Shown here: one piece after another, positions 1 to 64,000 of the stretch
How the letters are laid out: every line of letters starts with the position of its first letter
Numbering within the stretch: the first letter of the stretch is position 1
Assembly (NCBI GenBank): GCA_965205675.1
Contig: OZ242186.1
Location: forward strand, 1,472,001 to 1,536,000
Source of the DNA: Nitrosopumilus sp.
GTDB lineage: Archaea; Thermoproteota; Nitrososphaeria; Nitrososphaerales; Nitrosopumilaceae
DNA: 64,000 bases
Reading direction: 5' to 3'
Program-made: the position numbers and the translations under genes
Notes under the pieces: generated by a model
Told to the model about the DNA's origin: nothing
Seen by the model: the letters and a program-made list of their open reading frames with translations, nothing else
The model's database searches: none

Positions 1-1230
1 AGAGAATATACAAGTACATCAGCATCATCAGCGTCACTGGCTGATACAATAAAGGTTAGCGGTATATTGGCAATTGCTGATTGCGGAGTTGTAATGGGAC
101 TGATTACCGGCACTGCATTGAGATCTCCCACAGTTAGCGTAAAGCTATCAGATGCAGAGTCGTCAGAATCTGACCCACTGACTATAAAATTAAATTCTTT
201 GAGAAACTCAGAATCACTAGTAATTACATCAAATGGAGGATTAGATATAATCTGATCACCATTAATGGTCAACCAATCAGGAACTGCTTCGTTATCAGTT
301 GTAGTTAATGTAAATGTTGGATTTGTAAAACCAGTGTGTGAGATATTAATAATGGACTGGATACCTTCAAATGAAAAAGAATCTTCTACAAATACAAATG
401 GTGATACAATATCCACAGCTACGGAGATGGTCTGAGATACAGTACTTTGTCCATCAGATACAAAAACATCAAAGGTGTGTGTACCGGCTTGTAATTCAGT
501 TGGAGTCCATGAGAATGCGCCTGTGTTACTATTGATGGTAGCACCTTCAGGTTCATCATTCAGAGAATATACAAGTACATCAGCATCATCAGCGTCACTG
601 GCTGATACAATAAAGGTTAGCGGTATATTGGCAATTGCTGATTGCGGAGTTGTAATGGGACTGATTACCGGCACTGCATTGAGATCTCCCACAGTTAGCG
701 TAAAGCTATCAGATGCAGAGTCGTCAGAATCTGACCCACTGACTATAAAATTAAATTCTTTGAGAAACTCAGAATCACTAGTAATTACATCAAATGGAGG
801 ATTAGATATAATCTGATCACCATTAATGGTCAACCAATCAGGAACTGCTTCGTTATCAGTTGTAGTTAATGTAAATGTTGGATTTGTAAAACCAGTGTGT
901 GAGATATTAATAATGGACTGGATACCTTCAAATGAAAAAGAATCTTCTACAAATACAAATGGTGATACAATATCCACAGCTACGGAGATGGTCTGAGATA
1001 CAGTACTTTGTCCATCAGATACAAAAACATCAAAGGTGTGTGTACCGGCTTGTAATTCAGTTGGAGTCCATGAGAATGCGCCTGTGTTACTATTGATGGT
1101 AGCACCTTCAGGTTCATCATTCAGAGAATATACAAGTACATCAGCATCAGCGTCACTGGCTGATACAATAAAGGTTAGCGGTATATTGGCAATTGCTGAT
1201 TGCGGAGTTGTAATGGGACTGATTACCGGC
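1..1230. repeat. Tandem repeat, 561-bp period (187 aa), near-identical copies
   Basis: AGAGAATATACAAGTACATCAGCATC recurs at 1, 562 and 1123. The only difference noticed is a 3-bp deletion in the third copy. Confidence 0.95.
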
Positions 1231-1325
1231 GCAGTATTCACCTGAGCAAGAACGTTGTTGACAGGAACTAACGCTAAAACAAAAATCAGTATTGCAGAGT
1301 ATAATATTAGTCTTGTAGAAATCAT
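1..1325 (-). CDS. Large secreted/surface protein with Ig-/cadherin-like repeats (runs off the left edge)
   Basis: Manually translated from ATG at 1325: signal peptide MISTRLILYSAILIFVLALVPVNNVLA, then NTAPVISPI...ASDADADVLVYSL...GATINSNTGAFSWTP, typical of He_PIG/cadherin-like modules. Absent from the ORF track because its stop lies outside the window. Confidence 0.85.
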   Translation of the reverse strand, partial: MISTRLILYSAILIFVLALVPVNNVLAQVNTAPVISPITTPQSAIANIPLTFIVSASDADADVLVYSLNDEPEGATINSNTGAFSWTPTELQAGTHTFDVFVSDGQSTVSQTISVAVDIVSPFVFVEDSFSFEGIQSIINISHTGFTNPTFTLTTTDNEAVPDWLTINGDQIISNPPFDVITSDSEFLKEFNFIVSGSDSDDSASDSFTLTVGDLNAVPVISPITTPQSAIANIPLTFIVSASDADDADVLVYSLNDEPEGATINSNTGAFSWTPTELQAGTHTFDVFVSDGQSTVSQTISVAVDIVSPFVFVEDSFSFEGIQSIINISHTGFTNPTFTLTTTDNEAVPDWLTINGDQIISNPPFDVITSDSEFLKEFNFIVSGSDSDDSASDSFTLTVGDLNAVPVISPITTPQSAIANIPLTFIVSASDADDADVLVYS

Positions 1326-1437
1326 ATTATATCACACATTAAATTTATAGGCACATACGAGAAAAGCATTTGATTTGAGAACATTAAATCACTTCTCAAC
1401 AAAGATAATTTAAGTATATTGCTTTGTTGGAACTGGT

Positions 1438-1761
1438 TGTTGTATCCCAAAATCAGTTCGTCCCTTATTTGACATCGTATTCTTCTCCTGTCTGCTCATC
1501 AATAACTCTTGTTCCTTTCTCTGGCATCTTTCTTGCATATGCCTTTACAGGGGTCTCAAGATTATCCCAGTCAAGTGACATGTGTGGCTTTATGTGGTTG
1601 TACCAGTGGACCAGCTCATCAATGGTGCCAAACCATTTCTGCTTTCTCTGAATCTCGCCGTGAAATCTTTCTAACTTTCCGTTTGTCTGGGGATGATTCA
1701 CTCTTGCCATGATGTGTTTTATTCCAAGTCTAACCAGTTCTTGCTCAAACTGTGATGCTCC
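1438..1761 (-). mobile_element. IS481-family transposase 3' fragment, cut by IS66
   Basis: ARVNHPQTNGKLERFHGEIQ integrase-core motif, TGT terminus at 1438, truncated at the IS66 end. Confidence 0.8.
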
Positions 1762-3245
1762 GTAACTGTCTAGAGTTTTGAAGTAAAATCTCCAAGATAT
1801 TCTAAAGAATAATCATGAAAGTTTAATCCTCGTAATCTGCATGTCTCCTTTATACTCATCAGTATCTTATGAGAATCAGCACCATGAATGGTTCTATGAC
1901 CGTTTGTAATTTTACGAATTATCACATTTGGTCTGATTGCCCTCTCTGCTGTGTTATTGTGTGAATCAGTTCCAGTAATTAGGAATGTAAAAAGCATTTC
2001 TCTCTCACGTTTCAATCTTTTTACAAACCTGATACAGTTTTTCTCTGTGTATTTTTTTGATATGATGTGATTAATTCTCCTTTCAAGATTCTTTTTTGCA
2101 TGGATTCTTTCTGATTCTGATTTTATTTTTGCCACACCATGAGAGTCATAAATTATTTTCTTGAGATTCTTGGCAAATGGTGCAAATTCTGGTCCGGGAT
2201 TCTTGTGATTAATGGTATCATTAACCTCTCTGAGATAATGGATGTGACATTTCTGGTGAGTGCTTCCAACATGGTTCCATGCAGGGTACGAATCACTTGT
2301 AATGTTGCCATCATATCCCTTGAGAATTCTCTTGGGAACATCCATTGAACGTGATTTGTCAATCTCGTAAATTACAGTCCATTTACTCACAAATGCCCAC
2401 AACCAGTGGTTCTGGCCATCTACCCTCCAACTTGTCTCATCACCATGTATGTTTAGATCTTCTTTTAACTCCACAATCATTGTATCATATCTGCTCCCAA
2501 ATGCTTTTGATACTATTGATACTGCATGATTAATTGCAGATTCTGTAATGTGCAGTGAGAAGAGCATCTGCAAAAGATGAGATATTTTACCATACGATAA
2601 TCCGATAGTTTTTAGTGATGTGATTAGCACCATGAGCCTAATTCCAAACCTTTCATTTGACAGTACAGTGTGAATGTTACCCGAGATTTGTTTTTTGCAG
2701 TTTGTGCAGTATCGTCTAACTATCGTATATTTTGTCACAACTGCTTTTGCAGGAATGATGTCTTCTACTATTCTGGTGTATGAATCAGTTGGTTCTGAGA
2801 GTGATTTGCCACATGTGTTGCACTCTTTTTGGTCAACTGTAATGGCATCATCAATGTGTGCTGTGCATTTCCAAAGACGCACATAATGGATTTTCTTCTT
2901 TTTGGTCAACTGTAATGGCATCATCAATGTGTGCCCGTCTGCTTCTGCTTTTTCTAGGATGTCTTGATGTTTTCTTCTTTTTTGCAGTTTCAGTCTTGTT
3001 TGGTTTTGCTTTGATATTTCTTGCAACAAGTGTAGACACTGTTTGTTTTAGTTCTGCAATTTCTCTGTGTAGTGATTCAATATCTTTGCGTAACTGACGG
3101 TTTTCTTGCTCCAGCGAGTGACATCTGTTACGATAATATTCCAGCTCATCATATACTGACAATTGTATATTGTAATTTGTCACTGATCAGAAAAGATATA
3201 GATAAAAAATATTAAAGAAAGTACTTCAAAACTCTAGACAGTTAC
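1762..3245 (-). mobile_element. Single-ORF IS66-family element, copy 1, frameshifted by a 73-bp insertion
   Basis: Perfect 24-bp IRs GTAACTGTCTAGAGTTTTGAAGTA; HGDETSW and NNTAERAIRP motifs; nearly identical to 26235-27645 except for the insertion at 2824-2934. Confidence 0.92.
2824..2934. repeat. Repeat-spacer-repeat unit 1 (38-bp duplication, 35-bp insert)
   Basis: TCTTTTTGGTCAACTGTAATGGCATCATCAATGTGTGC at 2824-2861 and 2897-2934. The intact IS66 copy has it once. Confidence 0.95.
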
Positions 3246-3251
3246 AAAAAA

Positions 3252-3410
3252 TGTTGTATCCTAGAATCGGCTCGTCTCTTATTTCACATCATATTCTTCC
3301 CCTGTCTGCTCATCCATAACACCCTTGTTTCCCTTTTCTGGCATCTTTTTCACATTGCTTTTGCAGGTGTCCTTAGATTGTCCCAGTCAAGTAACATATG
3401 CGGTTTTATA
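3252..3410 (-). mobile_element. Degenerate IS481 3' end
   Basis: Similar to 1438-1600 (TGTTGTATCC terminus, EQTGEEYDVK-coding region). Confidence 0.7.
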
Positions 3411-3549
3411 TAATTACTTGATAATAATAATCAGACAAATAATCGAGATTGATGAGAAGGCCAAGTGGAAAACTATTATTCAAAATACTAGTCTACACAA
3501 GGAAAATTCAATTTGAATAAGATCTGTATTTCATATAACCCCTCGAAGA

Positions 3550-3897
3550 TTACATAGAATCGGATTTCTTTTTACTTTTCTGAATCAAAATTTTCTTTAT
3601 TCTAGAAATTGTAGGATAACTGTAACTCCTCCTACGATAATTTGCAATCATAATTTTCCAATTTTTTAATCTCCATTGAGCTTGTTCGGCAGTAACAGAA
3701 TGAACTTCTTTCTGAATGATACTTTTCCTGCCTACTTTTAGAGTTCCAGCATCTTTTGCAGACCATCTATTTTTTGCAAATTTAAGACCAGAAAGGATCT
3801 CAGACACAGGCATTTCTTTGAAATAGGCTTTCAATCTTTTTAATTCTGCATCAGACGGCTTTTTAGAAATTAGTAATTCGATAGTAGACTTTGCCAC
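3550..3897 (-). CDS. Basic hypothetical protein
   Basis: Clean 115-aa ORF with host-like codon usage; no family recognised. Confidence 0.7.
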   Translation of the reverse strand: MAKSTIELLISKKPSDAELKRLKAYFKEMPVSEILSGLKFAKNRWSAKDAGTLKVGRKSIIQKEVHSVTAEQAQWRLKNWKIMIANYRRRSYSYPTISRIKKILIQKSKKKSDSM

Positions 3898-4074
3898 AAT
3901 AAACAGTTCGGGTTATTGCTTAAGAGAATCTTGCTAAAGAATCATTTACTAATTGGTTCTAGTCATGTTTATTTATCAAAAATTGTCATTTTAGGCATGA
4001 GATATGCAATAATCTATGAAAAAATTAATAATTTTGATGTATTGGAGAGTATTGGGATGAGTTGTATGTATGGG

Positions 4075-4395
4075 AAATTGATATTTGTGAAACATTTGAG
4101 CAGGAACTGGTAAAACTAGAGATAAAACACATCATGGCAAGAGTAAACCATCCACAGATAAACGGCAAGCTGGAAAGATTCCACGATGAGATTCAAAGAA
4201 AACAGAAATGGTTTGAGACTGTAGATGAGATGGTCCACTGGTATAACTATATCAAACCACACATGTAACTTGACTGGGATTAATTTTGAGACACCAGCAA
4301 AGACTGCAAGAAAGATGCCAGAGAAAAGAACAAGAGTTGTTGATGAGCAGACAGGAGAAGAGTACGATGCAGAATAAGGGGCGAACTGATTTTGG
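4075..4395 (+). mobile_element. IS481-family fragment (pseudogene)
   Basis: ARVNHPQINGKLERFHDEIQRKQ followed by a premature stop; paralog of 1438-1761. Confidence 0.75.
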
Positions 4396-4397
4396 GA

Positions 4398-4692
4398 AAT
4401 ATCAATTGAAATTCTCAAATATTTCTTTGTAAAGATAATTATTCATTACTTTAGAAATAACAAAAATAATTATTTCCTAGAATGTGTAATTTGATGTACT
4501 TTCCCATCTGCTGATGATTGAAGAGATTTGGAGACAGTGCAAACATGCTAATGTTGAATCAGATTTTTATGAATCTATTCATGAAATGAGGCATACAGTT
4601 ATGGAATATTTTAGAACCCATAAATTTGATTTGAATATGTATCAGTATTTTGCAAGAACAGTGAATTGAAAAGACTTATGATCTGGGGTATA
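4398..4692 (+). mobile_element. Abutting 3' ends of an ISH3-like element and an IS630 element
   Basis: About 4398-4515 is the reverse complement of about 59133-59250; about 4516-4692 matches about 11488-11666, including the IR TTATGATCTGGGGTATA. Confidence 0.8.
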
Positions 4693-4740
4693 AGTATGGT
4701 GAAAATATACTTTTAATAGTTGAATTTAAGATAATTCGTA

Positions 4741-5280
4741 TTGATAGATAAGATTGATGAATTGATAATTTCTGCCCTCTCTCAAAATTCAAAACAAAAA
4801 GTTTTTGAGATTTGGGATTTTTTGAAGGGATTTAATTATGATTTAACAGAAGATGAAATTGAATCAAGAATATCAAAACTTGAAGAAGATAAAATTATTA
4901 AAGGATACACAATAACTGTAGATGCAAAGAAAATTTTACACAAGGTCATACGCGTAGATCTTGTCACGTTTAGGATATCTCAAGCACTTCCAAAAAGAGT
5001 AGATGGATTAAAAAAATATCTCAATGATGCGCCATTTGTTTTATTCTCAGGTAAAACGCGTGGGGGGTATGATTGGATTACAGTAAAATCATTTTTATCA
5101 AACGATATGGCGGATGAAGAAAGTGATATTTATCGAAATTTGTTTGGAGATATTATTCAAACATATGAGGTATATGATTTTGTTCCACAGACAGATGCAT
5201 CAATTTATGCATTAACTTATACAGAAATTGAATATAAAAAATTTCTCAAAGAATGGACACCTCCATTTATTGGATCATAA
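4741..5280 (+). CDS. Lrp/AsnC-family transcriptional regulator
   Basis: DKIDELIISALSQNSK...RISKLEEDKIIKGYT wHTH pattern followed by GGYD in the RAM domain. Confidence 0.8.
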   Translation: MIDKIDELIISALSQNSKQKVFEIWDFLKGFNYDLTEDEIESRISKLEEDKIIKGYTITVDAKKILHKVIRVDLVTFRISQALPKRVDGLKKYLNDAPFVLFSGKTRGGYDWITVKSFLSNDMADEESDIYRNLFGDIIQTYEVYDFVPQTDASIYALTYTEIEYKKFLKEWTPPFIGS

Positions 5281-5281
5281 A

Positions 5282-6118
5282 TTATAACTTTGTTTTTTTA
5301 AAGTGAATTGTCTCATCTATCATTGAATGGGTTTGTAATCTCAAACTCATCAAAAATTTAATCACCTCTGCTCTTTGTTTTGGATTAATTCCATGTGCAT
5401 CTTCTATCAGGTCATCAATTCTTGAAAGCGTAATTTTTAGAGATAAATGAGTTTTTTTTATCAAATTAAGTGCCTTTGAATTTTTGTTAGTAACTTGATT
5501 GTTATTTTTAATCGTTTTTTTGATGACACGGATTTGTTTTACAGTCATCTTTTTGTTGACTATCTCATCTACTAGATCACTATTTTGTGATCCATTAATT
5601 GAAGTTAATTCCAATGCTTGACTTACACTCAAATCATTTTGAAGGATTTTTTCTTGTATATTATTTGAAAGTTTTAAGAGCTGCATTCGATGAGACACAT
5701 ATTCTTCACTCTTTCCAATTTTTTGAGCTAAATCTCTTACTGCTCCCCATCCGTATTCATTTACATATTTTTGGTAAGCTTCTGCCTCCTCTATCGGATC
5801 CATAGATTTTCTCTGAATGTTTTCAGTTAATTGAATCTCATATGCCTGTTTGTCTGTCAAGTCTCGAATTTTACTTGGAATGAATCTCCAACGTAGGGAT
5901 CTACATGCTACATATCTACGATGTCCTGCAACTACCTCAAACCCATGATCAAGAGGTCTAATTACAATTGGTTGCAATAGCCCATGTGTCTTTATGCTAG
6001 ATTTTAGATTTGCTAGTTCTTGAGAATTTGAAGCTGCCATATACCTGACAGGGGATTTTGATGGTCGAATCATTCGAATTTCAATGGGCTCTACAATTGA
6101 ATTATCAATTATTTCCAT
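5282..6118 (-). CDS. ParB/RepB/Spo0J-family protein
   Basis: GLLQPIVIRP, VVAGHRRY, ENIQRKSMDPIEEA and an HTH. Confidence 0.9.
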   Translation of the reverse strand: MEIIDNSIVEPIEIRMIRPSKSPVRYMAASNSQELANLKSSIKTHGLLQPIVIRPLDHGFEVVAGHRRYVACRSLRWRFIPSKIRDLTDKQAYEIQLTENIQRKSMDPIEEAEAYQKYVNEYGWGAVRDLAQKIGKSEEYVSHRMQLLKLSNNIQEKILQNDLSVSQALELTSINGSQNSDLVDEIVNKKMTVKQIRVIKKTIKNNNQVTNKNSKALNLIKKTHLSLKITLSRIDDLIEDAHGINPKQRAEVIKFLMSLRLQTHSMIDETIHFKKTKL

Positions 6119-6537
6119 TTGGAATCCTCATATTCTAAATTGATAAAATGAAAATAGTATTTAACTTTTAATCAAAAAATTACAATAATTTTTAATTGCT
6201 GTTAAATTAATTTTATAATAACTAAAATTTCATAAAATCATCATATAGCGACGATCAAAAGTTCGTAAACATCTTTACAGTATTTCTAAAGATACAATTT
6301 GCAACATCAATCTTGAATCTTGTCATTCTAAAATATTTTGACACTGTATCATTTATCGTAAACATTGTATAATATTCTGAAACCTGCAACGCATACTTGC
6401 TTATCTTCCAGCATTGTTCTATCATGTTCTTCAAGTACGGCGATCCTTTTGGCAACCATATTAGTTTGACATCTCTATTGTTTGCAAGATATTCTTTTAC
6501 TTTTTTTGATTTGTGAACTGATGCTCAGTATAGCATG

Positions 6538-6632
6538 ATTGCAATCTTGCCATATTTCCAGTGCGACCTTGGAGCATGAAGTAGCTCACGCCAACTTTGA
6601 CAATTGCAATCTTGCCATATTTCCAGTGCGAC
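6538..6632. repeat. Repeat-spacer-repeat unit 2 (30-bp duplication, 35-bp insert)
   Basis: ATTGCAATCTTGCCATATTTCCAGTGCGAC at 6538-6567 and 6603-6632. Confidence 0.93.
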
Positions 6633-6940
6633 TCCTTTAGATATTCTACAAATCTTCCAGCATTGAATCTGTCATAAATTTTAAACAGCTGATTGTTATT
6701 TTCCATAATTGTTCCATACTGCCAAACTTTCATGATTGCCTAGGTATGAAAGAAATATTCTCTTGGCAACTGGTGACTGGGTATTTTTTCCTGTCTTTGT
6801 ATCCCTTAGAAAAAATGCCTCATCAGCCATTGCAATGACAAATCCTTCTTTTTTAGGCGTAAAATTCTCTTTCTGATGCGTTGCTGCCAGCTTTTCACAG
6901 CAGATACGCTTGCATGGTGGATGTGATATTTTTGTGCAGT

Positions 6941-7080
6941 AGATGTCTTGCGTAATTATTTCTAGGCGTGAATTTTGCTGCAGGATTTTTCAAATTGGTT
7001 GAGAAATTTGAATTTTCAGGTATGAATTCTGTTAAAATACAAAATTTGAGAAAAAATCTCTATAATTACGCAAGAGGTCT
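6941..7080. mobile_element. 140-bp MITE, copy 1
   Basis: IRs AGATGTCTTGCGTAATTA / TAATTACGCAAGAGGTCT; 3-bp TSD AGT; near-identical to 43278-43417. Confidence 0.9.
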
Positions 7081-7352
7081 AGTTTTTGCAGATATCCTAC
7101 TGGTGCATTATCTTTCTGATGTGAGTAATGTGAAATTTCACTCCAGTGGAATAAGATATTGCTTGCTGTAGCATCACAGGCGTAAACAAAGTTAGCATTG
7201 CCTTTGAGATGATACAGTCCGTTTTCTTCTTTGAAATTGTTCTTGGTCTTCCACTCCTTGGATGGTCGTAGAGGCCATCGATTTCAAAACAATTCACTCA
7301 TTTTCGTACCCAGATTGTGCAGTGTCTTTGCAGTGTGTTCTATTTCCTTACC

Positions 7353-7462
7353 ATCTTTTAGAATCATCAATACTGCCAAGCATTCTTACCTCTAGTCAGA
7401 ATTTCTTGATGTCGTTGGATTAATTATCTTTTAGAATCATCAATACTGCCAAGCATTCTTAC
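7353..7462. repeat. Repeat-spacer-repeat unit 3 (37-bp duplication, 36-bp insert)
   Basis: ATCTTTTAGAATCATCAATACTGCCAAGCATTCTTAC at 7353-7389 and 7426-7462. Confidence 0.95.
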
Positions 7463-7650
7463 TGCAACTTTTGAATTTTTTGTAATGCTGCTTTCAAGGG
7501 ATTCTAACTTCCATGTATTTTGTTGGGTTGACTGATCAAAAGGTTTTTTGTTTTGGAATTATTTAGTTCACGAACTTTGTCTTTTCGCTATACAATACTA
7601 TTGATTTGACATGAGGATCATTCTAATACATCATTTCTCAAAGAATCCTG

Positions 7651-8460
7651 ATGAGAAATCCGACTGCAATAATCGGACTGCTGGTTTTGAGCGTAGCATT
7701 GCTTACTATGACAATATACGCAATTGACACTCAGATAATTACTATCGGAGATAAATCATCTGCTGTTCCCATAAAGACCACGTTAATCAATGATTCATTT
7801 AGCACCACACTTGATTCTTGGACATTTCAAGAAAATCCCAACACTGTAGCAAATCAGAGATATTGTAACACGCAAAATACTAATGTATACAGTCTGACTC
7901 ATAATTCAAATCATGATGGTTCTGCACTAATTGATAATTCAAATCATGATGGTTCTGCACTAATTGATAATTCAAATACCTGTTGGTTTGGTACAGTAGG
8001 CGGTGTAAAGTCATTTACAGTTCCAACAGTTCATGATGGCAGCACATTGGAAATGACTCTTGATTATCGAAGTGTTGCCGGTTTAATACCCACAACTGAT
8101 GCGCCTAGTGCCATTTTTACATTGGAAAGGACTCTTGATTATCGAAGTGATGCTGGAGCAATTTCTGCAGGAGTTGGCCATGTAAATAACATGTCTGTCT
8201 TGATTACTGATTCTGATGGTAATATCCTAAAAGAAGAAATATTGTATTCTGGTGCACGCAGCTCGGACTTGAGGGATACTGGCTGGCAAGAAAAGACAAT
8301 TATCGTAAACTCGATAAACGCTACAAAATGCCCATGTGATGTATTTATTTATACTGCGGATTCCTGGCTTGCAGAATGGCAAAAAAAGATTTACTTTGAC
8401 AATGTCAATGTAACACTATCTCATCCAATATCTGATATTGATTACATTTCCTTTCCGTGA
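7651..8460 (+). CDS. Secreted beta-rich protein with internal duplications; C-terminus probably replaced by IS5 sequence
   Basis: Signal peptide; 33-bp tandem duplication at 7901-7977 (NSNHDGSALID x2); 75-bp in-frame insertion at 8044-8156; last codons overlap an antisense IS5 remnant. Confidence 0.7.
   Translation: MRNPTAIIGLLVLSVALLTMTIYAIDTQIITIGDKSSAVPIKTTLINDSFSTTLDSWTFQENPNTVANQRYCNTQNTNVYSLTHNSNHDGSALIDNSNHDGSALIDNSNTCWFGTVGGVKSFTVPTVHDGSTLEMTLDYRSVAGLIPTTDAPSAIFTLERTLDYRSDAGAISAGVGHVNNMSVLITDSDGNILKEEILYSGARSSDLRDTGWQEKTIIVNSINATKCPCDVFIYTADSWLAEWQKKIYFDNVNVTLSHPISDIDYISFP
8044..8156. repeat. Repeat-spacer-repeat unit 4 (~38-bp duplication with 3 mismatches, ~37-bp insert, in frame)
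   Basis: ACATTGGAAATGACTCTTGATTATCGAAGTGTTGCCGG (8044-8081) vs ACATTGGAAAGGACTCTTGATTATCGAAGTGATGCTGG (8119-8156). Confidence 0.85.
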
Positions 8461-9058
8461 TGCTGGTGCTTCCAGTTCTGGCAGATGTGCAGCATCATGG
8501 GATGAATCATCAGTAATTTTGAGTGAAATTATTTTTTTGTTTTGAGATCAGCACCAACATGAATTTTCAGAAATGCTCTTCTCATATGCCATTTCTGTCT
8601 CATCCATTTACCTCTGTTTGTAACTTTAATTCCAGTACTATCAGTTGCTAGAATAATTTCATTTTTAGAATTATCATCCATAGACTCATCAATTGAGATC
8701 AAGCTTGTTTACTCTCTTGTGAATTGATGTAAAACCAGGAACTGTTGGGATTCTATTACAATATGCATGAGTCATTTCTTCTGTTTGTCTGAATGGTAAT
8801 CCAAAATACACTCTGGCATATCCAAGCAATTTCATAAACGAATCAGTATAATCAAACTTTTACCTCTCTTGTTATGATTCATGACCCCTAGTTCTTTGTG
8901 CCAGTTATCAATAATATCAAATGACATTATGATTTCACCTCTTCAGACTAGTTTCTCATTGTATTGATTCTAATTTTCCATAAAACTAGTCAGAATGTAG
9001 GATCCAAAGCTGTTACCATGAAATAAAGTTGATCAGATTGTTATTTGTTCGACAGAGT
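8410..9058 (-). mobile_element. IS5-family (IS903-like) transposase pseudogene
   Basis: Fragments YNEKLV*RGEI, GLPFRQTE, ATDSTGIKVTNRGKWMRQKW, FLKIHVGAD with stops and frameshifts; boundaries approximate. Confidence 0.75.
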
Positions 9059-9531
9059 ACCTTTCAGACAGAGTTAATGTACGGGCACCCATCAAATCAG
9101 GGAAATTATCCCTCATAGTTGTATAGTTTGAGAATTTCTTTGAGATATCTTGCTTGATTATTAGTTCTGAATGTAAAGTTAAACAATTGCCTGCTTTCAG
9201 GCCAGATTGTCTTTATCTTCTTTTCCCCCGTATCTGAATTGCTACCATCAGAGTATGCAGCCCCTCAAAGATAATTCCTTTTTTGCTAATCTCAACTATT
9301 ATTGCATTTGTTGTAACATACAGAATTCCTTTACCTACACTGAATTGATTTGAAGCTGTTTCTCAATTTTTTCTTTATTTCTTAGAACAAGTGTCATACT
9401 CTAAATGCCTCCTTTTTGATAAAAGCTTGATTTTACTCTGTTTTTAGCAATATCAACTAATATCAAACTGTTACCCAACATAATTTTATTGTTTTAAAAA
9501 AGATTAAATATTTAGTTGGGTAAAGAATTAC

Positions 9532-10401
9532 ATGGTTTCAGTAGTCAAAAGAAAAAAGGGAAATGAGTATTATTATTTGATTTATCATTCAGGCAAAACT
9601 TTGCATGAAAGATATCTCGGTAAACAGATCCCAAAAAACATTGATTCAATCAAACTAGAATTTGAAGAAAAAATGTTTACAAAAGAGAACATTCCATTAT
9701 TGGAGAAAATACGTGATAATCATTCAAAACATATCATCAAAGCAGATCAGAAAATAATACAATCAGAAAATCATGAATTCAAAATATATCATATCTACAG
9801 CACCCAGAGAATAGAAGGCAGTACTATGACATATGGTCAGACAAAAAAACTATTGGAATACAACTTGTCTCCTAAAGACACGGCAACAGAACATATCATA
9901 GAAGCTAAACAAATGGAAGAAATATTTGATGATTTACTTGTGACAAAATCAGACATTTCCAAAAAATTAATCCTTCATTGGCATGAAAAACTATTTGAAA
10001 AAACAGACATAAACAATTCGGGGAGTTTTAGACGAGAAGATGTTGCACCATCTGGAGGAAAAACGGAATATGTGTTATGGGCAGATGTAATTGCTGATAT
10101 GGAAGAACTCGTAAAATGGTATGACAAAAATAAAAAATCAATGAATTCTGTAATACTATCTGCGTTATTCCATAGAAAATTTGAGTTGATACATCCATTC
10201 ATAGATGGAAATGGACGAATTGGCAGATTGTTAATGTTGCTAATCTTACACAAAAATAGATATCCTTTAATGAATATTTTGCCAAAAGAAAAACTCACCT
10301 ATATCAATAAACTTGAATCATCATATCTGAAAGATAGTAGCTTGATTTTTCTAAAATGGGTTATGGCAAAGTATCTCAGAGATAATAAAAAATATCTCTG
10401 A
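9532..10401 (+). CDS. Fic-family protein
   Basis: Canonical HPFIDGNGRIGR motif and an STQRIEG helix. Confidence 0.92.
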   Translation: MVSVVKRKKGNEYYYLIYHSGKTLHERYLGKQIPKNIDSIKLEFEEKMFTKENIPLLEKIRDNHSKHIIKADQKIIQSENHEFKIYHIYSTQRIEGSTMTYGQTKKLLEYNLSPKDTATEHIIEAKQMEEIFDDLLVTKSDISKKLILHWHEKLFEKTDINNSGSFRREDVAPSGGKTEYVLWADVIADMEELVKWYDKNKKSMNSVILSALFHRKFELIHPFIDGNGRIGRLLMLLILHKNRYPLMNILPKEKLTYINKLESSYLKDSSLIFLKWVMAKYLRDNKKYL

Positions 10402-10572
10402 TTTTTTTGTATGTATAGCGAAAAGATAAAGTTCGTGAACTAAATTTCAAAAAACTAGAAATCAATTGAACTTATACCTCGGAGCATAATTCTTTGCAAT
10501 TTTTCAAAACAAATAGCAATACTTTTTGATCAGTAGTTAGAAATAATTTCATGGACATCACAAATGACGAGT

Positions 10573-11666
10573 TATACCTCGGAGCATAATTCTTTGCAAT
10601 TTTTCAAAACAAATAGCAATACTTTTTGATCAGTAGTTAGAAATAATTTCATGGACATCACAAATGACGAGTTACTCCAGGCCTACAAAAAAGAAAAGTA
10701 CGGTAAGAAAAAGGAAAGACTGCATGCAATGTGTATAATTAAGATCAACAAATCTACAATTGCTGAAACTGCAAGCCAAATGTTTTGTACATACAATTCT
10801 GTAAGGAACTGCCTTGATTCATTTGAAAAATATGGATTGGGGGGTCTGGAGGACCTCCCTCGTTCTGGCCGTCCGCCATTAATTTCACACAAAAAATTAC
10901 AAAAAATAGAGCGTACATTTAAGAGAATTTCAGATGGAATGACTCCAAAAAAACTGATACAATTCATATTTTACAGAACACGCATTACATATCATATCAC
11001 TCATGTGCGTCGTTTGATGTACAAATGGAATCTAAAACCAAAGGTTCCACAAAAGGTACATGTGCGAGCAGCATCCAAGGATGTGTGCCGCAAGTGGAAA
11101 AACCGCATCATTTCACGCATAGAAAAGGCAAAAAAGAAAGGTTTTACAGTATTTATCCAAGACGAGTCTGTATTTGTAGACGATGTACGTCTTGGCAAAA
11201 AATACTGGACAGATGCACACCAACGAATGATTGTACGTTGGAGAGGATCACATCAAAGATTTTTGGTTTATGGAAATGATGATAATCAAAGTTTTTTTAG
11301 ATCGTATGAAAAATTTAATTCAATTGCATTTATAGATTATTTGGAGGCAGCTCGTAGAAAATTTGGAAAAATATTTGTTATCGTCGATAGAGCACCACAA
11401 CACAAAGCTAATGATGTAAAAAAATATCTGCACAAAAACAAAGATGTCAAACTGGCATATCTTCTGAGAGGCTCCCCGCATTTGAGTATGATTGAAGAGA
11501 TTTGGAGACAGTGCAAACATGTTAATGTTGAATCAGATTTTTATGAATCTATTCATGAGATGAGGCATACAGTTATGGAATATTTTAGAACCCATAAATT
11601 TGATTTGAATATGTATCAGTATTTTGCAAGAACAGTGAATTGAAAAGACTTATGATCTGGGGTATA
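10573..11666 (+). mobile_element. IS630-family element (transposase 10651-11643)
   Basis: IRs TATACCTCGGAGCATAA / TTATGATCTGGGGTATA; QDES...DRAPQH...IEEIW triad. An extra 100-bp left end precedes it at 10473-10572. Confidence 0.9.
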
Positions 11667-12294
11667 CATAGAAAATACAATGTGCAACTAGTAATCAACA
11701 CCACACACAACAAAACTAGGCAGTTTTCAGATTTGTGCCATCTTCAATCAAATTTTATCATATATGCTATTAAAATCATTTAGATGTTTGATATTTGCAA
11801 TTTGTATAGCGAGAAGCATGAGTTCGTGAGTTATTTTTTAGGTGTTTCAATTTGTTTATAGTCAAATCATGATTCATTTGACATTACCAAGTACATAATT
11901 TGTAAGAATGAAATTCACAAAATACAAGATTATCAAATATTATTTTTAATATGATCAATTATGCCAACAGGTCCATGGAGGGTTTTACAAGATTCCAGAA
12001 TTCAAAAGGTCTTATTAGATTCAAGCCAGTTAAATTCTTAATCTGATCTTTGTTTTTCAAAAGTTTTTCATCCATAGTCATGAAATAATAACAACAAAGT
12101 CTTATTGCTACTTTACACGAAGATCCATACTTTGAGGTCTCATTATTTCTGGTCCTGAAAAGGTAGGAGATTAGGCGTAAAAGTCATAACTATATGAAAT
12201 AAAAAAAGCGAAACCCTGAGATCAATTCAACTTTAACAAATTTTATTTATTCTAGATTAAAATATTTCATTTCCTGATGATTTTATTTTAATAC

Positions 12295-14622
12295 ATGTTT
12301 TTAATCTCATTTTACATGGGCGTTATTTTGTCTGAAAATATTGGATTTGTCCTATTAATTGGAGTTGGATTAATCATGGCATTATCAGTCACATTGATGG
12401 TAAAGGCTGAAACAAAATGGCTTCATACTAGAAAAACATCTGAGTGGTTCTACACTGCAGGTAGAACTATTAAAACAGGATTAATTGCATCATCAATTGT
12501 TTCTGCATGGACCTGGGCTGCAACTCTTTTACAATCAACTACTGTCACTTTTGAATTTGGATTGGGAGGTTCTTTTTGGTATGCAGCTGGTGCAAGTATT
12601 CAGGTGATCTTGTTTTCAATTCTTGCAATAGAATTAAAAAGAAAGGCACCCATGACGCATACTTTTCCTGAAATGATTTATGTTAGATTTGGAAAACACT
12701 CTCACAAAGTTTTTTTGTTTTTTGCATTAATGACTAATACTATAGTTACTGCAATGCTAGTATTAGGAGGTACAGCAGTAATTAACTCCTTAACTGGAAT
12801 CGACGTTACTCTAGCTGCATTTTTGATTCCTGTTGGAATAATTGTTTATACCATCTTTGGTGGTTTAAAGGCAACATTTTTTGCAGAATATCTTAATGCT
12901 GCTTTAATTTTTGTTGTCGTACTAATCTTTGTAACTGTCATTTATTTTAACACTCCAGAAATTGGCGGAATCTCTGGAATGTATGAAAAACTAACCCAAG
13001 CATCTATTCTAAAACCTGTAGAAGGAAATGCATTTGGAACGTATTTGACATTAGCATCAATGGGAGCTTTGATATTTGGTATTATTAACATTGTAGGAAA
13101 CTTTGGAACAGTTTTTGTAGACCAATCTTACTGGCAACGAACAATTGCATCAAGACCAAAGGGTGCCACTGGGGGATTTATTTTGGGAGGGCTGGCATGG
13201 TTTGCAATCCCTTTTACTCTTGCCACTACACTTGGGTTGGCAGCAATTGCAACTGGAGTTACGTTGACTGAAAATGATATTGGAATGGGACTTGTTGCAC
13301 CCACTACTGCATCAAATCTTATGGGTGATTTTGGAGCTATTCTTCTTTTAACAATTATCTTTACTGCTGTAACTGCTGCAGGTTCTTCTCAATTAGTTAG
13401 TGTTTCATCTCTTGTTACCTATGATGTTTTTCGTACATACCTAAAACCCTCCTCATCTGGTCGTGAATTAATTAGAATTTCTCGATTTACTATTCTGGGG
13501 TTTGGAATGGGAATGGGGTTACTGTCATCTTTGTTATTCCATTCAGGTTTTAGTTTACAATATGTCTATCTCATGATGGGAATTTTAATTGGCTCTGCTG
13601 TAGCTCCAATATCACTTTCTATTTTATGGAAAAAAACCAACAAGTATGCCGCAACCTCAGCAGCTATTGCAGGATTGATTTGTGGTGTTTTATCATGGAT
13701 TTGGTCTGCTGATTTGATGTATGGTGAAATCACTCTGTCTTCAACTGGAAATCTATTACCTCTTTTGATAGGAAATATCATATCAATTTCTGTAGGACTA
13801 TGTATTACAGTTATTGGAAGTATGATAAAACCTGAAAACTTTGATTTTGTTATCATGAAACAAAAAATTCTCCTAGTTGATGAGAAGATTAGCTCTATGT
13901 TAATGCATGATACTGATAAAGAATTCCTTGAGCGTTCTTTGAAATTTTGTAAAAGAGCTGGTCTTTCAATATCTATTTTTCTTGTAATAGTTTGGCCTGC
14001 ATCTTTTTATCTTACTGAATTTGTATTTGAAGAACAATCATTTCATGCATGGGTCTGGCTTGCAATAATTTGGGCTTTTGCAGCTGCTGGCATCATAATA
14101 TTTTTACCACTAATTGAGGCAAGAAAAAGCATCAGTGAAATTTTTCACAAAGCGAGTATGGATTCAGATGTCATGAAACGATCTGATAATTCATTATATG
14201 AAAAAAATTTGCTTGTAATGAACATTCTAGTTCCAATAGATGGTTCTGCAAGATCTCTAAAAGCAATCTATCATGCAAATTATCTCTTCAGAGGATCAGT
14301 GCAAGTAAGAATTTACTTGGTGCATGTTATAGAACGTACTAGTAAAAATGAAGAAAACATTGATGAAGAATTATCAAATCAGATCCAAGAAGAAGGAAGA
14401 CTGATTCTTAGAAGTGTTATGGTGCCCAAACAGATCAATAACTACAAACGTATTGTCAAATTAGGAGATCCTTCTGAGAAAATTACAGAACTTGCAGAAA
14501 AACTCAAAGTAGATGTGATAATTATGAACAAAAAAGGTATTGGAAAATCTAATTCAAATTTGGGACGTGTAACTCAAAACGTACTCAAGCTTTGCTCAAA
14601 ACCTATAATTTTACTGGACTAG
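12295..14622 (+). CDS. DUR3-type urea active transporter (SSS family) fused to a C-terminal universal stress protein domain
   Basis: SAWTWAATLLQS and GNFGTVFVDQSYWQR DUR3 motifs; C-terminal NILVPIDGS...GDPSEKI...LGRVTQNVLK USP pattern. Confidence 0.9.
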   Translation: MFLISFYMGVILSENIGFVLLIGVGLIMALSVTLMVKAETKWLHTRKTSEWFYTAGRTIKTGLIASSIVSAWTWAATLLQSTTVTFEFGLGGSFWYAAGASIQVILFSILAIELKRKAPMTHTFPEMIYVRFGKHSHKVFLFFALMTNTIVTAMLVLGGTAVINSLTGIDVTLAAFLIPVGIIVYTIFGGLKATFFAEYLNAALIFVVVLIFVTVIYFNTPEIGGISGMYEKLTQASILKPVEGNAFGTYLTLASMGALIFGIINIVGNFGTVFVDQSYWQRTIASRPKGATGGFILGGLAWFAIPFTLATTLGLAAIATGVTLTENDIGMGLVAPTTASNLMGDFGAILLLTIIFTAVTAAGSSQLVSVSSLVTYDVFRTYLKPSSSGRELIRISRFTILGFGMGMGLLSSLLFHSGFSLQYVYLMMGILIGSAVAPISLSILWKKTNKYAATSAAIAGLICGVLSWIWSADLMYGEITLSSTGNLLPLLIGNIISISVGLCITVIGSMIKPENFDFVIMKQKILLVDEKISSMLMHDTDKEFLERSLKFCKRAGLSISIFLVIVWPASFYLTEFVFEEQSFHAWVWLAIIWAFAAAGIIIFLPLIEARKSISEIFHKASMDSDVMKRSDNSLYEKNLLVMNILVPIDGSARSLKAIYHANYLFRGSVQVRIYLVHVIERTSKNEENIDEELSNQIQEEGRLILRSVMVPKQINNYKRIVKLGDPSEKITELAEKLKVDVIIMNKKGIGKSNSNLGRVTQNVLKLCSKPIILLD

Positions 14623-15033
14623 GAATTTTAAATGCAAGTTCTAGATTTCTCATTGGGCAGTTGTCTATTTTGACTTCAATTGACATATTTTGGATGTCCT
14701 TGATAGTTTGCATGACACATTGATATTTAGATAATTCTACTATCAATCTATCTGCTATAATTTCATCTATGGTATTTTTTCGAATCTCATTGGTTAAATG
14801 AAAACAACAGATTAACATTAATTGATCCCAATCACATTTGAGATTTTGATGAATTGTCTCTGTAATAATTCCATATATTATGTGGAGATTTTTTTCATTA
14901 TTTTTATAAAATTGAATTTTCTTTGTCTTTGTGTTATGATAGCTTTGAATATGAAATTTAATCTGAATCATTTCATAATATCAAATAAAATAGAACATAG
15001 CATTTTATCTTGTAAAATGATTTAAAAGGAAAT

Positions 15034-15966
15034 TCAGTTTTTTCTTATTTTGGAAAATTCTATTCCGAGAATTTTTTTCCTGCTGATATCAAGTATTTTG
15101 TAAATCACGTTAATGATATTCTCTGTTTTATTTCCCAAAATTCTAATTATTATTCCTGATTCATCAGGAAGAATAGACATTCCAACAGACATTTTATCTA
15201 AAATCTTGAGATATTCATAAAGATTATTTTCTAATTCATTTATGGTTTTTTTCCTAGTTAAAATATAAACTGTTCCAACTATTTCATATTCGCCTAATAT
15301 TCCAAAATCATTTAATTTCTTGTCTTTTGGCTTAATCTTTGTATTCTCCAAAAATCTGATTTTTTTGTCTTGATCTGAGCAATGTGTTCTAAGATAGCAA
15401 ATATCGTATTCAAAAGATTCACCTGATGCAACTCTGCCTGGAGTTAAGATTTCTGAATAAATCAATGTAGAGTTGTTATGAACATTGAGATTTGCTTTTT
15501 GATAGTATCTAGAGTTTTTGTAGGGGATGATCTGGTCAGGAATATATTCAAAATAACAATTCTCTTCAATTGTAATATTGAGAATGTGTGATGCCCAATT
15601 AGAATTCATTCCATAAATTCTGGTGGCTCCCTGCGTTGTCATATGCGCAACTGCTGTATTTTTTAATACAACATTTGTTTTGTATCTGTCACCTTGCAAA
15701 ATTCCCCCTGATGGTGAAATTACATAAAGATATGCCATGTTGGGATTTGAGATTTCAGGATAAAGAGCTCGCTGAATTAATAATGGAACTTGAGAAAATT
15801 GTTTTGTAATTACTGTTTTTTTCTCATTATTTGTACCAAGTTCCAAATCCAGAATTCCTATTTTGCCTGATTTTCCAACGCCTAATTGATCTACTTTAGT
15901 ATCATGTGCTTGAATTTCTTTTGGAATATCGCCTGGAATAAAATTTTTCAATTTATTGTTTATCAT
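15034..15966 (-). CDS. ureD: Urease accessory protein UreD
   Basis: SPSGGILQGD, TTQGATRIY, EILTPGRVASGE motifs; urease cluster context. Confidence 0.93.
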   Translation of the reverse strand: MINNKLKNFIPGDIPKEIQAHDTKVDQLGVGKSGKIGILDLELGTNNEKKTVITKQFSQVPLLIQRALYPEISNPNMAYLYVISPSGGILQGDRYKTNVVLKNTAVAHMTTQGATRIYGMNSNWASHILNITIEENCYFEYIPDQIIPYKNSRYYQKANLNVHNNSTLIYSEILTPGRVASGESFEYDICYLRTHCSDQDKKIRFLENTKIKPKDKKLNDFGILGEYEIVGTVYILTRKKTINELENNLYEYLKILDKMSVGMSILPDESGIIIRILGNKTENIINVIYKILDISRKKILGIEFSKIRKN

Positions 15967-16613
15967 CTCTCTGTAATTGATTTTGGTGGTCTGTCTAATA
16001 ATAAATCACGAATAATGTGTCTAGTTACTTTCATAACTCCCTCATCAGTTTTACAATTAATAAATTCGAATGGTTTTTCTTCTCTAATCTTTTTTGCGTC
16101 TTTTCTCATAATTTCAAGATTTGCACCAACCATATCTGATAAATCAATCTTGTTAATTATCAAAAGATCACAATTCTCAATTCCTAATCCTCCTTTGCGT
16201 GGATATTTATCGCCACCAGCTACATCAATTAGGTAAATAAAATAATCAGCCAAAAGGGGACTAAATGTAGTTGTAATGTTATCCCCACCGCTTTCAATAA
16301 TTATTAGATCAAGATGAGGATATTTTGATTCTATTTCCTCTATTACAGAAAGATTCATCGAGGGGTCTTCTCTTATTGCAGTATGTGGACATCCGCCAGT
16401 TGCCAGACCAATTACCAGATTTTCATCCAGTAATCCTCTTTTGGTGGCTAAATTAGCTCTTATTCTATCTGCATCCTCTTTTGAAATTACATCATTTGAG
16501 ATTATGCTTACACTATATCCAATATCTGCAAGCATTGGAACTATTCTTTCAATAAGCATGGTTTTTCCTGAACCGACTGGTCCCCCTATTCCAATTCTAG
16601 GAATGTGAGACAT
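15963..16613 (-). CDS. ureG: Urease accessory GTPase UreG
   Basis: GGPVGSGKT, GGCPHTAIRED, ESGGDN, NKID motifs. Confidence 0.96.
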   Translation of the reverse strand: MSHIPRIGIGGPVGSGKTMLIERIVPMLADIGYSVSIISNDVISKEDADRIRANLATKRGLLDENLVIGLATGGCPHTAIREDPSMNLSVIEEIESKYPHLDLIIIESGGDNITTTFSPLLADYFIYLIDVAGGDKYPRKGGLGIENCDLLIINKIDLSDMVGANLEIMRKDAKKIREEKPFEFINCKTDEGVMKVTRHIIRDLLLDRPPKSITER

Positions 16614-16630
16614 GATAAAAAATTAAATTT

Positions 16631-17325
16631 TTATGTAATAAACATTTTAGAATCCATTTGTTCATGGGACATTTGAGAAATATCTATCTGAGGCGCAAAC
16701 TGTTACATATCTAAAAGCGATTTGTTTGAATATTTTTTGACACTTTCACTAATTATTAGCTTGATATTGTAAATGATCTTGTCCTTCAAAATGTTGAATT
16801 AATTCTAATCGTAATGCAGCTCCTGCAGTAAAACCCAATGGTATCAGTATCATGATACTTTTTTTTAATTTCTAATGCATTACAACAAACTGCAAATGCC
16901 ACAGGAAAAACTCTTTTTGCTTTGTTCTCAATTATACTGTTATAATATTGTGTTAATAGTTTATCATCTTTTAGAAATTAGGATTGTATTTGATTAACTG
17001 AATCCCTGTCTTACAGAAGCATCACGAATTTCTTTAATTATCTTTCTGGCAAAAGCAACATTTCTCATTATCAGAGATAATAATTTGCTCAAAATTATTC
17101 TTATTTGCATTATCAAATATATCTCCTACAGCAAAACACAATCAGACGGATCTATTTGGTGTAATGATTGGTTTTAATCCTCTGAATTAATTCACTTATT
17201 TCACAAATCTTTTTTTCTTTAAAAAAAATACCCTAATCTGTTTGATGTAGCATAAATTCCTGTAGGAAAAAAATCCTACAACTGCATTACAGAGAGTTCT
17301 TGCTCTATTTCTTCAGTGTCTATGA
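16631..17325 (-). pseudogene. ureF: Degraded UreF
   Basis: Manual translation: ELSVMQL*DFFPTGIYATSN at the start and QFAPQIDISQMSHEQMDSKMFIT* at the end; stops and frameshifts between. Confidence 0.85.
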
Positions 17326-17329
17326 ATAT

Positions 17330-17672
17330 TGGCCCCTTCCCTAAATGAGGCAAAAATATTTGCTCACTTTGTCTTATCTTGATGTAATTATACTGTAAAA
17401 CAATTTTGTAAACACTTTTTTTTCAGAATCATACAGATTATCTTTTCTGGTAATTGTTCAACAATAATTTTCTTATCTTCATTATCAATCATATCTCAAT
17501 GACAAAGTCTTTGAGCTCTGAATTCGAACCAATATCTGTTCCATGTGCACATTTTTTCCCAAAATCTTTTCCCCCCAAGTCTATTTAAGATATCTAGCTT
17601 TAATCTCTCAAAAGATTCATCTTTAAACTAGTCAAGAAAAATATTTCCAATCGCTCTCTTTATTTCTAACAT
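17330..17672 (-). pseudogene. ureE: Degraded, internally deleted UreE
   Basis: MLEIKRAIGNIF, GTDIG and KIIVEQLPEKII fragments in broken frames at the expected position upstream of ureF. Confidence 0.7.
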
Positions 17673-17763
17673 TCAAAACCTTGTTTTTTTGATGAAATTA
17701 TACCCTCTTAGATTCTTTTTTATATTTTAAATTATTAAAATACATTAAAATATTATTAATTCT

Positions 17764-18066
17764 ATGATGCTTACTCCTAAAGAAATAGAGAAACTGAATA
17801 TCTTTGTAACATCAGAACTTGCACGTAGAAGAAAAGCAAGGGGGGTAAAACTCAACCATCCAGAAACCGTATCTATTTTAGCTGATCATATTTTGGAGGG
17901 CGCACGGGATGGAAAAAATGTAGTAGAATTAATGAGTTCAGGGAAAACTGTTCTAACTAGAGACGATGTATTGCCAGGCGTTGCAGAATTAATTCATTCT
18001 ATTCAAGTCGAAGCCACTTTTGAGGATGGAACCAAATTGGTGACAGTTCATGATCCTATTGTGTGA
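17764..18066 (+). CDS. ureA: Urease subunit gamma
   Basis: [33 protein letters not shown]. Confidence 0.97.
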
Positions 18067-18071
18067 GAACT

Positions 18072-18440
18072 ATGATTCCTGGTGAATATTTCATATCTGA
18101 AAAACCAATTATTGCACATGTACAAAAATCTACAATTTCTCTTAGTGTTAGAAATACTGGAGATAGGCCAATACAGGTAGGTTCACACACACACTTTTTT
18201 GAAATAAACAAGGCGCTAGATTTTCCACGAAAACAATCTTATGGTTATCATCTAAATATTCCTGCTGGAACATCAGTACGATTTGAGTCCGGAGAGACAA
18301 AAGGAGTTGAATTATCAGAATTTGGTGGCAAAAAAATTGTATATGGATTTAGTGGTCTCGTAAATGGAAATCTAAAAGAAAAACAAGAAGAGGCATTTGA
18401 CAAAGCCATAGAACAAGAATTTCAAGGAATGACAAAATGA
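18072..18440 (+). CDS. ureB: Urease subunit beta
   Basis: [35 protein letters not shown]. Confidence 0.97.
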
Positions 18441-20149
18441 CTCTAACTATTCCTAGAAAAAATTATGTTGATTTGTTTGGTCCCACAACTGGAGATAGAA
18501 TTCGTCTTGCCGATACTGATTTGATTATAGAAATTGAAAAAGATTTGATAAAGTATGGTGATGAGGCAGTTTTTGGTGGCGGAAAAAGTATTCGAGATGG
18601 ATTAGGACAAGCAAGTGGAGTATCAAGGGCTGACTCACTTGATCTTGTAATTACTAATGCAATAGTGATGGATCCTATATTGGGAATTATTAAAGGAGAC
18701 ATTGGAATTAAAGATGGAAAAATTGTCGGTATAGGAAACGCTGGAAATCCAAACATTATGGATGATATTGATATGATAATTTCATCAAACACTGAAATTA
18801 TTGCAGGAGAGCATACAATTTGTACTCCTGGCACAATTGATTCACACATTCATTTTATTTCTCCACAACAAGCTACTCATGCAATTTGTAATGGAACCAC
18901 TACAATGATTGGGGGAGGGACCGGTCCTGCAGATGGAACAAATGCAACTACCTGCACTCCAGGCAAATGGAATATTCATAGGATGATTGAAGCAGTTGAT
19001 GATATGCCTCTGAACTTTGGGTTTCTTGCAAAGGGTAATGATTCACTTGAAACTGCATTATTTGAGCAGGTAAAAGCAGGCGCTTGTGGATTAAAACTGC
19101 ATGAGGACTGGGGCTCTACTCCTGCTGCCATAAATTCTGCTTTGAATGTTGCAGATAAAACAGACATTCAAGTTGCAATCCATACTGACACTCTAAATGA
19201 ATGTGGATTTGTTGATGATACAATTAAAGCAATTGCTGGAAGAACCATCCACACATATCACACTGAAGGAGCTGGAGGCGGTCATGCTCCTGATATTATA
19301 AAAATTGCAGGAGAGCAAAACATACTTCCATCATCTACAAATCCAACAAGACCATTTACAGTAAATACTCTATCAGAACATCTAGATATGATGATGGTCT
19401 GCCATCATCTTAATTCTGCAGTACCTGAAGATGTGTCTTTTGCAGAGTCAAGAATTAGGGGAGAAACAATTGCAGCTGAAGATGTTTTACATGATATGGG
19501 AGTACTTAGTATGATGTCCTCAGACAGTCAGGCAATGGGAAGAGTAGGGGAAGTCACAACTCGAAATTGGCAGACAGCTGATAAAATGAAAAAGATGAAA
19601 GGTCCTCTGCCAGAAGACAATATGGGAAATGATAATTTTCGAGTAAAAAGATACTTGGCTAAAATTACAATAAATCCTGCAATCACTCATGGGATTTCTA
19701 ATCATGTTGGTTCCTTACATCCAGGCGCGTTGGCTGATATTGTTATTTGGTCTCCTCAATTCTTTGGTGTTAAACCAAAAATGATCATAAAAGGCGGCTT
19801 TATTGCATATGCATTAATGGGTGACCCAAATGCTTCGATTCCTACTACCGAGCCTGTAATGTATCGTCCCATGTTTGGTGCACTTGGTAAAACAGTACAA
19901 TCAACTTCTGTAATTTTTACATCTCAATTAGCATTAGATAATAAAATTGAATCCGAACTTGTTTCAAAAAAGAACCTGGTTGCTGTAAAAAATTGTCGCT
20001 CTATTGGAAAAAAAGATATGCTGTACAATAATTTAACTCCGAAAATAAAAGTCAATTCCGAAACATATGAGGTTAGAGTTGATGGGAAATTAGCAACTGT
20101 AGATCCTACAAATACAGTTTCTATGGCTAGACTATACAACTTGTTTTAA
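18437..20149 (+). CDS. ureC: Urease subunit alpha
   Basis: [50 protein letters not shown]: all nickel ligands present. Confidence 0.98.
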
Positions 20150-20215
20150 ATTCTGTCGACGTCGACTAGAATTTTATTTCAAAAGTTAAAATCTCATTAG
20201 AATAAACTAAAGGAG

Positions 20216-20425
20216 ATGAAAAGTATTGCATTTTTTGGAATTTTGATTGTTTTTGTTTTTATATTAACAATAATATCTACAGCAGATGCTCATCCTCATG
20301 CAACCATAGATCTTATGGGCTCTCATTCTCATGATGAGGGATTTCAAGAAAATCTCCTAGTTCATACATTTACTGATGTAATATTTTCAATCTTTGATTT
20401 TTTCAATGGTTCTTTCAAAAATTGA
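20216..20425 (+). CDS. Small exported His-rich protein
   Basis: Signal peptide ending ADA, then HPH...HSH; preceded by AAGGAG. Confidence 0.65.
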   Translation: MKSIAFFGILIVFVFILTIISTADAHPHATIDLMGSHSHDEGFQENLLVHTFTDVIFSIFDFFNGSFKN

Positions 20426-20482
20426 GTACTTTAAGACACATGATTCTTTAATCTATAAGTAAATCTCAAAATAATCGTCTTT

Positions 20483-22483
20483 GTGGATCAAACAAAGCAA
20501 TTAACTATCACATTAAGCACAATTTTTGTTATTATCACTTTGGCTGCCAGTCCACAATTAGCTTTTGGTGCTGGTGCTATCTCTGATGGGTTTGCAGTAG
20601 GTGAAGCATTACCTGAATGGATTGGATGGGTAATTGTTGTAGGATTGGGCATGGTTTTTGCTGTAATTATTACAGTTGAGGTAAAAATTGAAGAAAAATA
20701 TCTTGGAGTCCACCAGACCTCTGAGATGTTTAACACAGCAGGACGTACTATCAAAACAGGTCTAACTGCTGCAGCTATTGTTTCAGCCTGGACATGGGCT
20801 GCCACATTACTTCAATCATCCACTGTAGCTTATCAGTATGGAATTAGTGGCCCATTTTGGTATGCCGCAGGCGCATCAATTCAGGTTTTACTATTTGGAA
20901 TTTTAGCTATTGAACTAAAACGCAAAGCGCCAAATGCCCATACATTTTTAGAAATTATTCGTGCAAGGTATGGGAATGGTTCTCATAAAATTTTCTTAAT
21001 CTTTGCATTAATGACTAACATGATTGTGACTGCAATGTTACTCCTTGGAGGCTCGGCAGTTGTTAATGGTTTGACTGGAATGGATATTTCACTAGCTGCA
21101 TTTTTGATTCCAATTGGTGTTATGATTTACACGCTAGTTGGAGGATTAAAGGCAACTTTTGTTGCAGACTATATGCATACCATAATCATCTTTATTACAA
21201 TACTGATATTTGTTGGAGCAGTATACATCAACACTGACATTACAGGTGGAATCGGGGGCCTATATGATAAACTAGTAGAGGCTGCAAAGTTAACTCCTGT
21301 TGAAGGAAACGCAGCAGGCGCATTTCTAACAATGGCATCAGCTGGTGGTTTGATGTTTGGCATTATCAATATCGTTGGAAACTTTGGTACAGTCTTTGTT
21401 GATCAAGCATATTGGCAACGAGCTATTGCTGCAAAACCATCATCTACTGTTAAAGGATTCTTACTTGGCGGACTATGCTGGTTTGCAATTCCTTTCACAC
21501 TTGCCACTACAATGGGACTGACGGCAGTCGCGCTTGATGTTGATTTAACCCCAGCTCAAGCTCAAATGGGACTAGTAGTTCCAGCTGCTGCTACTGCATT
21601 AATGGGTGAGATTGGTGCCATTCTGGTGCTAACTATGTTATTTATGGCAGTAACTTCAGCAGGGTCTGCTGAACTAATTGCAGTATCTTCATTATTCACT
21701 TATGATATCTATCGGACATACAAAAATCCAAACGCAACAGGTAAACAACTCGTTAAAATATCCCGGGCTACAATTGTGGCCTTTGGGCTTGGTATGGGTG
21801 GTTTAGCTGTTATACTGTTGGGAATGGGTCTAAGTCTTGGCTTTGTCTATTTGGCAATGGGTATCATAATTGGTTCGGCTGTAATTCCAATTGCATTAAC
21901 AATTCTTTGGAAGAGGACAAACCGAGTAGCTGCCACTACAGGAGCTGTAGTTGGATTACTAATTGCAGTAACTACATGGGTATCAGTTGCATCCTCTATA
22001 CCCGAATTTAATGGCGAGATATCTCTTGCAAGTCTTGGCCATAACCACTCTATGCTATTTGGAAACATTGCAGGAATTCTTTCGGGCGGTGCCATTGCAT
22101 TATTTGGAAGTCTTGCTATGAAGACTGACTTTGATTGGAAGGATCTCAAAGAGAAAATCACTCTTGTTGAAGTGTCTGCAGCAGAGTCTGCTCAAATTTC
22201 AGAAGATGAGGAGACTCTAAAGAAAGCATTCAAGTTCAGTCTCAAAGGTGGGGGCATCATGACTTTGTTGTTAATCATTGTTTGGCCACTGCCATTAATT
22301 GCATCAGGATATGTCTTTGAACTAGGCTCATACACTGTCTGGGTAATAATATCATTACTCTGGGTAGGAATTGCATCAGCTATAATCATATTCTTACCAA
22401 TAATTGAAGCACGACAAGGCATAGTCCAAGTCTTTAGAGGTAAAAAATCAGTTTCAGAATCCTCCACAGGGGATAAAAATTGA
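20483..22483 (+). CDS. dur3: DUR3-type urea active transporter (SSS family)
   Basis: SAWTWAATLLQSS, GNFGTVFVDQAYWQRAIA, AVTSAGSAELIAVSS. Confidence 0.93.
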   Translation: MDQTKQLTITLSTIFVIITLAASPQLAFGAGAISDGFAVGEALPEWIGWVIVVGLGMVFAVIITVEVKIEEKYLGVHQTSEMFNTAGRTIKTGLTAAAIVSAWTWAATLLQSSTVAYQYGISGPFWYAAGASIQVLLFGILAIELKRKAPNAHTFLEIIRARYGNGSHKIFLIFALMTNMIVTAMLLLGGSAVVNGLTGMDISLAAFLIPIGVMIYTLVGGLKATFVADYMHTIIIFITILIFVGAVYINTDITGGIGGLYDKLVEAAKLTPVEGNAAGAFLTMASAGGLMFGIINIVGNFGTVFVDQAYWQRAIAAKPSSTVKGFLLGGLCWFAIPFTLATTMGLTAVALDVDLTPAQAQMGLVVPAAATALMGEIGAILVLTMLFMAVTSAGSAELIAVSSLFTYDIYRTYKNPNATGKQLVKISRATIVAFGLGMGGLAVILLGMGLSLGFVYLAMGIIIGSAVIPIALTILWKRTNRVAATTGAVVGLLIAVTTWVSVASSIPEFNGEISLASLGHNHSMLFGNIAGILSGGAIALFGSLAMKTDFDWKDLKEKITLVEVSAAESAQISEDEETLKKAFKFSLKGGGIMTLLLIIVWPLPLIASGYVFELGSYTVWVIISLLWVGIASAIIIFLPIIEARQGIVQVFRGKKSVSESSTGDKN

Positions 22484-23004
22484 CTTCTTGTACTGGATGT
22501 AATGCATCACTTGGTTGGAAAAAATATAATTTTCAAAAACAATGGCACGTTCATGGATATTTTTGTAAGCCATGTATGATAAAAATGGGAGAGGATTGGG
22601 ATGTGCATGGAAAAATCACATTACCAAAAAGATCTTGTGATTCATGCAAAGGCGATTTTTTCTTTTTAACTACAACTTGGCAAAACAAACAACGTCATAG
22701 ATGCTGTCAAGTATGTAAGGATCTTGATTTTACTGAAAACTCTACAAAAGAATTCACATTGCCTCCAGTTCCTTCGCGTATCCCTGTTATGATGGGGGCA
22801 TTTGCAGCGTTTGGAATATTACTAATGATCATAGGATTTGCATATGTAATGTTAGTAGCTCCGCAACAAGATTCAAACATTCTTCATATAATTATTGGTA
22901 GCTCAATGTCTGGTGGTGGATTCATGTTGGCACGAAAGATGGTAAAGGTTAGAAATATCATTCTGGGAAAAACTCCTAAAGCTTCAACCCTGAGCTCAAA
23001 CTAG
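22480..23004 (+). CDS. Membrane protein with N-terminal CxxC zinc-binding motifs
   Basis: Four CxxC pairs and two C-terminal hydrophobic helices; overlaps the dur3 stop. Confidence 0.7.
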   Translation: MTSCTGCNASLGWKKYNFQKQWHVHGYFCKPCMIKMGEDWDVHGKITLPKRSCDSCKGDFFFLTTTWQNKQRHRCCQVCKDLDFTENSTKEFTLPPVPSRIPVMMGAFAAFGILLMIIGFAYVMLVAPQQDSNILHIIIGSSMSGGGFMLARKMVKVRNIILGKTPKASTLSSN

Positions 23005-23012
23005 AAATTATA

Positions 23013-23153
23013 GTGAAAAGAATAGAAGCGATAGTTTTACTATCTAAAGAAAAAGAAATTATAGATGCTTTACAAAAAACCCAAATCGATGGTAGCGGAA
23101 AAGGAGTAAGACAGATCATTCCGGGATTGAGTCGCCATAGTTTAGGCATATAA
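23013..23153 (+). pseudogene. Truncated P-II nitrogen regulatory protein
   Basis: MKRIEAIVLLSKEKEIIDALQKTQIDGSGKG resembles the GlnB/GlnK N-terminus; cut by an IS630 end at 23138. Confidence 0.65.
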
Positions 23154-23594
23154 ATTTTGAATGAATTATCAACTATTCTAACTCAAAAGATCTAGATCGT
23201 AGTTTACACTTACAGAATCACCTCAAAACAAACTAGAGCATTAATGGTAATCTTCAGGAAACCATTTCATGAAAGAAACAAGCATTAATTTTTTGAGAAA
23301 AGCATGCAAGAATGAAAAAAATGCAAAAGCAAAGATGAAGGCTGCAATACTAAGAAAACAAAATATTCCGTATTCTGTGATATGTGCCAGTTTGGATGTC
23401 ATACCATCAACTCTGTCCTACTGGCTAAATCAAATGGATAAAGAGGGGATAACTGCATCACACCACAGAAAATATTTAGCCTCTCGTTGTTTTTTGAGCG
23501 AAAAACAGCTATTATCATTAAGAGATGATTTAATTTTAGGTCCCAGAAATTTGGATTCAGTCAATTCATGTGGAGTACAAGAATGGTAATTAAT

Positions 23595-25727
23595 TGAGAC
23601 ATGGGCATAACTAATTCTAATTTTTGAGTCAATTCTCAAATTATTCAAATCAAAAAAGCTAAGGATCTTATCATGTTTTGTTCATTGTAATGTCAAAACA
23701 AATGAAAATCCCTAGGCAAGATTCTATCGGAATCATTTCTTATTGGTATGTTACATTTGGTGGGAATGTTGTCTTTGTATGAGGAGATACTGAAACCTGG
23801 TAGACCATACGTATACTCTACAATTCTGATGGTACAGCTGTTCATCATAAAGTCATGGATGAGAATTCCAAGCAACAATACATTACATTATTTCCTTTCG
23901 ACTAAAGGTACCAATGATAAATTGCTCAAGGTTTGCAGACTAGCTCAAATTCCAAACAGAAGAACCATCGACAGGAGATTCCAAGTTCTGCCAATTGGTG
24001 ATATAATCAGTAATATGGGAAGTCTGTTTGTATCAGAGAAACTAGTCGATGACATATCTGCATCAGTGGATAGTTCCATGCTAAAAGCAGATGGTCCAGT
24101 ATGGCACAAGTCAGATATGAAAAAGAATAGAATTCCAATCTCAGGAATTGACACAGATGCAAAATGGGGTTTTTCAAAATCAAAGGGTTGGGTATTTGGG
24201 TACAAACTGCATATGAGTTGCAGTACTGGCAAACTGGTTGTTCCACTATCTGCTGATGTCTCAACTGCAAATGTTTCTGATGGTAAAATGTATTATACAA
24301 TAGTTGAATCGCTTTCAGGACTGGTTGAGAATATTTTATGTGATCCAGCATATGATGATAAATCATTATATCAGTTTAGTGATGAGAGACATTTGAGATT
24401 GATTTGTCCTATCAAAATATATCCATCAACACCACCAGAGCGAATCAAACTTGCAGATTTTTATAATTCTGTACAAGGTCAAGAGTTATACTCACAAAGA
24501 AAAGTTTCAATTGAACCTTTATTTGAAATATTCAAAGATACGTTCAACATTAGAACTGTACATGTGAAAGGATTTGACAACGTGAAATCATTTGTGTTGG
24601 TTTGTGTGTTGGTGTATCAGTTGACAGGCCTTGTAGAAACCATAATAAAATAACAAAATCTAATTTTCTAATCCTGTAAGCATTGTATGCAATTAACCTG
24701 TACAACATCTCATTGTCCTGAGTTGTAACATTTCTTGATGTGACATCTCCTGACATTATCTGTTTGATCACAAAAAAGATTGTTTCAGATTTGTTTCTCT
24801 GATGGTACAATTGTACAGGAAAGTTCCTCTTCATCTCCTTTCTGTGAATTCCGCTGGTTCTGTAAATTGGAACTGTTCCATATCGAGTTGGAATTATTGC
24901 AGCTGTGTTGATCTGTTCTGCACCAACATGGTTATTCTCATCATCAAAACCCATGTCACCTAACACAATATCAACTGGAACAATATTGTTGGTTTTGTAC
25001 AACAATGGCAGAAAATCAGGATTATCATGTTGCATGTTGTGGTGTGTCATGACACAGCAAACAAGCTGTGTATTCATGTCAGCACAAACAACAACTTTTA
25101 GGAAATTCCTGCGTAACTGTACTCTTTTTGTATAATAGTATGATGCTGTACTGTAACTGAATCCGCTACCATCAATTCCAGCTAGAACCAGTCTGACTTT
25201 TTTGTACAAAATGAATTCCTGCAACATTTTATGTAACAGATTTCCTTCCAGTCTTGCAGCTGCCTTTTGTAGTGTGGTGTAATGTGGAATGGTAGACAAA
25301 CCAAGATATTCCTGAATTCCTACACATTCTTCTAAAAATTCTGTAAATCTTCTATAACTCTTTGATTCGTACTGTCGTATTGCCAAGAGTATGAGATGTG
25401 TCCAAACAGAATAGATATGATTTGATTTTGGATGTAAGAACCTGGGAATTCTGCATCTGGTGATTATATTGAGTAGTGTTTTGCACATTTTGACGTATGA
25501 TGAGACCATACTGTAATCTGCAAATACAATCCTAATGGATCTAAATTAGCTAAAATGTATCACAATTGGGTTAAAATCAGATGGTTTCTACAAGGCCCAG
25601 TTGACAGTATATTACAACTGTATAATTGGAGCAGAAAATCCAAGAACTGTAAAGAGAATGCTTTGCTGTTAGAGAATTTAGAATGAAATTAGATTTTATT
25701 TTTGTAAATCATTATGCCCAAGTCTCA
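23595..25727 (+). mobile_element. DDE_Tnp_1-type IS (ISNCY/IS982-like; family uncertain), interrupted by IS5
   Basis: IRs TGAGACATGGGCATAA / TTATGCCCAAGTCTCA; 6-bp TSD ATTAAT; VDSS...GYKLH...CDPAYD...RKVSIEPLF. Confidence 0.85.
24627..25597 (-). mobile_element. IS5-family element (transposase ORF 24550-25509)
   Basis: 17-bp IRs GGCCTTGTAGAAACCAT; 9-bp TSD CAGTTGACA; IDGSG...GDMGFD...YHQRNKSETIF. Confidence 0.92.
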
Positions 25728-25929
25728 ATTAATCATGTGAATAAAAAATACAACAAGCCATACTCTGCAAGAGGAATGCATGAATTACTACATAAAATTG
25801 GATCCTCATCTAAAAAACCAAGACAGACTCAGTCACAAATCAGCCTCAAAAGAGGAGCAGAATCGTTTTAAAAAAACAGTCGTTCCAGAATATGCTTAAA
25901 AATAAAGATAAAAAGAGACCGGAGAGGTC

Positions 25930-26234
25930 TTACTCCAATTCTAAAGGAATGTTTACGCTTCCAAAGTCTTCGTTGATTCTAAAGGCATAACTTTTTGAAG
26001 AATCATACTCAAACTCGGTTCCACCATATCCGATGTTTGGTCCAAAGAGAAAATTAAATTCTCTGGAGTCACCAGGATTCAATACAATTTGTCCACTTGT
26101 AAAATCCATTCCAGAGTACTTGAAAACTTTGGAACCATCCCAGACATCATATGCGCAGATAGAAGGACTGGTACAGTTAATTGATGTGATGTCTGAACCA
26201 GTATTTTCTGCAAGCATGCGAATTGTCAATAGAG
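25930..26234 (-). pseudogene. 3' part of a probable extracellular protein gene truncated by IS66
   Basis: Open frame runs from the IS66 end to a stop at 25930, with no natural start. Confidence 0.6.
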
Positions 26235-27645
26235 GTAACTGTCTAGAGTTTTGAAGTACTTTCTTTAATATTTTTTATCTATATCTTTTCTGATCAGTGA
26301 CAAATTACAATATACAATTGTCAGTATATGATGAGCTGGAATATTATCGTAACAGATGTCACTCGCTGGAGCAAGAAAACCGTCAGTTACGCAAAGATAT
26401 TGAATCACTACACAGAGAAATTGCAGAACTAAAACAAACAGTGTCTACACTTGTTGCAAGAAATATCAAAGCAAAACCAAACAAGACTGAAACTGCAAAA
26501 AAGAAGAAAACATCAAGACATCCTAGAAAAAGCAGAAGCAGACGGGCACACATTGATGATGCCATTACAGTTGACCAAAAAGAGTGCAACACATGTGGCA
26601 AATCACTCTCAGAACCAACTGATTCATACACCAGAATAGTAGAAGACATCATTCCTGCAAAAGCAGTTGTGACAAAATATACGATAGTTAGACGATACTG
26701 CACAAACTGCAAAAAACAAATCTCGGGTAACATTCACACTGTACTGTCAAATGAAAGGTTTGGAATTAGGCTCATGGTGCTAATCACATCACTAAAAACT
26801 ATCGGATTATCGTATGGTAAAATATCTCATCTTTTGCAGATGCTCTTCTCACTGCACATTACAGAATCTGCAATTAATCATGCAGTATCAATAGTATCAA
26901 AAGCATTTGGGAGCAGATATGATACAATGATTGTGGAGTTAAAAGAAGATCTAAACATACATGGTGATGAGACAAGTTGGAGGGTAGATGGCCAGAACCA
27001 CTGGTTGTGGGCATTTGTGAGTAAATGGACTGTAATTTACGAGATTGACAAATCACGTTCAATGGATGTTCCCAAGAGAATTCTCAAGGGATATGATGGC
27101 AACATTACAAGTGATTCGTACCCTGCATGGAACCATGTTGGAAGCACTCACCAGAAATGTCACATCCATTATCTCAGAGAGGTTAATGATACCATTAATC
27201 ACAAGAATCCCGGACCAGAATTTGCACCATTTGCCAAGAATCTCAAGAAAATAATTTATGATTCTCATGGTGTGGCAAAAATAAAATCAGAATCAGAAAG
27301 AATCCATGCAAAAAAGAATCTTGAAAGGAGAATTAATCACATCATATCAAAAAAATACACAGAGAAAAACTGTATCAGGTTTGTAAAAAGATTGAAACGT
27401 GAGAGAAAAATGCTTTTTACATTCCTAATTACTGGAACTGATTCACACAATAACACAGCAGAGAGGGCAATCAGACCAAATGTGATAATTCGTAAAATTA
27501 CAAACGGTCATAGAACCATTCATGGTGCTGATTCTCATAAGATACTGATGAGTATAAAGGAGACATGCAGATTACGAGGATTAAACTTTCATGATTATTC
27601 TTTAGAATATCTTGGAGATTTTACTTCAAAACTCTAGACAGTTAC
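26235..27645 (+). mobile_element. Single-ORF IS66-family element, copy 2, intact (transposase 26297-27637)
   Basis: Perfect 24-bp IRs; coiled coil, zinc finger and DDE domain in one 446-aa ORF. Confidence 0.93.
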
Positions 27646-27951
27646 CATTTTTTGGAAATTATTTCATCCCTTAACTAGGAGAACATTATGGCCTATTATC
27701 GTATGTATAGACATCATGGAATATCTATGATAAAGTTAGAGATAGCAGATATCCACTCATCTTCTTTTATTGTGATAAAGACAATATTTTTTATTTTTTT
27801 TAAAAAAGACTTTAGAAAATCCAAGTGTGATTAAAGGATCATTTTTCATAGGTTTCAATGGGTTCATAATAGAAAATTATTTCCAATACACATTAGAAAA
27901 ACTATCAGGTGCAGGTTTTGATATTTATTACCAGAATTCAACAAAACAAAC

Positions 27952-28779
27952 ATGGAAATTTCTGTAGGACATACGCCTGATTCAGATGATGCATTCATGT
28001 TCTACGGAATGTTTACAGGCAAAGTGACATCTCCAGATTTTAAGGTAAATCATGTTATTGAGGATATTGAAAAATTAAATCGTAAGGCTACAAATCCAGA
28101 ACTAGATGTAACAGCTGTTTCAGTTCATGCATGTGCATTTATTCCAAGATATACCATATTGAGAAGCGGTGGGAGTTTTGGGATTAATTACGGTCCAATA
28201 GTTACGGCTAGAAAACAGATGAGTCTTGATGAGATTAAAAAATGTAAAATTGCAATTCCTGGGAAAATGACTTCGGCGTTCTTATTATTACAACTAATGA
28301 TTGGAAAGTTTGATTATGTTGAGATGAATTTCAGCGACATTCCCGAGGCGGTAAAATCAGGAAAAGCAGATGTGGGATTAGTAATTCATGAAACACAATT
28401 ATCTTATGAACAAGAAGGAAATGTCAAAATTTTAGATGTTGGTGAGTGGTGGAATAAAACAACAGGCGGATTGCCAGTTCCACTAGGCATCAATGTGATG
28501 AGAACAGATTTAGGCATGGATACTATAGTAAAATTTGACAAATATCTACAATCATCAATTGAGTTCGGTATTGAAAACTTTGATCATGCAATAGAATATG
28601 CCATGCAGTATGCTCGAGGAAAAGAACGAAGTTTAATTGAAAAATTTGTGAAAATGTATGTAAACAAAATCACTGTAAACATGGAAGATTCAGGTGAAGA
28701 ATCAATTAGAAGATTATTCAAAATGGCAAAAGAACAAAAACTAGTCCCAGATTTTGAAATCAATATTGCCAGCAGGTAA
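27952..28779 (+). CDS. mqnD: 1,4-dihydroxy-6-naphthoate synthase-like menaquinone biosynthesis protein
   Basis: GHTPDSDDAFMFY, GGSFGINYGP, IHETQL, LPVPLG, FVKMYVN. Confidence 0.88.
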   Translation: MEISVGHTPDSDDAFMFYGMFTGKVTSPDFKVNHVIEDIEKLNRKATNPELDVTAVSVHACAFIPRYTILRSGGSFGINYGPIVTARKQMSLDEIKKCKIAIPGKMTSAFLLLQLMIGKFDYVEMNFSDIPEAVKSGKADVGLVIHETQLSYEQEGNVKILDVGEWWNKTTGGLPVPLGINVMRTDLGMDTIVKFDKYLQSSIEFGIENFDHAIEYAMQYARGKERSLIEKFVKMYVNKITVNMEDSGEESIRRLFKMAKEQKLVPDFEINIASR

Positions 28780-28805
28780 TTATAGTACAAAAAAATTTAA
28801 CAATT

Positions 28806-29096
28806 ATGGGAGATGGCATAGGTGGAGCAGTTCTTTCAATTCTTACAAATAATGTTTTTGAATTACTAATCAGCCACACAAGAAAAGACAATCAGGAACA
28901 ATATGGAAAAATTGAAAAAATCATCATGAGCAAAATTGATGACCCAGAACAATCACAATATGAAGAAAAAACAAAAGAAGATTTAGAGAGAGCATTAAAG
29001 GGTAAATTTGTTTCATGTAATGTTCAATACAGAGATGGAAAAACAGATGCACTGGTGTGTAATGTATTTGTACAAAGACCGCCAGAAGGCTTTTGA
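28806..29096 (+). CDS. Hypothetical protein
   Basis: Clean 96-aa ORF downstream of mqnD. Confidence 0.7.
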   Translation: MGDGIGGAVLSILTNNVFELLISHTRKDNQEQYGKIEKIIMSKIDDPEQSQYEEKTKEDLERALKGKFVSCNVQYRDGKTDALVCNVFVQRPPEGF

Positions 29097-29177
29097 GAAT
29101 TCAAAATCCATAAAAAACTTTTGAGACAACTCTCCATGCAGTTATCGTCTAGGGATTAAAAGAACAGCATCTATAAT

Positions 29178-30550
29178 TATCCATGTGAATTGTTTTTATA
29201 CATTTCCTCTCTTTCTATACATCAGGGCATGGCTTTCGCTAGAGAATGGTTTCAATCAAAAGATGGCAGACATGTATCCATACGAGACTATTCTCTCAAT
29301 GCTATCTTCATCCTAGTTAGGATTGTTCGCAGTTATTAGACGAGGCCTTGTCCCTCAATAATTACAACGCGACTTGCAGTCCTAACTATAATTTTGTACA
29401 AATTCTCTCCTCTCCTTTAACATCCAATAAATCACCCTCAGGATCTTTGATGCACCAGCTACTGCAGCTTTGGATGATCCTCTTTTCTTTTTAATGCGAT
29501 TGTAAAATTTTGTAATGTCACTATCCTTGGCATGAATTGCATGAGTGTGTATGCATTCTGTTAGAACCCATCTCAATGTCATGCTTCCCCTTTTTGTTAT
29601 TCTGCCATGGTGTATTGTATCTGCAGAGTTTCTAACTGATGGTACAACTCCTGCATATGCACACAGTTTGTGGGAATCATTGAATCTTTCAATATCTGCA
29701 ATCTCTGATGCAATGACAAGCGAAGAATAATGCCCAATTCCCGGAATCGAGTTTATCAAAATTGCATCAGGATTAACTTTTACAGCAGCATACACTTTGG
29801 AATTAATCTCTGCAATCTGTAAATTAAGGTGGCTGATTTGTTGCAAGAATCCGTCTATTCTGTAATCTCCTAGTGCCTTGAGTCTTCTGTTGTATGTTTC
29901 AGTGAATGTAACTCCTGGAATCTTGATTCCTTCTTGTAACAATATTCCATGAACTGAATTCTTGACAGATGTTCTCCATTGGATTAGTTTTTTCCTATAT
30001 CTTACAAGCTGTCTTTGTTGTACAATCTTTTTGTCTGGAACATAACATGTGGCAATGTATCCTCCTCGTAAAAGATCTGCCAATATCTTGGCATCAATCT
30101 TGTCTGTTTTCTTTTTTGATGCAGCAATTGCCTTTGTCAAATATGGGTTTGAGAGTGTGACGTTTTTGTATCCCAAAGTATCTGTGAGAAATCGATACGT
30201 GTCATACCAGACTGATGAGGATTCCATTACAATATTTGCAGAAATTGGTATTTTTGCAAAATGCTTTTTTATGGATTCATGCGTGTTATCCACTTTGTCA
30301 TTTTGTAATACTTTGCCTGCATCATCCATTTATTACTTGAAGAAACTTCTTGTGCAGGTCAATGCCCACAAACATGCCTTTCTTTGGATTTTTTCTAATC
30401 TGTTTGTTTGTAATCTTTTTTGGAGCCGAGTATTTACGAACCTTGGAACTAGATTCATTTTTTATGCTATCTGATTTCCTTGCTTTCTTATTCACATATC
30501 CATGTGAATCCCTTTTAACTATTGTCGGTATTTTTGCCATATTAATTACA
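29178..30550 (-). mobile_element. IS110-family element A, transposase frameshifted near 30330
   Basis: MFVGIDLHK, VMESSS, KKTDKIDA, SIPGIG, YAGVVPSVRNSA, ITKRGS; long 3' non-coding end. Confidence 0.9.
29230..29388 (-). ncRNA. Candidate bridge/seekRNA of IS110 element A
   Basis: Two stem/internal-loop domains, homologous to and covarying with 30550-30715. Confidence 0.65.
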
Positions 30551-30715
30551 GCTTACGCTAATACACTCATACTTTCAATCACAGATGAAACCAGACACAT
30601 ATCCATTCGGGGTTCTCCCCCAGTACCATCTTCATCCATTTATTAGGTGAAACCGCGGTTATAGTTTCGAGGTATTATGCATCCTCAATGTGAAAACGCG
30701 GCCAAACTCCTAACT
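30550..30715 (-). ncRNA. Candidate bridge/seekRNA of IS110 element B
   Basis: Stems TTAGG/CCTAA, CGCG(G)TT/AACCGCG, GAGG/CCTC, GGGG/CCCC; same layout as in element A. Confidence 0.65.
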
Positions 30716-31832
30716 GTAATGTTTTACAAATTATTGATGACATTGAACAAATTCTCTCCTCTCTTTTAGCATCCAATATATGACACGCAATAACTTTGAT
30801 GCAGCAGCAACTGCTGCCTTTGAGGTCCCTCTCTTTTTCTTAATGCGATTATAAAATTTTGTAATGTCGCTATCTAGTGCGTATCTAACATGTGCATGAA
30901 TCGCCTCCACTAGCAACCATCTTAGCATGGTGCTTCCTCTCTTTGTAATTCTTCCGTGATGTATTGTATCTGCAGAATTTCTCACCGATGGAACAATCCC
31001 TGCATATGCACATAACTTGTGAGAATTTGAAAATCTACTAATCTCTGCAATTTCTGAGAATATGCTCAATGCAGTGTATGGTCCAACTCCAGGTATTGAT
31101 GTCAAAATACACACACCAGGATTATCATTTACCATGCGACGTATCATGGAATCTATCTTTGCAACCTCCTTTTTGTGAAATTTTATGCTTTGTAGGTACG
31201 AATCTATTCTATAACTCTCCAATTTTCCAAGTGCACGTATGTGTTCTGAGGAAAATGGTGTTGCTTTGATATGGATTCCCTCCTGTAGTGTAATACCATG
31301 TATGGAATTCTTCATCTTTACAATGATGCGCACAATCTTGTGTCGATGTCTTACAAGCTGTCTGTATTGCACAATTGTGTGATCTGGCACAAATGATTCT
31401 GCAATGTATCCCTCCTCGTAGCAAATTTGCAAGATGGTACGCATCAATTTTATCAGTCTTTTTGAGTGATGATGCTATTATCTTTGTGTTGTATGGATTA
31501 GATAGTATAACATCAAGATGTAATTTGTCTGTCATGTGTCTATAAAGGCCATACCAGACAGATGATGACTCTAAAACATATTTTGCGTTCTTTGGAATTT
31601 TGGATGTAATTTTGCTAATAGCAGAAAAATCACTGGAAATCTTTTTGTTAAATAATAATTTGCCAATCTCATCTACTGCTGCCACCTGTACAGAGTTCTT
31701 GTGAACATCCAATCCTACAAACATCAAATATTTTTTTTCAGGAAGGGTAGTGTGTTTGTTTGCATTTCTTACTTTCTTGATACGAATGCAAGTACCATCT
31801 AATTTCCTAGCTGATTTTGGCACATATGGTTA
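30550..31832 (-). mobile_element. IS110-family element B, transposase frameshifted near 31410
   Basis: MFVGLDVHK, LESSS, KKTDKIDA, SIPGVG, YAGIVPSVRNSA; an extra G in the LRGGY codons. Confidence 0.9.
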
Positions 31833-31945
31833 TAGTTATTAGTAAAGTTATGATTAAAATTAATATTGTAAAATCATATGTATTATCTTGATTTTTTGTA
31901 TTTTGGGCTATTTTGAGAGCAGTTAGATTCATTGGCTGATCCATA

Positions 31946-32281
31946 TTGATTTCTGAAGCATCAATTAAAATTTCTGTTAATTTTAAAAAAAGTATTGATT
32001 ACTCCTATGTAAGAACATGTTCTGATGGTAGCGCTATTGTAAGCTTGATTGTGATTAGAGATGTTGATATTTCTTTTGATATTATTACAACTGCAGAAAG
32101 GTATGCAAAAGAAAAAGATTCTTTCACAGTACATGTTAATACTCTTGAAAAAGTATCTAATGAAATTGATTTAGAACTATCTGAGTGGATTATCCATATT
32201 GTAATTGGTAAAATTTTAATGATAGGTGTGGTTATGTTTATGTTCCTGAGAAGATCTAAATCTAATTTGGAAGAAGAATAG
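31946..32281 (+). CDS. Hypothetical, possibly a fragment with a C-terminal membrane anchor
   Basis: ORF with a hydrophobic C-terminal helix and charged tail, next to the IS110 end. Confidence 0.4.
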   Translation: MISEASIKISVNFKKSIDYSYVRTCSDGSAIVSLIVIRDVDISFDIITTAERYAKEKDSFTVHVNTLEKVSNEIDLELSEWIIHIVIGKILMIGVVMFMFLRRSKSNLEEE

Positions 32282-32298
32282 GAAAAAAGAGAAGAACT

Positions 32299-32508
32299 CT
32301 AGTTTTTTCTTATTTTTCTTTTATCTCTACAAATACCACAAAGATATTTTTTTGTAAATTCATTTAATTCTTTTTTAAATTCATTTGTTTGGAAATATTT
32401 TTCTCCTGTTTTTAATCCTCCTGGCACAGATTTCCCACATATGATGCAATGAATTTCCAGATTAAATTTTATAACTTTTTCATTTTTTGATATTTTTCCT
32501 ATTATCAT
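32299..32508 (-). CDS. Small CxxC zinc-binding protein
   Basis: CIIC...CGIC in 69 aa. Confidence 0.7.
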   Translation of the reverse strand: MIIGKISKNEKVIKFNLEIHCIICGKSVPGGLKTGEKYFQTNEFKKELNEFTKKYLCGICRDKRKIRKN

Positions 32509-32594
32509 GAGGGCTTATTTTCTTTCATTTTGACATAAACAATAGTGTTTTCCTAAATCTCATGGATATTATATTGAAAAATTGACTTCAGTAC

Positions 32595-33527
32595 ATGTTT
32601 GCAGTGTGGTTTAGGGTAATTCGCATACGTTTTCTATTAGCATCTGTTATTGCTGTATCCGTAGGACTGTCTCTGAATTGGTGGCAGCACTCTTCAATAG
32701 ATTTGATGGATGCACTTCTTACTTTTGGAGGTGTTATGGCACTTCATACTAGTGTTGATTTATTAAATGATTTTTGGGATTTTAAACGCGGTATTGACAC
32801 TGCAACAAAAAGAACAAAAATGAGTGGCGGTACTGGCGTACTGCCTGAAGGCTTGCTTACACCCTCTTCTGTTTATCGTGCTGGTATTGCATTTTTAATA
32901 ATTGGATCTATGATTGGCAGTTACTTTGTTATTACTGATGGCATCACCATTGCCATAATTCTCGGGTTTGCAATCTTATCTATTTATTTTTACTCTACTA
33001 AAATCATTGACTCTGGTTTGGGGGAATTTTTTGTGGCTGTAAAAGGTGCAATGATTGTCATTGGAACTTTTTTTATTCAATCTGGGCAAATTTCTGTAGA
33101 ATCTATCCTTGCCGGAATTTCTGTAGGATCTCTTTCTGCACTAGTATTGTTTATTGCATCTTTTCCTGATCATGATGCAGACAAGTCCAAAGGCAGAAAA
33201 ACTTTGGTGATTGTAGTAGGAAAACAAAAAGCTGCGAAGTTATTTTGGGTTTTTCCTTTAGTTTCTTATTTGGCAATAATCATTGGTGTTGCTACCACCC
33301 TTTTTCCAGTATTTTCTTTGATCAGCTTATTTAGCATCCCACTCATGATAAAATCGGGATTTGGATTACAGAAAAATTACAATTTTGTAAACGATCTTGT
33401 CCCATACATGTCTACAACTTTGATGTTTAGCAGAGTTACTGGAGCGTTGTTTGTGATTGGATTTTTAATTTCTGTCATGTGTAATCAGTTTTTCGATAGC
33501 TTCTTGTTACTGGAGCGTTGTTTGTGA
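32595..33527 (+). CDS. UbiA/MenA-family prenyltransferase with altered C-terminus
   Basis: NDFWDFKRGID and DHDADKSKGRKTL aspartate motifs; the original end GFLIGM* survives at 33550, after the duplication. Confidence 0.88.
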   Translation: MFAVWFRVIRIRFLLASVIAVSVGLSLNWWQHSSIDLMDALLTFGGVMALHTSVDLLNDFWDFKRGIDTATKRTKMSGGTGVLPEGLLTPSSVYRAGIAFLIIGSMIGSYFVITDGITIAIILGFAILSIYFYSTKIIDSGLGEFFVAVKGAMIVIGTFFIQSGQISVESILAGISVGSLSALVLFIASFPDHDADKSKGRKTLVIVVGKQKAAKLFWVFPLVSYLAIIIGVATTLFPVFSLISLFSIPLMIKSGFGLQKNYNFVNDLVPYMSTTLMFSRVTGALFVIGFLISVMCNQFFDSFLLLERCL

Positions 33528-33541
33528 TTGGATTTTTAATT
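33435..33541. repeat. Repeat-spacer-repeat unit 5 (36-bp duplication, 35-bp insert)
   Basis: GTTACTGGAGCGTTGTTTGTGATTGGATTTTTAATT at 33435-33470 and 33506-33541. Confidence 0.95.
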
Positions 33542-33588
33542 GGAATGTAACACTTTAACATAAATTTAGCAAATTATTTAGAAATTAT

Positions 33589-34689
33589 ATGATTTCCGGT
33601 CATGCAACTTCTGAAGGTACTCAAAAATTTGTTCAGAATTCAGGCGTGGAAAAATCCAATTTTACAAAATTTGAAAATTTATCCCTATCAAATGTTGGTA
33701 TGGGCACCTATCTTGGAGACTCTGATGCCAAAACTGATGAATTGGTGACTAGTGCAGTAAAACAAACAATTCTGTCTGGAATCAATGTTATTGATACTGC
33801 AATTAATTATAGATCTCAAAAAGCTGAGCGTTCTGTAGGAAAATCTATTTCTGAACTAATCTCTGATAATATAATTTCACGTGAACAAATATTTCTTAGT
33901 TCTAAAAATGGATATGTGACAAATGATGCAGATGTCAAACTTGGTTTTTGGGAATATGTAAAAGAAGAATACTCACAAAAAGGCGTGGTGAAAGAAGGAG
34001 ACATCACATCTAGTTATCATTGCATGACTCCCAAATATCTTTCTGATCAATTAGACCGAAGCTTAAAAAATTTGAATATCGAGTGTCTTGATTTAATGTA
34101 CCTTCACAATGCAGTTGAAGGGCAAATTAAAGATGTTTCTAAAGAAAAATTTTTAGAAAATTTACAATCAGTATTTGAGTTATATGAACAAAAACGAGAT
34201 GAAGGAAAAATTAAATTTTACGGGATGGCCACTTGGGACTGTTTTAGAGTTACGTCTGATAATCCCCAATATCTTTCTCTTGAAGAAGTTGTTACGATGG
34301 CAAAAAAAATTGGTAGTGACAACCATGGTTTTCGTTTTATTCAATTACCCTTTAACATGCATTATGATCAAGCATTACTTGCAAAAAACCAATCATATGG
34401 AACTGAAAATATTTCAATCTTAGAATCTGCTGTACGATTGAATATTGGTGTGTTTACTAGTGTTCCTTTCATGCAAGGTAAATTATTAACTCCTGGCATA
34501 ATGCCAGAGTTTAATGATCTGAAACCTTCTTTACGGGCGTTACAATTCATACGCTCATCTCCGGGTGTTTTGGCTCCTCTTGTAGGACAAAAATCATTAG
34601 AGCATGTATCTGAAAATCTTGAAATTATGAAAATTCCTCAAATTCCTACTGATGAATTTCTCACATTGGTTAAAAAATTAACTTTATAA
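33589..34689 (+). CDS. Aldo/keto reductase
   Basis: GMGTY, IDTAINY, SKNG, LDLMYLHN. Confidence 0.9.
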   Translation: MISGHATSEGTQKFVQNSGVEKSNFTKFENLSLSNVGMGTYLGDSDAKTDELVTSAVKQTILSGINVIDTAINYRSQKAERSVGKSISELISDNIISREQIFLSSKNGYVTNDADVKLGFWEYVKEEYSQKGVVKEGDITSSYHCMTPKYLSDQLDRSLKNLNIECLDLMYLHNAVEGQIKDVSKEKFLENLQSVFELYEQKRDEGKIKFYGMATWDCFRVTSDNPQYLSLEEVVTMAKKIGSDNHGFRFIQLPFNMHYDQALLAKNQSYGTENISILESAVRLNIGVFTSVPFMQGKLLTPGIMPEFNDLKPSLRALQFIRSSPGVLAPLVGQKSLEHVSENLEIMKIPQIPTDEFLTLVKKLTL

Positions 34690-34743
34690 TTTTATTTTTT
34701 AGCCTCAATAAATTATAAAAAGATAATAAACAAGTGACAATTA

Positions 34744-35121
34744 GTGTTTAGTAATTTGACTGCTGAAATATATGATTATACAAAAATATGTAATTCTGTT
34801 TTTGATATTGATCCTAAAATTAGATTTGCAGGTGTAATTAATGAACGAGGACGTTTGGTTGCAGGAGGGATGAAACAAAATGTGGAGCCATTAGAAAATC
34901 AAAAAGATGATGAGATGATTTTCATGGAACTTGCATTGCGTGTGAAAATGAGAAAAGAATTTGACAAACAATTAGGGCCCGTGAATTTTGCAATGGCTTC
35001 GCGTGAACGAGCTTTAGCAATTAGTGTAATAATCAATGATGATATTTTGTATGTCGTATCTGAACCTGACACTAATTATGCTACACTGCCTCAAAAAATT
35101 ATTGAAATAATTCATTCCTAA
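34744..35121 (+). CDS. Thaumarchaeal roadblock/sensor-like protein (DUF6659-like)
   Basis: DPKIRFAGVINERGRLVAGG...RKEFDKQLGPV pattern. Confidence 0.7.
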   Translation: MFSNLTAEIYDYTKICNSVFDIDPKIRFAGVINERGRLVAGGMKQNVEPLENQKDDEMIFMELALRVKMRKEFDKQLGPVNFAMASRERALAISVIINDDILYVVSEPDTNYATLPQKIIEIIHS

Positions 35122-35362
35122 TTTGATGAATTTCTACATATGAGATTTCATGATCTTCTTAATTAATAATAATTTTTTCATATCTTTAGATAAAAAAATT
35201 CAATTTTAATTTTTTACTATTTCTCAATTAACTAAAAAAAATTATCATTATTGTACAAAATACATTAAATCAGAGTATGAGAATCTATCTTTATCAGATA
35301 TTGAACATGTTTTAAAAATCATTTCTAATGTAACAATAGAATCAAACTCAGAAAGATGTCAT

Positions 35363-35617
35363 ATGAAATTTTGTAATAATAGCCATAATCAGGTCTATAA
35401 AATCAAACGCAATCCTGTATCTTTTGATGGTTATGTTAATGGAAGACTAGTTTGTGAGAAATGTTTTGGCAGACAAAAATTTTTTGGAGATATTGGAGAA
35501 ATTGAATCCATTACGTCTTTAAAAAATTATGAACATGTTGGATCAGACCTTGATCATCTTTTTATAATGACTGGGACTAGTGCAAAAAAACTCAAAAATG
35601 TTCTTTTGATTAATTAA
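35363..35617 (+). CDS. Hypothetical protein, possibly a fragment
   Basis: Short Cys-containing ORF; the upstream part may be frameshifted. Confidence 0.4.
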   Translation: MKFCNNSHNQVYKIKRNPVSFDGYVNGRLVCEKCFGRQKFFGDIGEIESITSLKNYEHVGSDLDHLFIMTGTSAKKLKNVLLIN

Positions 35618-35669
35618 CATTGAATTGTATTAGATGAAACTATAAATTAAATTTGAATGTGGGTTATTT

Positions 35670-35816
35670 GTGCCAGTAGATCCTGTGTGTGGAATTGAAT
35701 TAGATGAAGATTTAGCATTACTTCATGATCATGATGGGAAAAAAGTGTATTTTTGTTGTTCAGGATGTAGAAGAATTTTTCTTAAAAAACCTAGAAAATA
35801 TAAAAAAAATATTTAG
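35670..35816 (+). CDS. YHS/TRASH-domain protein (48 aa)
   Basis: Manual translation MPVDPVCGIELDE...VYFCCSGCRRIFLKKPRKY. Confidence 0.85.
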   Translation: MPVDPVCGIELDEDLALLHDHDGKKVYFCCSGCRRIFLKKPRKYKKNI

Positions 35817-36757
35817 ATTGGGAATGCCCCACACATTCTACAAAATTTTGAATCCTTAACACCATATTTGCAATATGGGCATGTTTTATCTAAATTAGAT
35901 TTTATCGGCATACCAAATAATTTTTTAAAAATTTCATAGTAATACATTGATTCCCTGCTTTTAATTATCACTCCATCTGTTTTTTCAACTGTTAATTTTT
36001 TCTCTACAAATTGCTCTTCACTTATTATTGAATCAAACAAATCTGGCAATCCTACGGTTCCTGCCCCCTCTTGCATTGGTGATTTTTCTCTCCATGCAAT
36101 CTGTGGCGGCATATTTTTTTCAAACATCTTACGTAAAATCCACTTTCCATGTCTTTTTCCATCTTCTTCTTTAATCTTCAAATTAACTGGAATGCCTTTC
36201 GCTATTTCTATGACTTTGTCATTTAAAAAAGGGGATTCTATGTTAATTCCTAATGCTTTTCCAATTTTTTGTGTTGGAAAGTGCATTATTGTACACAATC
36301 TTTCAATTTCTTTTTTTAATTCTTCTTCTGATCTATTTCTAAGAAAACTATACCCTCCAAATAACTCATCTGCACCATCTCCTGTAATGATTGATTTTTC
36401 TCCTTTTTCTTTGGCCCATTTAATTGACAAGTACATCACAACATTGTTACGAATTTCAATATCATTAAAATTTTTTAAAATCTTAATTGTTTCTTCTATC
36501 GCTTCAAGAATTTGTTTTGTTTTAACATTTAAAATTGTTAATGGTAACGCTGTTTCTTTTGCAATCATTTGACAATATGTTAAATCTGTTGACACAAAAT
36601 CCTCTGAAATCACTGTTACTGCTTCTAGTTTTCTTGATTTTAAAAAATTTGCAATAATAGAACTATCCAATCCCCCAGATAATGAAAGTACATTTGATGT
36701 GCATTTATTACAAGATTCTTCTAGACACTGGTAAAGATTTTGAGAAAATTTCTCCAA
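35813..36757 (-). CDS. Asparagine synthase C-terminal domain protein
   Basis: LSGGLDSS, TGDGADELFGGY, KWILR. Confidence 0.85.
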   Translation of the reverse strand: MEKFSQNLYQCLEESCNKCTSNVLSLSGGLDSSIIANFLKSRKLEAVTVISEDFVSTDLTYCQMIAKETALPLTILNVKTKQILEAIEETIKILKNFNDIEIRNNVVMYLSIKWAKEKGEKSIITGDGADELFGGYSFLRNRSEEELKKEIERLCTIMHFPTQKIGKALGINIESPFLNDKVIEIAKGIPVNLKIKEEDGKRHGKWILRKMFEKNMPPQIAWREKSPMQEGAGTVGLPDLFDSIISEEQFVEKKLTVEKTDGVIIKSRESMYYYEIFKKLFGMPIKSNLDKTCPYCKYGVKDSKFCRMCGAFPI

Positions 36758-36865
36758 CGTCCATGATAATATTTTGAAATTAAAATAGCTATGCCTAACA
36801 ACATTGTTAATTATTCTGGTTTTTTATTGCAAACTTTAAATTCTTTATACAGTTCTTGAGAAATA

Positions 36866-37282
36866 ATGCTACTTCCTGCTGAAATAGAATCTAAAACTTT
36901 GATTCCGGCATTACGAGCTATTCTTGCAAAAAAACTTGCAGAAGATCACAATATCAGAGAGGATGAAATATCTAAAATGTTGGGAGTTACTCAAGCTGCA
37001 ATTAGTAACTACATTCGTGGCACTCGTGGTGATCCTTCTTTGATTGCAAAACTCTTGGCAGAAAAACAAGTTGCCACAATGATTGACGAGTTAAGTGATA
37101 ATCTTTCATCAGATATGGCGTATACACCATCTAGTCTTTCAAAATTTATTGGTCTTTGCAATTATATTAAATCAAGTTTGTTAATATGTGAGATACATCA
37201 CAATTTAGAATCAAATATTGATGAACAAGTATGCAAAGAATGTGAAAATATGCTTCTAAAAGGACCTGGAAGCGTTTACTAG
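36866..37282 (+). CDS. Archaeal HTH transcriptional regulator
   Basis: EISKMLGVTQAAISNYIRGTRG HTH plus C-terminal Cys/His residues. Confidence 0.85.
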   Translation: MLLPAEIESKTLIPALRAILAKKLAEDHNIREDEISKMLGVTQAAISNYIRGTRGDPSLIAKLLAEKQVATMIDELSDNLSSDMAYTPSSLSKFIGLCNYIKSSLLICEIHHNLESNIDEQVCKECENMLLKGPGSVY

Positions 37283-37593
37283 TTTTTGATTAAAATAATT
37301 TCAACTGTTGATGTCATGTTGCCAATTCCTGCAGCATCAACTGTATCTAAATTAATTTTTTCAATGTGAGAATTCCCTTTAAGCATTTTTTCTGTAATGA
37401 TATTTGCTACTGCCACTGCATTAGGAATAGAGTTCCCTTTTGATCTTAAAATTATTTTCTTTTTCTTTCCTAAGATTGCCAATACTTCAAGAGCTGACTC
37501 CATTGCAGGATAGTTTCCAATTTGTATTATGACTTCTTCAGACTCTTCGATCTGTTCTTGACCATGTAGTTCAGTTGTCTCTTCCATGAGCAT
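37279..37593 (-). CDS. Alba-family DNA/RNA-binding protein
   Basis: ILRSKGNSIPNAVAVA...STVEIIL. Confidence 0.8.
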   Translation of the reverse strand: MLMEETTELHGQEQIEESEEVIIQIGNYPAMESALEVLAILGKKKKIILRSKGNSIPNAVAVANIITEKMLKGNSHIEKINLDTVDAAGIGNMTSTVEIILIKN

Positions 37594-37644
37594 TATTCAA
37601 TATTTAGGAATTTTATGTTCTTTTAAGTTTTATCGACCATTGAT

Positions 37645-38136
37645 TCATTTTTCAAAATAGTCAATTGGTATGTTTTGGTAATCTCCATTTGGAAGCACTC
37701 TTCTAATTGTGATTGGGATGACTCTTTGTTCTAACTCTTCCATTGAAATATCTAGTGAGATTCTTGCAGATTTTGGAATTGGGATAAATGGCGGTGCACC
37801 TAATGATAATTGTAGTGCTCTTGCCCCCATGATTCTTGCCTTTTCAAATCTTGTCAGTGTTGGCGGTCCAATTGTGATTTTATTTTTTTCACAAGGAATC
37901 TCTACAATATCATGGTCTTCAATTTTTTCGACAACTTCTCTTTCTTCAATCTCTTTGATTCTTTTCTCAAGATTATCTTGTTCTTTTTCAGATAATGGTT
38001 CTACAAGATCTTTTCTATCGATTAGTTTTCGATAAGTATCTAGTGCTTTGTTCAGTCCTGCATTTTCTTCAACTTCGGACTCTGCTTCTTCAGGTTGTGG
38101 AGTTTCAATTAATTCAGATTTAGCAGCATCAGGCAA
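37645..38136 (-). CDS. rpoK: RNA polymerase subunit K (Rpo6)
   Basis: LTRFEKARIMGARALQLSLGAP...IPITIRR; start placed at TTG 38136. Confidence 0.92.
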   Translation of the reverse strand: MPDAAKSELIETPQPEEAESEVEENAGLNKALDTYRKLIDRKDLVEPLSEKEQDNLEKRIKEIEEREVVEKIEDHDIVEIPCEKNKITIGPPTLTRFEKARIMGARALQLSLGAPPFIPIPKSARISLDISMEELEQRVIPITIRRVLPNGDYQNIPIDYFEK

Positions 38137-38188
38137 GTAAGAAATTTTTCTTGAAACGTTATATAATCTAATCATTTTAAAATATGAA

Positions 38189-38575
38189 TTGAATACTTTA
38201 TCAGTCTCCAGAAAACAAGTAATTTTAGAAATCCGAGGGAAGGCGAAACTTTCTTGTGATCTAAAACGACATTTGTCTCCTCTAACTGTAGGCACTATAA
38301 TGAGATCTTTGCCATTAGAAGGTCATGCTCATTTGTTGGAAAAAAGTATTTTGTATTTTGAATCTAGCGCATATTCTGGAATTGAAAGATCTAGAACAGA
38401 ATTTAAAAAAGGGGATGTTGCATTTTTGCCTTCTACTGGAAGTTTGTGTTTTTTTCTAATTGATACAGTATTTGCAAAAGCTATGACACCTATCGGAAAA
38501 CTTGTCGGGGATATTGATGTGTTAAAGAATGTCAAGTCCGGTGATGTGCTTTGTGTCTATGAAGATACTGCTTGA
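38189..38575 (+). CDS. Cyclophilin-like fold protein
   Basis: PLTVGTIMRSLPL...GDVAFLP..GSLCFF pattern. Confidence 0.75.
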   Translation: MNTLSVSRKQVILEIRGKAKLSCDLKRHLSPLTVGTIMRSLPLEGHAHLLEKSILYFESSAYSGIERSRTEFKKGDVAFLPSTGSLCFFLIDTVFAKAMTPIGKLVGDIDVLKNVKSGDVLCVYEDTA

Positions 38576-38865
38576 TATAAATAATGACCTGAATAACCGC
38601 CTACTTTTTTGATCATTCCATTACTTGTGGATTTTTTTAGAAATGCATTTGCTGCAGAAATCTTAACTCCTGTTTGTCTTGCAAGATCTTGAACTGTGAT
38701 TATTTTGGAATTTTGAATAATTTTCAAAGCTTGTTGTTCATTAACCATTACTGTAATTTCAGCTTTTTTTGATCCTCCTTCCCCTTTGTCCTTCTTTTTC
38801 TTTGTATCTTTGGAACCTGTGGATTTGTCTTTATTTGCAGTTGTTGGTTTCTTTGCGCCACCCAT
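38557..38865 (-). CDS. rps25e: 30S ribosomal protein S25e
   Basis: MGGAKKPT basic tail, then ITVQDLARQTGVKISAA wHTH. Confidence 0.8.
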   Translation of the reverse strand: MGGAKKPTTANKDKSTGSKDTKKKKDKGEGGSKKAEITVMVNEQQALKIIQNSKIITVQDLARQTGVKISAANAFLKKSTSNGMIKKVGGYSGHYLYQAVSS

Positions 38866-38980
38866 GATTTTTAAAAAAAATATTCCTCTTATAAACGATA
38901 GAAACTATAAAAATCATTTACGATGATTTTAAACTCAAAATTATTTTCAAATATAAATAACATCTCGATTACTATTCTAT

Positions 38981-39193
38981 ATGGGAATAGTGGCAAAAGG
39001 TGCAAAATGTAACTTTGAAGGTTGTGATCAAGATGGTGCTCGTTCTCTCAACACTAGTAAAGTTGAAAATGCCGGTCTTCGCGTAAATTCACCTGGAAAA
39101 AAAACGGTTCTTTGTAAAGAACACTATAAGGAATACAAAAAAGAATCTAAAGATGATCGTGATTTAGAACGTGCTAGATTTGACAAATTTTAG
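38981..39193 (+). CDS. Small conserved archaeal Cys-containing protein
   Basis: CNFEGC...LCKEHYKEYKK. Confidence 0.75.
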   Translation: MGIVAKGAKCNFEGCDQDGARSLNTSKVENAGLRVNSPGKKTVLCKEHYKEYKKESKDDRDLERARFDKF

Positions 39194-39201
39194 TTTTTCT
39201 T

Positions 39202-40269
39202 TTATGGTTTTGTACTCTTAAAATAATCATCACTTAGGTTTTGGTATAATTGATCTAATTTTTTGTACAGTCTTTTTGGTTCTTTATTTTTTTGATTACT
39301 CAGAACATATAATGCAAGAATTGGAAATGCTATTGTCGCATCTGCATACACTGTGACCATTCCATTATGGGGGTCCTGTACTTTTCCCCAACTTTTTCCT
39401 TCTTGTAATGTGGCACCGGATAATCCTCCTGTGTCGGGTCTTGCATCTGTAATCTGAATGATATAGTCTTGTCCTCCGTCTTCTCGTTTTAAAATTTGAT
39501 CCAATAACGGACCTGTTTGTTGAGCGGTGTTTTTTGGTACTCCTCCCCCCAATTCTAAAATCCCTGATTTTTTAGAATCATAAAGAATTGCTGCTTGTTC
39601 TATGATTTCTCTTACAAAATCTAAACTGTATGTTTTGTCTTGGAGTCTATGAACTGCTAAATTTAATGCCAATGAAGAATCTTTTATTGTTGAAATATAC
39701 ACAGGAACATCATATTCGTATGCTGATGTAATGAAACTTTTTTCAGGGTATTTGGCTTTTTCTTTACTTAATTTCCCCATTAAATTACAAAATTCTGCAG
39801 TTGTGAATGGTTTATTTAATAATTTATCTCCAAACATTTTTTGGACTATTTGATCTTGAGCTTCTAATGTCTCGTTAAATTTGATATACACATCTCTAAT
39901 TCTAACAATTTCGTTTTGATATAATTTCATATCATCTACATTAAAACTTCCTTGTTTTACTGGCAAGCCCCATGCAAAATGATCTTCATGGTATACATTT
40001 GCCCCTGTTGTAACAATCCAATCTACAAATCCTCGTTCAATCAAGGTTTTGATAATTCCTCCAAATCCCACTGGCGTCATTGCTCCTGAAACCGTCAGAC
40101 AAATTGTTGCATCTTCTTCGATCATTTTTGCATATAATTTTGCTGCATCTCCCAACTGCCGTCCATTATATCCAGAACTTGCAAAAACATCTACGAGATC
40201 TTCTATTGTCATTTTTGGATCTAATTTTATGTGTGGAATATCTTTACCATGAAATTGATGATAATCCAT
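39202..40269 (-). CDS. dys: Deoxyhypusine synthase family protein
   Basis: SGAMTP, TTGAN, GGGVPKN, GGLSGATLQEGKSWGK, DATIAFP. Confidence 0.9.
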   Translation of the reverse strand: MDYHQFHGKDIPHIKLDPKMTIEDLVDVFASSGYNGRQLGDAAKLYAKMIEEDATICLTVSGAMTPVGFGGIIKTLIERGFVDWIVTTGANVYHEDHFAWGLPVKQGSFNVDDMKLYQNEIVRIRDVYIKFNETLEAQDQIVQKMFGDKLLNKPFTTAEFCNLMGKLSKEKAKYPEKSFITSAYEYDVPVYISTIKDSSLALNLAVHRLQDKTYSLDFVREIIEQAAILYDSKKSGILELGGGVPKNTAQQTGPLLDQILKREDGGQDYIIQITDARPDTGGLSGATLQEGKSWGKVQDPHNGMVTVYADATIAFPILALYVLSNQKNKEPKRLYKKLDQLYQNLSDDYFKSTKP

Positions 40270-40406
40270 ATTTGAAAAACTGATTTTTTAGTAAATAAAG
40301 ATGTTGAAAATAAATGACGAACCGCCACTTTTATTTTTTCTCATTTTTTTCTAGATTCTATTTTGTATAGATCCCAACATCCGTACAATCTTCTGTTAAG
40401 TTCATT

Positions 40407-42600
40407 AGACCTCTTGCGTAATTAGACATATTTTACCATATAACACATACTTCCTAACATAAGTTCGTCAACCATCCTCTCGTTGCATATACTTGAGAAT
40501 GTCTAAATTGAATCGTCTGGTTCTGTAATATTTGGAGATGTTATTTTTCAGATTACTTAGAGATGGTTGATACTGTGACACCAACAAATTGTATTTTCCT
40601 TGCTTCCATACTTCCTCAACTGCATTGAACTGTGGTGAGCCTTTTGGAAACCAATTCAATAGAACATCATCTGCATTCTCATCAAGATATTTTTGTACTA
40701 GTTTTGATCTGTGTTGTGGTGCTCGGTCTACATAGACTAGAATCTTGCCAAACTTTCTGTGCAATTCCTTTAGATAATCCAAAAAACAGTACTGATCAAA
40801 TTTTTCATATTGTCTGAATAATTGCCTGCCGTCATGAGTCAGTGCACCAAAAATGATTGTTTTTTGATGTGACCCGTTTACTAGAATAATTGGACGGGTT
40901 CCTTTCTTTACCCACATCTTTTTTCTAAATATCGCATCAGCAGTAAAGATGGACTCATCTTGTGCAAGAACTGTAAAGCCTTTTGCTATTTTTGAGGCTA
41001 TTTGTTCTTTGGAGTTTTTTTAAACCAGAGTTTTTCCTCAACACTAGCTGAATTTACAAATCTCTTTGCTGCAACCTTTGGAACAAATCCCCATTTGTGT
41101 AATAATCTGTACACATGAACCTCATGATATTTTACACCTGATTTTTGATAAATCAGATTCATCACTTGCTTTGCACTCCAGCCGGATTGTTTTTCTGCAA
41201 TTTGTAGTTGAATGCTGACTAGTTTCTTTTTTGGTATACTAGTTGGTCTGCCAGTTCTAGGCAAGTCTTGCAGTCCTGCAATTCCATATTCTGCAAATCT
41301 ATCTAACCATTTGTATGCCCATGAACGTACACGTCCAAGATTCTTTGCAACATGTGATGCAATTTGGTTCTCAAGTAATACTCGCTTTATCAAAAATAGC
41401 CTTTCTTTTACCTTGACGTTCTTTTCATCTTTGTATGCTTGAATTAATTTTTGATTATTCATGGTTTGATGTGTAATGTTTTGATCAATATGGCATTTGG
41501 TAAAATAAATCAGATCAACAGATCATAAAATTTTGTTAGAGAGTACAGATTCCTTTACAACAAGATCCAAAGCTAAGTTCAAACCATTCCATTTCATGTT
41601 AACACACAAACAACTCTCAAAAAAACCAAAGGCATTTCTCGCATACACAGGAGTGACTAGACAGCAATTTGGTATGATTCTAAAGGATGTCAGAAAGAAT
41701 AATCGTATAGAAGAAAAGAAGAGGACCACTATCCAAAGGAAAGAGACAGCATGGCATTGGTAATTGGCATCGCTTTGATTTGGATGTAAAATACAGGCAG
41801 GTAATGTTGCTGGTGCATTATCGACTGTATTTGAGATATGGTTTGATAGGACATTTGTTTGGATTAGACTGAGGAAGTAATGTTTGCAGAAACATCAAAT
41901 ATTTAGAGCCTGCAGTAAGAAAATCAATTCCAATTCCTGCAAAACTATACTCTGATTCTAAAAAGATCAATGATATTGTACAACTCCAACTGTTCTTTCC
42001 AGATTTGATTGCAATGACTGATGGTACTGAACAGTCAATCCCAAGACCCCAGAACAAGAAGAAAAGAAAGACTTACTATTCAGGCAAAAAGAAAAAACAT
42101 ACGGTAAAAAATCAGATCACCATAAATCAGAAAGGTAAAATAATACACACGCCATCACACTCTCCTCCTGACAGAAGAGATGATTATGCAATACTAAAAA
42201 TCAAGCATCCAATACTATCCAAAGATGTGATGGTATTTTATGACCTTGTGTATTTAGGAGTGAAAAAAGATTTCCCAGAACAGGTAAGTATTCTACCATA
42301 CAAGAAAAAGAAAGGAAAAAAGCTTAATGTGCATCAGAAAGAGTGAAACAAGATTCAATCCAAAATTAGAATCAAAGCAGAGCCTATCATTTCACAAATT
42401 AAAAAATTCAGAGTCAATTCAAATACATTCAGGAATGGATTGTGCAGATACGATGGAATAAGTGACATCATATGTGGAATTGTCAACTTTAAGACAAGAC
42501 AGAAACAAGAGTCTGTTGTGATTCCATGATATGTCCCAGAATAATCGAATGTTAAATGAGACAGAAGAAGAGATTTTGGTTCTAATTACGCAAGAGGTCT
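40407..42600 (+). mobile_element. IS5-family (ISL2-like) pseudo-element, parent of the MITE, with an IS630 inserted
   Basis: IRs AGACCTCTTGCGTAATTAG / CTAATTACGCAAGAGGTCT; 3-bp TSD ATT; TDGTEQSIPRP...YYSGKKKKHTVKNQ. Confidence 0.88.
40450..41543 (-). mobile_element. IS630-family element, two ORFs joined by a probable -1 frameshift
   Basis: TA TSD; IRs CTCTCTAACAAAATTTT / CTTCCTAACATAAGTTC; slippery TTTAAAAAAAC near 41020; ORFs 40998-41462 and 40468-~41010. Confidence 0.9.
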
Positions 42601-42637
42601 ATTTAAAACATATAGAAAGCCATTTCTATTATCTAGT

Positions 42638-42922
42638 GTGTCTCATACAGGCGTAGATGTAGTTGATTTTCTTTTCTACACAATTTATCCTGTAATTGGA
42701 ATTTTTGTAGTAGAAGCTATTAGTAGACTAGCAAAAGTCCCAAAATGGATAAAATTGTGGACTCAAGCTATTGTATCCATAGGTTTTGGAACATATTATT
42801 GGTTTATTCTACCTGCCCCACAAAATTTCCCGTTGACTGCCATGGTAATGTTTGCCCTTGCCATTGCTCTAATTTACCAAGGAAGACGAGCAAAAATTTC
42901 TCCAGATAAAAGCCCTTACTAA
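42638..42922 (+). CDS. Small membrane protein
   Basis: Three hydrophobic helices in 94 aa. Confidence 0.75.
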   Translation: MSHTGVDVVDFLFYTIYPVIGIFVVEAISRLAKVPKWIKLWTQAIVSIGFGTYYWFILPAPQNFPLTAMVMFALAIALIYQGRRAKISPDKSPY

Positions 42923-42949
42923 CTTCACTAATGTCATTTAAAATCTAAA

Positions 42950-43715
42950 TTTTATTTAATGTGGGAATTTGAGTGTAATGAATTAGATAGATCTACAAAC
43001 TTACTGTAGAATTCTTTCCCTTTTTGATAATTATGATTGATTTTTCTTATGATCTTTTCAAAATTATTTTAAATGTTAATCGGTGGAAGATAAATTTCTA
43101 ATTCTTGAATTTTTTTTGCATTTATGTTTGCTTGTTTTATTGAACCTTGAGCCATACTCCTAATTTTAGTTTTAATTATTGGCAAATTCATGTATGTTGA
43201 AAGAAAAAATGGATTATATTTTTTAGAATTTATTACAAATCTAACCAAATATCCTACAAACATATTTTTTTATTAATAGACGTCTTGCGTAATTATTTCT
43301 AGGCGTGAATTTTGCTGGAGGATTTTTCAAATTGGTTGAAAAATTTGAATTTTCAGGTATGAATTCTGTTAAAATACAAAATTTGAGAAAAAATCTCTAT
43401 AATTACGCAAGAGGTCTAATGTCGAATACAGTTGTTTTTCCAACCAGTTTTTACTATTTGTTCTATTAAATAATAGATCTTCTTTATTCAACAAAGATTT
43501 ATCACCCTCTTCTCCGTCATAATATTTTAGATCGTGTAAAACTAAATCTTATTCTTCTGAAAGAGTTAGCATTCTTAAACACAGTATACGATTGGTCTTG
43601 TCAAGTGCTGTAGATGCACCATATTGTGTTGAAGTTATAATTTCTGACATGGGAAATGGATTTTATTTTTGGGTTTATGGGAGGTTTCCAAATGTTGAAA
43701 TAAAATTTGAATTAA
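42950..43715 (-). pseudogene. Type I restriction specificity subunit (HsdS) remnant interrupted by the MITE
   Basis: Fragments DLLFNRTNS, VGKT, FVGYLVRF, QANINAKKIQELEIYLPPI; boundaries approximate. Confidence 0.75.
43278..43417. mobile_element. 140-bp MITE, copy 2
   Basis: Same IRs as 6941-7080; 3-bp TSD AAT. Confidence 0.9.
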
Positions 43716-44017
43716 TTATGCCCAAGTCTCAGTTAACTGATATGGCACTAGAGATTTTGGGTAATAACGTGCAGCTAAAAGATGTTACAGGAGATGACCC
43801 ACTATGTGCCACAAGTACAATATACACTCAAGGCAGACAGGAACGAAACAGGGGCAAGCTACTTGAGGCTATGACCATACGGGTAAGGCCAGTTTTGTTT
43901 GCAAGTGAGTAAAGTATTAGCTTTCTGAAATCTGTAATGCCCTGGTTAAAATTTGAAATCTTTGTTATCTAATAAAACAACAATCATCTATATAATGGGT
44001 AAATTTGAATAATAGCC

Positions 44018-44254
44018 ATGTCACAAAGTCAAAAATCCATAAATTTGAAGTTCAAATACAAACCATCCAGCAATGGTTTTATCGCACAAGGCATCGAACT
44101 TCCCGCAATACTTGTAGAATCTGAAAATGAGGAACAATTAATGAAAGATCTTGACACAGCGACAGACTGTTTCTTTGATTCGTTCCCAGAAGAAAAACAA
44201 AAATTTGTTCTTGCAGAAAGTGAACAGATAACTAAACTGGAAAAACGCATCTAG
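44018..44254 (+). CDS. HicB-like antitoxin
   Basis: GFIAQGIELPAILVESENEEQLMKDLDTA resembles the HicB partial RNase H fold. Confidence 0.6.
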   Translation: MSQSQKSINLKFKYKPSSNGFIAQGIELPAILVESENEEQLMKDLDTATDCFFDSFPEEKQKFVLAESEQITKLEKRI

Positions 44255-44260
44255 TAAAAA

Positions 44261-44497
44261 TTGACAAATACCCATAACTGGAATCAGATTCATAAACTTT
44301 TAATTGATAAATTAGGGTATAGACAAATCATTTCTTCTTTTCAATCTAATATGATCTCTTATAAGAGCCCTAATGGCAGAAAAATTATTATTAAAAAATC
44401 AAATTCAATGAGTGTGGAATATGTTCAGTCCATATGTCTGCATGTTGGGTATGACTATGTTGCATTTGTAGAATTTTATTCCAACACAAATTCTTGA
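44261..44497 (+). CDS. HicA-like toxin
   Basis: Helix-LGY-beta3-helix layout, directly downstream of the HicB-like ORF. Confidence 0.5.
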   Translation: MTNTHNWNQIHKLLIDKLGYRQIISSFQSNMISYKSPNGRKIIIKKSNSMSVEYVQSICLHVGYDYVAFVEFYSNTNS

Positions 44498-44540
44498 GAA
44501 ATATTATTTTATTTCTTATTAGATTTTGTAATTTTAATAG

Positions 44541-45005
44541 TAGAGCGACGATCAAAAGTTCGTGAACATTTTTGCAGGATTTCTAAAGATATAATTTGCA
44601 ACATCAAGCTTGAATCTTGTCATTCTAAAATATTTTGACACTGCATCATTCATCATCGTAAACATTGCATAATATTCTGAAACCAACAACGCATACTCTC
44701 TAACAAAATTTTATGAACTATTGATCTGATTTATTTTACCAAATGCCATATTGATCAAAACATTACACATCAAACCATGAATAATCAAAAATTAATTCAA
44801 GCATACAAAGATGAAAAGAACGTCAAGGTAAAAGAAAGGCTATTTTTGATAAAGCGAGTATTACTTGAGAACCAAATTGCATCACATGTTGCAAAGAATC
44901 TTGGACGTGTACGTTCATGGGCATACAAATGGTTAGATAGATTTGCAGAATGTGGAATTGCAGTACTGCAAGACTTGCCTAGAACTGGCAGATCAACTAA
45001 CATAC
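44541..45005. mobile_element. Two IS630 fragments
   Basis: 44541-44695 matches about 6246-6400; about 44696-45005 is an inverted copy of the 5' part of 40450-41543. Confidence 0.85.
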
Positions 45006-45009
45006 TAGA

Positions 45010-45224
45010 AAAATTGTAAATTACGTTAAAATTTATGAGGTGCAAGACCTCATCTGTTAATTGTGAATAATTCTAATGAACAGATAAAGATAGCATTGAT
45101 GATATGAATCTCGCAGAGATACATGTCTGCGCATCTTTTGTTTGGAACCATTCCCTAGTAAAAGCTATGATCTGATGTTTGAAAAGAAAGAGCGTATAAA
45201 AACAATTCACATGGATAATTATAG
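45010..45224 (+). mobile_element. Solo degenerate IS110 3' end with bridge-RNA remnant
   Basis: Shares GATAGCATTGA, GATACATGTCTG and GTATAAAAACAATTCACATGGATAATTATAG with the reverse complement of 29171-29388. Confidence 0.8.
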
Positions 45225-45321
45225 TTCAAAAGTCAAACTGTCAAAAAATGAATGGGTTTTTTAACCCTAACCAATGATTCTAGGATTTCAATTTAATAAC
45301 TAGTCAATCTAATTTTAAAAA

Positions 45322-45855
45322 ATGTCCCAAACAGAAGCCAGAAAGACCCTAAAAGACGCACCAGTAATGTGGAGAAGAATCAACTCCATAGGCATGATTT
45401 TAGACTGTAATTCAACATATGCTGCAAATTTAGGATATGCCAAATCTGAAATTTTAGGCAAGCCAATTTTTGAACATGTTCCAAAAGAATCATGGGAAGA
45501 CATGAATAATTCTCTAAAAACATGGTTTGAGACAGGTAAAGTTACAGATAGGAAAATGACATTCAAAAAACAAAACGGAGATACTTTTTTAGGATTATTA
45601 CAAGCAACTAGTCTTTATGATGAAAATAAAAATTTACTCGGAAGCAATACAGTAATTTTTAATTTAAAGGAAATAACAGATGAGAAAATAAAAGAATATC
45701 AAAACTTTTTCAAAGAATCAAATTTCAAATTAGATAAAATTAAAGAAACAGAATATGATCAGTTAGATGAAAATTCAAAATCAGAGCATAATGGATTGAA
45801 AAAAATGTTTGAGATGTTATCTGCAATCAATTTTAACGAATTAAAAAATAATTAA
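45322..45855 (+). CDS. PAS-domain protein
   Basis: GMILDCNSTYAANLGYAKSEILGKPIFE...KKQNG PAS/PAC pattern. Confidence 0.85.
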   Translation: MSQTEARKTLKDAPVMWRRINSIGMILDCNSTYAANLGYAKSEILGKPIFEHVPKESWEDMNNSLKTWFETGKVTDRKMTFKKQNGDTFLGLLQATSLYDENKNLLGSNTVIFNLKEITDEKIKEYQNFFKESNFKLDKIKETEYDQLDENSKSEHNGLKKMFEMLSAINFNELKNN

Positions 45856-47774
45856 TTAGAATTTTCTTTGATTGATTTTTGTAGTTCATCAAAAACTTGT
45901 TTAACTTCAATTACTGCAGTACCATCTTCTAACGTACTTACATCTCCAATTTGTTCGTTGTTACCTATTGCTTTTAGCAATCTACGCATAATTTTCCCAC
46001 TTCGGGTTTTTGGTAATTTTGAAACAAAATAAATTTGTTTGGGAGTTGCAATTGCCCCAATGTCAGATCTAATCTTTTCAACTAGTTGTTTTTTTAAAAT
46101 TATAAAGTCAGTTGTAACGCCTTGTTTTAAAACTACAAATGCAATTATCACCTCACCTTTTATTTCATCAGGAATTCCACAAGCTGCAGATTCTGCAACA
46201 TCGGAATGAGATATAATGCAGCTTTCAAGTTCAGTTGTTCCAATTCTATGACCTGCAATTTTGAGTACATCATCTGCACGTCCCAATAACCAGAGATACC
46301 CATCATCATCTTTTAGAGCATAGTCACCAGGATAGTAGCAATTCTCATATTTTGACCAATAAACTTTCTTGTATTTTTCATCATCATTCCACAAAGTCAA
46401 AAGCATTCCAGGCCAAGGGTTCTTGATGACAAGATATCCCTTGACATTTGCAGGTACTTCGGCACCATTCTCATCAACTACAGTGATATTGACGCCTGGA
46501 ATTGGACGGGTACCAGATCCAGGTTTTAGCGGAATAGTCTCAAGGCCAGGAAGTGAAGAGATCAACATACCACCAGTTTCAGTTTGCCACCAAGTATCAA
46601 TGATTGGGCATTTTTCTTTTCCAATGGTTTTGAAATACCATTTCCAAATTTCAGGATTAATTGGTTCGCCAACAGTTCCAAGCAATCTTAAATTTGAAAG
46701 ATCAAATGAATTTGGAATATTATCTCCAAATTTCATAAACATTCTCAATGCAGTAGGAGTAGTGTAAAAGATTGTTACGCCATATTTTTGTAAAATATTC
46801 CACATACGTGAGGCATCAGGAAAATCAGGTGCGCCTTCATATATTACTTGAGTTGCACCATGAAGCAAAGGGGCATATACAACATAGCTATGTCCAGTCA
46901 CCCATCCAATATCAGCAGTGCAAAAAAAGATATCAGAGTCTTTAATATCAAAAGCCCATTTGAATGTAGAATGTATATGTGTTAGATAACCACCAGTTCC
47001 ATGTAAAACACCTTTAGGTTTTCCAGTAGTTCCTGACGTATACAAAATAAACAAAGGGTGATCACTAGGCAAGTCTTCAGCAACACATGAATCAGAAACA
47101 TCATCCATCAAAGTTGTCCAAAGTTTATCTTTTGGAGATATTAAGATCTTATTTTTTGTTCTCTCTAAAACAACAACGTGTTCTATAAAATCAAGTTCTT
47201 TAACTGCATCATCAACAATGTCTTTGAGTGGTACAATTTTTCCTCGTCTATACCCACCATCAGCAGTAATGATTATTTTGGAGTGCGAATCATGCACTCT
47301 ATCTTTAATTGATGTTGCACTAAACCCAGAGAAAATTACAGTGTGAATGGCACCGATTCTTGCACATGCCAACATTGCAATCAGAAGTTCTGGAACCATT
47401 GGAAGATAGATAGTAACTCTATCACCTTTTTTTACATCAAGTGATTTGAGCACATTTGTAAATTTCTGGACCTGGATGTACATTTCACCATATGTAATAC
47501 TCCTAGAATCGCCATTTTCACCCTCCCATAAAATGGCAAATTTCTCAGATTTTACCCCCTGATGGACATCCAGAGCATTATACGAGGCATTAATCGTACC
47601 TCCAACGAACCATTTAGCAAAAGGAGGTTGCCAATCAAGGATCTTCTTCCAAGGTGAAAACCAAGACAAATTCTTGGCTTGTAAATCCCAAAATGAGATA
47701 AAATCAGAATCAGCTTTTTTTCTCAAAGTATCATCATTGTTTCCCAGTCCAATTTCAAATGTCTTAGACATCAA
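45852..47774 (-). CDS. acs: Acetate--CoA ligase (AMP-forming)
   Basis: YTSGTTGKPKG, DTWWQTETG, GRADDVLK, PKTRSGKIMRR. Confidence 0.93.
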   Translation of the reverse strand: MMSKTFEIGLGNNDDTLRKKADSDFISFWDLQAKNLSWFSPWKKILDWQPPFAKWFVGGTINASYNALDVHQGVKSEKFAILWEGENGDSRSITYGEMYIQVQKFTNVLKSLDVKKGDRVTIYLPMVPELLIAMLACARIGAIHTVIFSGFSATSIKDRVHDSHSKIIITADGGYRRGKIVPLKDIVDDAVKELDFIEHVVVLERTKNKILISPKDKLWTTLMDDVSDSCVAEDLPSDHPLFILYTSGTTGKPKGVLHGTGGYLTHIHSTFKWAFDIKDSDIFFCTADIGWVTGHSYVVYAPLLHGATQVIYEGAPDFPDASRMWNILQKYGVTIFYTTPTALRMFMKFGDNIPNSFDLSNLRLLGTVGEPINPEIWKWYFKTIGKEKCPIIDTWWQTETGGMLISSLPGLETIPLKPGSGTRPIPGVNITVVDENGAEVPANVKGYLVIKNPWPGMLLTLWNDDEKYKKVYWSKYENCYYPGDYALKDDDGYLWLLGRADDVLKIAGHRIGTTELESCIISHSDVAESAACGIPDEIKGEVIIAFVVLKQGVTTDFIILKKQLVEKIRSDIGAIATPKQIYFVSKLPKTRSGKIMRRLLKAIGNNEQIGDVSTLEDGTAVIEVKQVFDELQKSIKENSN

Positions 47775-47826
47775 AAAGTGTATGAGATTAGATCTTTCTA
47801 AGTGTTAAAAAAATAAATTAAAAAAA

Positions 47827-48702
47827 TTATTGTGCTTCCATTCTAGCAAGCCAATCATTATCATTATCGTCGTTTGAAGTATCTGCGGTCACCTGTTGGG
47901 GTGGTTTTGGAAATGCAAATGTTGCCTCAGATTCAGTTAGAGGTTCTTGTATAGGGGTACTAGGAGCCTCAATAGGTTCTGAAGGTATTACTGTTGATTC
48001 GATTGGTACTTCTGGAAGTATAGTCTGAACTTGTTGTGGATCAGAAGTTTCCAGATATGAACGGGCAGATTCTTGGATGTCTGGCGTTGTAGGCGCAGTT
48101 ATCTCTTGCACTTCTAATTCAAGATCTGCAATTCTACTCTTTACATTTGCGATTTCTGTTGTTTCGTGAGCAACATGCTCAATTATCTTAGTTGTGCATG
48201 ATTTTACAATCTCAAATGTTGCCTCAGAGATTTCATTGCTTTTGAATTGTACTTTGGCATCAAACAATAACATTTTTGCAGACTTCATTTGTTCATCTAA
48301 CTCAATTAACCTTGTTTCCAAAATTGCTTTGATTTCATGTTCTGTTTCATCTAATGATACAAGTTTTGACCTGTATTTTTCATGAATTATTTCTGCATCT
48401 GCTTTCATGTCATCATTTTCTGAAACAATATCAATCAACGCTTTTAGTCGACGTAGAGTTAGTTGTTTTTCTCGAATGAGTCTTTGTGAGTCGAGTCTCC
48501 ATTTTGGAATAAAAATAACAACTTCACCTTGAGCCACTAATTGTTCATATTGGATTTGCTGTAATCCTTGTGAACCGCAGTCAATGCCAACGGATTGAAT
48601 ACTTCCGTCAATATCAGTTATTGTTCCTACGACTTTACCCATGAACGTTCCGTACATGTCTTTGACATTTTTACCGATAATTTCGATATCGTCATTTGTC
48701 AT
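47827..48702 (-). CDS. cdvA: Cell division protein CdvA
   Basis: PRC-barrel IGKNVKDMYGTFMGKVVG, then a coiled coil and acidic tail. Confidence 0.85.
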   Translation of the reverse strand: MTNDDIEIIGKNVKDMYGTFMGKVVGTITDIDGSIQSVGIDCGSQGLQQIQYEQLVAQGEVVIFIPKWRLDSQRLIREKQLTLRRLKALIDIVSENDDMKADAEIIHEKYRSKLVSLDETEHEIKAILETRLIELDEQMKSAKMLLFDAKVQFKSNEISEATFEIVKSCTTKIIEHVAHETTEIANVKSRIADLELEVQEITAPTTPDIQESARSYLETSDPQQVQTILPEVPIESTVIPSEPIEAPSTPIQEPLTESEATFAFPKPPQQVTADTSNDDNDNDWLARMEAQ

Positions 48703-48835
48703 ATGAGATAGTTTAAAGATTTGTATAACCGACAAAGTGTAAGAAATATTTTTAGTTTTAGTAAGATTAAATTCACAAACTCAAGATCATCGGATTTTAA
48801 GTAATTTTAAAATCTAGAGAGAAAGTAGTAAACTC

Positions 48836-49123
48836 ATGATTCAAAAAGAAGAATTGGAACAAATTTTGAATTTTGTCGCAAGTAGATGGACTGAAGCAAC
48901 AAAGGATCCAAATAACAAAGCAATGGAGACTTTGCCAAATGATTTTTGGATGAATTCCATTGGAGGCAAAACTGCCAAAAAAGGATTATGGGTTACAACA
49001 TTGATGTATACTGAAAATGAGGCAGACGCTGAAGCATTCAAACAAGTGCTACTTAGATGGCAAGCAAAAGGTCAAGATAAAGACAAAGGACCCGATCTAA
49101 TTCAAATCGGAAAAAAGAAATAG
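48836..49123 (+). CDS. Hypothetical protein
   Basis: Clean 95-aa ORF. Confidence 0.6.
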   Translation: MIQKEELEQILNFVASRWTEATKDPNNKAMETLPNDFWMNSIGGKTAKKGLWVTTLMYTENEADAEAFKQVLLRWQAKGQDKDKGPDLIQIGKKK

Positions 49124-49155
49124 ACTATTAATAATTGTGAATCAATATATCGTTA

Positions 49156-50784
49156 TTGTCAGAGTTCTCAGTTAAAGAAAGAAAAATTCTATCAGATCAT
49201 TTTTCAAACACAAAAGACAATGTCTTTGCAATAATTACACCACAGCAAGTTGATCGCGGTGCATTGATGTCAAGATATAGTAGAACCGATAAAAGTATGA
49301 GGCAGATATTTCTCGAGGAATTTTTACAAAATAAAAATAGAGGCGAGGAATTTTACAACAGAGTACTTTTAGAGTATGGGGATGATTCAGTTGCAGAATT
49401 AGGTGAAGCACAGATTGCAATTGAAGGACTGTCAAACATTGCAGTAAAAAAAATCGAAGATAGAAGAATAGGATTATCATATTTAGAAAAATCATCAAGA
49501 TACGTTGCATGGAACAAAAAAGAAAAAGGAAAATACAGATTTTACAGAGAACCAGAAATTATGAAATCTCGTTTTGCAGATGTTTATGAAGAAACTTGTA
49601 ATTTTTCATTTGATATTTATTCAAAAAACATAAAACCAATGATAAATTATATCAGAGAAAAATATCCAATTGAAAAATATAGTTTCAAAGATTCAAAAGA
49701 TGGTAAAGAAAAATTATTTTCGAAATTAAAAAATAAATCAGATATCAAATCTGCAAATATGATTTACAAAGGTTCAACAAAAGCAAAAGCACTAGATATT
49801 CTTAGGGGATTGTTACCAGCATCAACTTTAACAAATGTGGGAATTACAGGAAATGGTAGGGCATATGAATATCTATTAACAATATTAGGCTCATCAGAAC
49901 TAAAAGAAGAACAAGATTTAGCCTCAAAAATCAAAAAAGAGCTAGACACTACAATCAAATCATTTGTCAGAAGAGCAGATGACAAATATGGTAAAGCGTT
50001 TCAAAAATACCTCAAAGATATAAAAAATAAATCAAAAATAATTACTGCAAACGAAATCAAATCAAGTCCAAAAAAAGGCACAGTTATAAAAATAGTAGAT
50101 TATGAATCAGAAAAAAATGCAATAGATAAAATTATTACAAGTATAATATATGAACAATCTCCAAGTACCGCATATCAAAATATTCTCCAACAAGTAAAGA
50201 AAATGTCAAAAGAAAAGAAAAATAAAATTATTGGCGAATTTACAAAAATTAGAACAAATAGGCGCCATAGACCATCCAGGGCATTTGAAAGTGTTTACTA
50301 TACATTTGATTTATGTAACAATTATGGAATGTTTAGAGATTTTCACAGACATAGAGCATTAACTCTTCAAAGACAGTTATTAACAACAGACCACGGATAT
50401 GATATACCAAATGAGATCAAAGTTTTAGGAATTGAAAAAGATTTCAAAGACTGTATGAATAAAACGAAAGAAGCATTTGATAAAATAAGAATAAAATATC
50501 CAGAACAAGGACAATACATAGTAAACTTTGGGTACAATTATCCATATTTTATAAAGTTTAATCTAAGAGAAGCATGTCATTTAATTGAATTAAGAACGAT
50601 TTCACAAGGGCATGTTGATTACAGAAGAGTTGCACAACAAATGTTTAAACAAATTAACAAAATTCATCCAAATCTCAGTAAAATTATGAAATATGTAGAT
50701 ATGAAAGAATACGATTTAGAGAGATTTGAATCTGAAAAAAGAACAGAAGGGAAAAGGAAAAAATTAAAAAATCGAATATCATGA
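49156..50784 (+). CDS. thyX: FAD-dependent thymidylate synthase (double-domain type)
   Basis: [23 protein letters not shown] motifs. Confidence 0.9.
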
Positions 50785-51185
50785 CAGAAAAAATAGAAAA
50801 AACAAAAGAGGAATGGAAAGAAGAATTAACTCCAGAGCAATATGAAATTTGTATAAATCACGGAACCGAGCCACCATTTTCTGGAAAATATAATAGTACA
50901 AAACTAAAGGGTTCTTTCAAATGTACTTGTTGTGGAGAAGAACTATTCTCATCAGAGGCTAAATTTGATTCAGGTTCAGGATGGCCAAGTTTTTGGCAGC
51001 CAATATCAGAAGAAAAAATAGAATACATTTCAGACACAACATACGGAATGGTTCGTACAGAAGTGAATTGTAACAAATGTGGAGCACATCTAGGACATGT
51101 ATTTGATGATGGGCCAAAACCTACAAGCCAAAGATACTGTATTAATTCAGTTTCATTGCAACATGAAAGAGATGACAAACCATAA
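50781..51185 (+). CDS. msrB: Peptide-methionine (R)-S-oxide reductase
   Basis: [33 protein letters not shown]. Confidence 0.96.
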
Positions 51186-51317
51186 TAGCTACAGATTCGG
51201 AAAGGGCATCAGAGATGAAAATATACTTAAAAATTATTAATAAAACATAATTAATGATAAAAAAATCAGGGGAGATAAAATGAATCACAATAATATAACC
51301 AAAAGGAAAGAAAGAAT

Positions 51318-52328
51318 TTGAGAATCATACTATGTGGATTTGGTCTCGTAGGTCAAAGTTTAGTAAAATTATTTCAATCTAGATCAGATGAACTTTATTC
51401 AAAATACGGGCTAAAACCGCGAGTTGTCGGAGTGTGTGACAGTAAAGGCAGTACAGTAGATCAATCAGGGTTGGACTTTAGCAAACTAGTAGAAACAAAG
51501 AAAAAATTTGGTACCGTAAAAAATTATTCAGACACACAGAATTCAATGTTAGGAATAGAAATGCTAAAAAACATCCAAGCCGATGTTCTAATTGAAACTA
51601 CTGCAAGTAATTACAAAGATGCAGAGCCAGGCATGACCCACATTATGACAGCTATGAAAAAAGGCATGCATGTAATTTCAGTAAATAAGGGACCGCTGGC
51701 ATTAGCATTCCCATCATTGTTAGAATTAGCAGTATACAACAGGGTAATGCTAAAATTCAGTGGGACCGTAGGTGGAGGCACGCCAATTTTAGATTATGCC
51801 AAGAATAGCCTAAGCGGTGAAAGAATCACATCATTTGCAGGAATTCTAAACGGTACCACAAATTACATTTTGACAAACATGGGAACAGGAGTATCTTATG
51901 AAGAAGCACTAAGAGATGCACAGGATAAAGGATATGTAGAAGCTGATGAATCATTAGATTTAGACGGACTTGATGCGGCTGCGAAACTAGTGATTCTTGC
52001 AAATTGGATAATGGGGATGAAGGTAACACTCCCAGACATTGACTGTACAGGAATACGGAAAGTTACAGTCGAAGATATTAAAAATGCCGCAAAAAATAAT
52101 TGTACAATAAAATTAATCGCATCATGTAACAAAAAACTTGTCGTAAAACCAATAGAAGTATCAAATAATGACCCATTATGTGTAAACGGAACACTAAATG
52201 CAATTGCTTTTACATCTGAGCATTCAGGAACGCAGACAATTATTGGTAAAGGGGCAGGAGGTATGGAAACAGCTAGTTCCATACTAAGGGATTTGTTAGA
52301 CATCAGACAAGAGATTGCTAGAGATTGA
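51318..52328 (+). CDS. hom: Homoserine dehydrogenase
   Basis: GFGLVG, NKGPLA, VGGGTP, GILNGTTNYIL, GAGGMETAS. Confidence 0.95.
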   Translation: MRIILCGFGLVGQSLVKLFQSRSDELYSKYGLKPRVVGVCDSKGSTVDQSGLDFSKLVETKKKFGTVKNYSDTQNSMLGIEMLKNIQADVLIETTASNYKDAEPGMTHIMTAMKKGMHVISVNKGPLALAFPSLLELAVYNRVMLKFSGTVGGGTPILDYAKNSLSGERITSFAGILNGTTNYILTNMGTGVSYEEALRDAQDKGYVEADESLDLDGLDAAAKLVILANWIMGMKVTLPDIDCTGIRKVTVEDIKNAAKNNCTIKLIASCNKKLVVKPIEVSNNDPLCVNGTLNAIAFTSEHSGTQTIIGKGAGGMETASSILRDLLDIRQEIARD

Positions 52329-52801
52329 AATCAAATCTAATTTCAAAAAGTGAAACATCTACACTTTTAAAAACAGTGTCAGAAGAATGGGGAATTAAGT
52401 TTCCTAAAATTAAAAATGTCAAAGTTTATCAGATTTTAGATGATGCACAAATCATTACCGGAAACGGAATTAAAATATTAAAAGTCAATGATGACTATTT
52501 GCCATTCTTATCCGAAGTTGGAACATTGGAAAAATTTCCAACAATAACAGTAGACATGGGAGCAGTGAAATTTATGTGTAAGGGAGCAAATTTGATGAGA
52601 CCGGGAATTAAAAAATTTACAGAATTTGATAAAGAAAAAATAGTATGCATTGTTGAAGAATCGCAACATAAATTTTTGGCAGTTGGAAAGTCAACGGTAT
52701 CAAGCTCAGAACTAGAAAATATGGAAAAAGGCGAAGTCGTAAAAAATATGCATTATATTTCAGATAGATTCTGGGAAACAGGTAAAACAATTTATGATTA
52801 A
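52325..52801 (+). CDS. PUA-domain RNA-binding protein (MCT-1/Tma20-like)
   Basis: VDMGAVKFMCKGANLMRPGI. Confidence 0.88.
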   Translation: MKSNLISKSETSTLLKTVSEEWGIKFPKIKNVKVYQILDDAQIITGNGIKILKVNDDYLPFLSEVGTLEKFPTITVDMGAVKFMCKGANLMRPGIKKFTEFDKEKIVCIVEESQHKFLAVGKSTVSSSELENMEKGEVVKNMHYISDRFWETGKTIYD

Positions 52802-52829
52802 AAATTAAATTTTAGAATTATAGAAATAG

Positions 52830-53426
52830 TTATTTTATTTCTTCAGTAAATTCTTCAGTACCGTCTTTAGTAATGATAAGCACATCTAATCCATCACCAC
52901 TTGCAGAATCTCTAAGTGCTGCAGAACGTACTGCACGTTTTGCTAAATCAATCGCTTCATCTTTAGCCATGTTTGGTTTGAATTGTGGATCTAATACACC
53001 CAAAGCTATTTCAGCTCCTGTTCCAACAGCAGCAAAATCATCAGGGAGTACTGAACCTAGAGGATCAAGAGTGTACATAATTGGCGTGTCAACAACACCA
53101 CCAACAATTACCTGAGTTAGTAATGGGAAATATCTTCGTTCATACATCATATTAGACATCATTTTTGCAACAGTGTTTGGAGGAACATCTCGTTTTAATT
53201 CCATTTTTCTAATTTTTGCAAGAGCAGAAATCTGTAATGACAGAATTTGCATATCAGCCACAAGACCTGCACAAGTTGCACCGACTTTTGGAGTAATCGG
53301 AAATGTTTTCTTTGTGGATTTACTTACAAGAAAATTACCAAATGCGATCCGTTTCTCACTGGCAAGTACTACACCACCATCAAAAGTAATTCCAACAGCA
53401 GTTGCTCCTGGCATGTACATTGACAT
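52830..53426 (-). CDS. psmB: Proteasome subunit beta
   Basis: GATAVGI, AGLVADMQ, DPLGS, RDSASGDG. Confidence 0.93.
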   Translation of the reverse strand: MSMYMPGATAVGITFDGGVVLASEKRIAFGNFLVSKSTKKTFPITPKVGATCAGLVADMQILSLQISALAKIRKMELKRDVPPNTVAKMMSNMMYERRYFPLLTQVIVGGVVDTPIMYTLDPLGSVLPDDFAAVGTGAEIALGVLDPQFKPNMAKDEAIDLAKRAVRSAALRDSASGDGLDVLIITKDGTEEFTEEIK

Positions 53427-53520
53427 ATTTCAAAGGATTTTACCGCATAATAAAGGGCTTTCTACATTTGACAGATAATTCGAGGAAAAACAATTATAGT
53501 GAAAGTATTGGAGAGTTGTA

Positions 53521-53937
53521 TTGACTACCGCAGAAATTAGAGAGAAAATTCTAAACGATATTGTCTTTATCGGTTTAAGATCTACTATCGGCGTGATCTT
53601 TATTCTTCATGGTATGTCAAAATTTAATCCGGGATTTGCAGAAAACTTGCCAAATATGGGATTGCCTGCAGAGATGCAAATTCCCATAGCTTTGGCAGAA
53701 CTAATTCCAGGAATTTTATTGATCATTGGAGTGTTAAGCAGAATATCAGCATCATTGATTTCAATAATCATGTTAGGCGCAATTTTCATAGTTAAAGGAG
53801 CATCGAGCATTACAGGAAAGGGAGGAATAGAATTTGATTTGATTTTACTTGCGTCAGCACTTGTAATTATGATTGCAGGTCCAGGCAGGATATCACTGGT
53901 ACAGACAATTAAAAAAATACCAAGATGTCTTCATTAG
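53521..53937 (+). CDS. DoxX-family membrane protein
   Basis: LRSTIGVIFILHGMSKF...GPGRISL. Confidence 0.88.
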   Translation: MTTAEIREKILNDIVFIGLRSTIGVIFILHGMSKFNPGFAENLPNMGLPAEMQIPIALAELIPGILLIIGVLSRISASLISIIMLGAIFIVKGASSITGKGGIEFDLILLASALVIMIAGPGRISLVQTIKKIPRCLH

Positions 53938-55295
53938 AACCTTCCAAAATTCTCCATAATTAGACACATGCATTTTGTAGTTTTCTTTAGCAAGTCAACT
54001 CGAGCAAATTCATTTGGAGAGTGAATTCGTGAAAACATGTATGTACTTCCAATAGAAATACAGGGAGATTTTAAAATTTCAACAAAAGGATACATGGGGC
54101 CAGTTCCAGCGTTTGAGACATTCAAAATAGAATTACCAAAAGATTTGTCAGCAGCATCTTTTATTTGTAAAACAAATGGATGTGAAGAAGAAGTCCTAGC
54201 AGCTGCCTCCCCATGATATATTTTAATTCCAATATCAGAGAATCCTTTAGATTTTAGATGTTTTTTTAATCTAGATATCTGTTTTTTTGGATCCATTTTA
54301 GGAATCAATCTAAAATCGATTTTCACTAGGGCATTTCTAGGAAGAACCGTTTTCGCCCCATCTCCAGTATAACCAGAAACAAATCCAGCAATATTACAAG
54401 TAGCGTCTCCTATCAGGGCTTTTTTTGCCTCTACTCCTTTTTTATTACCTACAAAGGAGGAAATACCAAATTCTTTCTTGAATACACTTTCATCAAATGG
54501 TTCTTTTTGAATTATTTTTAAATCGTTTTTTGAAAAAGGTAAAACCTCTTTGTACCAGTCTTTAATGAGAATTTTGCCATCTGAATCCCTAAGTGTATTT
54601 ACAGCCTCGATTAATCGCCATGCAGGATTTTTTATCAGAGCAGCTAAACTAGAGTGAGCGTCAATTTTTGATTCAGTTGCAGACAATTCTACAAAGAGTA
54701 GTCCTTTCATCCCAAGACCAATAATAGGTCTATTTTTTGCATCAACATATCCAAATTCCCAAATAACACCATCACAAGAGAATTTCTTTTGATATTTTTT
54801 TAAATAATCTTCAATGTGAGCACTGCCAGTCTCTTCTTCACCTTCGATTACAAATTTAATATTGCAAGGAACATCACCTGTTGTTTTAAGACAAGATTCA
54901 ACTGCTTTGATTCGGACAATCAATTCACCCTTATCATCAGTTGCACCTCGTCCAAAAATTTTGTTCCCTTTTCTAACACCACTAAATGGAGGATCGTCCC
55001 ATAAATCAAAAGGTTCAGCAGGCTGCACATCATAATGATTATAAAACATCAAAGTCTTTGTAGGATTTTGTTTGGATTTTATTTCACCATATACAATTGG
55101 TGCAACACCCTTCTTCAATCTTAGAATTTCAGATTTAATGCCAGATTTTTTGAGTAATTTTTGTACAAGTTTTGCACATTTTTCAATACCCTCATTTTTT
55201 GCAGAGACGCTTGGTTGACGAATTAACATTTGCAAATCAGCGATGAGATCATCCATATGAATATCAACATATTTTGTTGGAATCATTTCAGTCAT
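53934..55295 (-). CDS. M20/M25/M40-family metallopeptidase
   Basis: HYDVQP, GRGATDDKG, EGEEETGS, IHSPNE. Confidence 0.92.
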   Translation of the reverse strand: MTEMIPTKYVDIHMDDLIADLQMLIRQPSVSAKNEGIEKCAKLVQKLLKKSGIKSEILRLKKGVAPIVYGEIKSKQNPTKTLMFYNHYDVQPAEPFDLWDDPPFSGVRKGNKIFGRGATDDKGELIVRIKAVESCLKTTGDVPCNIKFVIEGEEETGSAHIEDYLKKYQKKFSCDGVIWEFGYVDAKNRPIIGLGMKGLLFVELSATESKIDAHSSLAALIKNPAWRLIEAVNTLRDSDGKILIKDWYKEVLPFSKNDLKIIQKEPFDESVFKKEFGISSFVGNKKGVEAKKALIGDATCNIAGFVSGYTGDGAKTVLPRNALVKIDFRLIPKMDPKKQISRLKKHLKSKGFSDIGIKIYHGEAAARTSSSHPFVLQIKDAADKSFGNSILNVSNAGTGPMYPFVEILKSPCISIGSTYMFSRIHSPNEFARVDLLKKTTKCMCLIMENFGRF

Positions 55296-56155
55296 ACAAT
55301 TCTATCAAAAGGCTTCATCACAGTAGGAATTTCATCTAAAAGATCCATAGAAGTCATATGTAATCCTAATTTTTTTTGAGCAGATTTACCTGCCAATCCA
55401 TTAATGAAAGCAGCAGCAGCGGCAGATTGTAAAGGGTTTCTATTATTAGATAATAATCCAGCAACCAAACCAGACAAAACATCACCTGTTCCGCCCACAG
55501 TCATTCCTGGTATTTTTTTTTCATAAAGATATGTGGTAGTACCATTAGATATCACATCAGTTGGACCCTTTAACAGAACAGTAATTCCAAACTCTTTTGC
55601 TTTGGTTTCAACAAGTTTGATTCTTTCAGTTTTACAATTTGAAGGAAACTCTCCAAACAATCTCTTAAATTCTCCAGTATGAGGAGTGACTACAACATTT
55701 TTGTTTGCAAGTAATGGAAGTATTTCAGGAATTAATGCACTAGCATCCAAAGATAATCTAACATCGCTATTCAATAATGCTTTTACAAAATGTAACAGAG
55801 AATTCTTTTCTTGGATGACAAGACCCATGCCAATAGTAGCAGAATGTAAGTTACAAGGAAGGGATCCAATTAATTTATTGGTAGCACCTAAAGTTAATTT
55901 TTGATCTACTAAAGGAATCACAATTAGATTTGGGGAAATAGCACGAGTTGAAGCGACATTAATTTTTGGAACAGAAGTATAAACAAGGTCAGTGCCACAT
56001 TTCAAGGCAGCAAGGGAAGACAAGATAGGAGCACCGTGATAGATATAACTTCCACCAACAACTAGAACTATTCCATTATCACCTTTCCTAGATTTGGATC
56101 TTCTTGCAGGAATGAATGTCCTGACTAGGGATGAGGTTAGAGATTTTCTCACCAT
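55292..56155 (-). CDS. nnrD: NAD(P)H-hydrate dehydratase
   Basis: KGDNGIVLVVGGS, DASA, TPHTGEF, GGTGDVLSG. Confidence 0.92.
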   Translation of the reverse strand: MVRKSLTSSLVRTFIPARRSKSRKGDNGIVLVVGGSYIYHGAPILSSLAALKCGTDLVYTSVPKINVASTRAISPNLIVIPLVDQKLTLGATNKLIGSLPCNLHSATIGMGLVIQEKNSLLHFVKALLNSDVRLSLDASALIPEILPLLANKNVVVTPHTGEFKRLFGEFPSNCKTERIKLVETKAKEFGITVLLKGPTDVISNGTTTYLYEKKIPGMTVGGTGDVLSGLVAGLLSNNRNPLQSAAAAAFINGLAGKSAQKKLGLHMTSMDLLDEIPTVMKPFDRIV

Positions 56156-56210
56156 GTAGTAGTCTTTAAAAAATAGATGAATAAATCTTGTTTCAAATGT
56201 GTGCTAACTG

Positions 56211-57131
56211 CTAGGTAGACTTTTTTGTAGATTTTTTTACGGTTTTAATGGTAGATTTTTTAGTTGTTTTAGAAGCCGTTTTTGAGGTATTTTTTGCAGG
56301 TGTTTTGATAATCGATTTTGAGCGTTTTTGTTTATCTGTAGAGTCTTTATTTCTATCAAAAAAGGCCTTTCGGGCAAAGCATAGATAGGTGGTATGGCCA
56401 ATTCCTTGAAATGAATGTCTAGTCTTTCCTTCTCGAGCTTCAATATTTCGAATGATGTGTTCAGTAGATTCTATATCTGTAAATTCATTTTCAACTAGAG
56501 CCATAGTTAGTTTCTCTAATTGATTCATCGTAGGACAAATTGCAAATACACCTCCACTTCCTTTTAACATCTGTCGAACTTGAGGAATCACAGCCCAAGG
56601 ATCGCCTAAATCAATTAATGCAACATCCATATCAGACAAGGGCATTTTTTTGACAGTTTTCAAATCCAAATTATGTTGTGTAATATATTTAGAGACGCCA
56701 GCTTTTTTGATATTTTTTTCAGCTATTTTCATAAAATTTTGATCAATATCAAATGTATACACATGGCCTCGAGGTTTTACAATACTTGCTACAAACGAAG
56801 TCAGAGAACCACTGCCAGTTCCAATTTCTAATATTTTTTGACCATCACCAATTCCGGCTCGTGTAACAATGTAACCAATATCTTTAGGGTATACAATTTG
56901 CGTGCCATGTTGAATTTTCATTATATAGTCATACAGGGTTGGCTCCAAAAGATAGACGTATTTATCCTTGTTTGTAGTCAACCGAGAACCATATTCTTTT
57001 CCAATTGCATCATCATGTTTAAGAATTCCAATATGAGTATGAAAAGATTCATTTTTAGAAATTTTTGCTAGCCATTTTTTAGAACTGTTATAAAAAAACA
57101 GTACATGAGAACCATTCTTAATTTTGGACAT
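56211..57131 (-). CDS. trmI: tRNA (adenine-N1)-methyltransferase
   Basis: TQIVYPKD, EIGTGSGS, DLGDPW, GHTTYL; Lys/Thr-rich tail. Confidence 0.92.
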   Translation of the reverse strand: MSKIKNGSHVLFFYNSSKKWLAKISKNESFHTHIGILKHDDAIGKEYGSRLTTNKDKYVYLLEPTLYDYIMKIQHGTQIVYPKDIGYIVTRAGIGDGQKILEIGTGSGSLTSFVASIVKPRGHVYTFDIDQNFMKIAEKNIKKAGVSKYITQHNLDLKTVKKMPLSDMDVALIDLGDPWAVIPQVRQMLKGSGGVFAICPTMNQLEKLTMALVENEFTDIESTEHIIRNIEAREGKTRHSFQGIGHTTYLCFARKAFFDRNKDSTDKQKRSKSIIKTPAKNTSKTASKTTKKSTIKTVKKSTKKST

Positions 57132-57558
57132 ATAATTGCCCTAGAAATTTTAGATAAGAATCTACTGGTTAATTTCAAAATGTTATTTACTTTAAGAGTC
57201 TAGATATTATGCTGATGATTATTTCAAGGGATTCTCTCTGATTTTCCTCAAATGTGATGAATGTTGCCGAATTATGAAGCTATTTTCTATCAAGTAAATC
57301 AAGTTGATCGGACGTTTAGAAAATTGACCCACAAGTAATCATTTTTGATTCTGGTTTTTTAACAGAAACATTGTCTTAAGAGAGATATTGAGTCAGAGAC
57401 ATCTCGCAGTGTTAGCTGGAAGAGCCCAATGCTCACATAAACTAGTTAATGCACTAGTCTCCAAAGTAAAGGAGACAAACTTTTTTTCCAGAATGCGCAA
57501 GTTAGAAACAATTCAAGTACAAATAGTATTTTAATACCAAGACAAACACCATAACAGA

Positions 57559-57879
57559 TTGACAGAAATTCAATTAGCAGGTTCAGGCGGATGGATTAAT
57601 GCAGACCTAAATGATGAACAAGTAGCAAAATCAAAACTTGTTCCAAATATAGATAAACATTTTTTGGCATCACTTGAAAAATTAGATACTGCAAAAATGT
57701 TAAAACATTTTTGTAAACAGTGTAATTTGGAGTTTGGCGGACCAACTCAGATTCAAATTGAGGAAAGCCCAAACGAGGATGTGGCAGATAACCTAACCCT
57801 GATAGAAAGGGGACAATACACATGTCATAAATGTAATTCGATTATTGGAGAATACAGAGTATTCCAGAAAAAAGAATAA
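57559..57879 (+). CDS. Zn-ribbon hypothetical protein
   Basis: CKQC...CHKC. Confidence 0.75.
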   Translation: MTEIQLAGSGGWINADLNDEQVAKSKLVPNIDKHFLASLEKLDTAKMLKHFCKQCNLEFGGPTQIQIEESPNEDVADNLTLIERGQYTCHKCNSIIGEYRVFQKKE

Positions 57880-57976
57880 TCCATGAATCATCAAATCCAG
57901 TTAATATGATTTTGTTATTTTTATGCCAGCCTAAATAATACGTATTCATTAAATACGGCAATTTTTTATAATTATC

Positions 57977-58114
57977 ATGTCAAATCAAAAATGCGTATCA
58001 TGTGGAATTGGTTTCTTTTCCCCAACTGGTTCAGACAAATGTTCCAAATGTGCAGGAAAAGAATCTCAAGGTCATGAAGGCCATGATTCCTGTGGCTGTG
58101 GACACAGCCATTAA
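57977..58114 (+). CDS. 45-aa Cys/His-rich microprotein
   Basis: Manual translation MSNQKCVSCGIGFFSPTGSDKCSKCAGKESQGHEGHDSCGCGHSH*. Confidence 0.7.
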   Translation: MSNQKCVSCGIGFFSPTGSDKCSKCAGKESQGHEGHDSCGCGHSH

Positions 58115-58160
58115 TTCTTTTTTTCCATAATATGACCATATTAAACTGAATGTGAGACTG

Positions 58161-58673
58161 ATGACAAAAACATCTCAAGAAATGAAAGAACAGGTTGAAG
58201 AATTTATCAAGATTACTAATATCAATTATGAGGATCAAACTGAAAAAGTTAAAGAAAAGAGCAAAATCATAGATTGGCAATTTCATGTAGGAACAAATGT
58301 CATAATTAGTAAGAACGTAAACAGAACAGATAGAATTCACATAAATGTAAATATGCGATTTTCATCTCAAGATTCAAAATTACTAGTAATGAAAAACCCA
58401 TCATTTTCAAAAGCAATTATGGAAATTAGTGAGATTTGTACAGCGTGTAATGTAGGACATCAATGGATTAGAAGAGAAGAGAACATTGCAGGTTTGGCAA
58501 TATTTTCCCATGTTGATGAGCAGATTCTAGATAGAGTTTCGTTTCACAATACATGGGATAATGTAGCAAGAGTATCAGGACATGTCCAAAAAATCTTGCG
58601 TTCAAATTTTAGTGGGTTTTCAGCACAAAATAACACTACAGACGCAACAATTGACAAGTCAATGTATGGTTAA
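58161..58673 (+). CDS. Hypothetical protein
   Basis: Clean ORF of about 170 aa. Confidence 0.7.
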   Translation: MTKTSQEMKEQVEEFIKITNINYEDQTEKVKEKSKIIDWQFHVGTNVIISKNVNRTDRIHINVNMRFSSQDSKLLVMKNPSFSKAIMEISEICTACNVGHQWIRREENIAGLAIFSHVDEQILDRVSFHNTWDNVARVSGHVQKILRSNFSGFSAQNNTTDATIDKSMYG

Positions 58674-58720
58674 GAACACACCGAAATGAACATACACTAG
58701 TAAAATACAGAAAAAATGAA

Positions 58721-59020
58721 ATGATTTCTTTTGAATATAGAATTCTTAGTGAATATAGAATAAAAATAGCAAAAATTGAAACACTTACTAAGTCCATTTT
58801 GTCTCATAGAAATCCCAAAGGAGATGAGGTAAAAGAAGCATCAGAATTTTTAGATATTTTGATTAACGAGACAGATGTGTTTTATAAAGATAACAGTACA
58901 ATATTATCAAATAATGGAAAAAGACCACATGCACGATCTCGTTTAACAGAAGTCAGAGAATGGAATGACAATGTTGAAAGATTCTATGAAAAAAATCCTA
59001 GACGAAGATCAAGAAAATAA
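58721..59020 (+). CDS. Hypothetical protein
   Basis: Clean 99-aa ORF. Confidence 0.7.
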   Translation: MISFEYRILSEYRIKIAKIETLTKSILSHRNPKGDEVKEASEFLDILINETDVFYKDNSTILSNNGKRPHARSRLTEVREWNDNVERFYEKNPRRRSRK

Positions 59021-59132
59021 TTGTGTTAGACAATTTGAAATGATTTTTGGATAACTAAAACATTTTTAGCTGTCAGGTTTAGTGCGTCTTGGATTTCTTG
59101 TTTGTATATAGTTTAGGCATACAAATTTTGAA

Positions 59133-59690
59133 TCAGTAGATGGGAAAGTACATCAAATTACACATTCTAGGAAATAATTATTTTTGTTATTTCTAAAGTA
59201 ATGAATAATTATCTTTACAAAGAAATATTTGAGAATTTCAATTGATATTATTGGTTTGTAATTTTTTACATTAGTTTCTTCTGAGATAATCAAATTAGCA
59301 ATTATCCATGCATTGTACAAAATCAATGAATAGTAAAAATACAACAATCTTATGGATTGATTCCCACTAGTAGTCTTTGGTCTGAACCTTCCCACACATG
59401 CATATCCTGTTTCAATTCCCCAACGTTTCTTGTAATCAGTTGGAATGTTTTGTATGTTATATGATATTTCTTTTGGTGAAACGTTTGTTGCAAACACAGC
59501 ATACTGATCAATAATATTTGATTTTTTTCTTGCATTTTTGTTTGGCAGAATAACTAGATTAAATGACTCGATGTGTCCTGATGATGATTTTATTGTGTAT
59601 GGCGAGATTGACTTTCTATCTCCATTAACGTATTGTACAATTGCATCTTTGATTCGAGAATTCTTTTTTGCAGGCATTAGAAATTTTAAA
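59133..59690 (-). mobile_element. ISH3/IS4-like transposase 3' fragment inserted in an IS630 end
   Basis: VFATN...YKKRWGIETGY motif; CAGTAGATGGG terminus. Confidence 0.8.
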
Positions 59691-60130
59691 ATAACATCTG
59701 TTGAGAGGATTCATACAAATATCCTTGGCACTCAAGTCCACTATGATTCAAATACAGAAAACACATCAGTGGATGGTGTAAGAAATAGTTGCCATGTTAT
59801 CCAAAATTCTGAATCAATTGATGCAAGTGATCGAGCATCACTTGATAGTACGTTGGGAACTAGAATAACTGTTGGCGGTTATCATACATAATCTCCCCTA
59901 TTTTTTATTAAAAAGAAGTTAACACATATTGAGACTCTATTATCCTGAAATTAATTCACCCCATCATTTCCAGACTAAAATCCCGATACGTATGAAACAG
60001 AGGCAAGAATCAAACTGGATGTTGCAAATTATATCTTTAGAAATCCTGCAAAGATGTTCACGAATTTTTGATCGTCGCTATAATAGGTTTACAATCAGCA
60101 AACCAAAATTCAATTTAAAAAAATAAAGGG

Positions 60131-61128
60131 TTAAGCATGAGAGCCTGTTACTGTTATAGTTGAACCAAGAGTGGACTCTAATTCAGCAGTGTCCAACACA
60201 TCATTATCCACATAATGTGATATGCTAGTGCATTTAGCAAGCCACGAAGATCCAACTAAACTTCCATGTCCGCCATAACTTCTATCATGAGTTTTTGTTC
60301 CAAATCCATTATGCATTTCCTCAGATGAAGATTGATGGTAACGCACAGAATTATGATCGACGTTATTTGTAGAACATACTTCAGACCAGAATCTTACTCG
60401 GTCTGGATATGGAATGTTTTCAATCTCCGTCGATACAGTACTAGGACCAAACTCAGTATCCCAAGTAGGGATATGAATAACATAACCAGCAATTTCTGCG
60501 ATTGGAACCAAATGTAGGCTTTGTTCTCCAAACTTATATCACTAGTATGTATTGGCATGATACCATCTGTAATTAAAGACGCATACATTTCTGCTTGTCC
60601 ACCACAATTAAGATCACTGCCTAGTTCAAAACATACAGAACTGACAGAATTATTGTTTATGACATCACTTGCATTTTTAGCTTGTTGTGCCCAGTAGTTA
60701 GGGTTTTTGTCTAATTCCTCAGATGTTACTACACCGTATATTTTCAGAGTTTCCATTAGTGCAAATAATTCAGCTTCTAAATTCTGGATTTTTTCAGCAT
60801 CATCATCTGCTTTTGCTTGTTGTAGATTTAATGTTAATTGACTTCCAATATCGATTAGTTCTTGAACTGTACTTTGGTATGGATTTTGTTCTGCTTTGAA
60901 TTCATTTATTGCTTGTACGTATTCCTCTTGCTCATCAGATGTCATATTTTGATAGAAATCGTGTTGTTTTAGAACTTCCAAGTATGGATCATATACATTA
61001 GCAACTGGTCCTATTTCATCTGTAGAGTCTTCCTCTCCGGGTTCACTTTGAGCAAAAACATTACTCATTCCTACAGGAATTAATAATATCAATGCTAAGA
61101 GTGGAATTGCGTATTTTATTTTATTCAT
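60131..61128 (-). pseudogene. Secreted protein gene split by a frameshift near 60510
   Basis: Signal peptide ORF 60394-61128 overlaps ORF 60131-60511 in another frame. Confidence 0.65.
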
Positions 61129-61164
61129 GTTATTGTATTGTATCTTAAACTATCCATATTTAGA

Positions 61165-61785
61165 CTGCAGTTTGTATCCAAATATCCCACCCTTTGATTT
61201 AGAGAAATCCCATTGAACAATCAGTATCAATTCCTGATATTGGTAAACGATTATTCTTCATGTCTGATTTGTGCCATACTGGACCCTGCTGCTTTTAGCA
61301 TGGAACTATCCCCTGATGCTGAATTGTTTTCTACTAATCCCTCTGAGATGAATTTGTTGCCCATGGTACTAATCATATCACTAATGGGTAGAAATCAAAA
61401 TCGTCTGTCAATAGTTCTTCTGTCTGGAATTCCGAGTTAATTTACAAACCTTGAACAATTTATCATTGATGCCTTTAGTCAAAAGAAAATAATGAAATGT
61501 ATTGTTGCTTGGAATTCTCATCCATGACTTTATGATGAACAATTGCACCATCTGGATGGTTGGATACACGTATGGTCTGCCGGCTCTGAATACGTCTTCA
61601 TACAGAGACAACATTCCCACCAAATGTAACACACCAATAAGAAATGATTCTGATAGAATCTTGCCTAGGAATTTTCATTTGTTTTGACATTCCAATGAAC
61701 AAAACATGATAAGATCCTTAGCTTTTTCCATTTGAATAATTTGAGAATTGACTCAAAAATTAGAATTAGTTATGCCCATGTCTCA
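61165..61785 (-). mobile_element. Truncated copy of the 23595 DDE element
   Basis: Same left IR, again next to ATTAAT; MLHLVGMLSLYE...; frameshifted. Confidence 0.85.
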
Positions 61786-61791
61786 ATTAAT

Positions 61792-62095
61792 TACACATCT
61801 GATGGATATGGCAAAATATCTTTTGATTCTACTAGCAATAATAACAATTCCTTGGGAGTTCTCAGTGCATGCAGAGCCACCTGTTTTACGAAATTCTGCC
61901 CAAATACGTTGAATATGTCTCTGTGTTACATTCATTTCATATGCAATTGTAGCTGTTCTACGACCTTGTTTACACTGTGCAATGATGTAACGTATTGATT
62001 TCTCAGTAAGATATTTCCTCATAATTTTAGATCGATATAGTCTATAGTATTCCTTTACACAATGTCTAATCTTAGGACGACCTAATTTTTATACA
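61792..62095 (-). mobile_element. IS481-like 5' fragment
   Basis: HTH IAYEMNVTQRHIQRIWAEFRKTG, cut by the neighbouring element. Confidence 0.6.
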
Positions 62096-62162
62096 ATAGA
62101 ATTCAAGATAAAATGAATAAGACATAATTATCAGGATCCAAGCAGAAATTAGCATATACCCA

Positions 62163-62405
62163 ATGGCTACAAAAACTACTAGTGTTAGTTTTTACATTGC
62201 AAAGGCGATAGAATCCATTGAAAAAATAGAGAATCTCAGATATGAAATCAATGCAATGGGAACGATTTTGGAATCAGATAACATGGATGTAATAAATTCA
62301 GCAACAAAACAAATGACAGAAACAGTTCACAATCTAGGCATTATCAGAGTAGAGGTAATAATCAAGATAGATTCAAGACAAGACAAAGATATCAAAATGG
62401 GATAA
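62163..62405 (+). CDS. Thiamine-binding/Ykof-like protein remnant
   Basis: TSVSFYIAKAI...YEINAMGTILE...IIKIDSR resembles MTH1187-type proteins; 5' end uncertain. Confidence 0.5.
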   Translation: MATKTTSVSFYIAKAIESIEKIENLRYEINAMGTILESDNMDVINSATKQMTETVHNLGIIRVEVIIKIDSRQDKDIKMG

Positions 62406-62434
62406 AGATCATATTCCATTAAAAAATAGATGAA

Positions 62435-63553
62435 TCAGAATTTTTTTAGAATGTTAAAGTGGGTATTTCGTTGTGCAGGAGTACGGCCAATCTCTTTTAC
62501 CATTGTAGCTAGTTCATTAACTGAAGAAGAAGTTGTTTTTCCAGCGGCTTTGTAAATTTCCTCAGAAAATGCAGTTCCCACCAAATCATTACCACCATTA
62601 GATAATGCAACTTGAGCAAGCTTCTTGCCATATGCCACCCAATAAACAGAAATGTTATTCAATACATTTGCAAGCATTAGTCGAGACAGTGCAATAACCT
62701 TCAAATCATAAACTGAAGAACATTCATTATTTACCAAATGTTCTTGCTCTAATTCAGTATTATCCAAACTAAATTTCAAAGGAATCAAAGTTAGAAAACC
62801 ACTAGTTTTCTTTTGCAATTGACGAATTTTAATTAGATGATCAACAATGTGTTCAGGTTTTTCAATATGTCCATAAAGCATGGTGACATTGCTTTTGATA
62901 TCCATGTTATGGGCCTCTTCAATGACATCAAGCCATTGTTGTCCTGTACATTTGCCTCGAACAATTTTTCCCCTAATATCAGGATGAAACAGTTCTGCAC
63001 CGCCTCCGGGCATCGAATCCAATCCAACATCTTTAAGACGAGACAGAATTTCTTTAGTTGAATTTTTTGTAAGTTTTGATAAATAGTAAATTTCAGCAGC
63101 AGTCAATGCTTTGATGTTTAGTTGAGGATGACTTTTTTTGATGGCCCGCATCATATCTTCATAATATTCTAAGGGGAGTTCGGGATGAAAGCCTCCAACA
63201 ATGTGTACTTCAGTTGCACCCATCTGTTTTGCAATACCAACTCTTTGTCCAATTTCTTGAGGAGTTAGCGTGTATGCATCATCTGCATCACCTTTACGAT
63301 AAAATGCACACATTTGACAGCTTGCAGCACAGATGTTTGTATAGTTCATGTAGTAAGAAGCTGCAAAAGTAACAATGTCATCAACTAGTTTTTTTCTAGA
63401 ATTGTCAGCTACTGCACCAAGTAAATGTAAGTTATCATAATTCATTAATTCAAGACCGTCTTTATAGGACAATTCTTCTCCAGCAAGAGCACGATCTAAA
63501 GCTTGTGAATCTCCAATCAATTTTTCTAGCATATTGATTCGTTTTTCCATCAT
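62435..63553 (-). CDS. mqnE: CofH/MqnC/MqnE-family radical SAM protein (probably aminofutalosine synthase)
   Basis: YTNICAASCQMCAF, VHIVGG, PGGGAELF, MLYGHIE. Confidence 0.7.
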   Translation of the reverse strand: MMEKRINMLEKLIGDSQALDRALAGEELSYKDGLELMNYDNLHLLGAVADNSRKKLVDDIVTFAASYYMNYTNICAASCQMCAFYRKGDADDAYTLTPQEIGQRVGIAKQMGATEVHIVGGFHPELPLEYYEDMMRAIKKSHPQLNIKALTAAEIYYLSKLTKNSTKEILSRLKDVGLDSMPGGGAELFHPDIRGKIVRGKCTGQQWLDVIEEAHNMDIKSNVTMLYGHIEKPEHIVDHLIKIRQLQKKTSGFLTLIPLKFSLDNTELEQEHLVNNECSSVYDLKVIALSRLMLANVLNNISVYWVAYGKKLAQVALSNGGNDLVGTAFSEEIYKAAGKTTSSSVNELATMVKEIGRTPAQRNTHFNILKKF

Positions 63554-63606
63554 GATATATTCCTTATAGTCTCAAGAGATAAGTAATCAGTCATAGTAGA
63601 TACATC

Positions 63607-63780
63607 ATGGTATTGCCTCTAGTTGATGAACACAAACCAAAATGCTACTTATGTCATGAAGGTTTTGAGAATATTGGGAAATTAAGAGAACATCAAAATT
63701 TAATACATAAAGATTTTTTTGAAGAAAACAAAAAGCAAATAAACAGAGAACCAGCTCCTGGCGATGTTACCGTATTTTAG
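63607..63780 (+). CDS. Small C2H2 zinc-finger protein
   Basis: Manual translation ...KCYLCHEGFENIGKLREHQNLIH... Confidence 0.75.
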   Translation: MVLPLVDEHKPKCYLCHEGFENIGKLREHQNLIHKDFFEENKKQINREPAPGDVTVF

Positions 63781-64000
63781 ATCTTTTTTCTTTGATTGGT
63801 TTTAACAATTCTTGAGCAATATCTTTTGAAATATTAGCCAAATCATAGTGTTTGTCAATAAACAGGGCTTTTTTGAAATATTTGATTGCGGTTTGAAGAT
63901 CACACATTTCCCCTAATGAAAGGCCCTTGTATGTAAGAGCCATGATACATTTTTTATCAATTTTTAAGGCAGAATCATAACATTGGATGGCTTCAAGATA
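63767..64000 (-). CDS. TPR protein, C-terminal part
   Basis: YLEAIQCYDSALKIDK...KGLSLGE...AIKYFKKAL; runs off the right edge. Confidence 0.85.
   Translation of the reverse strand, partial: YLEAIQCYDSALKIDKKCIMALTYKGLSLGEMCDLQTAIKYFKKALFIDKHYDLANISKDIAQELLKPIKEKRSKIR

Follow-up and report, generated by a model that had tools for sequence, protein, structure and literature searches.

Spacer-sized inserts between duplicated targets in a Nitrosopumilus chromosome: probable products of ectopic CRISPR spacer integration

The chromosome of the ammonia-oxidising archaeon Nitrosopumilus sp. (GCA_965205675.1) carries isolated units in which a chromosomal sequence is present twice, as a direct repeat around a unique insert. 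The units arose by insertion with duplication of the target, their inserts have the length of the spacers in the resident CRISPR array, one class of targets resembles the repeat of this array and the genes for the integrating enzyme are present in the genome. We consider it probable that ectopic (off-target) integration of CRISPR spacers gave rise to the units, and we infer from these sequence features that Cas1-Cas2 was the agent. The window analysed is a stretch of 64 kb (OZ242186.1, positions 1472001-1536000), for which a first-pass annotation had claimed five units and had already proposed ectopic spacer integration. Our results support this reading, and the contrary observations it had named were not made in the analyses that looked for them.

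A direct-repeat scan of the whole window yielded nine repeat families spaced by at most 120 bp; five of them are repeat-insert-repeat units, and all five claimed units are present with the coordinates given for them. Of the remaining four families, two are tandems, one perfect with 100 bp and one of 33 bp, and two are pairs, one with 79% identity and one AT-rich with 20 nt. Unit 1 (window positions 2824..2934, minus strand; repeats 2824-2861 and 2897-2934, insert of 35 nt at 2862-2896) duplicates 38 bp with 100% identity and causes a frameshift in an IS66-family transposase gene (1770..3183, minus strand), which is split into the overlapping ORFs 1770-3029 and 2851-3183. The first of these, on the minus strand, carries the unit and matches the Pfam families DDE_Tnp_IS66 and zf-IS66; the frame comprises 425 amino acids with the unit and 447 after its in silico excision. 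The 38-mer is found as a single copy at each of 24 further genomic sites, and six paralogs represent empty sites, in which the matches to the two flanking pieces are 100% identical and share an overlap of exactly 38 bp. Since the IS copy holding unit 1 is 100% identical to six other copies across 861 + 352 bp, the event must be very recent.

Units 2 and 3 share one degenerate copy of an IS630-like element of about 1.2 kb (6244..7596, minus strand), which also contains a 142-bp MITE-like insert at 6940-7081 (about 30 copies, 94-99% identity) and an ORF with the Pfam domain HTH_32 (7097-7297, minus strand). Unit 2 (6538..6632, minus strand; repeats 6538-6567 and 6603-6632, insert of 35 nt at 6568-6602) duplicates 30 bp with 100% identity, and its repeat is single in at least five paralogous copies of the element. 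Its target is CRISPR-repeat-like, being identical to the array repeat at 19 of 30 positions in register (P = 1.4e-4), with G as the first base and ATTGCAAT at the end. Unit 3 (7353..7462, minus strand; repeats 7353-7389 and 7426-7462, insert of 36 nt at 7390-7425) duplicates 37 bp with 100% identity, and its target is without similarity to the array repeat. Empty sites for unit 3 are provided by paralogs at genome positions 874039-874488, 880179-880642, 1066897-1067348 and 1816548-1817006, with a flank overlap of about 37 bp.

The paired repeats of unit 4 (8044..8156, plus strand; repeats 8044-8081 and 8119-8156, insert of 37 nt at 8082-8118) are 38 bp long and 92% identical, and the three mismatches between them indicate an older event. 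This unit lengthens ORF 7651-8460 by 75 bp, in frame; the ORF matched no Pfam family, and a search for an orthologue of this stretch in the relatives found none. Unit 5 (33435..33541, plus strand; repeats 33435-33470 and 33506-33541, insert of 35 nt at 33471-33505) duplicates 36 bp with 100% identity at the 3' end of an ORF for a UbiA-family prenyltransferase (32595-33527, PF01040), thereby rewriting the C-terminal tail (313 amino acids with the unit, 297 without). Here, five of five related genomes have the empty site: the flanks abut, the repeat is single and there is no insert. As had been observed before, the four exact repeats of the window begin with G on one strand (GTT, GTA, GTC and GCA). 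The inserted snippets look as if they had damaged genes of mobile elements and altered the ends of others. A location inside ordinary genes, as originally described, applies in part; most units are found in IS copies, a tRNA-like gene, the 3' ends of genes and intergenic DNA.

The 2.01-Mb genome contains 14 solid units and three doubtful ones. The genome-wide repeat scan revealed gap lengths that are sharply peaked and not broad: among exact direct repeats of 28-45 bp, 19 stand isolated with a gap of 1-270 bp, and in 11 of the 19 the gap is 32-40 bp. In three genomes of equal size simulated by a Markov model, there were no interspersed exact repeats of at least 20 bp within 300 bp. The density of one unit per 13 kb estimated earlier is correct for the window but not for the genome, where 14 units are spread over 2011 kb; the units are clustered, with four of the 14 within 5.2 kb of the window sequence (P = 9e-5 under uniform placement). 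Insert length is 32-37 nt across the 14 units, which fall into two size classes, four duplicating exactly 30 bp and ten duplicating 36-39 bp. Repeats of different units are mutually unrelated, the matches of each in the genome being limited to the repeat itself or to paralogs of its own IS, and the flanks outside the repeats are unrelated. A bona fide CRISPR array was rejected as an identity of these structures, which have two repeat copies per unit and repeats unrelated between units. The sum of repeat and insert length is nearly constant across four genomes (72.3, sd 1.55), tighter than either part, and the two parts are negatively correlated (r = -0.71). A simple model with two rulers does not predict this constancy.

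Empty sites, in which the target is present once and the insert is missing, were found for eight of the 14 units in paralogs or related genomes, and the units are therefore true insertions with a target duplication of 30-39 bp. Beyond those in the window, the unit at genome position 1774762 has about 15 paralogs as empty sites, those at 1704607 and 98273 have an empty site in five of five relatives, and the one at 439378 has it in one of five, the sole relative having the region. For four units, the search for a homologous region in the five relatives found none. One might suspect artefacts of assembly or consensus in metagenome-assembled chromosomes, since several units are located in multi-copy IS elements, which are error-prone for assemblers; the assemblies of this genome and of those compared with it consist of one contig or are nearly complete, and the relatives are labelled MAGs. 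However, indirect arguments speak against this: units are also present in single-copy conserved DNA, and four units have one to three mismatches between their paired repeats, which indicates age. Furthermore, an artefact would not pick targets like the organism's own CRISPR repeat, would not bring in an exact piece from a distant part of the chromosome (see below) and would not spare assemblies lacking cas1, and we regard this explanation as highly improbable.

Most inserts are foreign or of unknown origin, and two of the 14 come from the chromosome itself or from a close relative. For each of these two, a protospacer whose flanks are unrelated is located at another place in the chromosome: one insert is identical to a 34-nt piece at a distance of 430 kb, and that of unit 4 matches genome positions 1021736-1021770 at 33 of 35 positions, consistent with a protospacer in the chromosome or in related DNA. 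The flanks of the two chromosomal protospacers are without an evident common motif. No viral match of inserts or array spacers was found in the phage collection, and IMG/VR gave two 24-nt cores only; a comparison of inserts and array spacers with the sampled relatives did not reveal a protospacer, and accordingly no PAM emerged. No two inserts match each other. The possibility that the inserts are copies of adjacent DNA, which the first-pass annotation had named as counterevidence, was not borne out by blastn-short against the genome, which gave no match of at least 13 nt in the neighbourhood. Tandem duplication, slippage and nearby templated insertion were rejected on this observation and on the unrelated flanks outside the repeats. 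A MITE or IS with target-site duplication was also rejected, as the inserts share no ends or sequence.

An adaptation module, such as had been postulated for this lineage, is present in intact form. The window contains no cas1 or cas2; the sole cas1 (E = 1.3e-93) and cas2 (E = 2.6e-16) are located at genome positions 699655-700841, have no internal stops and adjoin cas4 and the array. They are part of a single complete type I-B locus, which consists of cas6-cas8-cas7-cas5-cas3, cas4-cas1-cas2 and the array; the latter contains 12 repeats of 30 bp and 11 spacers of 34-37 nt, a range close to that of the inserts (32-37 nt). The type I-B proteins found are Cas1b, Cas2, Cas4, Cas3, Cas5b, Cas7 and Cas6; Cas1b matches TIGR03641 with 437 bits, against a cut-off of 304. 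In the 30-bp class, the four targets are identical in register to the array repeat at 18, 15, 18 and 19 of 30 positions, compared with a null mean of 9.6 (combined P of about 4e-9), and they have G at position 1 and TTGnAAT at the far end. The targets of the long class (36-39 bp) agree with the array repeat at 4-12 of 30 positions, which equals the null.

In the proposed mechanism, Cas1-Cas2 from the intact cas4-cas1-cas2 module would load a prespacer of about 35 nt and attack a site in the chromosome, by two staggered strand transfers, instead of the leader-proximal array repeat. Gap repair would then duplicate the DNA between the points of attack, resulting in the order target, insert, target. 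A CRISPR-repeat-like site, with G as its first base and TTGnAAT at its far end, would be attacked with the canonical 30-bp stagger, as in four units, and a site without such resemblance with a stagger of about 36-38 bp, as in ten. Insertions would be expected to survive only where the DNA tolerates them: within IS copies or a redundant tRNA-like gene, at the ends of genes and in intergenic spacers.

That ten of the 14 units duplicate 36-39 bp, while the only array of the genome has 30-bp repeats, speaks against this reading, as does the lack of similarity between their targets and its repeat. It might be possible, although we consider it rather doubtful, that two enzymes were involved: the resident I-B enzyme for the 30-bp class, and for the 36-39-bp class a second module with 36/37-bp repeats, which has since been lost or is located on an unassembled plasmid or virus. 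Such combinations are seen in congeners. Two cas1 genes are present in G009, the closest relative; beside a 30-bp array whose repeat is identical to that of this genome at 29 of 30 positions, it has a 36-bp array with 127 repeats. In G053, an array of 36-bp repeats and 34-36-nt spacers has a period of 70-72, equal to that of the long units; in L182 a 37-bp array is located back to back with a 30-bp array, and a repeat of this kind has left degenerate traces in L187. The presence of I-B systems on mobile elements is moreover described for this phylum in the part of PMC6563490 consulted. On the other hand, this genome and G017 have one cas1 each, yet long-class units are found in both, and a search for copies of a long repeat in this genome found none left. 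Unit 1 is very recent, and the loss of a second module would hence have to be more recent still. In addition, the long-class targets show no similarity to any of four long repeats from relatives, and the long units of G053 are not like its own 36-bp repeat. The earlier suggestion of two rulers (30 and 36-37 bp) agrees with both size classes and with the two array types of the congeners, but leaves the constant sum of about 72 unpredicted.

By inference, the resident I-B enzyme may have made the long class too. More speculatively, and we would not expect it to be so on present evidence, there may be a second mode of integration by type I-B Cas1-Cas2 that does not depend on sequence, has an intrinsic stagger near 36 bp and acts genome-wide in wild populations, and the 36/37-bp arrays found beside 30-bp arrays in the genus may have been born from such events. 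If true, the units would be the starting material from which CRISPR arrays of a new repeat length arise in nature, and the mutational cost of adaptation would be recorded in the chromosome.

A Cas-independent insertion, at least for the long class, by another integrase or by repair or template switching at a staggered break of roughly 36 bp, would fit the lack of a repeat-like motif in the long-class targets and the constancy of the sum although canonical repeats differ between genomes. A unit-like structure is also present in G002, which is cas1-negative. We nevertheless regard this explanation as improbable: insert length equals spacer length, the inserts have no sequence in common with each other or with adjacent DNA, and we know of no transposase or integrase that yields target duplications of 33-40 bp around unique 35-nt inserts. 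Moreover, units are enriched in cas1-positive genomes. Three cas1-positive congeners have 13 units in 3 x 400 kb, and the first 400 kb of this genome have two. The structure in G002 is the only one in 1.2 Mb from three cas1-negative genomes (binomial P = 0.0017, or P = 0.035 against G007 alone, the only one of these controls with similar base composition; the genomes compared are all metagenome-assembled chromosomes from a single genus and not fully independent). A unit of G017 lies 4.7 kb from the G017 array and its target is identical to G017's own repeat at 17 of 30 positions, and inserts and own spacers have the same lengths in G053 (34-36 nt) and in G009 (35-40 nt).

Several known systems are similar to the units in parts. 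Casposons, of which family 1 occurs in this genus, extend over kilobases and are bounded by terminal inverted repeats. The likeness lies in a Cas1-family integrase and a target-site duplication; the units differ by their unique 32-37-nt inserts, by duplications of 30-39 bp and by a genome without a casposase gene. Duplications made by casposases are given as 14-15 bp in the part of PMC4872114 consulted, which argues against a casposase as the integrase of a Cas-independent insertion and, together with the short inserts, against the units being casposons. A second cas1 homologue, as a casposon would provide, was not found in the genome, and the casposon alternative was rejected.

Off-target spacer integration was reportedly described by Nivala, Shipman and Church in 2018 for the E. 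coli type I-E system, where overproduced Cas1-Cas2 and supplied oligonucleotides are said to have given rise to "neo-CRISPR" loci. According to the portions of the sources consulted, this work also gives circumstantial evidence in two further species (bioRxiv 10.1101/148544, PMC7054753, PMC9456107). Judged by the same portions, the E. coli loci and the units have in common one spacer-sized insert and a duplicated, repeat-length non-CRISPR target in the chromosome, outside the array. In contrast, the units arose naturally and are fixed in the chromosome of a wild archaeon, 14 in 2 Mb, the system here is of type I-B with Cas4, and most of their duplications exceed the repeat by 6-9 bp.

In the sections of PMC6698737 covered, Cas1-Cas2 of Pyrococcus furiosus integrates in vitro at repeat-like non-CRISPR sites of a plasmid, with G/C 30 bp apart. 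Preference is given there to off-target sites that are like the 30-bp repeat, with G at the point of attack and paired attacks spaced by 30-31 bp; similarly, the four 30-bp units found here have G as the first base and the ends of the repeat in common with it. A 36-38-bp class as found here is absent from these sections; furthermore, conservation is highest here at the far end (TTGnAAT) of the repeat, whereas the last four bases are dispensable in P. furiosus. The I-B system of Haloarcula hispanica likewise has a 30-bp repeat. There, as far as described in the part of PMC4872114 consulted, the size of the duplication is set by a mid-repeat anchor, and not by the enzyme alone, and becomes 29-33 bp once the anchor is moved. 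These aberrant sizes were obtained in an engineered array, whereas the aberrant duplications found here are 36-39 bp (33 bp in one relative), and their sites have no anchor that could be recognised.

All five units that the first-pass annotation had pointed out in the window were found in place when the sequences were read directly. In each of them host sequence is duplicated as a direct repeat around a unique insert (lengths are given as repeat/insert in bp). Unit 1 (38/35) starts at window position 2824 (genome 1474824), unit 2 (30/35) at 6538 (1478538), unit 3 (37/36) at 7353 (1479353), unit 4 (38/37, with three mismatches between the repeats) at 8044 (1480044) and unit 5 (36/35) at 33435 (1505435). 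The genome is a single contig of 2,011,361 bp with 33.7% G+C, of which the window covers positions 1472001–1536000. It was scanned for exact direct repeats no more than 300 bp apart, and manual refinement, in which mismatches were accepted, left 14 solid isolated units that fall into two size classes. Four units, including unit 2, duplicate 30 bp and have a period of 64–67 (genome starts 98273, 199961, 439378 and 1478538). The ten units of the long class, to which units 1, 3, 4 and 5 belong, have repeats of 36–39 bp and a period of 70–75 (541166, 732792, 1247936, 1474824, 1479353, 1480044, 1505435, 1599699, 1704607 and 1774762). Three doubtful candidates at 30670 (23/39), 422831 (22/42, A-rich) and 1900635 (33/24) are not part of this count, and imperfect tandems or protein repeats at 380323, 1355950, 1679404/1679434 and 568936/568967 were excluded.

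The narrow range of insert lengths first noticed in the window was also seen genome-wide: when gaps of up to 270 bp were accepted, 11 of the 19 isolated exact repeats of 28–45 bp had gaps of 32–40 bp. Three simulated genomes contained no interspersed repeats of at least 20 bp. Four units are located inside 5.2 kb of the window, which is tighter than uniform placement (P = 9e-5); the GC-skew profile was uninformative as to the position of this cluster.

Empty sites, in which the target is present once and the insert is missing, were found for eight of the 14 units in paralogs or related genomes. The 38-mer of unit 1 is present as a single copy at each of 24 other genome sites, and in six paralogs both flanks match at 100% with an overlap of exactly 38 bp. 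Units 2 and 3 are located in the same copy of an IS630-like element of about 1.2 kb, of which at least five paralogs hold each repeat once, and unit 1774762 (units outside the window are named by genome start) lies inside another multi-copy element, with its repeat again single in the paralogs. Unit 5 as well as units 1704607 and 98273 are located in single-copy conserved DNA, and for these the flanks abut and the repeat is single in five of five related genomes. For unit 439378 the empty site was found in one of five relatives, the only one possessing the region. The homologous regions of four units were absent from the relatives compared, and unit 4 had no orthologue among the relatives searched. 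Judged by these alignments, the units are insertions with target duplication.

The first-pass annotation had proposed that such insertions break transposases and remodel proteins. Units 1, 4 and 5 agree with this; units 2 and 3 struck an IS630-like copy that was already degenerate. Unit 1 frameshifts an IS66-family transposase (open frame of 425 amino acids versus 447 after in-silico excision), unit 4 lengthens an ORF of unknown family by 25 codons in frame, and unit 5 gives a UbiA-family prenyltransferase a longer tail in place of its final residues. A conserved gene carries unit 1704607 at its stop codon. Unit 541166 splits the first five bases of a tRNA-Phe(GAA)-like gene from the remainder (genome 541136–541279, positions 671–814 of stretch L026, minus strand; 72 nt, AT-rich with 50% G+C), and ARAGORN in intron mode read this unit as a 72-nt "intron". 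The gene is part of a strain-specific stretch of about 540 bp that is missing from five relatives and may belong to an integrated element. A lethal hit in a tRNA gene would have suggested an artefact; however, a canonical GC-rich tRNA-Phe(GAA) gene is present at genome 1563605–1563679. Most of the units listed here hit IS copies, gene ends or a redundant tRNA-like gene, thus the survivors occupy places that tolerate damage.

Other repetitive elements were observed in the same regions. The IS66-family element (window 1770–3248) is present at 24 other genome sites, and several copies share 100% identity across more than 1.2 kb, suggesting that the element went through a burst of transposition very recently. 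The IS630-like copy contains a 142-bp MITE-like element (window 6940–7081) with about 30 genome copies at 94–99% identity. Just upstream of unit 4, in ORF 7651–8460, a 33-bp tandem repeat is found (window 7894–7959; 91% identity, two copies and a partial third). A perfect 100-bp tandem duplication (window 10472–10671, two copies) covers the region around the start codon of ORF 10651–11643, and thus the upstream region and first codons of this ORF are doubled. Further tandem duplications (87–157 bp, perfect or nearly so) are located for instance near genome 65054, 734489 and 1078981.

The first-pass annotation had seen no cas gene in the window; elsewhere, the genome contains one cas1 and one cas2 gene, both in a complete type I-B locus with cas4-cas1-cas2. 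A casposase, proposed as an alternative agent, was rejected, since there is only one cas1 and the duplication size is wrong. The CRISPR array (genome 698283–699002) has 12 repeats (30 bp each) and 11 spacers (34–37 nt) with the leader towards cas4, and cas4-cas1-cas2 are located next to it. An IS630-like DDE_3 transposase gene (genome 701265–702263, positions 15265–16263 of stretch L015, minus strand) lies between cas2 and cas3, and cas3, cas5b, cas7, a large-subunit candidate and cas6 are encoded on the strand opposite to the adaptation genes. The array holds only 11 spacers, whereas over 100 are present in the closest relative. Such a rearrangement of the locus might have uncoupled or deregulated adaptation.

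The targets of the 30-bp class resemble the repeat of this array. In the orientation of the array transcript all four start with G, and three end with TTGnAAT, compared to ATTGAAAT in the repeat; the fourth ends with AAAATT. The repeat ends of the 30-bp units agree with the crRNA handle at 6–7 of 8 positions. Compared in fixed register, 18, 15, 18 and 19 of 30 positions are identical to the repeat (individual P of 6e-4, 0.019, 6e-4 and 1.4e-4, combined 4e-9), with a null mean of 9.6 (sd 2.3). This similarity points at the resident I-B integrase as the source of the 30-bp class.

The inserts of the 14 units are 32–37 nt long and not related to each other. Template switching or an amplification chimera would leave a copy or reverse complement of nearby DNA, and copies of adjacent DNA had been named at the outset as evidence against integration; no local matches were found. 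For 12 inserts there was no match in the genome itself, while two have chromosomal protospacers. The insert of unit 1774762 (at genome 1774800) is an exact match over 34 nt, counting two ambiguous boundary bases, to a sequence of which a tandem gene array 430 kb distant holds five copies; for this unit, the actual repeat is probably 36 bp long with G as its first base, and the actual insert 34 nt long. The source array (genome 1337331–1346500, stretch L033) comprises five tandem copies of a unit of about 1.87 kb with internal 21-bp repeats, and probably represents a family of repetitive surface-protein genes. The insert of unit 4 shares 33 of 35 positions with genome 1021736–1021770, the flanks being unrelated. 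A phage collection queried with the whole CRISPR array and window 6500–8200 gave no match, nor did an exact IMG/VR scan with 24-nt cores of the inserts of units 5 and 1 (two of the 14), a type of search which diverged protospacers escape. Protospacer searches in roughly 2.5 Mb sampled from relatives revealed nothing above chance.

The long-class targets are identical to the array repeat at 4–12 of 30 positions, which is no better than random DNA. A common motif in the ten targets was not significant (orientation-optimised information of 16.0 bits versus a null of 14.5 ± 1.0, z = 1.4); a G follows the repeat in seven of them, which is given no weight because the orientation had been picked to maximise the score. 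No similarity was found to the 36-bp repeats of the relatives G053 (z = 0.05) and G009 (z = -0.6) or to the 37-bp repeats of G149 (z = 0.6) and of sequence stretch L182 (z = 0.6); one target matches the G149 repeat at 21 of 37 positions, taken as chance among 40 comparisons.

Two sources for the long class have to be considered. A second module with 36/37-bp repeats, since lost or extrachromosomal, could have generated it: two cas1 genes and both types of array are found in the closest relative, G009, whose 30-bp repeat is identical to the one here at 29 of 30 positions, the 36-bp array of G053 shows a period of 70–72, and in L182 a 37-bp and a 30-bp array lie back to back. However, the genome studied here and G017 have one cas1 each yet carry long units, the 100% identity between the IS copy carrying unit 1 and its paralogs shows this event to be very recent, and the long units of G053 are not repeat-like despite its own 36-bp repeat. 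We slightly favour the resident integrase working with two staggers, in which the 30-bp ruler would be applied only where sequence anchors exist, and elsewhere a longer default stagger would be used. For the I-B system of H. hispanica, it is described that duplication size is set by a mid-repeat anchor and becomes aberrant once the anchor is moved (PMC4872114). In 22 long-class units from four genomes the repeat measures 36.5 ± 2.0 and the insert 35.8 ± 2.0, with a sum of 72.3 ± 1.55 (r = -0.71). Boundary ambiguity explains part of this regularity, since any base that matches by chance is added to the repeat and lost from the insert, but the four 33/38 units of G009 go beyond what it explains.

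Six congeners were analysed with the same script over their first 400 kb each. Among the cas1-positive genomes, G017 (30-bp system) has three units (40/33, 38/35 and 36/39 with two mismatches), G053 (36-bp system) three (37/36, 36/35 and 37/35, the last with a CRISPR-like repeat) and G009 (both systems) seven (four of 33/38–40, 37/36, 38/37 and 31/35); the first 400 kb of the cas1-positive genome studied here contain two. The cas1-negative genomes G018 and G007 have none, and G002 has one candidate (30/42, or 34/38 with one mismatch). Candidates with similar flanks, representing tandem protein repeats, had been removed (G018 36709; G007 74286, 177210 and 387682; G053 340485, 340515 and 344634; G017 181953 and 287657), as was the doubtful G009 128620. 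Thus, 15 units in 1.6 Mb of cas1-positive sequence compare to one in 1.2 Mb of cas1-negative sequence (binomial P = 0.0017); G007 is the only like-for-like control because G018 and G002 have 53–54% G+C, and against G007 alone P is 0.035. Two further units were found within 20 kb of cas loci in G017 and G053, and the target of the one in G017 is identical to that genome's own repeat at 17 of 30 positions. Homologues of cas1 were detected in 63 of 201 sampled family genomes, a tally that includes casposase-like hits as well as G132 and G117 (flagged unpublished), two genomes on which none of the other results depends.

Unusual arrays were also observed in these genomes. G053 43914–44022 (stretch L122) is a solitary repeat-spacer-repeat with a 37-bp repeat ending in AAGGATTGAAAC, which is identical to the 36-bp repeat of G053 at 22 of 36 positions and also resembles the G149 repeat closely. 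This structure could be an orphan mini-array, or what is left of a third repeat family. In L182 (21–9396), from another congener, the 37-bp array (40 exact repeats, one spacer present twice) is arranged tail to tail with the 30-bp array (94 repeats), both upstream of one cas4-cas1-cas2 module.

Assembly errors could in principle produce such units. This is argued against by the location of some units in single-copy conserved DNA, the diverged repeats of four units, the resemblance of some targets to the organism's own CRISPR repeat, the insert copied from a distant locus, and the presence of the same classes in other assemblies and not in cas1-negative ones. Taken together, the empty sites, the repeat-like 30-bp targets and the complete I-B locus support the reading already proposed from the window, natural ectopic integration of CRISPR spacers, with an unexpected second size class that is outside the predictions of current ruler models.

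The rate of off-target integration in nature and its cost for the host were previously open questions. Here, at least 14 fixed events are present in a wild archaeal chromosome, with more in three congeners, by which a transposase gene as well as a tRNA-like gene were disrupted and one protein C-terminus was rewritten. The events provide a natural record of the target preference of the integrase, repeat-like sites for the 30-bp class, and the pairs of full and empty sites are a concrete substrate set for the cognate enzyme. Spacer-like records of past encounters may therefore exist outside annotated arrays. No prior report of such units in this genus was found in the main texts searched, a coverage outside which most subscription journals lie.

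Off-target integration generating single-spacer loci has been described by Nivala et al. 2018 for E. coli overproducing Cas1-Cas2, and according to a passage citing this work the evidence from natural genomes was formerly only circumstantial. For P. furiosus, integration at non-CRISPR sites has been reported in vitro (PMC6698737), with a preference of Cas1-Cas2 for repeat-resembling targets like that of the 30-bp class found here. In contrast to both systems, as far as they are described in these reports, the units presented here come from a natural setting with many events and a type I-B system with Cas4, and most of the events belong to the long duplication class.

Follow-up and report, generated by a model that had tools for sequence, protein, structure and literature searches.

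A 73 bp insertion in an IS66-family element

What placed 73 bp inside a transposase gene of Nitrosopumilus, a marine archaeon that oxidises ammonia, duplicating 38 bp of the target and leaving 35 nt that are found nowhere else in the genome? The window analysed is 64,000 nt in length (contig OZ242186.1, nt 1472001 – 1536000) and contains both the interrupted IS66-family element, copy 1, which is flanked by other multi-copy elements, and an intact copy of the same IS (Table 1). The intact IS is 1411 bp long and its 446 aa ORF carries the Pfam domains DDE_Tnp_IS66 (2.9e-32) and zf-IS66, while copy 1 has a length of 1484 bp (1411 + 73). By blastn the two differ at 2 positions over 1100 bp and at none over a further 349 bp, which bears out the near-identity described in an earlier note on this DNA. 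The claim of that note that a 38-mer occurs once in the intact copy and twice in copy 1 was confirmed by exact matching. The two occurrences in copy 1 are 100% identical and lie 73 nt apart, start to start, so the insertion consists of 38 + 35 nt, or of 37 + 36 nt if one end base of the duplication matches by chance; by identity its length is exactly 38, as the bases beyond both copies differ. The added length of 73 is not divisible by 3, so the transposase ORF is split, and the frameshift reported earlier is seen as the breakage of the 446 aa ORF into ORFs of 110 and 419 aa.

The empty allele was said to be present in the same window, and the single 38-mer of the intact copy was indeed located there. 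When the comparison was extended to all genomic copies of the IS, as the earlier note had suggested, the 38-mer was found at 25 places, two of them in copy 1 and one in each of 23 other IS copies. All five full IS copies found in the congener G143 also have the empty form of the site. The empty form of the IS is widespread among contigs assembled from four public sequencing runs.

The 35 nt insert has a G+C content of 37%. Even when as many as 3 mismatches are tolerated, it has a single occurrence in the window (0 of 100 shuffled sequences gave a match), and it is likewise found once in the 2.01 Mb genome, where the longest second match is 14 nt; the absence of a second copy had been claimed, as had that of terminal inverted repeats, and both statements hold, only an internal stem of 5 bp being present. 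The longest word that it has in common with the surrounding DNA (1 kb on each side) is 9 nt, which is also the null median, and tandem duplication or replication slippage was rejected on this ground, as the insert was not copied from adjacent DNA. An ordinary IS or MITE was also rejected, as there are no terminal inverted repeats, no several copies and no short target duplication. An archaeal bulge-helix-bulge intron was considered and set aside as well, the sense-strand RNA fold giving z = 0.40 and no helix that joins the two junctions; RNA structure of any other kind was likewise absent, and no Rfam family reached its gathering score in the window.

Table 1. Positions (nt of the window) of the interrupted and intact IS66-family copies and of the insertion units
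Feature	Position	Strand	Basis or context
IS66-family insertion sequence, copy 1, 1484 bp, inside other repeated elements	1762..3245	-	blastn of intact copy against genome
Duplicated 38 nt target, first copy	2824..2861		exact repeat
Spacer-like 35 nt insert, genome-unique, 37% G+C, no template within 1 kb	2862..2896		sequence searches
Duplicated 38 nt target, second copy	2897..2934		exact repeat
N-terminal transposase fragment ORF, 110 aa	2851..3183	-	ORF prediction
C-terminal transposase fragment ORF, 419 aa	1770..3029	-	ORF prediction
Intact IS copy, 1411 bp, with 446 aa transposase ORF (26297..27637); empty allele	26235..27645	+	blastn, Pfam
Single 38-mer in intact IS (empty target site)	26546..26583	-	exact match
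Second unit: 30 bp duplication, 35 nt insert, 30 bp	6538..6632		decayed copy of another multi-copy IS
Third unit: 37 bp duplication, 36 nt insert, 37 bp	7353..7462		same decayed IS as second unit
Fourth unit: 36 bp duplication, 35 nt insert, 36 bp	33435..33541		extreme 3' end of UbiA-family prenyltransferase gene

Similar units elsewhere in the chromosome

A genome-wide search for non-tandem, two-copy exact repeats with periods of 40 to 200 nt recovered 20 cases, 12 of which have periods between 64 and 73. With relaxed matching, the chromosome holds 13 two-copy units including the focal one, and for 9 of the 13 a homologous site was found that spans both junctions and lacks the insert. The units fall into two classes by length of duplication, four with 30 bp and nine, among them the focal unit, with 36 – 39 bp (hereafter the ~37 bp class). 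Insert lengths range from 32 to 37 nt in both classes. All 13 inserts differ from each other, and none has more than 10 nt in common with its 1 kb surroundings (null median 9). The C1:1774800 insert agrees, without a mismatch, with five copies of a tandem gene situated 430 kb away. The inserts are captured DNA and not the product of local repair. The units occupy IS copies, gene ends, intergenic DNA and a redundant tRNA gene, and near essential genes they are placed at gene ends or between genes.

The four 30 bp units (C1:98273, 199961, 439378 and 1478538) resemble the 30 nt repeat of the type I-B CRISPR array of this chromosome (see below). In register, their sites match the repeat at 15, 18, 19 and 18 of 30 positions, a sum of 70 against a background of 49.2 ± 3.3 that none of 2000 random sets reached; the second unit of Table 1 accounts for one match of 19/30. 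The duplication begins with G in all four, and three have the end TTGnAAT. The focal site, in contrast, matches the I-B repeat at 14 of 30 positions at best, which is the background level. Within the ~37 bp class, TTGA, the core of the ATTGAAAT end of the I-B repeat, is found at duplication positions 20 – 30 in six of the nine sites (background 0.196, p = 0.003, a post hoc value).

CRISPR systems of the chromosome and of related genomes

The resident type I-B locus has the order array, cas4, cas1, cas2, an inserted IS, cas3, cas5, cas7, cas8b and cas6. Its array consists of 12 repeats of 30 nt separated by spacers of 34 – 37 nt, and the adjoining cas4-cas1-cas2 genes are the sole adaptation module on the chromosome. 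The focal insert is thus of spacer length (35 nt vs 34 – 37 nt), while the focal duplication of 38 (or 37) bp does not correspond to the resident repeat of 30 nt, which four other units do match. Six I-B arrays, with 503 spacer units between them, contain no unit in which the duplication is longer by 7 nt (37 nt in all); I-B integrases are precise on their own arrays.

Congeners carry two further systems with 37 nt repeats, one encoding Cas1, Cas2 and Cas4 and the other a Cas4-Cas1 fusion, with spacer modes of 35 – 37 nt and array periods of 72 – 74, as compared with duplications of 36 – 39 bp and periods of 70 – 73 in the ~37 bp class. At 30 and ~37 bp, the two duplication classes of this chromosome have the same lengths as the two kinds of CRISPR repeat found in the genus. 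Systems with 37 nt repeats are present in G009, G014, G051 and G165, and as relics in G163, where remnants of both lie beside the I-B locus; the I-B Cas1 of G163 is the closest found to the resident one (92%). On the chromosome studied here there is no second cas1, no homologue of the Cas1 or other cas genes of the 37 nt systems, and no relic of a 37 nt repeat, the best match (26/37) being at chance level. The assembly consists of the chromosome, and extrachromosomal elements of the organism lie outside it. The nine ~37 bp sites show no resemblance to either 37 nt repeat (p = 0.26 and 0.64), nor to the repeat variant of G165 (p = 0.27).

Units of the same kind were surveyed in 800 kb each of G143, G163 and G165. 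The G165 segment, in which an intact 37 nt array adjoins a gene of the size of a Cas4-Cas1 fusion, contains at least 18 units, comprising at least 12 with duplications of 35 – 39 bp, 4 with 43 – 54 bp and 2 with 30 bp. Its sites show a marginal resemblance to the 37 nt repeat (p = 0.045). Two or three units of the ~37 bp class were found in G163. In G143 there is a single, recent unit (37 + 33) with an empty paralogue that is 97 – 98% identical, and this genome has no cas1, no 37 nt repeat and no CRISPR repeats at all. Per 800 kb, the ~37 bp class thus numbers at least 12 in G165, about 3.6 on the chromosome studied here (G000), 2 – 3 in G163 and 1 in G143, figures that come from four related genomes and are uncontrolled for IS load. 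Cas loci in the genus are visibly decaying, with an IS inside the operon here and only relics of the 37 nt systems in G163, so that a recent loss of cas genes can explain the situation in G143. Frames of 409 – 442 aa, the size of a casposase, represent further Cas1 genes in the genus.

Sources of the inserts

No protospacer of the focal insert was found in its own genome, in 150 other genomes of the genus, in viral and metagenome contigs or in phage records. Exact scans of viral_contigs and of metagenome_contigs with the 35-mer each returned 0 matches, and blastn of nt 2700 – 7500 of the window against phage records gave chance matches only (E = 0.4). The only matches among the 150 genomes that touch the insert reach 81 – 83% over 36 nt; they span the junction of duplication and insert, running into a conserved gene of five genomes, and are read as chance. 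Three further inserts or spacers likewise had 0 exact matches in viral_contigs, and spacers did not match the loci that were retrieved. Since no protospacer was found, no PAM can be read for the focal insert, and the five inserts with known sources have no PAM-like flanking motif in common. Array spacers of three systems lack a strong end bias, for which reason the inserts cannot be oriented.

G163 (43/45) and G165 likewise have inserts that derive from the genome of the host. In one G163 unit the match to the source continues into the duplicated target, by 1 nt and by 5/6 nt, and this may represent junction microhomology.

Probable origin of the insertion

The earlier note implied a spacer-like integration, and this has become the best-supported reading, given a type I-B adaptation module and 12 further units of like construction in the genome. 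We put the probability that a CRISPR integrase made the focal unit, by natural off-target Cas1-Cas2 spacer integration, at roughly 0.75. A Cas1-Cas2-type integrase loaded with a prespacer of ~35 bp would attack the IS66 transposase gene on both strands, with 37 – 38 bp separating the two attacks, and each 3' end of the prespacer would become joined to one strand. Gap filling would then copy the 37 – 38 bp between the points of attack, giving the order target copy, spacer, target copy. Both the agent, a Cas1-Cas2, and the particular Cas1-Cas2 concerned are what we infer from these footprints. Most likely the unit is selectively neutral, a scar that has killed one of ~25 IS copies, and it is probably not a working mini-array. 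The phenomenon is known from the laboratory, and the unit would be a new natural example of it.

If a CRISPR integrase was responsible, its likeliest source, with odds of about even, is a system with a 37 nt repeat that the chromosome lacks today, either lost or carried on an unassembled element. The resident type I-B Cas4-Cas1-Cas2 could also have produced the unit, provided that it uses two off-target registers, 30 bp at repeat-like sites and ~37 bp elsewhere, a proposal nested within the preferred reading that differs only in the acting integrase. Its standing as the sole adaptation module, the agreement between insert lengths in both classes and the spacers of its array, and the TTGA found in six of nine ~37 bp sites all speak for it. 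That motif, however, shifts in position by 10 nt and anchors neither cut, the 503 I-B spacer units include no case of a 37 nt duplication, G143 has a ~37 bp unit without any cas1, and the class is commonest in G165, where a 37 nt system is intact. Off-target pairs of the Pyrococcus furiosus enzyme are, in the available text of that report, given at 30 – 31 bp only (PMC6698737). A second register of the resident enzyme is, among CRISPR integrases, the doubtful candidate, and we hold it to be rather unlikely overall; the resident integrase is probably not the maker, because its repeat is 30 nt and not 37 – 38.

The G143 unit also bears on proposals that dispense with Cas1. A staggered break with overhangs of 36 – 38 nt, capture of a ~35 nt fragment and fill-in would add ~72 nt, and such a process would be in keeping with a recent unit in a genome devoid of cas1 and CRISPR repeats, with a focal site that resembles no repeat, and with the possible microhomology in G163. 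We know of no described Cas1-free mechanism that adds ~72 nt, and, to our knowledge, Cas1-Cas2 is the only enzyme that leaves such a footprint, which counts against this proposal. It is further opposed by duplications whose two lengths are those of the CRISPR repeats in the genus, inserts of spacer length, a frequency that, among the four genomes compared, peaks where the 37 nt system is intact (G165), and a 30 bp class that copies features of the I-B repeat, while G143 is explicable by recent cas loss; we judge it improbable. Equally small is the chance that the ~37 bp class as a whole, adding ~72 nt even without cas1 (G143), owes nothing to a cell-encoded CRISPR integrase and was produced by some DNA-capture process not yet described, or else by an integrase whose mobile element escaped assembly.

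An artefact in a chromosome assembled from metagenomic data is brought to mind by the label 'MAG' on records of relatives and by contigs of four public runs (4 studies; the best runs contain 0.59 – 0.68 of the sampled words), all of which lack the 73 bp. Such an outcome is to be expected and carries no weight as a test, because the assembly of short reads merges the 25 copies of an IS into whichever form predominates. Units built alike occur in four separate assemblies, their inserts all differ and some are exact copies of distant genes, each has an exact target duplication, and those near essential genes lie at gene ends or in intergenic DNA, all of which makes an artefact highly improbable. 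That the 35-mer is itself a very small, MITE-like mobile element generating long target duplications is scarcely credible, as the genome has no second copy of it and it was missing from 150 congeneric genomes, from phage records and (by exact search) from viral and metagenome contigs; it also lacks terminal inverted repeats and is one of 13 inserts that all differ.

Significance and comparison with known systems

Demonstrations of off-target spacer integration come mainly from over-expressed Cas1-Cas2 of Escherichia coli and from in vitro work, and a literature search found no natural genome-wide survey of it. Here, a wild archaeal chromosome would carry 13 fixed events, mostly with empty alleles, and 800 kb of a congener at least 18. 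If so, the units provide a natural read-out of the rulers of the integrases (30 bp vs ~37 bp) and a view of the kinds of site, enumerated above for this chromosome, at which selection tolerates insertions. They could also serve as raw material for the origin of new CRISPR arrays, and self-derived spacers, which inside a genuine array would be autoimmune, are retained at these places. In genome annotation, the units would account for otherwise puzzling insertions of 65 and 72 bp that break genes.

With an ordinary IS or MITE the focal unit has in common a gene-breaking insertion and a direct target duplication; it differs in the unique insert of 35 nt, the lack of inverted repeats and of a transposase, and a duplication of 38 bp instead of a few bp. 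Casposases are homologues of Cas1, and the casposons that they mobilise are kilobase-sized, with terminal inverted repeats and target duplications of ~14 – 15 bp. The likeness to casposons lies in a Cas1-family integrase, as proposed here, that leaves a target duplication, and in the casposase-sized Cas1 genes of the genus, whereas the single Cas1 match in this genome is the CRISPR one.

A closer parallel comes from the type I-E Cas1-Cas2 of E. coli, for which Nivala, Shipman and Church (2018, Nat Microbiol) reportedly observed off-target spacer integration that gives rise to 'neo-CRISPR' loci. Common to those loci and the focal unit are a spacer-sized insert outside arrays, a target duplication of repeat-like length, and the fact that genes can be struck. 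While the E. coli loci arose with over-expressed Cas1-Cas2 and supplied oligonucleotides, the units described here are many, fixed, and in a natural archaeal genome, and the focal one combines a duplication of 37 – 38 bp with a resident repeat of 30 nt and a site that is not repeat-like. The natural evidence of Nivala et al. is described in 10.1101/148544 as 'circumstantial' and as drawn from two species.

For the type I-B Cas1-Cas2 of P. furiosus, the available text of Grainy et al. (2019) describes paired in vitro integrations on opposite strands 30 – 31 bp apart, at off-target sites that have bases in common with the repeat and prefer G at the integration point (PMC6698737). Unlike that work, which was performed in vitro with plasmids and whose available text reports no ~37 bp class, the focal unit belongs to just such a class. 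The four 30 bp units of this chromosome, on the other hand, resemble the P. furiosus events, as far as that text describes them, in their spacing, their likeness to the repeat and their G.

Spacer-like insertion in an IS66-family element

The interrupted element is a 1411-bp IS66-family insertion sequence with one ORF of 446 aa (Pfam DDE_Tnp_IS66, 2.9e-32, and zf-IS66), present in the genome (2,011,361 bp, 33.7% G+C, one contig) as 23 uninterrupted and two interrupted copies. The earlier note described identical 38-mers around a 35-nt insert in IS copy 1 (window 1762–3245), adding 73 bp and frameshifting the transposase, with a nearly identical empty allele in the same window (26235–27645), and it was correct on all points: the two copies differ by two mismatches in 1411 bp and by the 73-bp insertion, which cuts the ORF into pieces of 110 and 419 aa. 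The 38-mer occurs at 25 genomic places, twice in copy 1 and once in each of 23 other copies, while the insert occurs once, both in the window (up to three mismatches permitted) and in the whole genome. Because the duplication is exact and copy 1 is 99.9% identical to the intact copy, the event is recent, and its sole evident effect is the inactivation of one IS copy. The unit is not expected to yield a crRNA, since its duplicated segment does not resemble a repeat and its sense RNA shows no special fold.

Related units in the genome

A first scan for exact direct repeats 40–130 bp apart returned many repeat-insert-repeat units outside the CRISPR array. A refined filter (exact core ≥24 nt, unrelated spacer ≥20 nt, arrays left out) gave 20 two-copy repeats at periods (start-to-start distances) of 40–200, 12 of them at 64–73, and when a few mismatches were permitted 13 units were recognised, in two length classes (see table; C1 is the chromosome, of which the window is 1472001–1536000). 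Four of the 13 fall in the window, all of them inside 31 kb of an IS-dense stretch (window 1–34000) that may be a hot spot or simply a region tolerant of insertions.

Coordinates of the focal unit, the related units and the resident CRISPR array
Feature	Position	Remarks
First copy of 38-mer	window 2824–2861	identical to 2897–2934
35-nt insert	window 2862–2896	between the two 38-mers
Second copy of 38-mer	window 2897–2934	identical to 2824–2861
Units with 30-bp duplication (n=4)	C1:98273, 199961, 439378, 1478538	inserts 34–37 nt
Units with 36–39-bp duplication (n=9)	C1:541166, 732792, 1247936, 1474824 (focal), 1479353, 1505435, 1599699, 1704607, 1774762	inserts 32–36 nt, periods 70–73
CRISPR array	C1:698253–699002	12 repeats of 30 nt, spacers 34–37 nt; sole array on chromosome

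Each site was rebuilt in its empty form, with the insert and one duplicate removed, and searched against the genome and all fetched loci. Nine of the 13 units have an empty homologue (at least one match spanning both junctions by at least 25 nt); none was found in these sequences for C1:199961, 732792, 1247936 and 1599699. For a unit in a UbiA-family gene, relatives align in two parts whose subject ranges overlap by ~35 bp. The same pattern is seen at window 6538 and 7353, where the comparison is with copies of a different IS in G143 (the closest relative found), at C1:439378 (with congeners G163 and G165) and at a unit in a tRNA gene (with G143). This overlap agrees with the empty-site test that the units are insertions.

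Most units lie in or adjoin multi-copy elements, and those near single-copy genes occupy tolerated places. The UbiA-family prenyltransferase gene carries its unit (36+35+36, i.e. duplication, insert, duplication; window 33435–33541) in its last codons, where relatives have an empty site; the stop-to-stop frame is 313 aa with the insert vs 297 aa without, the C-terminal tail alone being changed. Other units are found at the 3' end of a Shikimate_DH-domain gene, in the intergenic stretch that separates PCNA from a TFS-like gene, and in a tRNA-Phe(GAA) gene, of which five are predicted; yet another adds 72 nt in frame to a 240-aa ORF. The tRNA unit (37+35+37, C1:541136–541310, locus L039 571–709) parts the first 5 nt of the gene from the rest, and the anticodon loop of this gene, ATTGAAA, resembles the 3' end of the CRISPR repeat. 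At window 6244–7600 a different multi-copy IS (~25 copies in G143) is present as a decayed copy with units 30+35 (6538) and 37+36 (7353); this copy also contains a ~141-bp insertion at ~6940–7081 that has copies of its own elsewhere in G143 and looks MITE-like.

The inserts behave like spacers. None of the 13 has a template within 1 kb, and they have no hairpin in common. Their G+C ranges from 27% to 63%, and array spacers of the genus average 38–52% in genomes of ~34%. Twelve of 13 are unique in the genome, and the remaining one, at C1:1774800 (unit C1:1774762–1774869; 32–34 nt), has exact counterparts in five copies of a 1.9-kb tandem repeat gene (C1:1337331–1344897); this match may extend by 2 nt, giving a duplication of 36–38 bp. 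In a functional array, such a self-derived 'spacer' would cause autoimmunity. Three inserts in G165 likewise match host or orthologous chromosomal DNA. The 38-nt insert of a G163 unit (C1:1832071–1832182) matches its host genome (~1299144) at 43 of 45 positions, and the match enters the duplicated target by 1 nt and 5/6 nt, which may be junction microhomology or chance. No protospacer of the focal insert was found in its own genome, viral contigs, metagenome contigs, phage records or 150 further genomes of the genus; viral contigs likewise gave no exact match to three more inserts or spacers, and no PAM was derivable from array-spacer ends or from the flanks of inserts with known source.

CRISPR-Cas systems of the genome and the genus

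The array has its leader side towards cas4-cas1-cas2, followed by an IS630-like transposase gene and then, on the opposite strand, cas3, cas5, cas7, cas8b and cas6, a gene order that identifies a type I-B layout. The transposase gene (DDE_3; C1:701265–702263, locus L002 15265–16263) is inserted between cas2 and cas3, the adaptation genes are intact frames, and urease accessory genes adjoin the locus. An orphan mini-array far from the cas locus (C1:9808–9905, locus L045) consists of a 38-nt spacer between two degenerate I-B-like repeats, which share 27 and 25 of 30 positions with the consensus I-B repeat of congener G009.

Throughout the genomes checked (G009, G014, G017, G048, G163), Cas1 proteins 70–92% identical to the resident Cas1 adjoin 30-nt-repeat arrays. 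Two other systems of the genus have 37-nt repeats: the first has Cas1, Cas2 and Cas4 (G014), the second a 571-aa Cas4-Cas1 fusion (G009, G014, G051, G165). Of eight genomes with an I-B-like Cas1, four (G009, G014, G165 and, by frame size alone, G164) contain a fusion-sized Cas1 frame as well. In G163, whose I-B Cas1 is the closest (92%), relics of both 37-nt systems flank the I-B locus (C1:2045082–2046299, 2066162–2066196), namely a truncated second cas1 and one repeat of each type (85% and 94% identical to the first and second, respectively).

Units were counted with the same filter in 800 kb each of G143, G163 and G165. G165, in which an intact 37-nt array adjoins the fusion-sized cas1 and the I-B array repeat is the same as in the source genome, has 12 units with duplications of 35–39 bp, four with 43–54 bp and two with 30 bp, plus one coding repeat; an empty homologue is present for five of the 18 units among the genome and fetched loci. 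The long duplications (43+32, 46+34, 49+29 and 54+35, in C1:600001–1400000) imply that the ruler, i.e. the spacing of the two attack points of the integrase, has a tail. G163 has three units (37+38, 34+39, 30+32). G143, with which IS copies are shared at 99–100% identity, lacks both cas1 and any 37-nt repeat, and carries one 37+33 unit with an empty paralogue 97–98% identical. These counts, from four related genomes in which IS load is a confounder, fit a promiscuous integrase with a 37-nt ruler in direction; the G143 unit is the main misfit, unless that lineage lost the system recently.

Origin of the units

The focal unit is one member of a family with unusually many representatives in this genus, and it was probably (about 0.75) made by a CRISPR integrase in a natural, recent off-target integration, i.e. 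the pasting of a spacer outside an array. A Cas1-Cas2 integrase would join both 3' ends of a prespacer of ~35 bp to opposite strands 37–38 bp apart, and gap repair would copy this interval into a target duplication. A process independent of Cas1 is improbable, and an artefact is less probable still. Contigs of four public runs from four studies all skip exactly these 73 bp, which confirms the empty allele in nature, and a single insert-bearing copy among 25 is beyond their reach. Least credible is that the 35-mer is a tiny mobile element, the 13 inserts all being different from one another.

If a CRISPR integrase was responsible, its most likely source, at roughly even odds, is a 37-nt-repeat system that the chromosome no longer has, whether lost or carried on an unassembled element. 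A 37-nt repeat and the spacer modes of these systems (35 nt for the first, 35–37 nt for the second, 36 nt for I-B) give 72–74 bp per added spacer, the period of the ~37-bp class. The chromosome itself has no relic of either 37-nt repeat, no second cas1 and, by tblastn searches using ORFs from the CRISPR loci of five relatives, no cas genes other than I-B. Type I-B systems occur on thaumarchaeal mobile elements, according to the portion of Krupovic et al. 2019 (PMC6563490) drawn on here, so that their gain and loss is plausible. That the resident I-B enzyme, the one Cas1 match in the genome, acted in a second register is unlikely: on their own arrays I-B integrases show a 37-nt slip in 0 of 503 units. 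The nine ~37-bp-class sites, the focal one included, match neither the I-B repeat nor either 37-nt repeat of congeners. Six of these nine have TTGA at duplication positions 20–30 (background 0.196; p = 0.003, for a test window picked post hoc), its position varying by 10 nt. All six TTGA-bearing sites have one orientation relative to the chromosomal plus strand, which the array shares with three of the four sites of the 30-bp class.

Sites of the 30-bp class resemble the I-B repeat. In one orientation and at offset 0 they match it at 15, 18, 19 and 18 of 30 positions, a sum of 70 vs 49.2 +/- 3.3 at random sites that was reached by none of 2000 random sets; all four start with G and three end in TTGnAAT, as does the repeat. 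This class points to the resident integrase.

Off-target spacer integration in vivo was reportedly described by Nivala et al. 2018, to whom citing papers attribute it. Natural evidence, as characterised in the relevant passage of one such paper (10.1101/148544), is circumstantial and comes from two species. In the literature searched, no description was found of many fixed natural events in one genome, nor of two ruler classes. Pyrococcus furiosus Cas1-Cas2 in vitro, as presented in the part of Grainy et al. (PMC6698737) consulted, used non-CRISPR pairs 30–31 bp apart, with repeat resemblance and a preference for G, and the 30-bp class described here is alike in all three respects.

Follow-up and report, generated by a model that had tools for sequence, protein, structure and literature searches.

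A spacer-sized insert between 30-bp duplications in an IS630-family element of Nitrosopumilus sp., a probable off-target product of the resident type I-B CRISPR-Cas system

How did a decayed insertion sequence of a marine archaeal lineage come to hold, in its transposase gene, two identical 30-bp segments separated by an insert of the size of a CRISPR spacer? The window in which the locus was found, i.e. the whole stretch of DNA analysed, has a length of 64,000 nucleotides and corresponds to positions 1,472,001-1,536,000 of a single 2,011,361-bp contig, which is the complete 2.01-Mb chromosome of Nitrosopumilus sp. (G000). Positions of features within this stretch are given in window coordinates, and those of features elsewhere in chromosome coordinates.

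The unit in the IS630-family element and its empty sites

The sequence ATTGCAATCTTGCCATATTTCCAGTGCGAC of the plus strand is present twice, at 6538-6567 and 6603-6632, with 100% identity between the copies and a start-to-start spacing of 65 nt, which confirms the 30-bp duplication around a 35-bp insert in an IS630 element that a sequence-only reading had described. A perfect 30-mer recurring 65 nt apart cannot be chance. On the minus strand, the duplicated 30-mer reads GTCGCACTGGAAATATGGCAAGATTGCAAT and the 35-nt insert at 6568-6602 reads TGTCAAAGTTGGCGTGAGCTACTTCATGCTCCAAG, and both readings had been given exactly. In the orientation of the repeat, which is that of the minus strand, the copy at 6603-6632 is located upstream and reads GTCGCACTGG...GATTGCAAT; it is followed by the insert, an apparently captured fragment of spacer size, and by the second copy at 6538-6567. 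The insert was also said to be richer in GC, and its GC content is indeed 0.49 compared with 0.337 for the genome.

The unit is hosted by a decayed IS630-family element of 1.35 kb on the minus strand (6244-7592), with terminal inverted repeats at 6244-6270 and 7566-7592. The N-terminal fragment of this element matches the IS630 transposase model NF033545 with an E value of 2e-4, and a confirmed IS630 transposase of the genome gives E=2e-71 (39% identity) with the sister copies of the element and E~1e-16 with the window copy. The sister copies are ~1.08 kb long and lack all three insertions of the window copy. Aside from the 6538-6632 unit, these insertions are a 142-bp MITE and a second solitary unit. 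The MITE (6940-7081) has inverted-repeat arms of 20 nt at 6940-6959 and 7062-7081 and 28 other copies of 94-99% identity scattered over the genome, and the sister IS copies are uninterrupted at the point where it lies. The second unit (7353-7462) belongs to a longer class and is composed of a 37-bp duplication, at 7353-7389 and 7426-7462, around a 36-bp insert; its site is empty in all seven of the other IS copies that cover it.

Removal of one 30-bp copy together with the 35-bp insert restores the transposase frame, as had been claimed. The restored frame reads ...HWKYGKIAIMLY, an in-frame stop, and ASVHKSKKVKEYL, with the residues ASVHK directly after the stop; the two dots in the earlier translation conceal this TGA. 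As the stop codon is kept in the reconstructed frame, the unit is not the only reason why the IS copy is dead. The gain of 65 bp is a frameshift, and it constitutes a further inactivating lesion in this copy beside the MITE, the second unit, and the stop codon.

The junction without the insert was rebuilt in silico and aligned to the whole genome. All 20 other copies of the IS family align unbroken across the insert-free junction, nine of them at 84-94% identity and 11 at 72-76%, and only the window copy splits. The arrangement is hence not a native feature of the IS; its presence in other copies had been named in the sequence-only reading as a result that would speak against that reading. An unoccupied version of the 6538-6632 site, having a single target copy and no insert, thus exists. 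Related IS copies were inspected in four other public sequencing runs as well, which represent other organisms (at most 0.19 of the sampled words occur in any one run). In all four, the related copies skip 65 bp, three passing from 6537 to 6603 and one from 6536 to 6602, and none of the contigs of these runs covers 6573-6593.

Two other identities of the unit were considered and rejected. A bona fide CRISPR array is contradicted by the presence of just two copies, by the nature of the "repeat", which is IS coding sequence occurring once in each of the 20 sister copies, and by its match to the real repeat of the genome, which is only 19/30 and falls short of full identity. Insertion of an IS or a MITE was rejected as the source of the 35-nt insert, which has no terminal inverted repeat and no second genomic copy. 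IS630-type elements duplicate the dinucleotide TA, and a duplication of 30 bp is far longer.

The surroundings of the element contain further repeats. In a 269-aa open reading frame without family match, in-frame repeats of 33 nt (7894-7959) and of 75 nt (8044-8156) are 91-92% identical; they are ordinary protein-coding repeats and not integration units. A different IS630-family element, itself intact and encoding a transposase of 332 aa, is present in more than 15 full-length copies that are nearly identical; the genome is therefore heavily loaded with IS elements.

The resident type I-B system and the repeat-like target

A complete type I-B CRISPR-Cas locus is located ~780 kb from the unit. 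Its array (698,254-699,002) has 12 repeats of 30 nt, one of them with a single substitution, and spacers of 34-37 nt; the native repeat in the transcribed orientation is GTTTGAATCGAACTATTATAGGATTGAAAT. The sequence-only reading would have been undermined by a lineage without a 30-bp repeat system, and this genome has one. The adaptation module Cas4-Cas1b-Cas2 (699,158-700,895) adjoins the array. Specifically, Cas1b scores 437 bits with TIGR03641 against a cut-off of 304, Cas4 scores 75.9 bits with TIGR00372, and Cas2 scores 33.4 bits with TIGR01573. All three are above the cut-offs and have open frames, and are thus apparently intact. Downstream of cas2, the order is IS630-family sequences, cas3, cas5b, cas7, a 562-aa gene, and cas6; the 562-aa gene has no assignment and stands where the large subunit would be expected. 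When the whole genome was searched with the Pfam Cas1 model, the gene of the type I-B locus was the sole Cas1 retrieved.

Two side observations concern the locus and its repeat. The gap between cas2 and cas3 (700901-702533; 14901-16533 of locus L002) contains a fragment of a window-type IS copy, which is itself interrupted by the IS630-family element with the 332-aa transposase. At 9808-9905, far from the cas locus and adjoining a MITE copy, there is a degenerate mini-array of two type I-B repeats, which are 28/30 and 26/30 identical to the native repeat and enclose a 38-nt spacer.

The dimensions of the 6538-6632 unit agree with those of the resident system. The duplication has the native repeat length of 30 nt, and the 35-nt insert falls inside the native spacer range of 34-37 nt. 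Taken together, the type I-B arrays of this genome and of six loci of relatives hold 67 spacers of 34-39 nt with a mode of 36 nt. Nucleotide signatures at the spacer ends gave no usable bias when type I-B spacers were compared with those of the 36-nt-repeat system found in relatives.

The target resembles the native repeat in sequence as well. The minus-strand 30-mer matches it at 19 of 30 positions, in register and with no offset. Random genomic 30-mers (200,000, better strand) score 9.6±2.3, and the probability of reaching at least 19 is 1.8e-4. The earlier proposal that resemblance to a CRISPR repeat attracted the integrase is plausible and is supported by this in-register match to the resident repeat. 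At the corresponding place, six of the sister IS copies reach 20/30, so the IS carries one of the most repeat-like sites of the genome. Yet these six are empty, and ~294 genomic 30-mer positions score at least 19/30 against the native repeat; likeness alone hence does not predict integration. Three more units with 30-nt duplications occur elsewhere in the genome, and their in-register scores are 18/30 at 98273 (P=6e-4), 15/30 at 199961 (P=0.019), and 18/30 at 439378 (P=6e-4). G1, A6, T8, A28, and T30 are common to all four 30-nt units and the native repeat, the ends of the four targets match the ends of the native repeat (P=2e-5), and the targets are alike among themselves, having 80 matches over the six pairs vs 67.6±4.6 in random sets (P=0.013).

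We consider it highly probable that the 6538-6632 unit arose when the resident type I-B system integrated a spacer off target (ectopically), at a look-alike of its repeat. This reading is built on the anatomy of the unit, the empty sites, the in-register likeness, and the agreement of the unit with a resident system in ruler and in spacer length. The resident Cas1-Cas2 would be the catalyst of the event, and the chemistry proposed here is borrowed by analogy from established Cas1-Cas2 work. The resident Cas4-Cas1b-Cas2 module would have carried a prespacer of ~35 nt and inserted it in the repeat-like 30-bp stretch of the IS630 transposase gene, not at the leader-repeat junction of the array. 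Two staggered transesterifications on opposite strands, 30 bp apart, followed by gap filling, would have duplicated the 30-bp target. Duplication of the target on both sides of the spacer would be equivalent to the fate of the first repeat in a real array. The unit is in the sense orientation of the transposase gene and might therefore, in principle and speculatively, be transcribed as a one-spacer proto-array; a Cas6-processed RNA derived from it would bear the 5' handle ATTGCAAT.

Solitary units across the genome and rival explanations

The census of comparable units was taken by collecting perfect non-tandem duplications and then by a mismatch-tolerant scan of the whole genome at spacings of 50-95. 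About 13 solitary units are present, four of a short class and nine of a long class. Across the scanned range, non-tandem duplications are confined to spacings of 62-75 plus one at 81, and the size classes are therefore real. In the short class, the 30-nt duplication encloses an insert of 34 nt at 98273 (with one mismatch between the copies), 37 nt at 199961, 35 nt at 439378, and 35 nt at 1478538, the last being the 6538-6632 unit. The nine units of the long class have apparent duplications of 36-39 nt, inserts of 33-37 nt, and spacings of 70-73; they are located at 541166, 732792 (one mismatch), 1247936 (two mismatches), 1474824, 1479353, 1505435, 1599699, 1704607, and 1774762.

Three long-class units lie inside the window. 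Aside from the one at 7353-7462, these are a unit at 2824-2934 in an IS66-family transposase gene, where an apparent duplication of 38 bp encloses an insert of 35 bp, and a unit at 33435-33541, with a 36-bp duplication and a 35-bp insert, which takes the place of the last two codons in a UbiA-family gene. The UbiA site is empty in 26 of the 26 congeners whose alignments reach it from both sides, which are just 70-80% identical; the alignments overlap by ~35 nt, equivalent to a single target copy. With regard to location, two units reside in the IS630 copy of the window, one in the IS66-family transposase gene, and one in a small transposase-like frame assigned by eye. Three affect the last 3-8 codons of genes, namely the UbiA-family gene, a HemA-like frame assigned by eye, and the gene of a small secreted-looking protein. 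One is an in-frame insertion of 72 bp, one is directly upstream of a PCNA-like frame assigned by eye, and the remaining ones are intergenic or in small frames. Insertion at random sites with subsequent selection would be expected to produce such a placement. An IS-rich stretch of 30.6 kb (1474824-1505470, or 2824-33470 of the window) holds four of the 11 units that are perfect or nearly so, a clustering with a simulation P of 0.004. Nearly all units are perfect, which indicates that the visible ones are young, and close direct repeats of this type would also excise easily. The window contains in addition a perfect 100-bp tandem duplication of 2.0 copies at 10472-10671, which looks non-coding and whose size is unlike that of the CRISPR-type units.

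We searched for the origin of the inserts in several collections. For the 35-nt insert of the 6538-6632 unit, blastn-short against its own genome returned only the insert itself, exact-pattern searches of IMG/VR and of metagenome contigs gave no hit, and no match with three or fewer mismatches was found in 400 related genomes. Queries with the array and with this unit against 50,697 phage records returned matches at chance level (E at least 0.06). The comparison with viral sequence suggested by the sequence-only reading thus yielded no credible source among the phage records or, by exact pattern, in IMG/VR. Inference of a PAM from 345 spacers of relatives' arrays against three genomes produced two weak matches only, too few to use. 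The mean GC content of the unit inserts is 0.39 vs 0.337 for the genome (P=0.02), and that of the array spacers is 0.347.

One unit of the long class has a traceable source. The 32-nt apparent insert of the unit at 1774762 (1774762-1774869) has five more perfect copies between 1337331 and 1344897, where the protospacer sits in a repeated gene with a period of ~1.9 kb (1.337-1.345 Mb). The protospacer is flanked by ..CCCATA on one side and ATTCTGG.. on the other. In these copies the 32-nt sequence continues with AG, which is also how the apparent duplication begins; the spacer proper is therefore 34 nt long and the duplication 36 nt. The unit captured pre-existing genomic DNA, and its spacer is self-derived. 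No self-match in the own genome was found for the other unit inserts or the array spacers.

Three explanations compete with off-target integration by the resident system. The sequence-only reading had taken the 30-bp size as a hint of a second Cas1 system, and a separate system with a 30-bp repeat as the maker of the 6538-6632 unit would be in keeping with that size, taken alone, and with congeners that can hold two type I systems (G287 has both 30-nt and 36-nt arrays). However, the complete chromosome has a single Cas1 gene, which belongs to a type I-B locus with its own 30-nt-repeat array, no remnant of the congeners' second system is detected by tblastn with its cas proteins, and the target resembles the resident 30-nt repeat in register. 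Since the one system present itself has a 30-bp ruler, the suggestion is not supported, and we give this origin next to no weight. The arrival of the IS copy with the unit already in it, after integration by a type I-B system in another cell or in a mobile element, would accord with the description of thaumarchaeal type I-B systems as riding on integrated mobile elements (PMC6563490), as well as with the IS-rich stretch and the clustering of four of the 11 units there. As the resident system is an exact fit, no such import is needed; the chromosomal flank, including the UbiA gene and its neighbours, is syntenic with congeners, and the lack of any difference between the two copies indicates that the event was recent. 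We regard it as very unlikely.

Slippage or break repair, acting independently of Cas proteins, might also have copied the 30 bp and picked up filler DNA. Many genomes contain short duplications with filler, and the window does harbour the 100-bp tandem duplication. Against this stands the restriction of the units to spacings of 62-75, plus one at 81, within the 50-95 scanned, as well as the equality of insert lengths and spacer lengths. The in-register likeness to the repeat extends, moreover, to all four 30-nt targets (the per-unit P values combine to ~1e-12), and repair has no reason to favour repeat-like sites. This course of events is highly improbable, and off-target integration by the resident type I-B system is the reading that we adopt for the 6538-6632 unit.

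Related systems, the long class, and biological meaning

Off-target integration by Cas1-Cas2 into non-CRISPR DNA, resulting in "neo-CRISPR" loci, occurs in vivo in E. coli with the type I-E system (Nivala, Shipman & Church 2018, Nat Microbiol; according to the accounts in PMC7054753, PMC11788318, PMC6698737, and bioRxiv 10.1101/148544). The case described here is best read as a natural instance of this phenomenon, which has been shown experimentally in that species. Both share a spacer-sized insert in non-CRISPR chromosomal DNA and a repeat-length duplication. By these accounts, Cas1-Cas2 was overproduced in the laboratory in E. coli, whereas here ~13 events in two size classes are fixed in the genome of a wild-type archaeon with a type I-B system. 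For P. furiosus Cas1-Cas2 in vitro, off-target sites are reported to share repeat features over a 30-bp region in which G1 and position 30 matter (Nucleic Acids Res 2019, PMC6698737), and the four 30-nt units here all keep G1 and T30. That work is a plasmid assay in vitro and ours a genomic record, and the 36-38-bp class has no counterpart there. The Haloarcula hispanica system is of the same subtype and has a closely similar 30-bp repeat architecture (GTTT..CGAAC..TT..GG.TTGAA). Its duplication is described as starting at a fixed G and ending at a measured distance, with duplications of 29-33 bp only, and adaptation was lost once 4 nt or more had been inserted between the repeat motifs (Wang et al. 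2016, PMC4872114). The range of 29-33 bp fits the 30-nt class here. Ectopic spacer acquisition in Streptococcus thermophilus takes place inside CRISPR arrays, away from the leader-proximal repeat, according to PMC7999890 and PMC5338259; the targets there are genuine array repeats, unlike the ordinary genes and IS elements targeted here. Natural neo-CRISPR cases are mentioned as "circumstantial evidence in two other species" in bioRxiv 10.1101/148544.

Our literature search for natural solitary units in archaea found no description; it returned laboratory studies, ectopic acquisition within arrays, and the one report of "circumstantial" natural cases. Casposase is a homologue of Cas1, and casposons are multi-kb elements that generate target duplications of ~14-15 bp. 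No casposase is present in the genome, whose single Cas1 match is that of the type I-B locus. Casposon integration (cf. PMC6614799) is alike in employing a Cas1-family integrase and in its staggered target duplication.

The occurrence of two ruler classes, one of which has no cognate system, is a more interesting result than the single unit. The targets of the nine long-class units share no consensus (P=0.92). Over their whole length, their likeness to the own 30-nt repeat and to the 36-nt "ATTTCCG..." repeats of the family Nitrosopumilaceae is not significant, and comparison with 36-nt repeats of the same genus gave P values of 0.35-0.96. A likeness to the 37-nt "GTCTGAAAG..." repeats of the family was tried and rejected; two of seven units stand out (21/37, P~0.001; 18-20/36, P of 0.008-0.046), but the result fails correction for multiple comparisons. 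The 5' ends of the long-class targets resemble the 5' octamer of the type I-B repeat (P=0.005) and G283-type ends (P=0.006), both among ten tests. This weak resemblance of the ends would support a Cas1-type integrase as the maker of the long class, whichever that integrase may be.

Some relatives possess a system of matching dimensions. In G013, G239, and G283, all of the same genus, there are large arrays in which 36-nt repeats recur with periods of 70-73; these arrays are part of a second type I system whose gene order is Cas8?-Cas7-Cas5-Cas3-x-Cas1-Cas2-Cas4. Scans for solitary units covered G000, G189, and 0.4 Mb of G013, the relatives being samples of one genome per species; the conclusions draw on no unpublished genome, and the repeats of G206 and G258 entered none of them. 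G013, whose only Cas1 is of the 36-nt type, has two long-class units and no 30-nt unit in the first 400 kb. G189, whose only Cas1 is of type I-B and whose 30-nt array has ~57 repeats, has three long-class units and no 30-nt unit in its whole 1.94-Mb chromosome; two repeats of a 36-nt-type array persist there as a remnant, at a distance of 4.7 kb from its type I-B array. Two observations in these genomes stand on their own. In G189, a 36-nt sequence (CTATTACGGCATCAGC...TTTGCAG) is paired at seven loci of a multi-copy element (17720, 742906, 777244, 1086776, 1221663, 1305769, and 1318830), and each pair encloses an insert of 36-49 nt with a variable poly-G run; the pairs may go back to an old unit propagated together with the element that hosts it, or they may be phase-variable. 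In G013, an orphan mini-array at 43914-44022 (3914-4022 of L145) has two copies of the 37-nt repeat of the family (GTCAAATTGACAAATCC...GGATTGAAAC), and the cas-linked arrays of this genome use a different 36-nt repeat.

Two origins of the long class deserve consideration. An adaptation module with a 36-nt ruler, like that of G013, G239, and G283, recently present on a lost or mobile element that had no cognate array, has, in our estimate, roughly an even chance of being the maker. In favour of this view are the 36-nt arrays of these congeners, the long-class units of G013, and the 36-nt-type remnant in G189. It is compatible with the description of thaumarchaeal CRISPR-Cas systems as riding on integrated mobile elements (PMC6563490). 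The lack of a consensus and of whole-length likeness to the 30-nt repeat among the long-class targets speaks against the resident enzyme, and the Haloarcula ruler of at most 33 bp, together with the loss of adaptation upon insertions of 4 nt or more, argues against the type I-B enzyme for the 36-38-bp class. G000 itself contains no cas gene of a second system detectable by tblastn, no 36-nt-type repeat (best match 26/36), and no second Cas1. The absence of any such trace in a genome whose units are young counts against a second enzyme, as does the missing likeness of the long-class targets to the 36-nt repeats of congeners. The alternative, to which we assign a lower though still appreciable probability, is that the resident type I-B Cas1-Cas2 made the long class in a second mode, so that a single enzyme would have two rulers, a motif-anchored 30-bp mode on repeat-like DNA and a sequence-independent ~36-37-bp mode on ordinary DNA. 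If this were true, the ~36-37-bp mode would be the main route by which the immune system mutates its own chromosome. The single Cas1 of the genome, the likeness of the 5' ends to the type I-B octamer, and the long-class units of G189, whose sole Cas1 is of type I-B, leave room for such a dual ruler. Compared with the dual ruler, the lost or mobile module is the more conservative explanation and about as likely or likelier; the remaining probability falls to other explanations.

CRISPR adaptation is assumed to carry off-target integration as a hidden cost, and such integration has been proposed as a way in which new arrays arise, yet in the literature searched here natural examples are almost absent. 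In the genome analysed here, ~13 solitary units can be counted and compared with empty sites; among them are a clear case of repeat mimicry, which would have guided the integrase, and a self-derived spacer with its protospacer. Units have survived only in IS elements, at the ends of genes, at in-frame positions, and in intergenic DNA. The specificity rules of the type I-B integrase, its ruler, and its mutational burden hence become testable in an ecologically important archaeon. These stray insertions show that an immune system can scar its own genome, and they might seed new arrays.

Follow-up and report, generated by a model that had tools for sequence, protein, structure and literature searches.

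Nested IS1111-type insertion sequences with predicted bispecific guide RNAs in a Nitrosopumilus genome

The window analysed here is a stretch of 64,000 nucleotides from Nitrosopumilus sp. (GenBank assembly GCA_965205675.1, contig OZ242186.1). Between positions 29179 and 31839, on the minus strand, it carries two IS110-family elements of the IS1111 type, A and B, each comprising a gene for a DEDD transposase, subterminal inverted repeats of 8 bp and a structured 3' non-coding region of ~155 nt (Table 1). In both elements, the recombinase gene starts with a GTG located inside the left-end repeat, and the predicted RNA gene, made up of two stem-loops each with an internal loop, lies directly 3' of the stop codon. 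The original prediction had described a tandem of two elements. Two elements are present, as are the aligned 3' regions and the loop-junction matches that it listed, but their arrangement is nested, B being located 6 nt inside the left end of A. Elsewhere in the window, a 3' fragment of a related element consists of a predicted RNA gene and a right end, and is devoid of a transposase gene. Upstream of this relic lies an unrelated HTH ORF.

Table 1. Position of the features of elements A and B and of the related relic in the window
Feature	Position	Strand	Remarks
Left half of A's target	31838..31843	-	ACTA + core AT (core 31839-31838); 5/6 match to A loop strand TCTAAT; boundary from empty sites CCA-AT-AATTACA
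A's outer 6 left-end nt (AACTAT), severed from the rest of A by B	31832..31837	-	uninterrupted AACTAT+ATGTGAAT in solo A copies
Element B	30500..31831	-	left end AACCATATGTGCC, right end ..ATTCACATGG; one AT core copy at 30499-30498
B transposase gene	30731..31823	-	GTG 31823; ORFs 31209-31823 and 30731-31447; Pfam matches
B bridge/seekRNA gene (predicted)	30558..30719	-	covariance model (CM) score 109.9 bits
B target loop	5' strand 30696-30687, 3' strand 30668-30657	-	matches read from sequence
B donor loop	5' strand 30632-30622, 3' strand 30608-30598	-	matches read from sequence
Rest of element A (ATGTGAATAAG ... ATTCACATGG)	29181..30497	-	core AT at 29180-29179; ends set by empty sites
A transposase gene	29382..30495	-	GTG 30495 inside left-end repeat
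A bridge/seekRNA gene (predicted)	29239..29391	-	CM score 162.8 bits
A target loop	5' strand 29367-29357, 3' strand 29341-29331	-	guide matches
A donor loop	5' strand 29308-29298, 3' strand 29283-29273	-	guide matches
A's right end	29181..29200	-	A/T box TATAAAAA, then subterminal repeat ATTCACAT + GG; ATTCACAT and ATGTGAAT form an inverted repeat of 8 bp
Right half of A's target	29172..29178	-	AATTATA here, AATTACA in the majority of other copies; complementary to A's target-loop 5' strand
Relic of a related element (3' fragment)	45002..45217	+	CM 120.7 bits at 45002-45158; right end CACATGGAT at ~45209-45217

Pfam analysis reports hits with DEDD_Tnp_IS110 (PF01548), the N-terminal DEDD/RuvC-like domain, as well as the C-terminal Transposase_20 (PF02371) in both ORF sets, and each of the two transposase genes contains one frameshift. 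In A, a 2-nt deletion near 30333, where public contigs have 2 additional bases, splits the first catalytic Asp (GIDLHK) from the remainder of the protein; it is found in 9 of the 11 copies, the two others being intact. In B, the break results from one G too many in a run of Gs near 31410, where public contigs have one base fewer, and it is retained in all nine readable copies (seven with the identical extra G, two with a further 3-nt deletion). As intact copies exist, the repair of the frameshifts that had been suggested is unnecessary: the intact A ORF encodes 371 residues from the GTG, or 331 from an internal Met, and an intact B-type ORF of 363 residues is found at loci L030 and L031. The NCBIfam entry NF033542, ‘IS110 family RNA-guided transposase’, matches intact A and C copies with 228.8 and 250.5 bits (cutoff 140). 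Aligned with the ISCro4 transposase (9t56, E 4.8e-12), the intact A protein keeps GID, mEs, DkiDA and the Ser of PsvrnS, and thereby all of the catalytic Asp, Glu, Asp, Asp and C-terminal Ser residues. Its C-terminal motif GVVPSVRNSA has SA in place of the SG/TG of the IS1111-subgroup motif GL-P----S(t)G, and its length of 371 or 331 residues stands beside the 330-350 of transposases in that subgroup. The basic N-terminal extension noticed at the outset is real as a conserved open frame of 35-43 residues ahead of the catalytic domain; it is one of the features specific to the family, the others being a handshake-like segment of 3-4 nt and an A/T box whose place in the right end is fixed.

The 3' non-coding regions of A and B exhibit 70% column identity and contain the motifs named in the original prediction. 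A covariance model search of the window and 77 loci returned 76 matches, which at the loci start at the stop codon and place the predicted RNA right after the gene. Among 62 distinct homologues from the source genome and Nitrosopumilaceae MAGs, 98.7% of 1444 cells are paired in a two-domain fold, as compared with 34-49% in slid-alignment controls, the pair counts being taken from the alignment fitted to the model. Double-sided changes occur in 12 of 24 pairs, a number reached by none of 500 shuffles; a covariance model built from the homologues had been proposed as a check. The compensatory swap between GAGAG/CUCUC and GGGG/CCCC is genuine, the two hairpin pairs being AU in 53 and GC in 9, and GC in 40 and AU in 19, among the 62 distinct homologues. 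A double change is seen in only one pair of P4, the helix closing the donor loop. The entropy of the two target-loop strands amounts to 1.11 and 1.25 bits, as compared with 0.31 and 0.48 for the donor-loop strands and 0.13-0.41 for the stems. Single-sequence minimum free energy folds of the donor domain were mutually inconsistent, and the alignment consensus was used instead. No Rfam family matched the RNA: a search of positions 28000-33000 with E up to 10 did not return any bridge-RNA family, its miRNA, lncRNA and U6 matches being at chance level and far below gathering scores.

Empty sites in two genomes (G000 and G001), which correspond to the left flank joined to the right flank, delimit the elements. 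The target of A is CCA-AT-AATTACA, and CCAATAATTACA is found uninterrupted in G000 at three places paralogous to filled sites. In the lineage comprising L003 and L008-L011 (G001), insertion takes place in a palindromic repeat, between GGTTCTGGT and AAATTTTGGTGATC.GATCACC. The genome of L003 contains the guide-predicted target CTGKTAAATTTT six times, as compared with once for the control, and four of these six are located in the palindromic repeat that is also found beside the filled sites. Comparison of empty with filled sites indicates that the two junctions share no more than AT, or just its T, and that no long duplication of the target accompanies insertion; a short shared core had thus been rightly proposed, but it is AT, or possibly only its T, and not TA. 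A first boundary model, LT-AT-ATGTG..., was abandoned because the empty sites put AACTAT inside the element. A joint in a public contig from 28849 to 31978, which skips 3128 nt, was rejected as an empty site, having 21 letters on its shorter side and lying off the element ends. The left junction of A, reported earlier as a poor fit, seemed so because B interrupts A's left end 6 nt from its tip; the junction at 31838/31837 fits A's loop, with TCTAAT+AACT facing ACTAAT+AACT.

The first internal loop of the RNA can be regarded as the target loop. Its 5' strand is complementary to the top strand of the core and right target. Its 3' strand reproduces the left target and core, and hence would pair with the bottom strand, before continuing for 3-4 nt that equal the element's own first bases (AACT or AACC) and can be read as a handshake-like segment. 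The matches predicted for the two elements hold: the B loop AACTATAACC (30666-30657) is identical to 31836-31827, the B loop ATGGT is complementary to ACCAT, and the A loop TGTAATTAT is complementary to AT+AATTATA with one G-T pair, this complement being perfect (AATTACA) at six of the eight tabulated A-copy right junctions. Such matches had been flagged as short and AT-rich; they nevertheless exceed chance. On the right side (5' strand against right flank; 30 distinct 5'-side guides, 65 unique right junctions), the mean longest exact run is 6.28, as compared with 3.24 for shuffles (sd 0.22, maximum 4.02; 0/2000), four offsets being allowed for both. On the left side (3' strand against left flank; 20 3'-side guides, 50 left junctions), the mean match is 4.32 of 6, as compared with 2.45 for shuffles (sd 0.24; 0/5000); in both tests, the loci come from few assemblies (15 including the source genome) and the permutations are not phylogenetically independent. 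The 84 rows considered comprise the 76 covariance model hits and, included on the basis of their coordinates, eight A copies of G000; rows in which a right end, a left end or a complete loop could not be recognised were dropped, identical guide-junction pairs were merged, and the tests cover the analysed loci, outside which lie the source genome's C, D-H and solo-B copies. Exact runs reach at least 6 in 45 of the 65 guide-right-junction pairs and at least 8 in 29, and are shorter than 6 in 20. Clearly discordant loci include L059 on the left (1/6) and, on the right, L041, L062 and one L044 junction. The proposed check of loop-target covariation, carried out with filled and empty sites, therefore indicates that the loops track insertion sites across copies. 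The 5' target strand keeps no constant register with respect to the core, with offsets of -1, 0 and +1 in 12, 15 and 18 of the 45 good pairs, a variability that a rigid RNP model does not predict.

The second internal loop can be regarded as the donor loop, with a 5' strand complementary to left-end nucleotides 2-6 and a 3' strand that repeats the right end's last 4 nt plus the core AT. In some lineages, this 3' strand runs on into the first bases of the right target; in A, its tail (ACA) mismatches the right target (AAT). The loop ATGGAT(A) was correctly equated with the right ends: the ATGG/ATAG state of the right end agrees with the loop motif in 63/66 cases and the AACTAT/AACCAT state of the left end agrees with ATAG/ATGG in 41/45, counts that represent few independent events as there are two states each. 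Within the ends, ATGTGAAT is located 6 nt from the left tip and ATTCACAT 2 nt plus the core from the right tip; in A, ~200 nt separate the stop (29382) from the right end (29181), as compared with 8 nt before the GTG. The A/T box starts 20-22 nt from the end of the right end plus core in 33 of 34 distinct true right ends. It is likely an archaeal TATA box, which would lie ~30 nt before the GTG start in the circle form. The possibility that an ATG of the right end is in frame with the recombinase gene through the circle junction was also considered and discarded, as the corrected left end places a TAA three codons ahead of the GTG. Insertion would proceed in three steps: an excised circle would join right end, AT and left end (..CACATGG AT AACTATATGTG..), the RNA-recombinase complex would pair this circle with a target built as LT-(N)T-RT, and strands would be exchanged at the core.

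A and B are thus very probably IS1111-type IS110 insertion sequences of a Nitrosopumilus-like archaeon guided by a bispecific bridge/seekRNA, as their fold, target loops, empty sites and donor loops all conform to what had been predicted for such a recombinase with a 3'-encoded RNA. Fold covariation, guide-flank covariation, empty sites and end matches are observed here; by homology with IS621 and ISEc11, the RNA would be transcribed and bound by the protein, and the exchange would follow their chemistry. The family is thaumarchaeal, the related loci coming from Nitrosopumilaceae.

The loops of B specify AACY-AT-ATGTGAA, the left end of A- and C-type relatives; the RNA of B would be programmed for this end, and therefore B inserted 6 nt inside A. 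That B used its guide for this precise insertion into the tip of A is strongly suggested by the sequences. Its non-coding stretch is 100% identical in nine copies, and all nine B copies with the RNA adjoin A-type left-end sequence; A itself is present as 10 near-full copies of 98.7-100% identity. Alternatively, the B-A pairs might descend from one ancestral B-in-A event, copied as a 2.66-kb composite (with A's outer 6 nt and A's right end) or by segmental duplication, which we hold to be possible although doubtful. Duplications are indicated by the B left junctions at 996441, 930004 and 444231, which share the same left flank, and by the pairs at 928663 and 441791, which share the same right flank. 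Moreover, both the outer AACTAT of A and its right end are preserved in the composite, which in the window has A-type target halves on either side, and the B copies, all broken at the same site, may not move on their own in the source genome. However, the four loop strands of B match AACT-AT/ATGTGAA and B's own ends, and B-type elements occupy the left ends of different hosts in two other assemblies (A-type at L030, L031 and L047 in one, C-like at L063 in the other). Left pieces of both kinds (AACTAT and AACCAT) occur as well, along with AACCAT-AACCAT footprints. Composite copying complements guided insertion of B and is not its exclusive rival; probably both processes occurred. A further, tentative idea, to which we give a minor chance, is that B-type elements are RNA-guided hyperparasites or hitch-hikers of sibling insertion sequences, and that a frame-broken B (9/9 here) could ride on, or switch on, the A recombinase and move as a B-A composite. 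If the hyperparasite reading is true, insertion of B splits the donor site of its host element and sets its own outward-facing right-end A/T box directly before the host recombinase gene.

Other roles for the 3' region fare much worse. That the RNA regulates transposase expression, for example as a structured 3' UTR, as the target of an antisense RNA or as a signal for processing, with target choice set otherwise, is very improbable: the non-coding ends of IS110 elements were once thought to be expression regulators, according to PMC11208160, and the RNA abuts the stop codon and may belong to the mRNA, but this role gives no reason for hypervariable loop strands that track both flanks and leaves the loop-predicted targets found as empty sites unexplained. 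Still harder to credit is a region acting as DNA, with subterminal protein-binding sites for end recognition and a loop-flank likeness that is a by-product of protein-encoded target preference. The region does adjoin the right end, and subterminal repeats are found in the IS1111 group, but the stems stay paired through double changes as DNA-binding sites need not. Elements whose proteins and scaffolds are 85-99% identical differ in their loop strands alone and have correspondingly different insertion sites, and the two loop strands relate to the flanks in the way that strand-specific pairing would require, one by complementarity and the other by identity.

Read as guided by a bispecific RNA, the Nitrosopumilaceae elements most resemble the IS1111 group, in which, according to PMC11187229 and PMC11208160, the RNA lies downstream of the gene, subterminal repeats are present and the top-strand match is 5' of the bottom-strand match. 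In the IS1111 subgroup, the subterminal inverted repeats measure 7-17 bp and the terminal extensions are short; the repeats of A measure 8 bp. With ISEc11, ISPa11 and ISKpn4, as outlined by Siddiquee et al. 2024 (PMC11187229) and Durrant et al. 2024 (PMC11208160), the Nitrosopumilaceae elements have in common the DEDD transposase, the subterminal inverted repeats, the long downstream non-coding region, the order of the two matches with an overlap at the insertion point, and close relatives with different targets. They differ by their Nitrosopumilaceae hosts, the basic N-terminal extension of 35-43 residues, the motif G-x-x-P-x-x-x-x-S-A, and an AT core of which only T is shared with the target. 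Similarly to IS621, as described by Durrant et al. 2024 (PMC11208160) and Hiraizumi 2024 (PMC11208158), they possess target and donor internal loops, each with a top-pairing and a bottom-pairing strand, and extra loop bases matching the non-cognate partner after exchange (handshake guides). In the IS621 of these accounts, however, the RNA is encoded upstream, in the left end, with the guide order relative to the gene reversed, and the handshake guides measure 2 nt, instead of the 3-4 nt of the target-loop 3' strand that equal the element's left end in all lineages here. The donor-loop tail matches the target in some lineages only, in contrast with the IS621 so described, and the protein resembles that of IS621 only in its C-terminal part (E 2.9e-9). 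The site choice of B is reminiscent of an IS1111-type element preferring the end of another mobile element, cited in PMC11208160; unlike that element as cited, B targets a sibling IS1111-like left end, 6 nt in, over bases that the siblings' donor loop reads, and its RNA programme is legible. As with the REP-targeting IS621 and ISPpu9, the latter with its Ssr9 RNA (PMC12288879), one lineage inserts in a palindromic repeat (G001) and the RNA gene occurs as solo copies (45002-45217). Here, unlike in those REP-targeting elements, the host is archaeal.

The mechanism is already known from bacteria, and the Nitrosopumilaceae elements are a clear archaeal example of it. Bridge/seekRNA recombinases are under development as programmable DNA-insertion tools, and to our knowledge nearly all experimental work on them rests on a few bacterial elements. 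The present family represents a natural series of retargeted guides, with at least 30 distinct target-loop strands on one conserved scaffold, and its filled and empty sites allow rules to be read: a single-shared-base core, a guide register that varies and a long handshake-like segment. The mechanism would operate in mesophilic archaea with archaeal-style features, namely a GTG start at the tip, a TATA-like box in the right end and a basic N-terminal segment, and with B in A the targeting of one insertion sequence by another becomes readable. For annotation, the family would explain the IS-rich, rearranged state of symbiont-like Nitrosopumilus genomes.

Two related transposase genes, belonging to elements A and B, occupy the minus strand at 29179-31839 of the window, which lies within a single 2.01-Mb contig, and each is followed by ~200 nt of non-coding sequence. 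The aligned blocks originally described in the two 3' regions are present, the tails sharing 70% column identity in our alignment. The window's genome contains 10 near-full copies of A (98.7-100% identity) and a partial one, nine copies of the B non-coding stretch at 100% identity, four copies of a third related type, C (~67% DNA identity), and several degraded relatives. Five A copies are solo and five directly follow a B, and all nine RNA-bearing B copies have A left-end sequence next, as a complete A or as a stump of 73-308 nt. In the same genome, three paralogues of filled A sites are uninterrupted and read ..CCAATAATTACA.., and the filled sites read ..CCAAT followed by AACTATATGTGAAT at the left and CACATGGAT followed by AATTACA.. 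at the right. This comparison fixes the A left end as AACTATATGTGAAT, the right end as ..ATTCACATGG, the core as AT, and the target as CCA-AT-AATTACA. Between the 8-bp subterminal inverted repeat (ATGTGAAT and ATTCACAT) and the element tips there are 6 nt on the left, and 2 nt plus the core on the right. The B left junctions read NN-TAACY-AT followed by AACCATATGTGCC at 17 of 18 examined places, but not in a degraded relic at 1923325, and the right junction is ..CACATGG-AT followed by ATGTGAATAAG in every case. Since the A left end is AACT-AT-ATGTGAAT, B sits inside A, after its sixth base. The original observation of two IS110 elements stands, with the correction that they are nested, not merely in tandem; nesting also resolves the poor fit reported for the left junction of A, as ACTAAT+AACT to the left of B matches the A loop strand TCTAAT+AACT.

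Layout of the nested B-A pair in the window
Feature	Window position	Strand
Left core AT	31839-31838	minus
Outer AACTAT of A	31837-31832	minus
Element B	31831-30500	minus
Core copy	30499-30498	minus
Remainder of A	30497-29181	minus
Right core	29180-29179	minus
Right target AATTATA	29178-29172	minus

DEDD_Tnp_IS110 and Transposase_20 domains are found on the four ORF pieces of A and B. A 2-nt deletion, present in 9 of 11 A copies including that of the window, splits the first catalytic Asp (GIDLHK) from the rest of the protein, and the gene is intact in two of the 11 (371 aa). The B frame is broken at the same site in all nine readable copies, seven having the same extra G within a G run and two a further 3-nt deletion there. 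The C gene is intact (369 aa), as are B-type ORFs of 363 aa in a related assembly (loci L030, L031). Compared with the window, public contigs lack one base at 31410 (at full depth in three runs, 9125/13539 in a fourth) and have two extra bases at 30333, so that intact A and B forms circulate, and the broken B form also exists outside this assembly. Two runs each have one public contig that connects 28849 directly to 31978, skipping 3128 nt, including both elements with ~330 and 140 nt of flank; with only 21 letters on its shorter side, this joint may reflect a deletion variant or an artefact of repeats. The NCBIfam profile "IS110 family RNA-guided transposase" scores 228.8 bits with intact A and 250.5 bits with intact C (cutoff 140), and the Asp, Glu, Asp, Asp, and Ser positions are kept in the alignment to the solved ISCro4 transposase. 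The profile match begins at residue 42 in A and at residue 39 in C. Ahead of it is a basic segment with conserved SDS/SDG/LDGT and (A)NKQI motifs, which has an open frame from a GTG within the left-end repeat in all distinct lineages examined and changes length in frame. From these features we take this segment to be translated, and they support the proposed basic N-terminal extension as both coding and conserved.

Scanning one genome per species gives 75 related loci in 14 assemblies (41-98% protein identity), nearly all titled Nitrosopumilus, Cenarchaeum, or Nitrosopumilaceae, and a profile search finds the non-coding region directly 3' of the gene in nearly all uncut loci. Its scaffold is conserved, with lineage-to-lineage variation in the segment following CGCG, which forms the 5' strand of the first internal loop. 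RNAalifold analysis of 32 representatives returns two domains, each comprising a stem, an internal loop, and a terminal hairpin, with double changes in 11 of 24 pairs. The covariance model (CM) built from this alignment yields 76 matches across the window and 77 loci, including, outside the seed, L051-L053 (103-105 bits) and L064 (93.5 bits). In the alignment fitted to the CM (62 distinct rows), 98.7% of 1444 cells pair, falling to 34-49% when partners are slid by 1-3 columns, and 12 of 24 pairs change on both sides, the observed values being reached in 0/500 shuffles. Two caveats attach to these values, namely the fitting of the alignment to the model and, in helix P4, which closes the donor (second) loop, a single double change. 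Entropy reaches 1.11 and 1.25 bits in the strands of the target (first) loop, 0.13-0.41 in the stems, and 0.31 and 0.48 in the donor-loop strands.

For comparison with insertion flanks, loop strands were taken by column and junctions by end motifs from every CM hit, eight A copies of the window's genome being added by coordinate. On the right side (30 distinct 5' strands, 65 unique junctions), the mean longest exact run between the reverse complement of the 5' strand and core plus right flank is 6.28, against 3.24 when flank sets are permuted among guides (sd 0.22, max 4.02; 0/2000 reach the observed value), in permutations that ignore relatedness. Runs are of at least 6 in 45 of the 65 pairs, at least 8 in 29, and below 6 at 20 junctions. 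Among good pairs, the alignment of the 5' strand with the core shifts by up to two positions (offsets -1, 0, and +1 in 12, 15, and 18 pairs). On the left side (20 distinct 3' strands, 50 junctions), the six bases preceding the terminal AACT agree with the six to the left of the element at a mean of 4.32/6 positions, against 2.45 in shuffles that likewise ignore relatedness (sd 0.24; 0/5000), and at 2.43/4 against 1.16 without the two core positions. Examples are L003 (AAAATTTAT with flank AT+AAATTTT; TCTGGT with TCTGGT), L013 and L063 (exact matches of 10 and 9 nt), and L040 from Cenarchaeum (ACGCAT with ACGCAT); L059, L041, L062, and one L044 junction are discordant. These discordances, the runs below 6, the variable offset, and the uncorrected relatedness count against the reading that loops track insertion sites.

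An uninterrupted target, CTGKT+AAATTTT, was predicted from both loop strands of the L003/L008 lineage and searched in its own genome (G001), where it has six matches against one for the reversed control. Four of the six lie within a palindromic repeat, GGTTCTGGT/AAATTTTGGTGATC.GATCACC (slash at the junction), which is exactly the left flank plus right flank of filled sites. The repeat, GGTTCTGGT AAATTTT GGTGATC(N)GATCACC .. ACCAGAA, resembling a bacterial REP or small MITE, is seen at L079 and L081 and flanks L003, L008-L011, and L025. In this lineage, the target has GT where the right junction of the element has AT. Across lineages, the left junction retains the target NT, as specified by the loop 3' strand, whereas the right junction is always AT, so that T alone is necessarily shared, which would be compatible with top strands being exchanged immediately 3' of the core, as they are in IS621 (PMC11208158). 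Assembly OZ250170 contains ~20 copies of one lineage (L016-L029, L038, L039) in the same repeated sequence, ..TTTGCT/(T)GATTCATAC..; a one-T difference between their right junctions points to slippage or to two variants of the target at the core.

The donor-loop 3' strand (ATGGAT or ATAGAT) is in step with the right end (..CATGG+AT or ..CATAG+AT) in 63 of 66 unique pairs, and its 5' strand (ATAG or ATGG) complements the left-end CTAT or CCAT in 41 of 45. This concordance, statistically weak with two states per contrast, is consistent with the bispecific-guide model. The four discordant left-end cases are hybrids, B-type in the 5' part and A-type in the 3' part, three of them with A-type AACTAT just upstream of the nested B-type left end. 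Such hybrids, whose A-type part includes RNA and right end, occur at 754380-755695 of the window's genome (G000) and at L042, L044, L046, L050, and L066 of a related assembly, and are probably recombination products within B-A pairs; the guides of some misfit their present flanks. The target-loop 3' strand always ends with 3-4 nt identical to the element's own first bases (AACT, AACC), and the donor-loop 3' strand runs past the core into right-target bases in B (ATGTG), C (ATGTG), and the OZ252243 lineage (ACAT), with no such match in A. Handshake guides of IS621 pair with non-cognate DNA after strand exchange (PMC11208158; PMC13626964); the segments of the A/B family are similar but longer.

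A partner is found for every B loop strand, and the B target lies within A. In the target loop, the 3' strand AACT-AT-AACC corresponds to A bases 1-4, the core, and B bases 1-4, and the 5' strand TTCACAT complements A bases 7-13 (ATGTGAA). In the donor loop, the 3' strand ATGG-AT-ATGTG corresponds to the B right end, the core, and A bases 7-11, and the 5' strand ATGGT complements B bases 2-6. B-type elements are placed identically in A-type left ends of another assembly (L030, L031, L047), and one resides in a C-like element of a third (L063). Left pieces of two kinds (AACTAT, AACCAT) and AACCAT-AACCAT footprints are seen, and some B-A pairs of the window's genome are plain segmental duplicates. 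As the composite keeps the outer six bases and the right end of A, B-A could also move as a unit; each copy could stem from B insertion into A or from composite movement.

An A/T box (TATAAAAA, TTTAAAAA, CTTAAAAAG, TTTTTAAAG, and GTTAAAAGG among its forms) starts 20-22 nt from the end of right end plus core in 33 of 34 distinct true right ends, L056 giving no match to the pattern. A circle form would put this box ~30 nt before the GTG start at the left-end tip. The archaeal TATA box is centred ~26-27 nt before the transcription start site. We hypothesize that a circle-junction promoter would start transcription at about the GTG, giving a leaderless mRNA, and that such a promoter would correspond, in archaea, to the promoters formed at the junctions of bacterial IS110 circles (PMC11208160).

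Elsewhere in the window, one of the degraded relatives (45002-45217, plus strand) is a solo 3' fragment formed by an RNA gene (CM 120.7 bits) and the right end CACATGGAT, then AATTATA; no nearby left end was detected. Immediately before the fragment is an 80-aa winged-helix ORF (44777-45019, HTH_29), probably part of another transposon. A seemingly intact transposase gene of the IS66 family (26297-27637, plus strand; 446 aa, with DDE_Tnp_IS66 and zf-IS66 domains) is located ~1.5 kb away from the IS1111-like pair, with a menaquinone-biosynthesis gene (VitK2_biosynth, 27952-28779) in between.

Published work has established bridge RNAs (PMC11208160) and seekRNAs (PMC11187229) in IS110 and IS1111 elements; for 93.0% of IS1111s, Durrant et al. 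predicted an RNA that lies in the right end (PMC11208160), and the IS1111 criteria applied to A and B are those of Siddiquee et al. (PMC11187229). Vaysset et al. (10.1101/2024.06.21.599552) report 662 archaeal IS110 recombinases. A full-text literature search returned no match for bridge RNA with Nitrososphaer, and titles and abstract openings on IS110 with Nitrosopumilus or Thaumarchaeota contain nothing pointing to this family, members of which may be listed in the supplements of PMC11208160 and PMC11187229; the single IS110 mention in PMC13343696 does not describe it. Fold covariation, guide-flank matches, and empty sites bear out the initial reading of an RNA-guided recombinase. The A/B family is a well-resolved archaeal member of the known bridge/seekRNA kind, its new points being one element nested in the end of another, the extension at the N terminus, the length of the handshake-like segment, and the A/T box of the right end.
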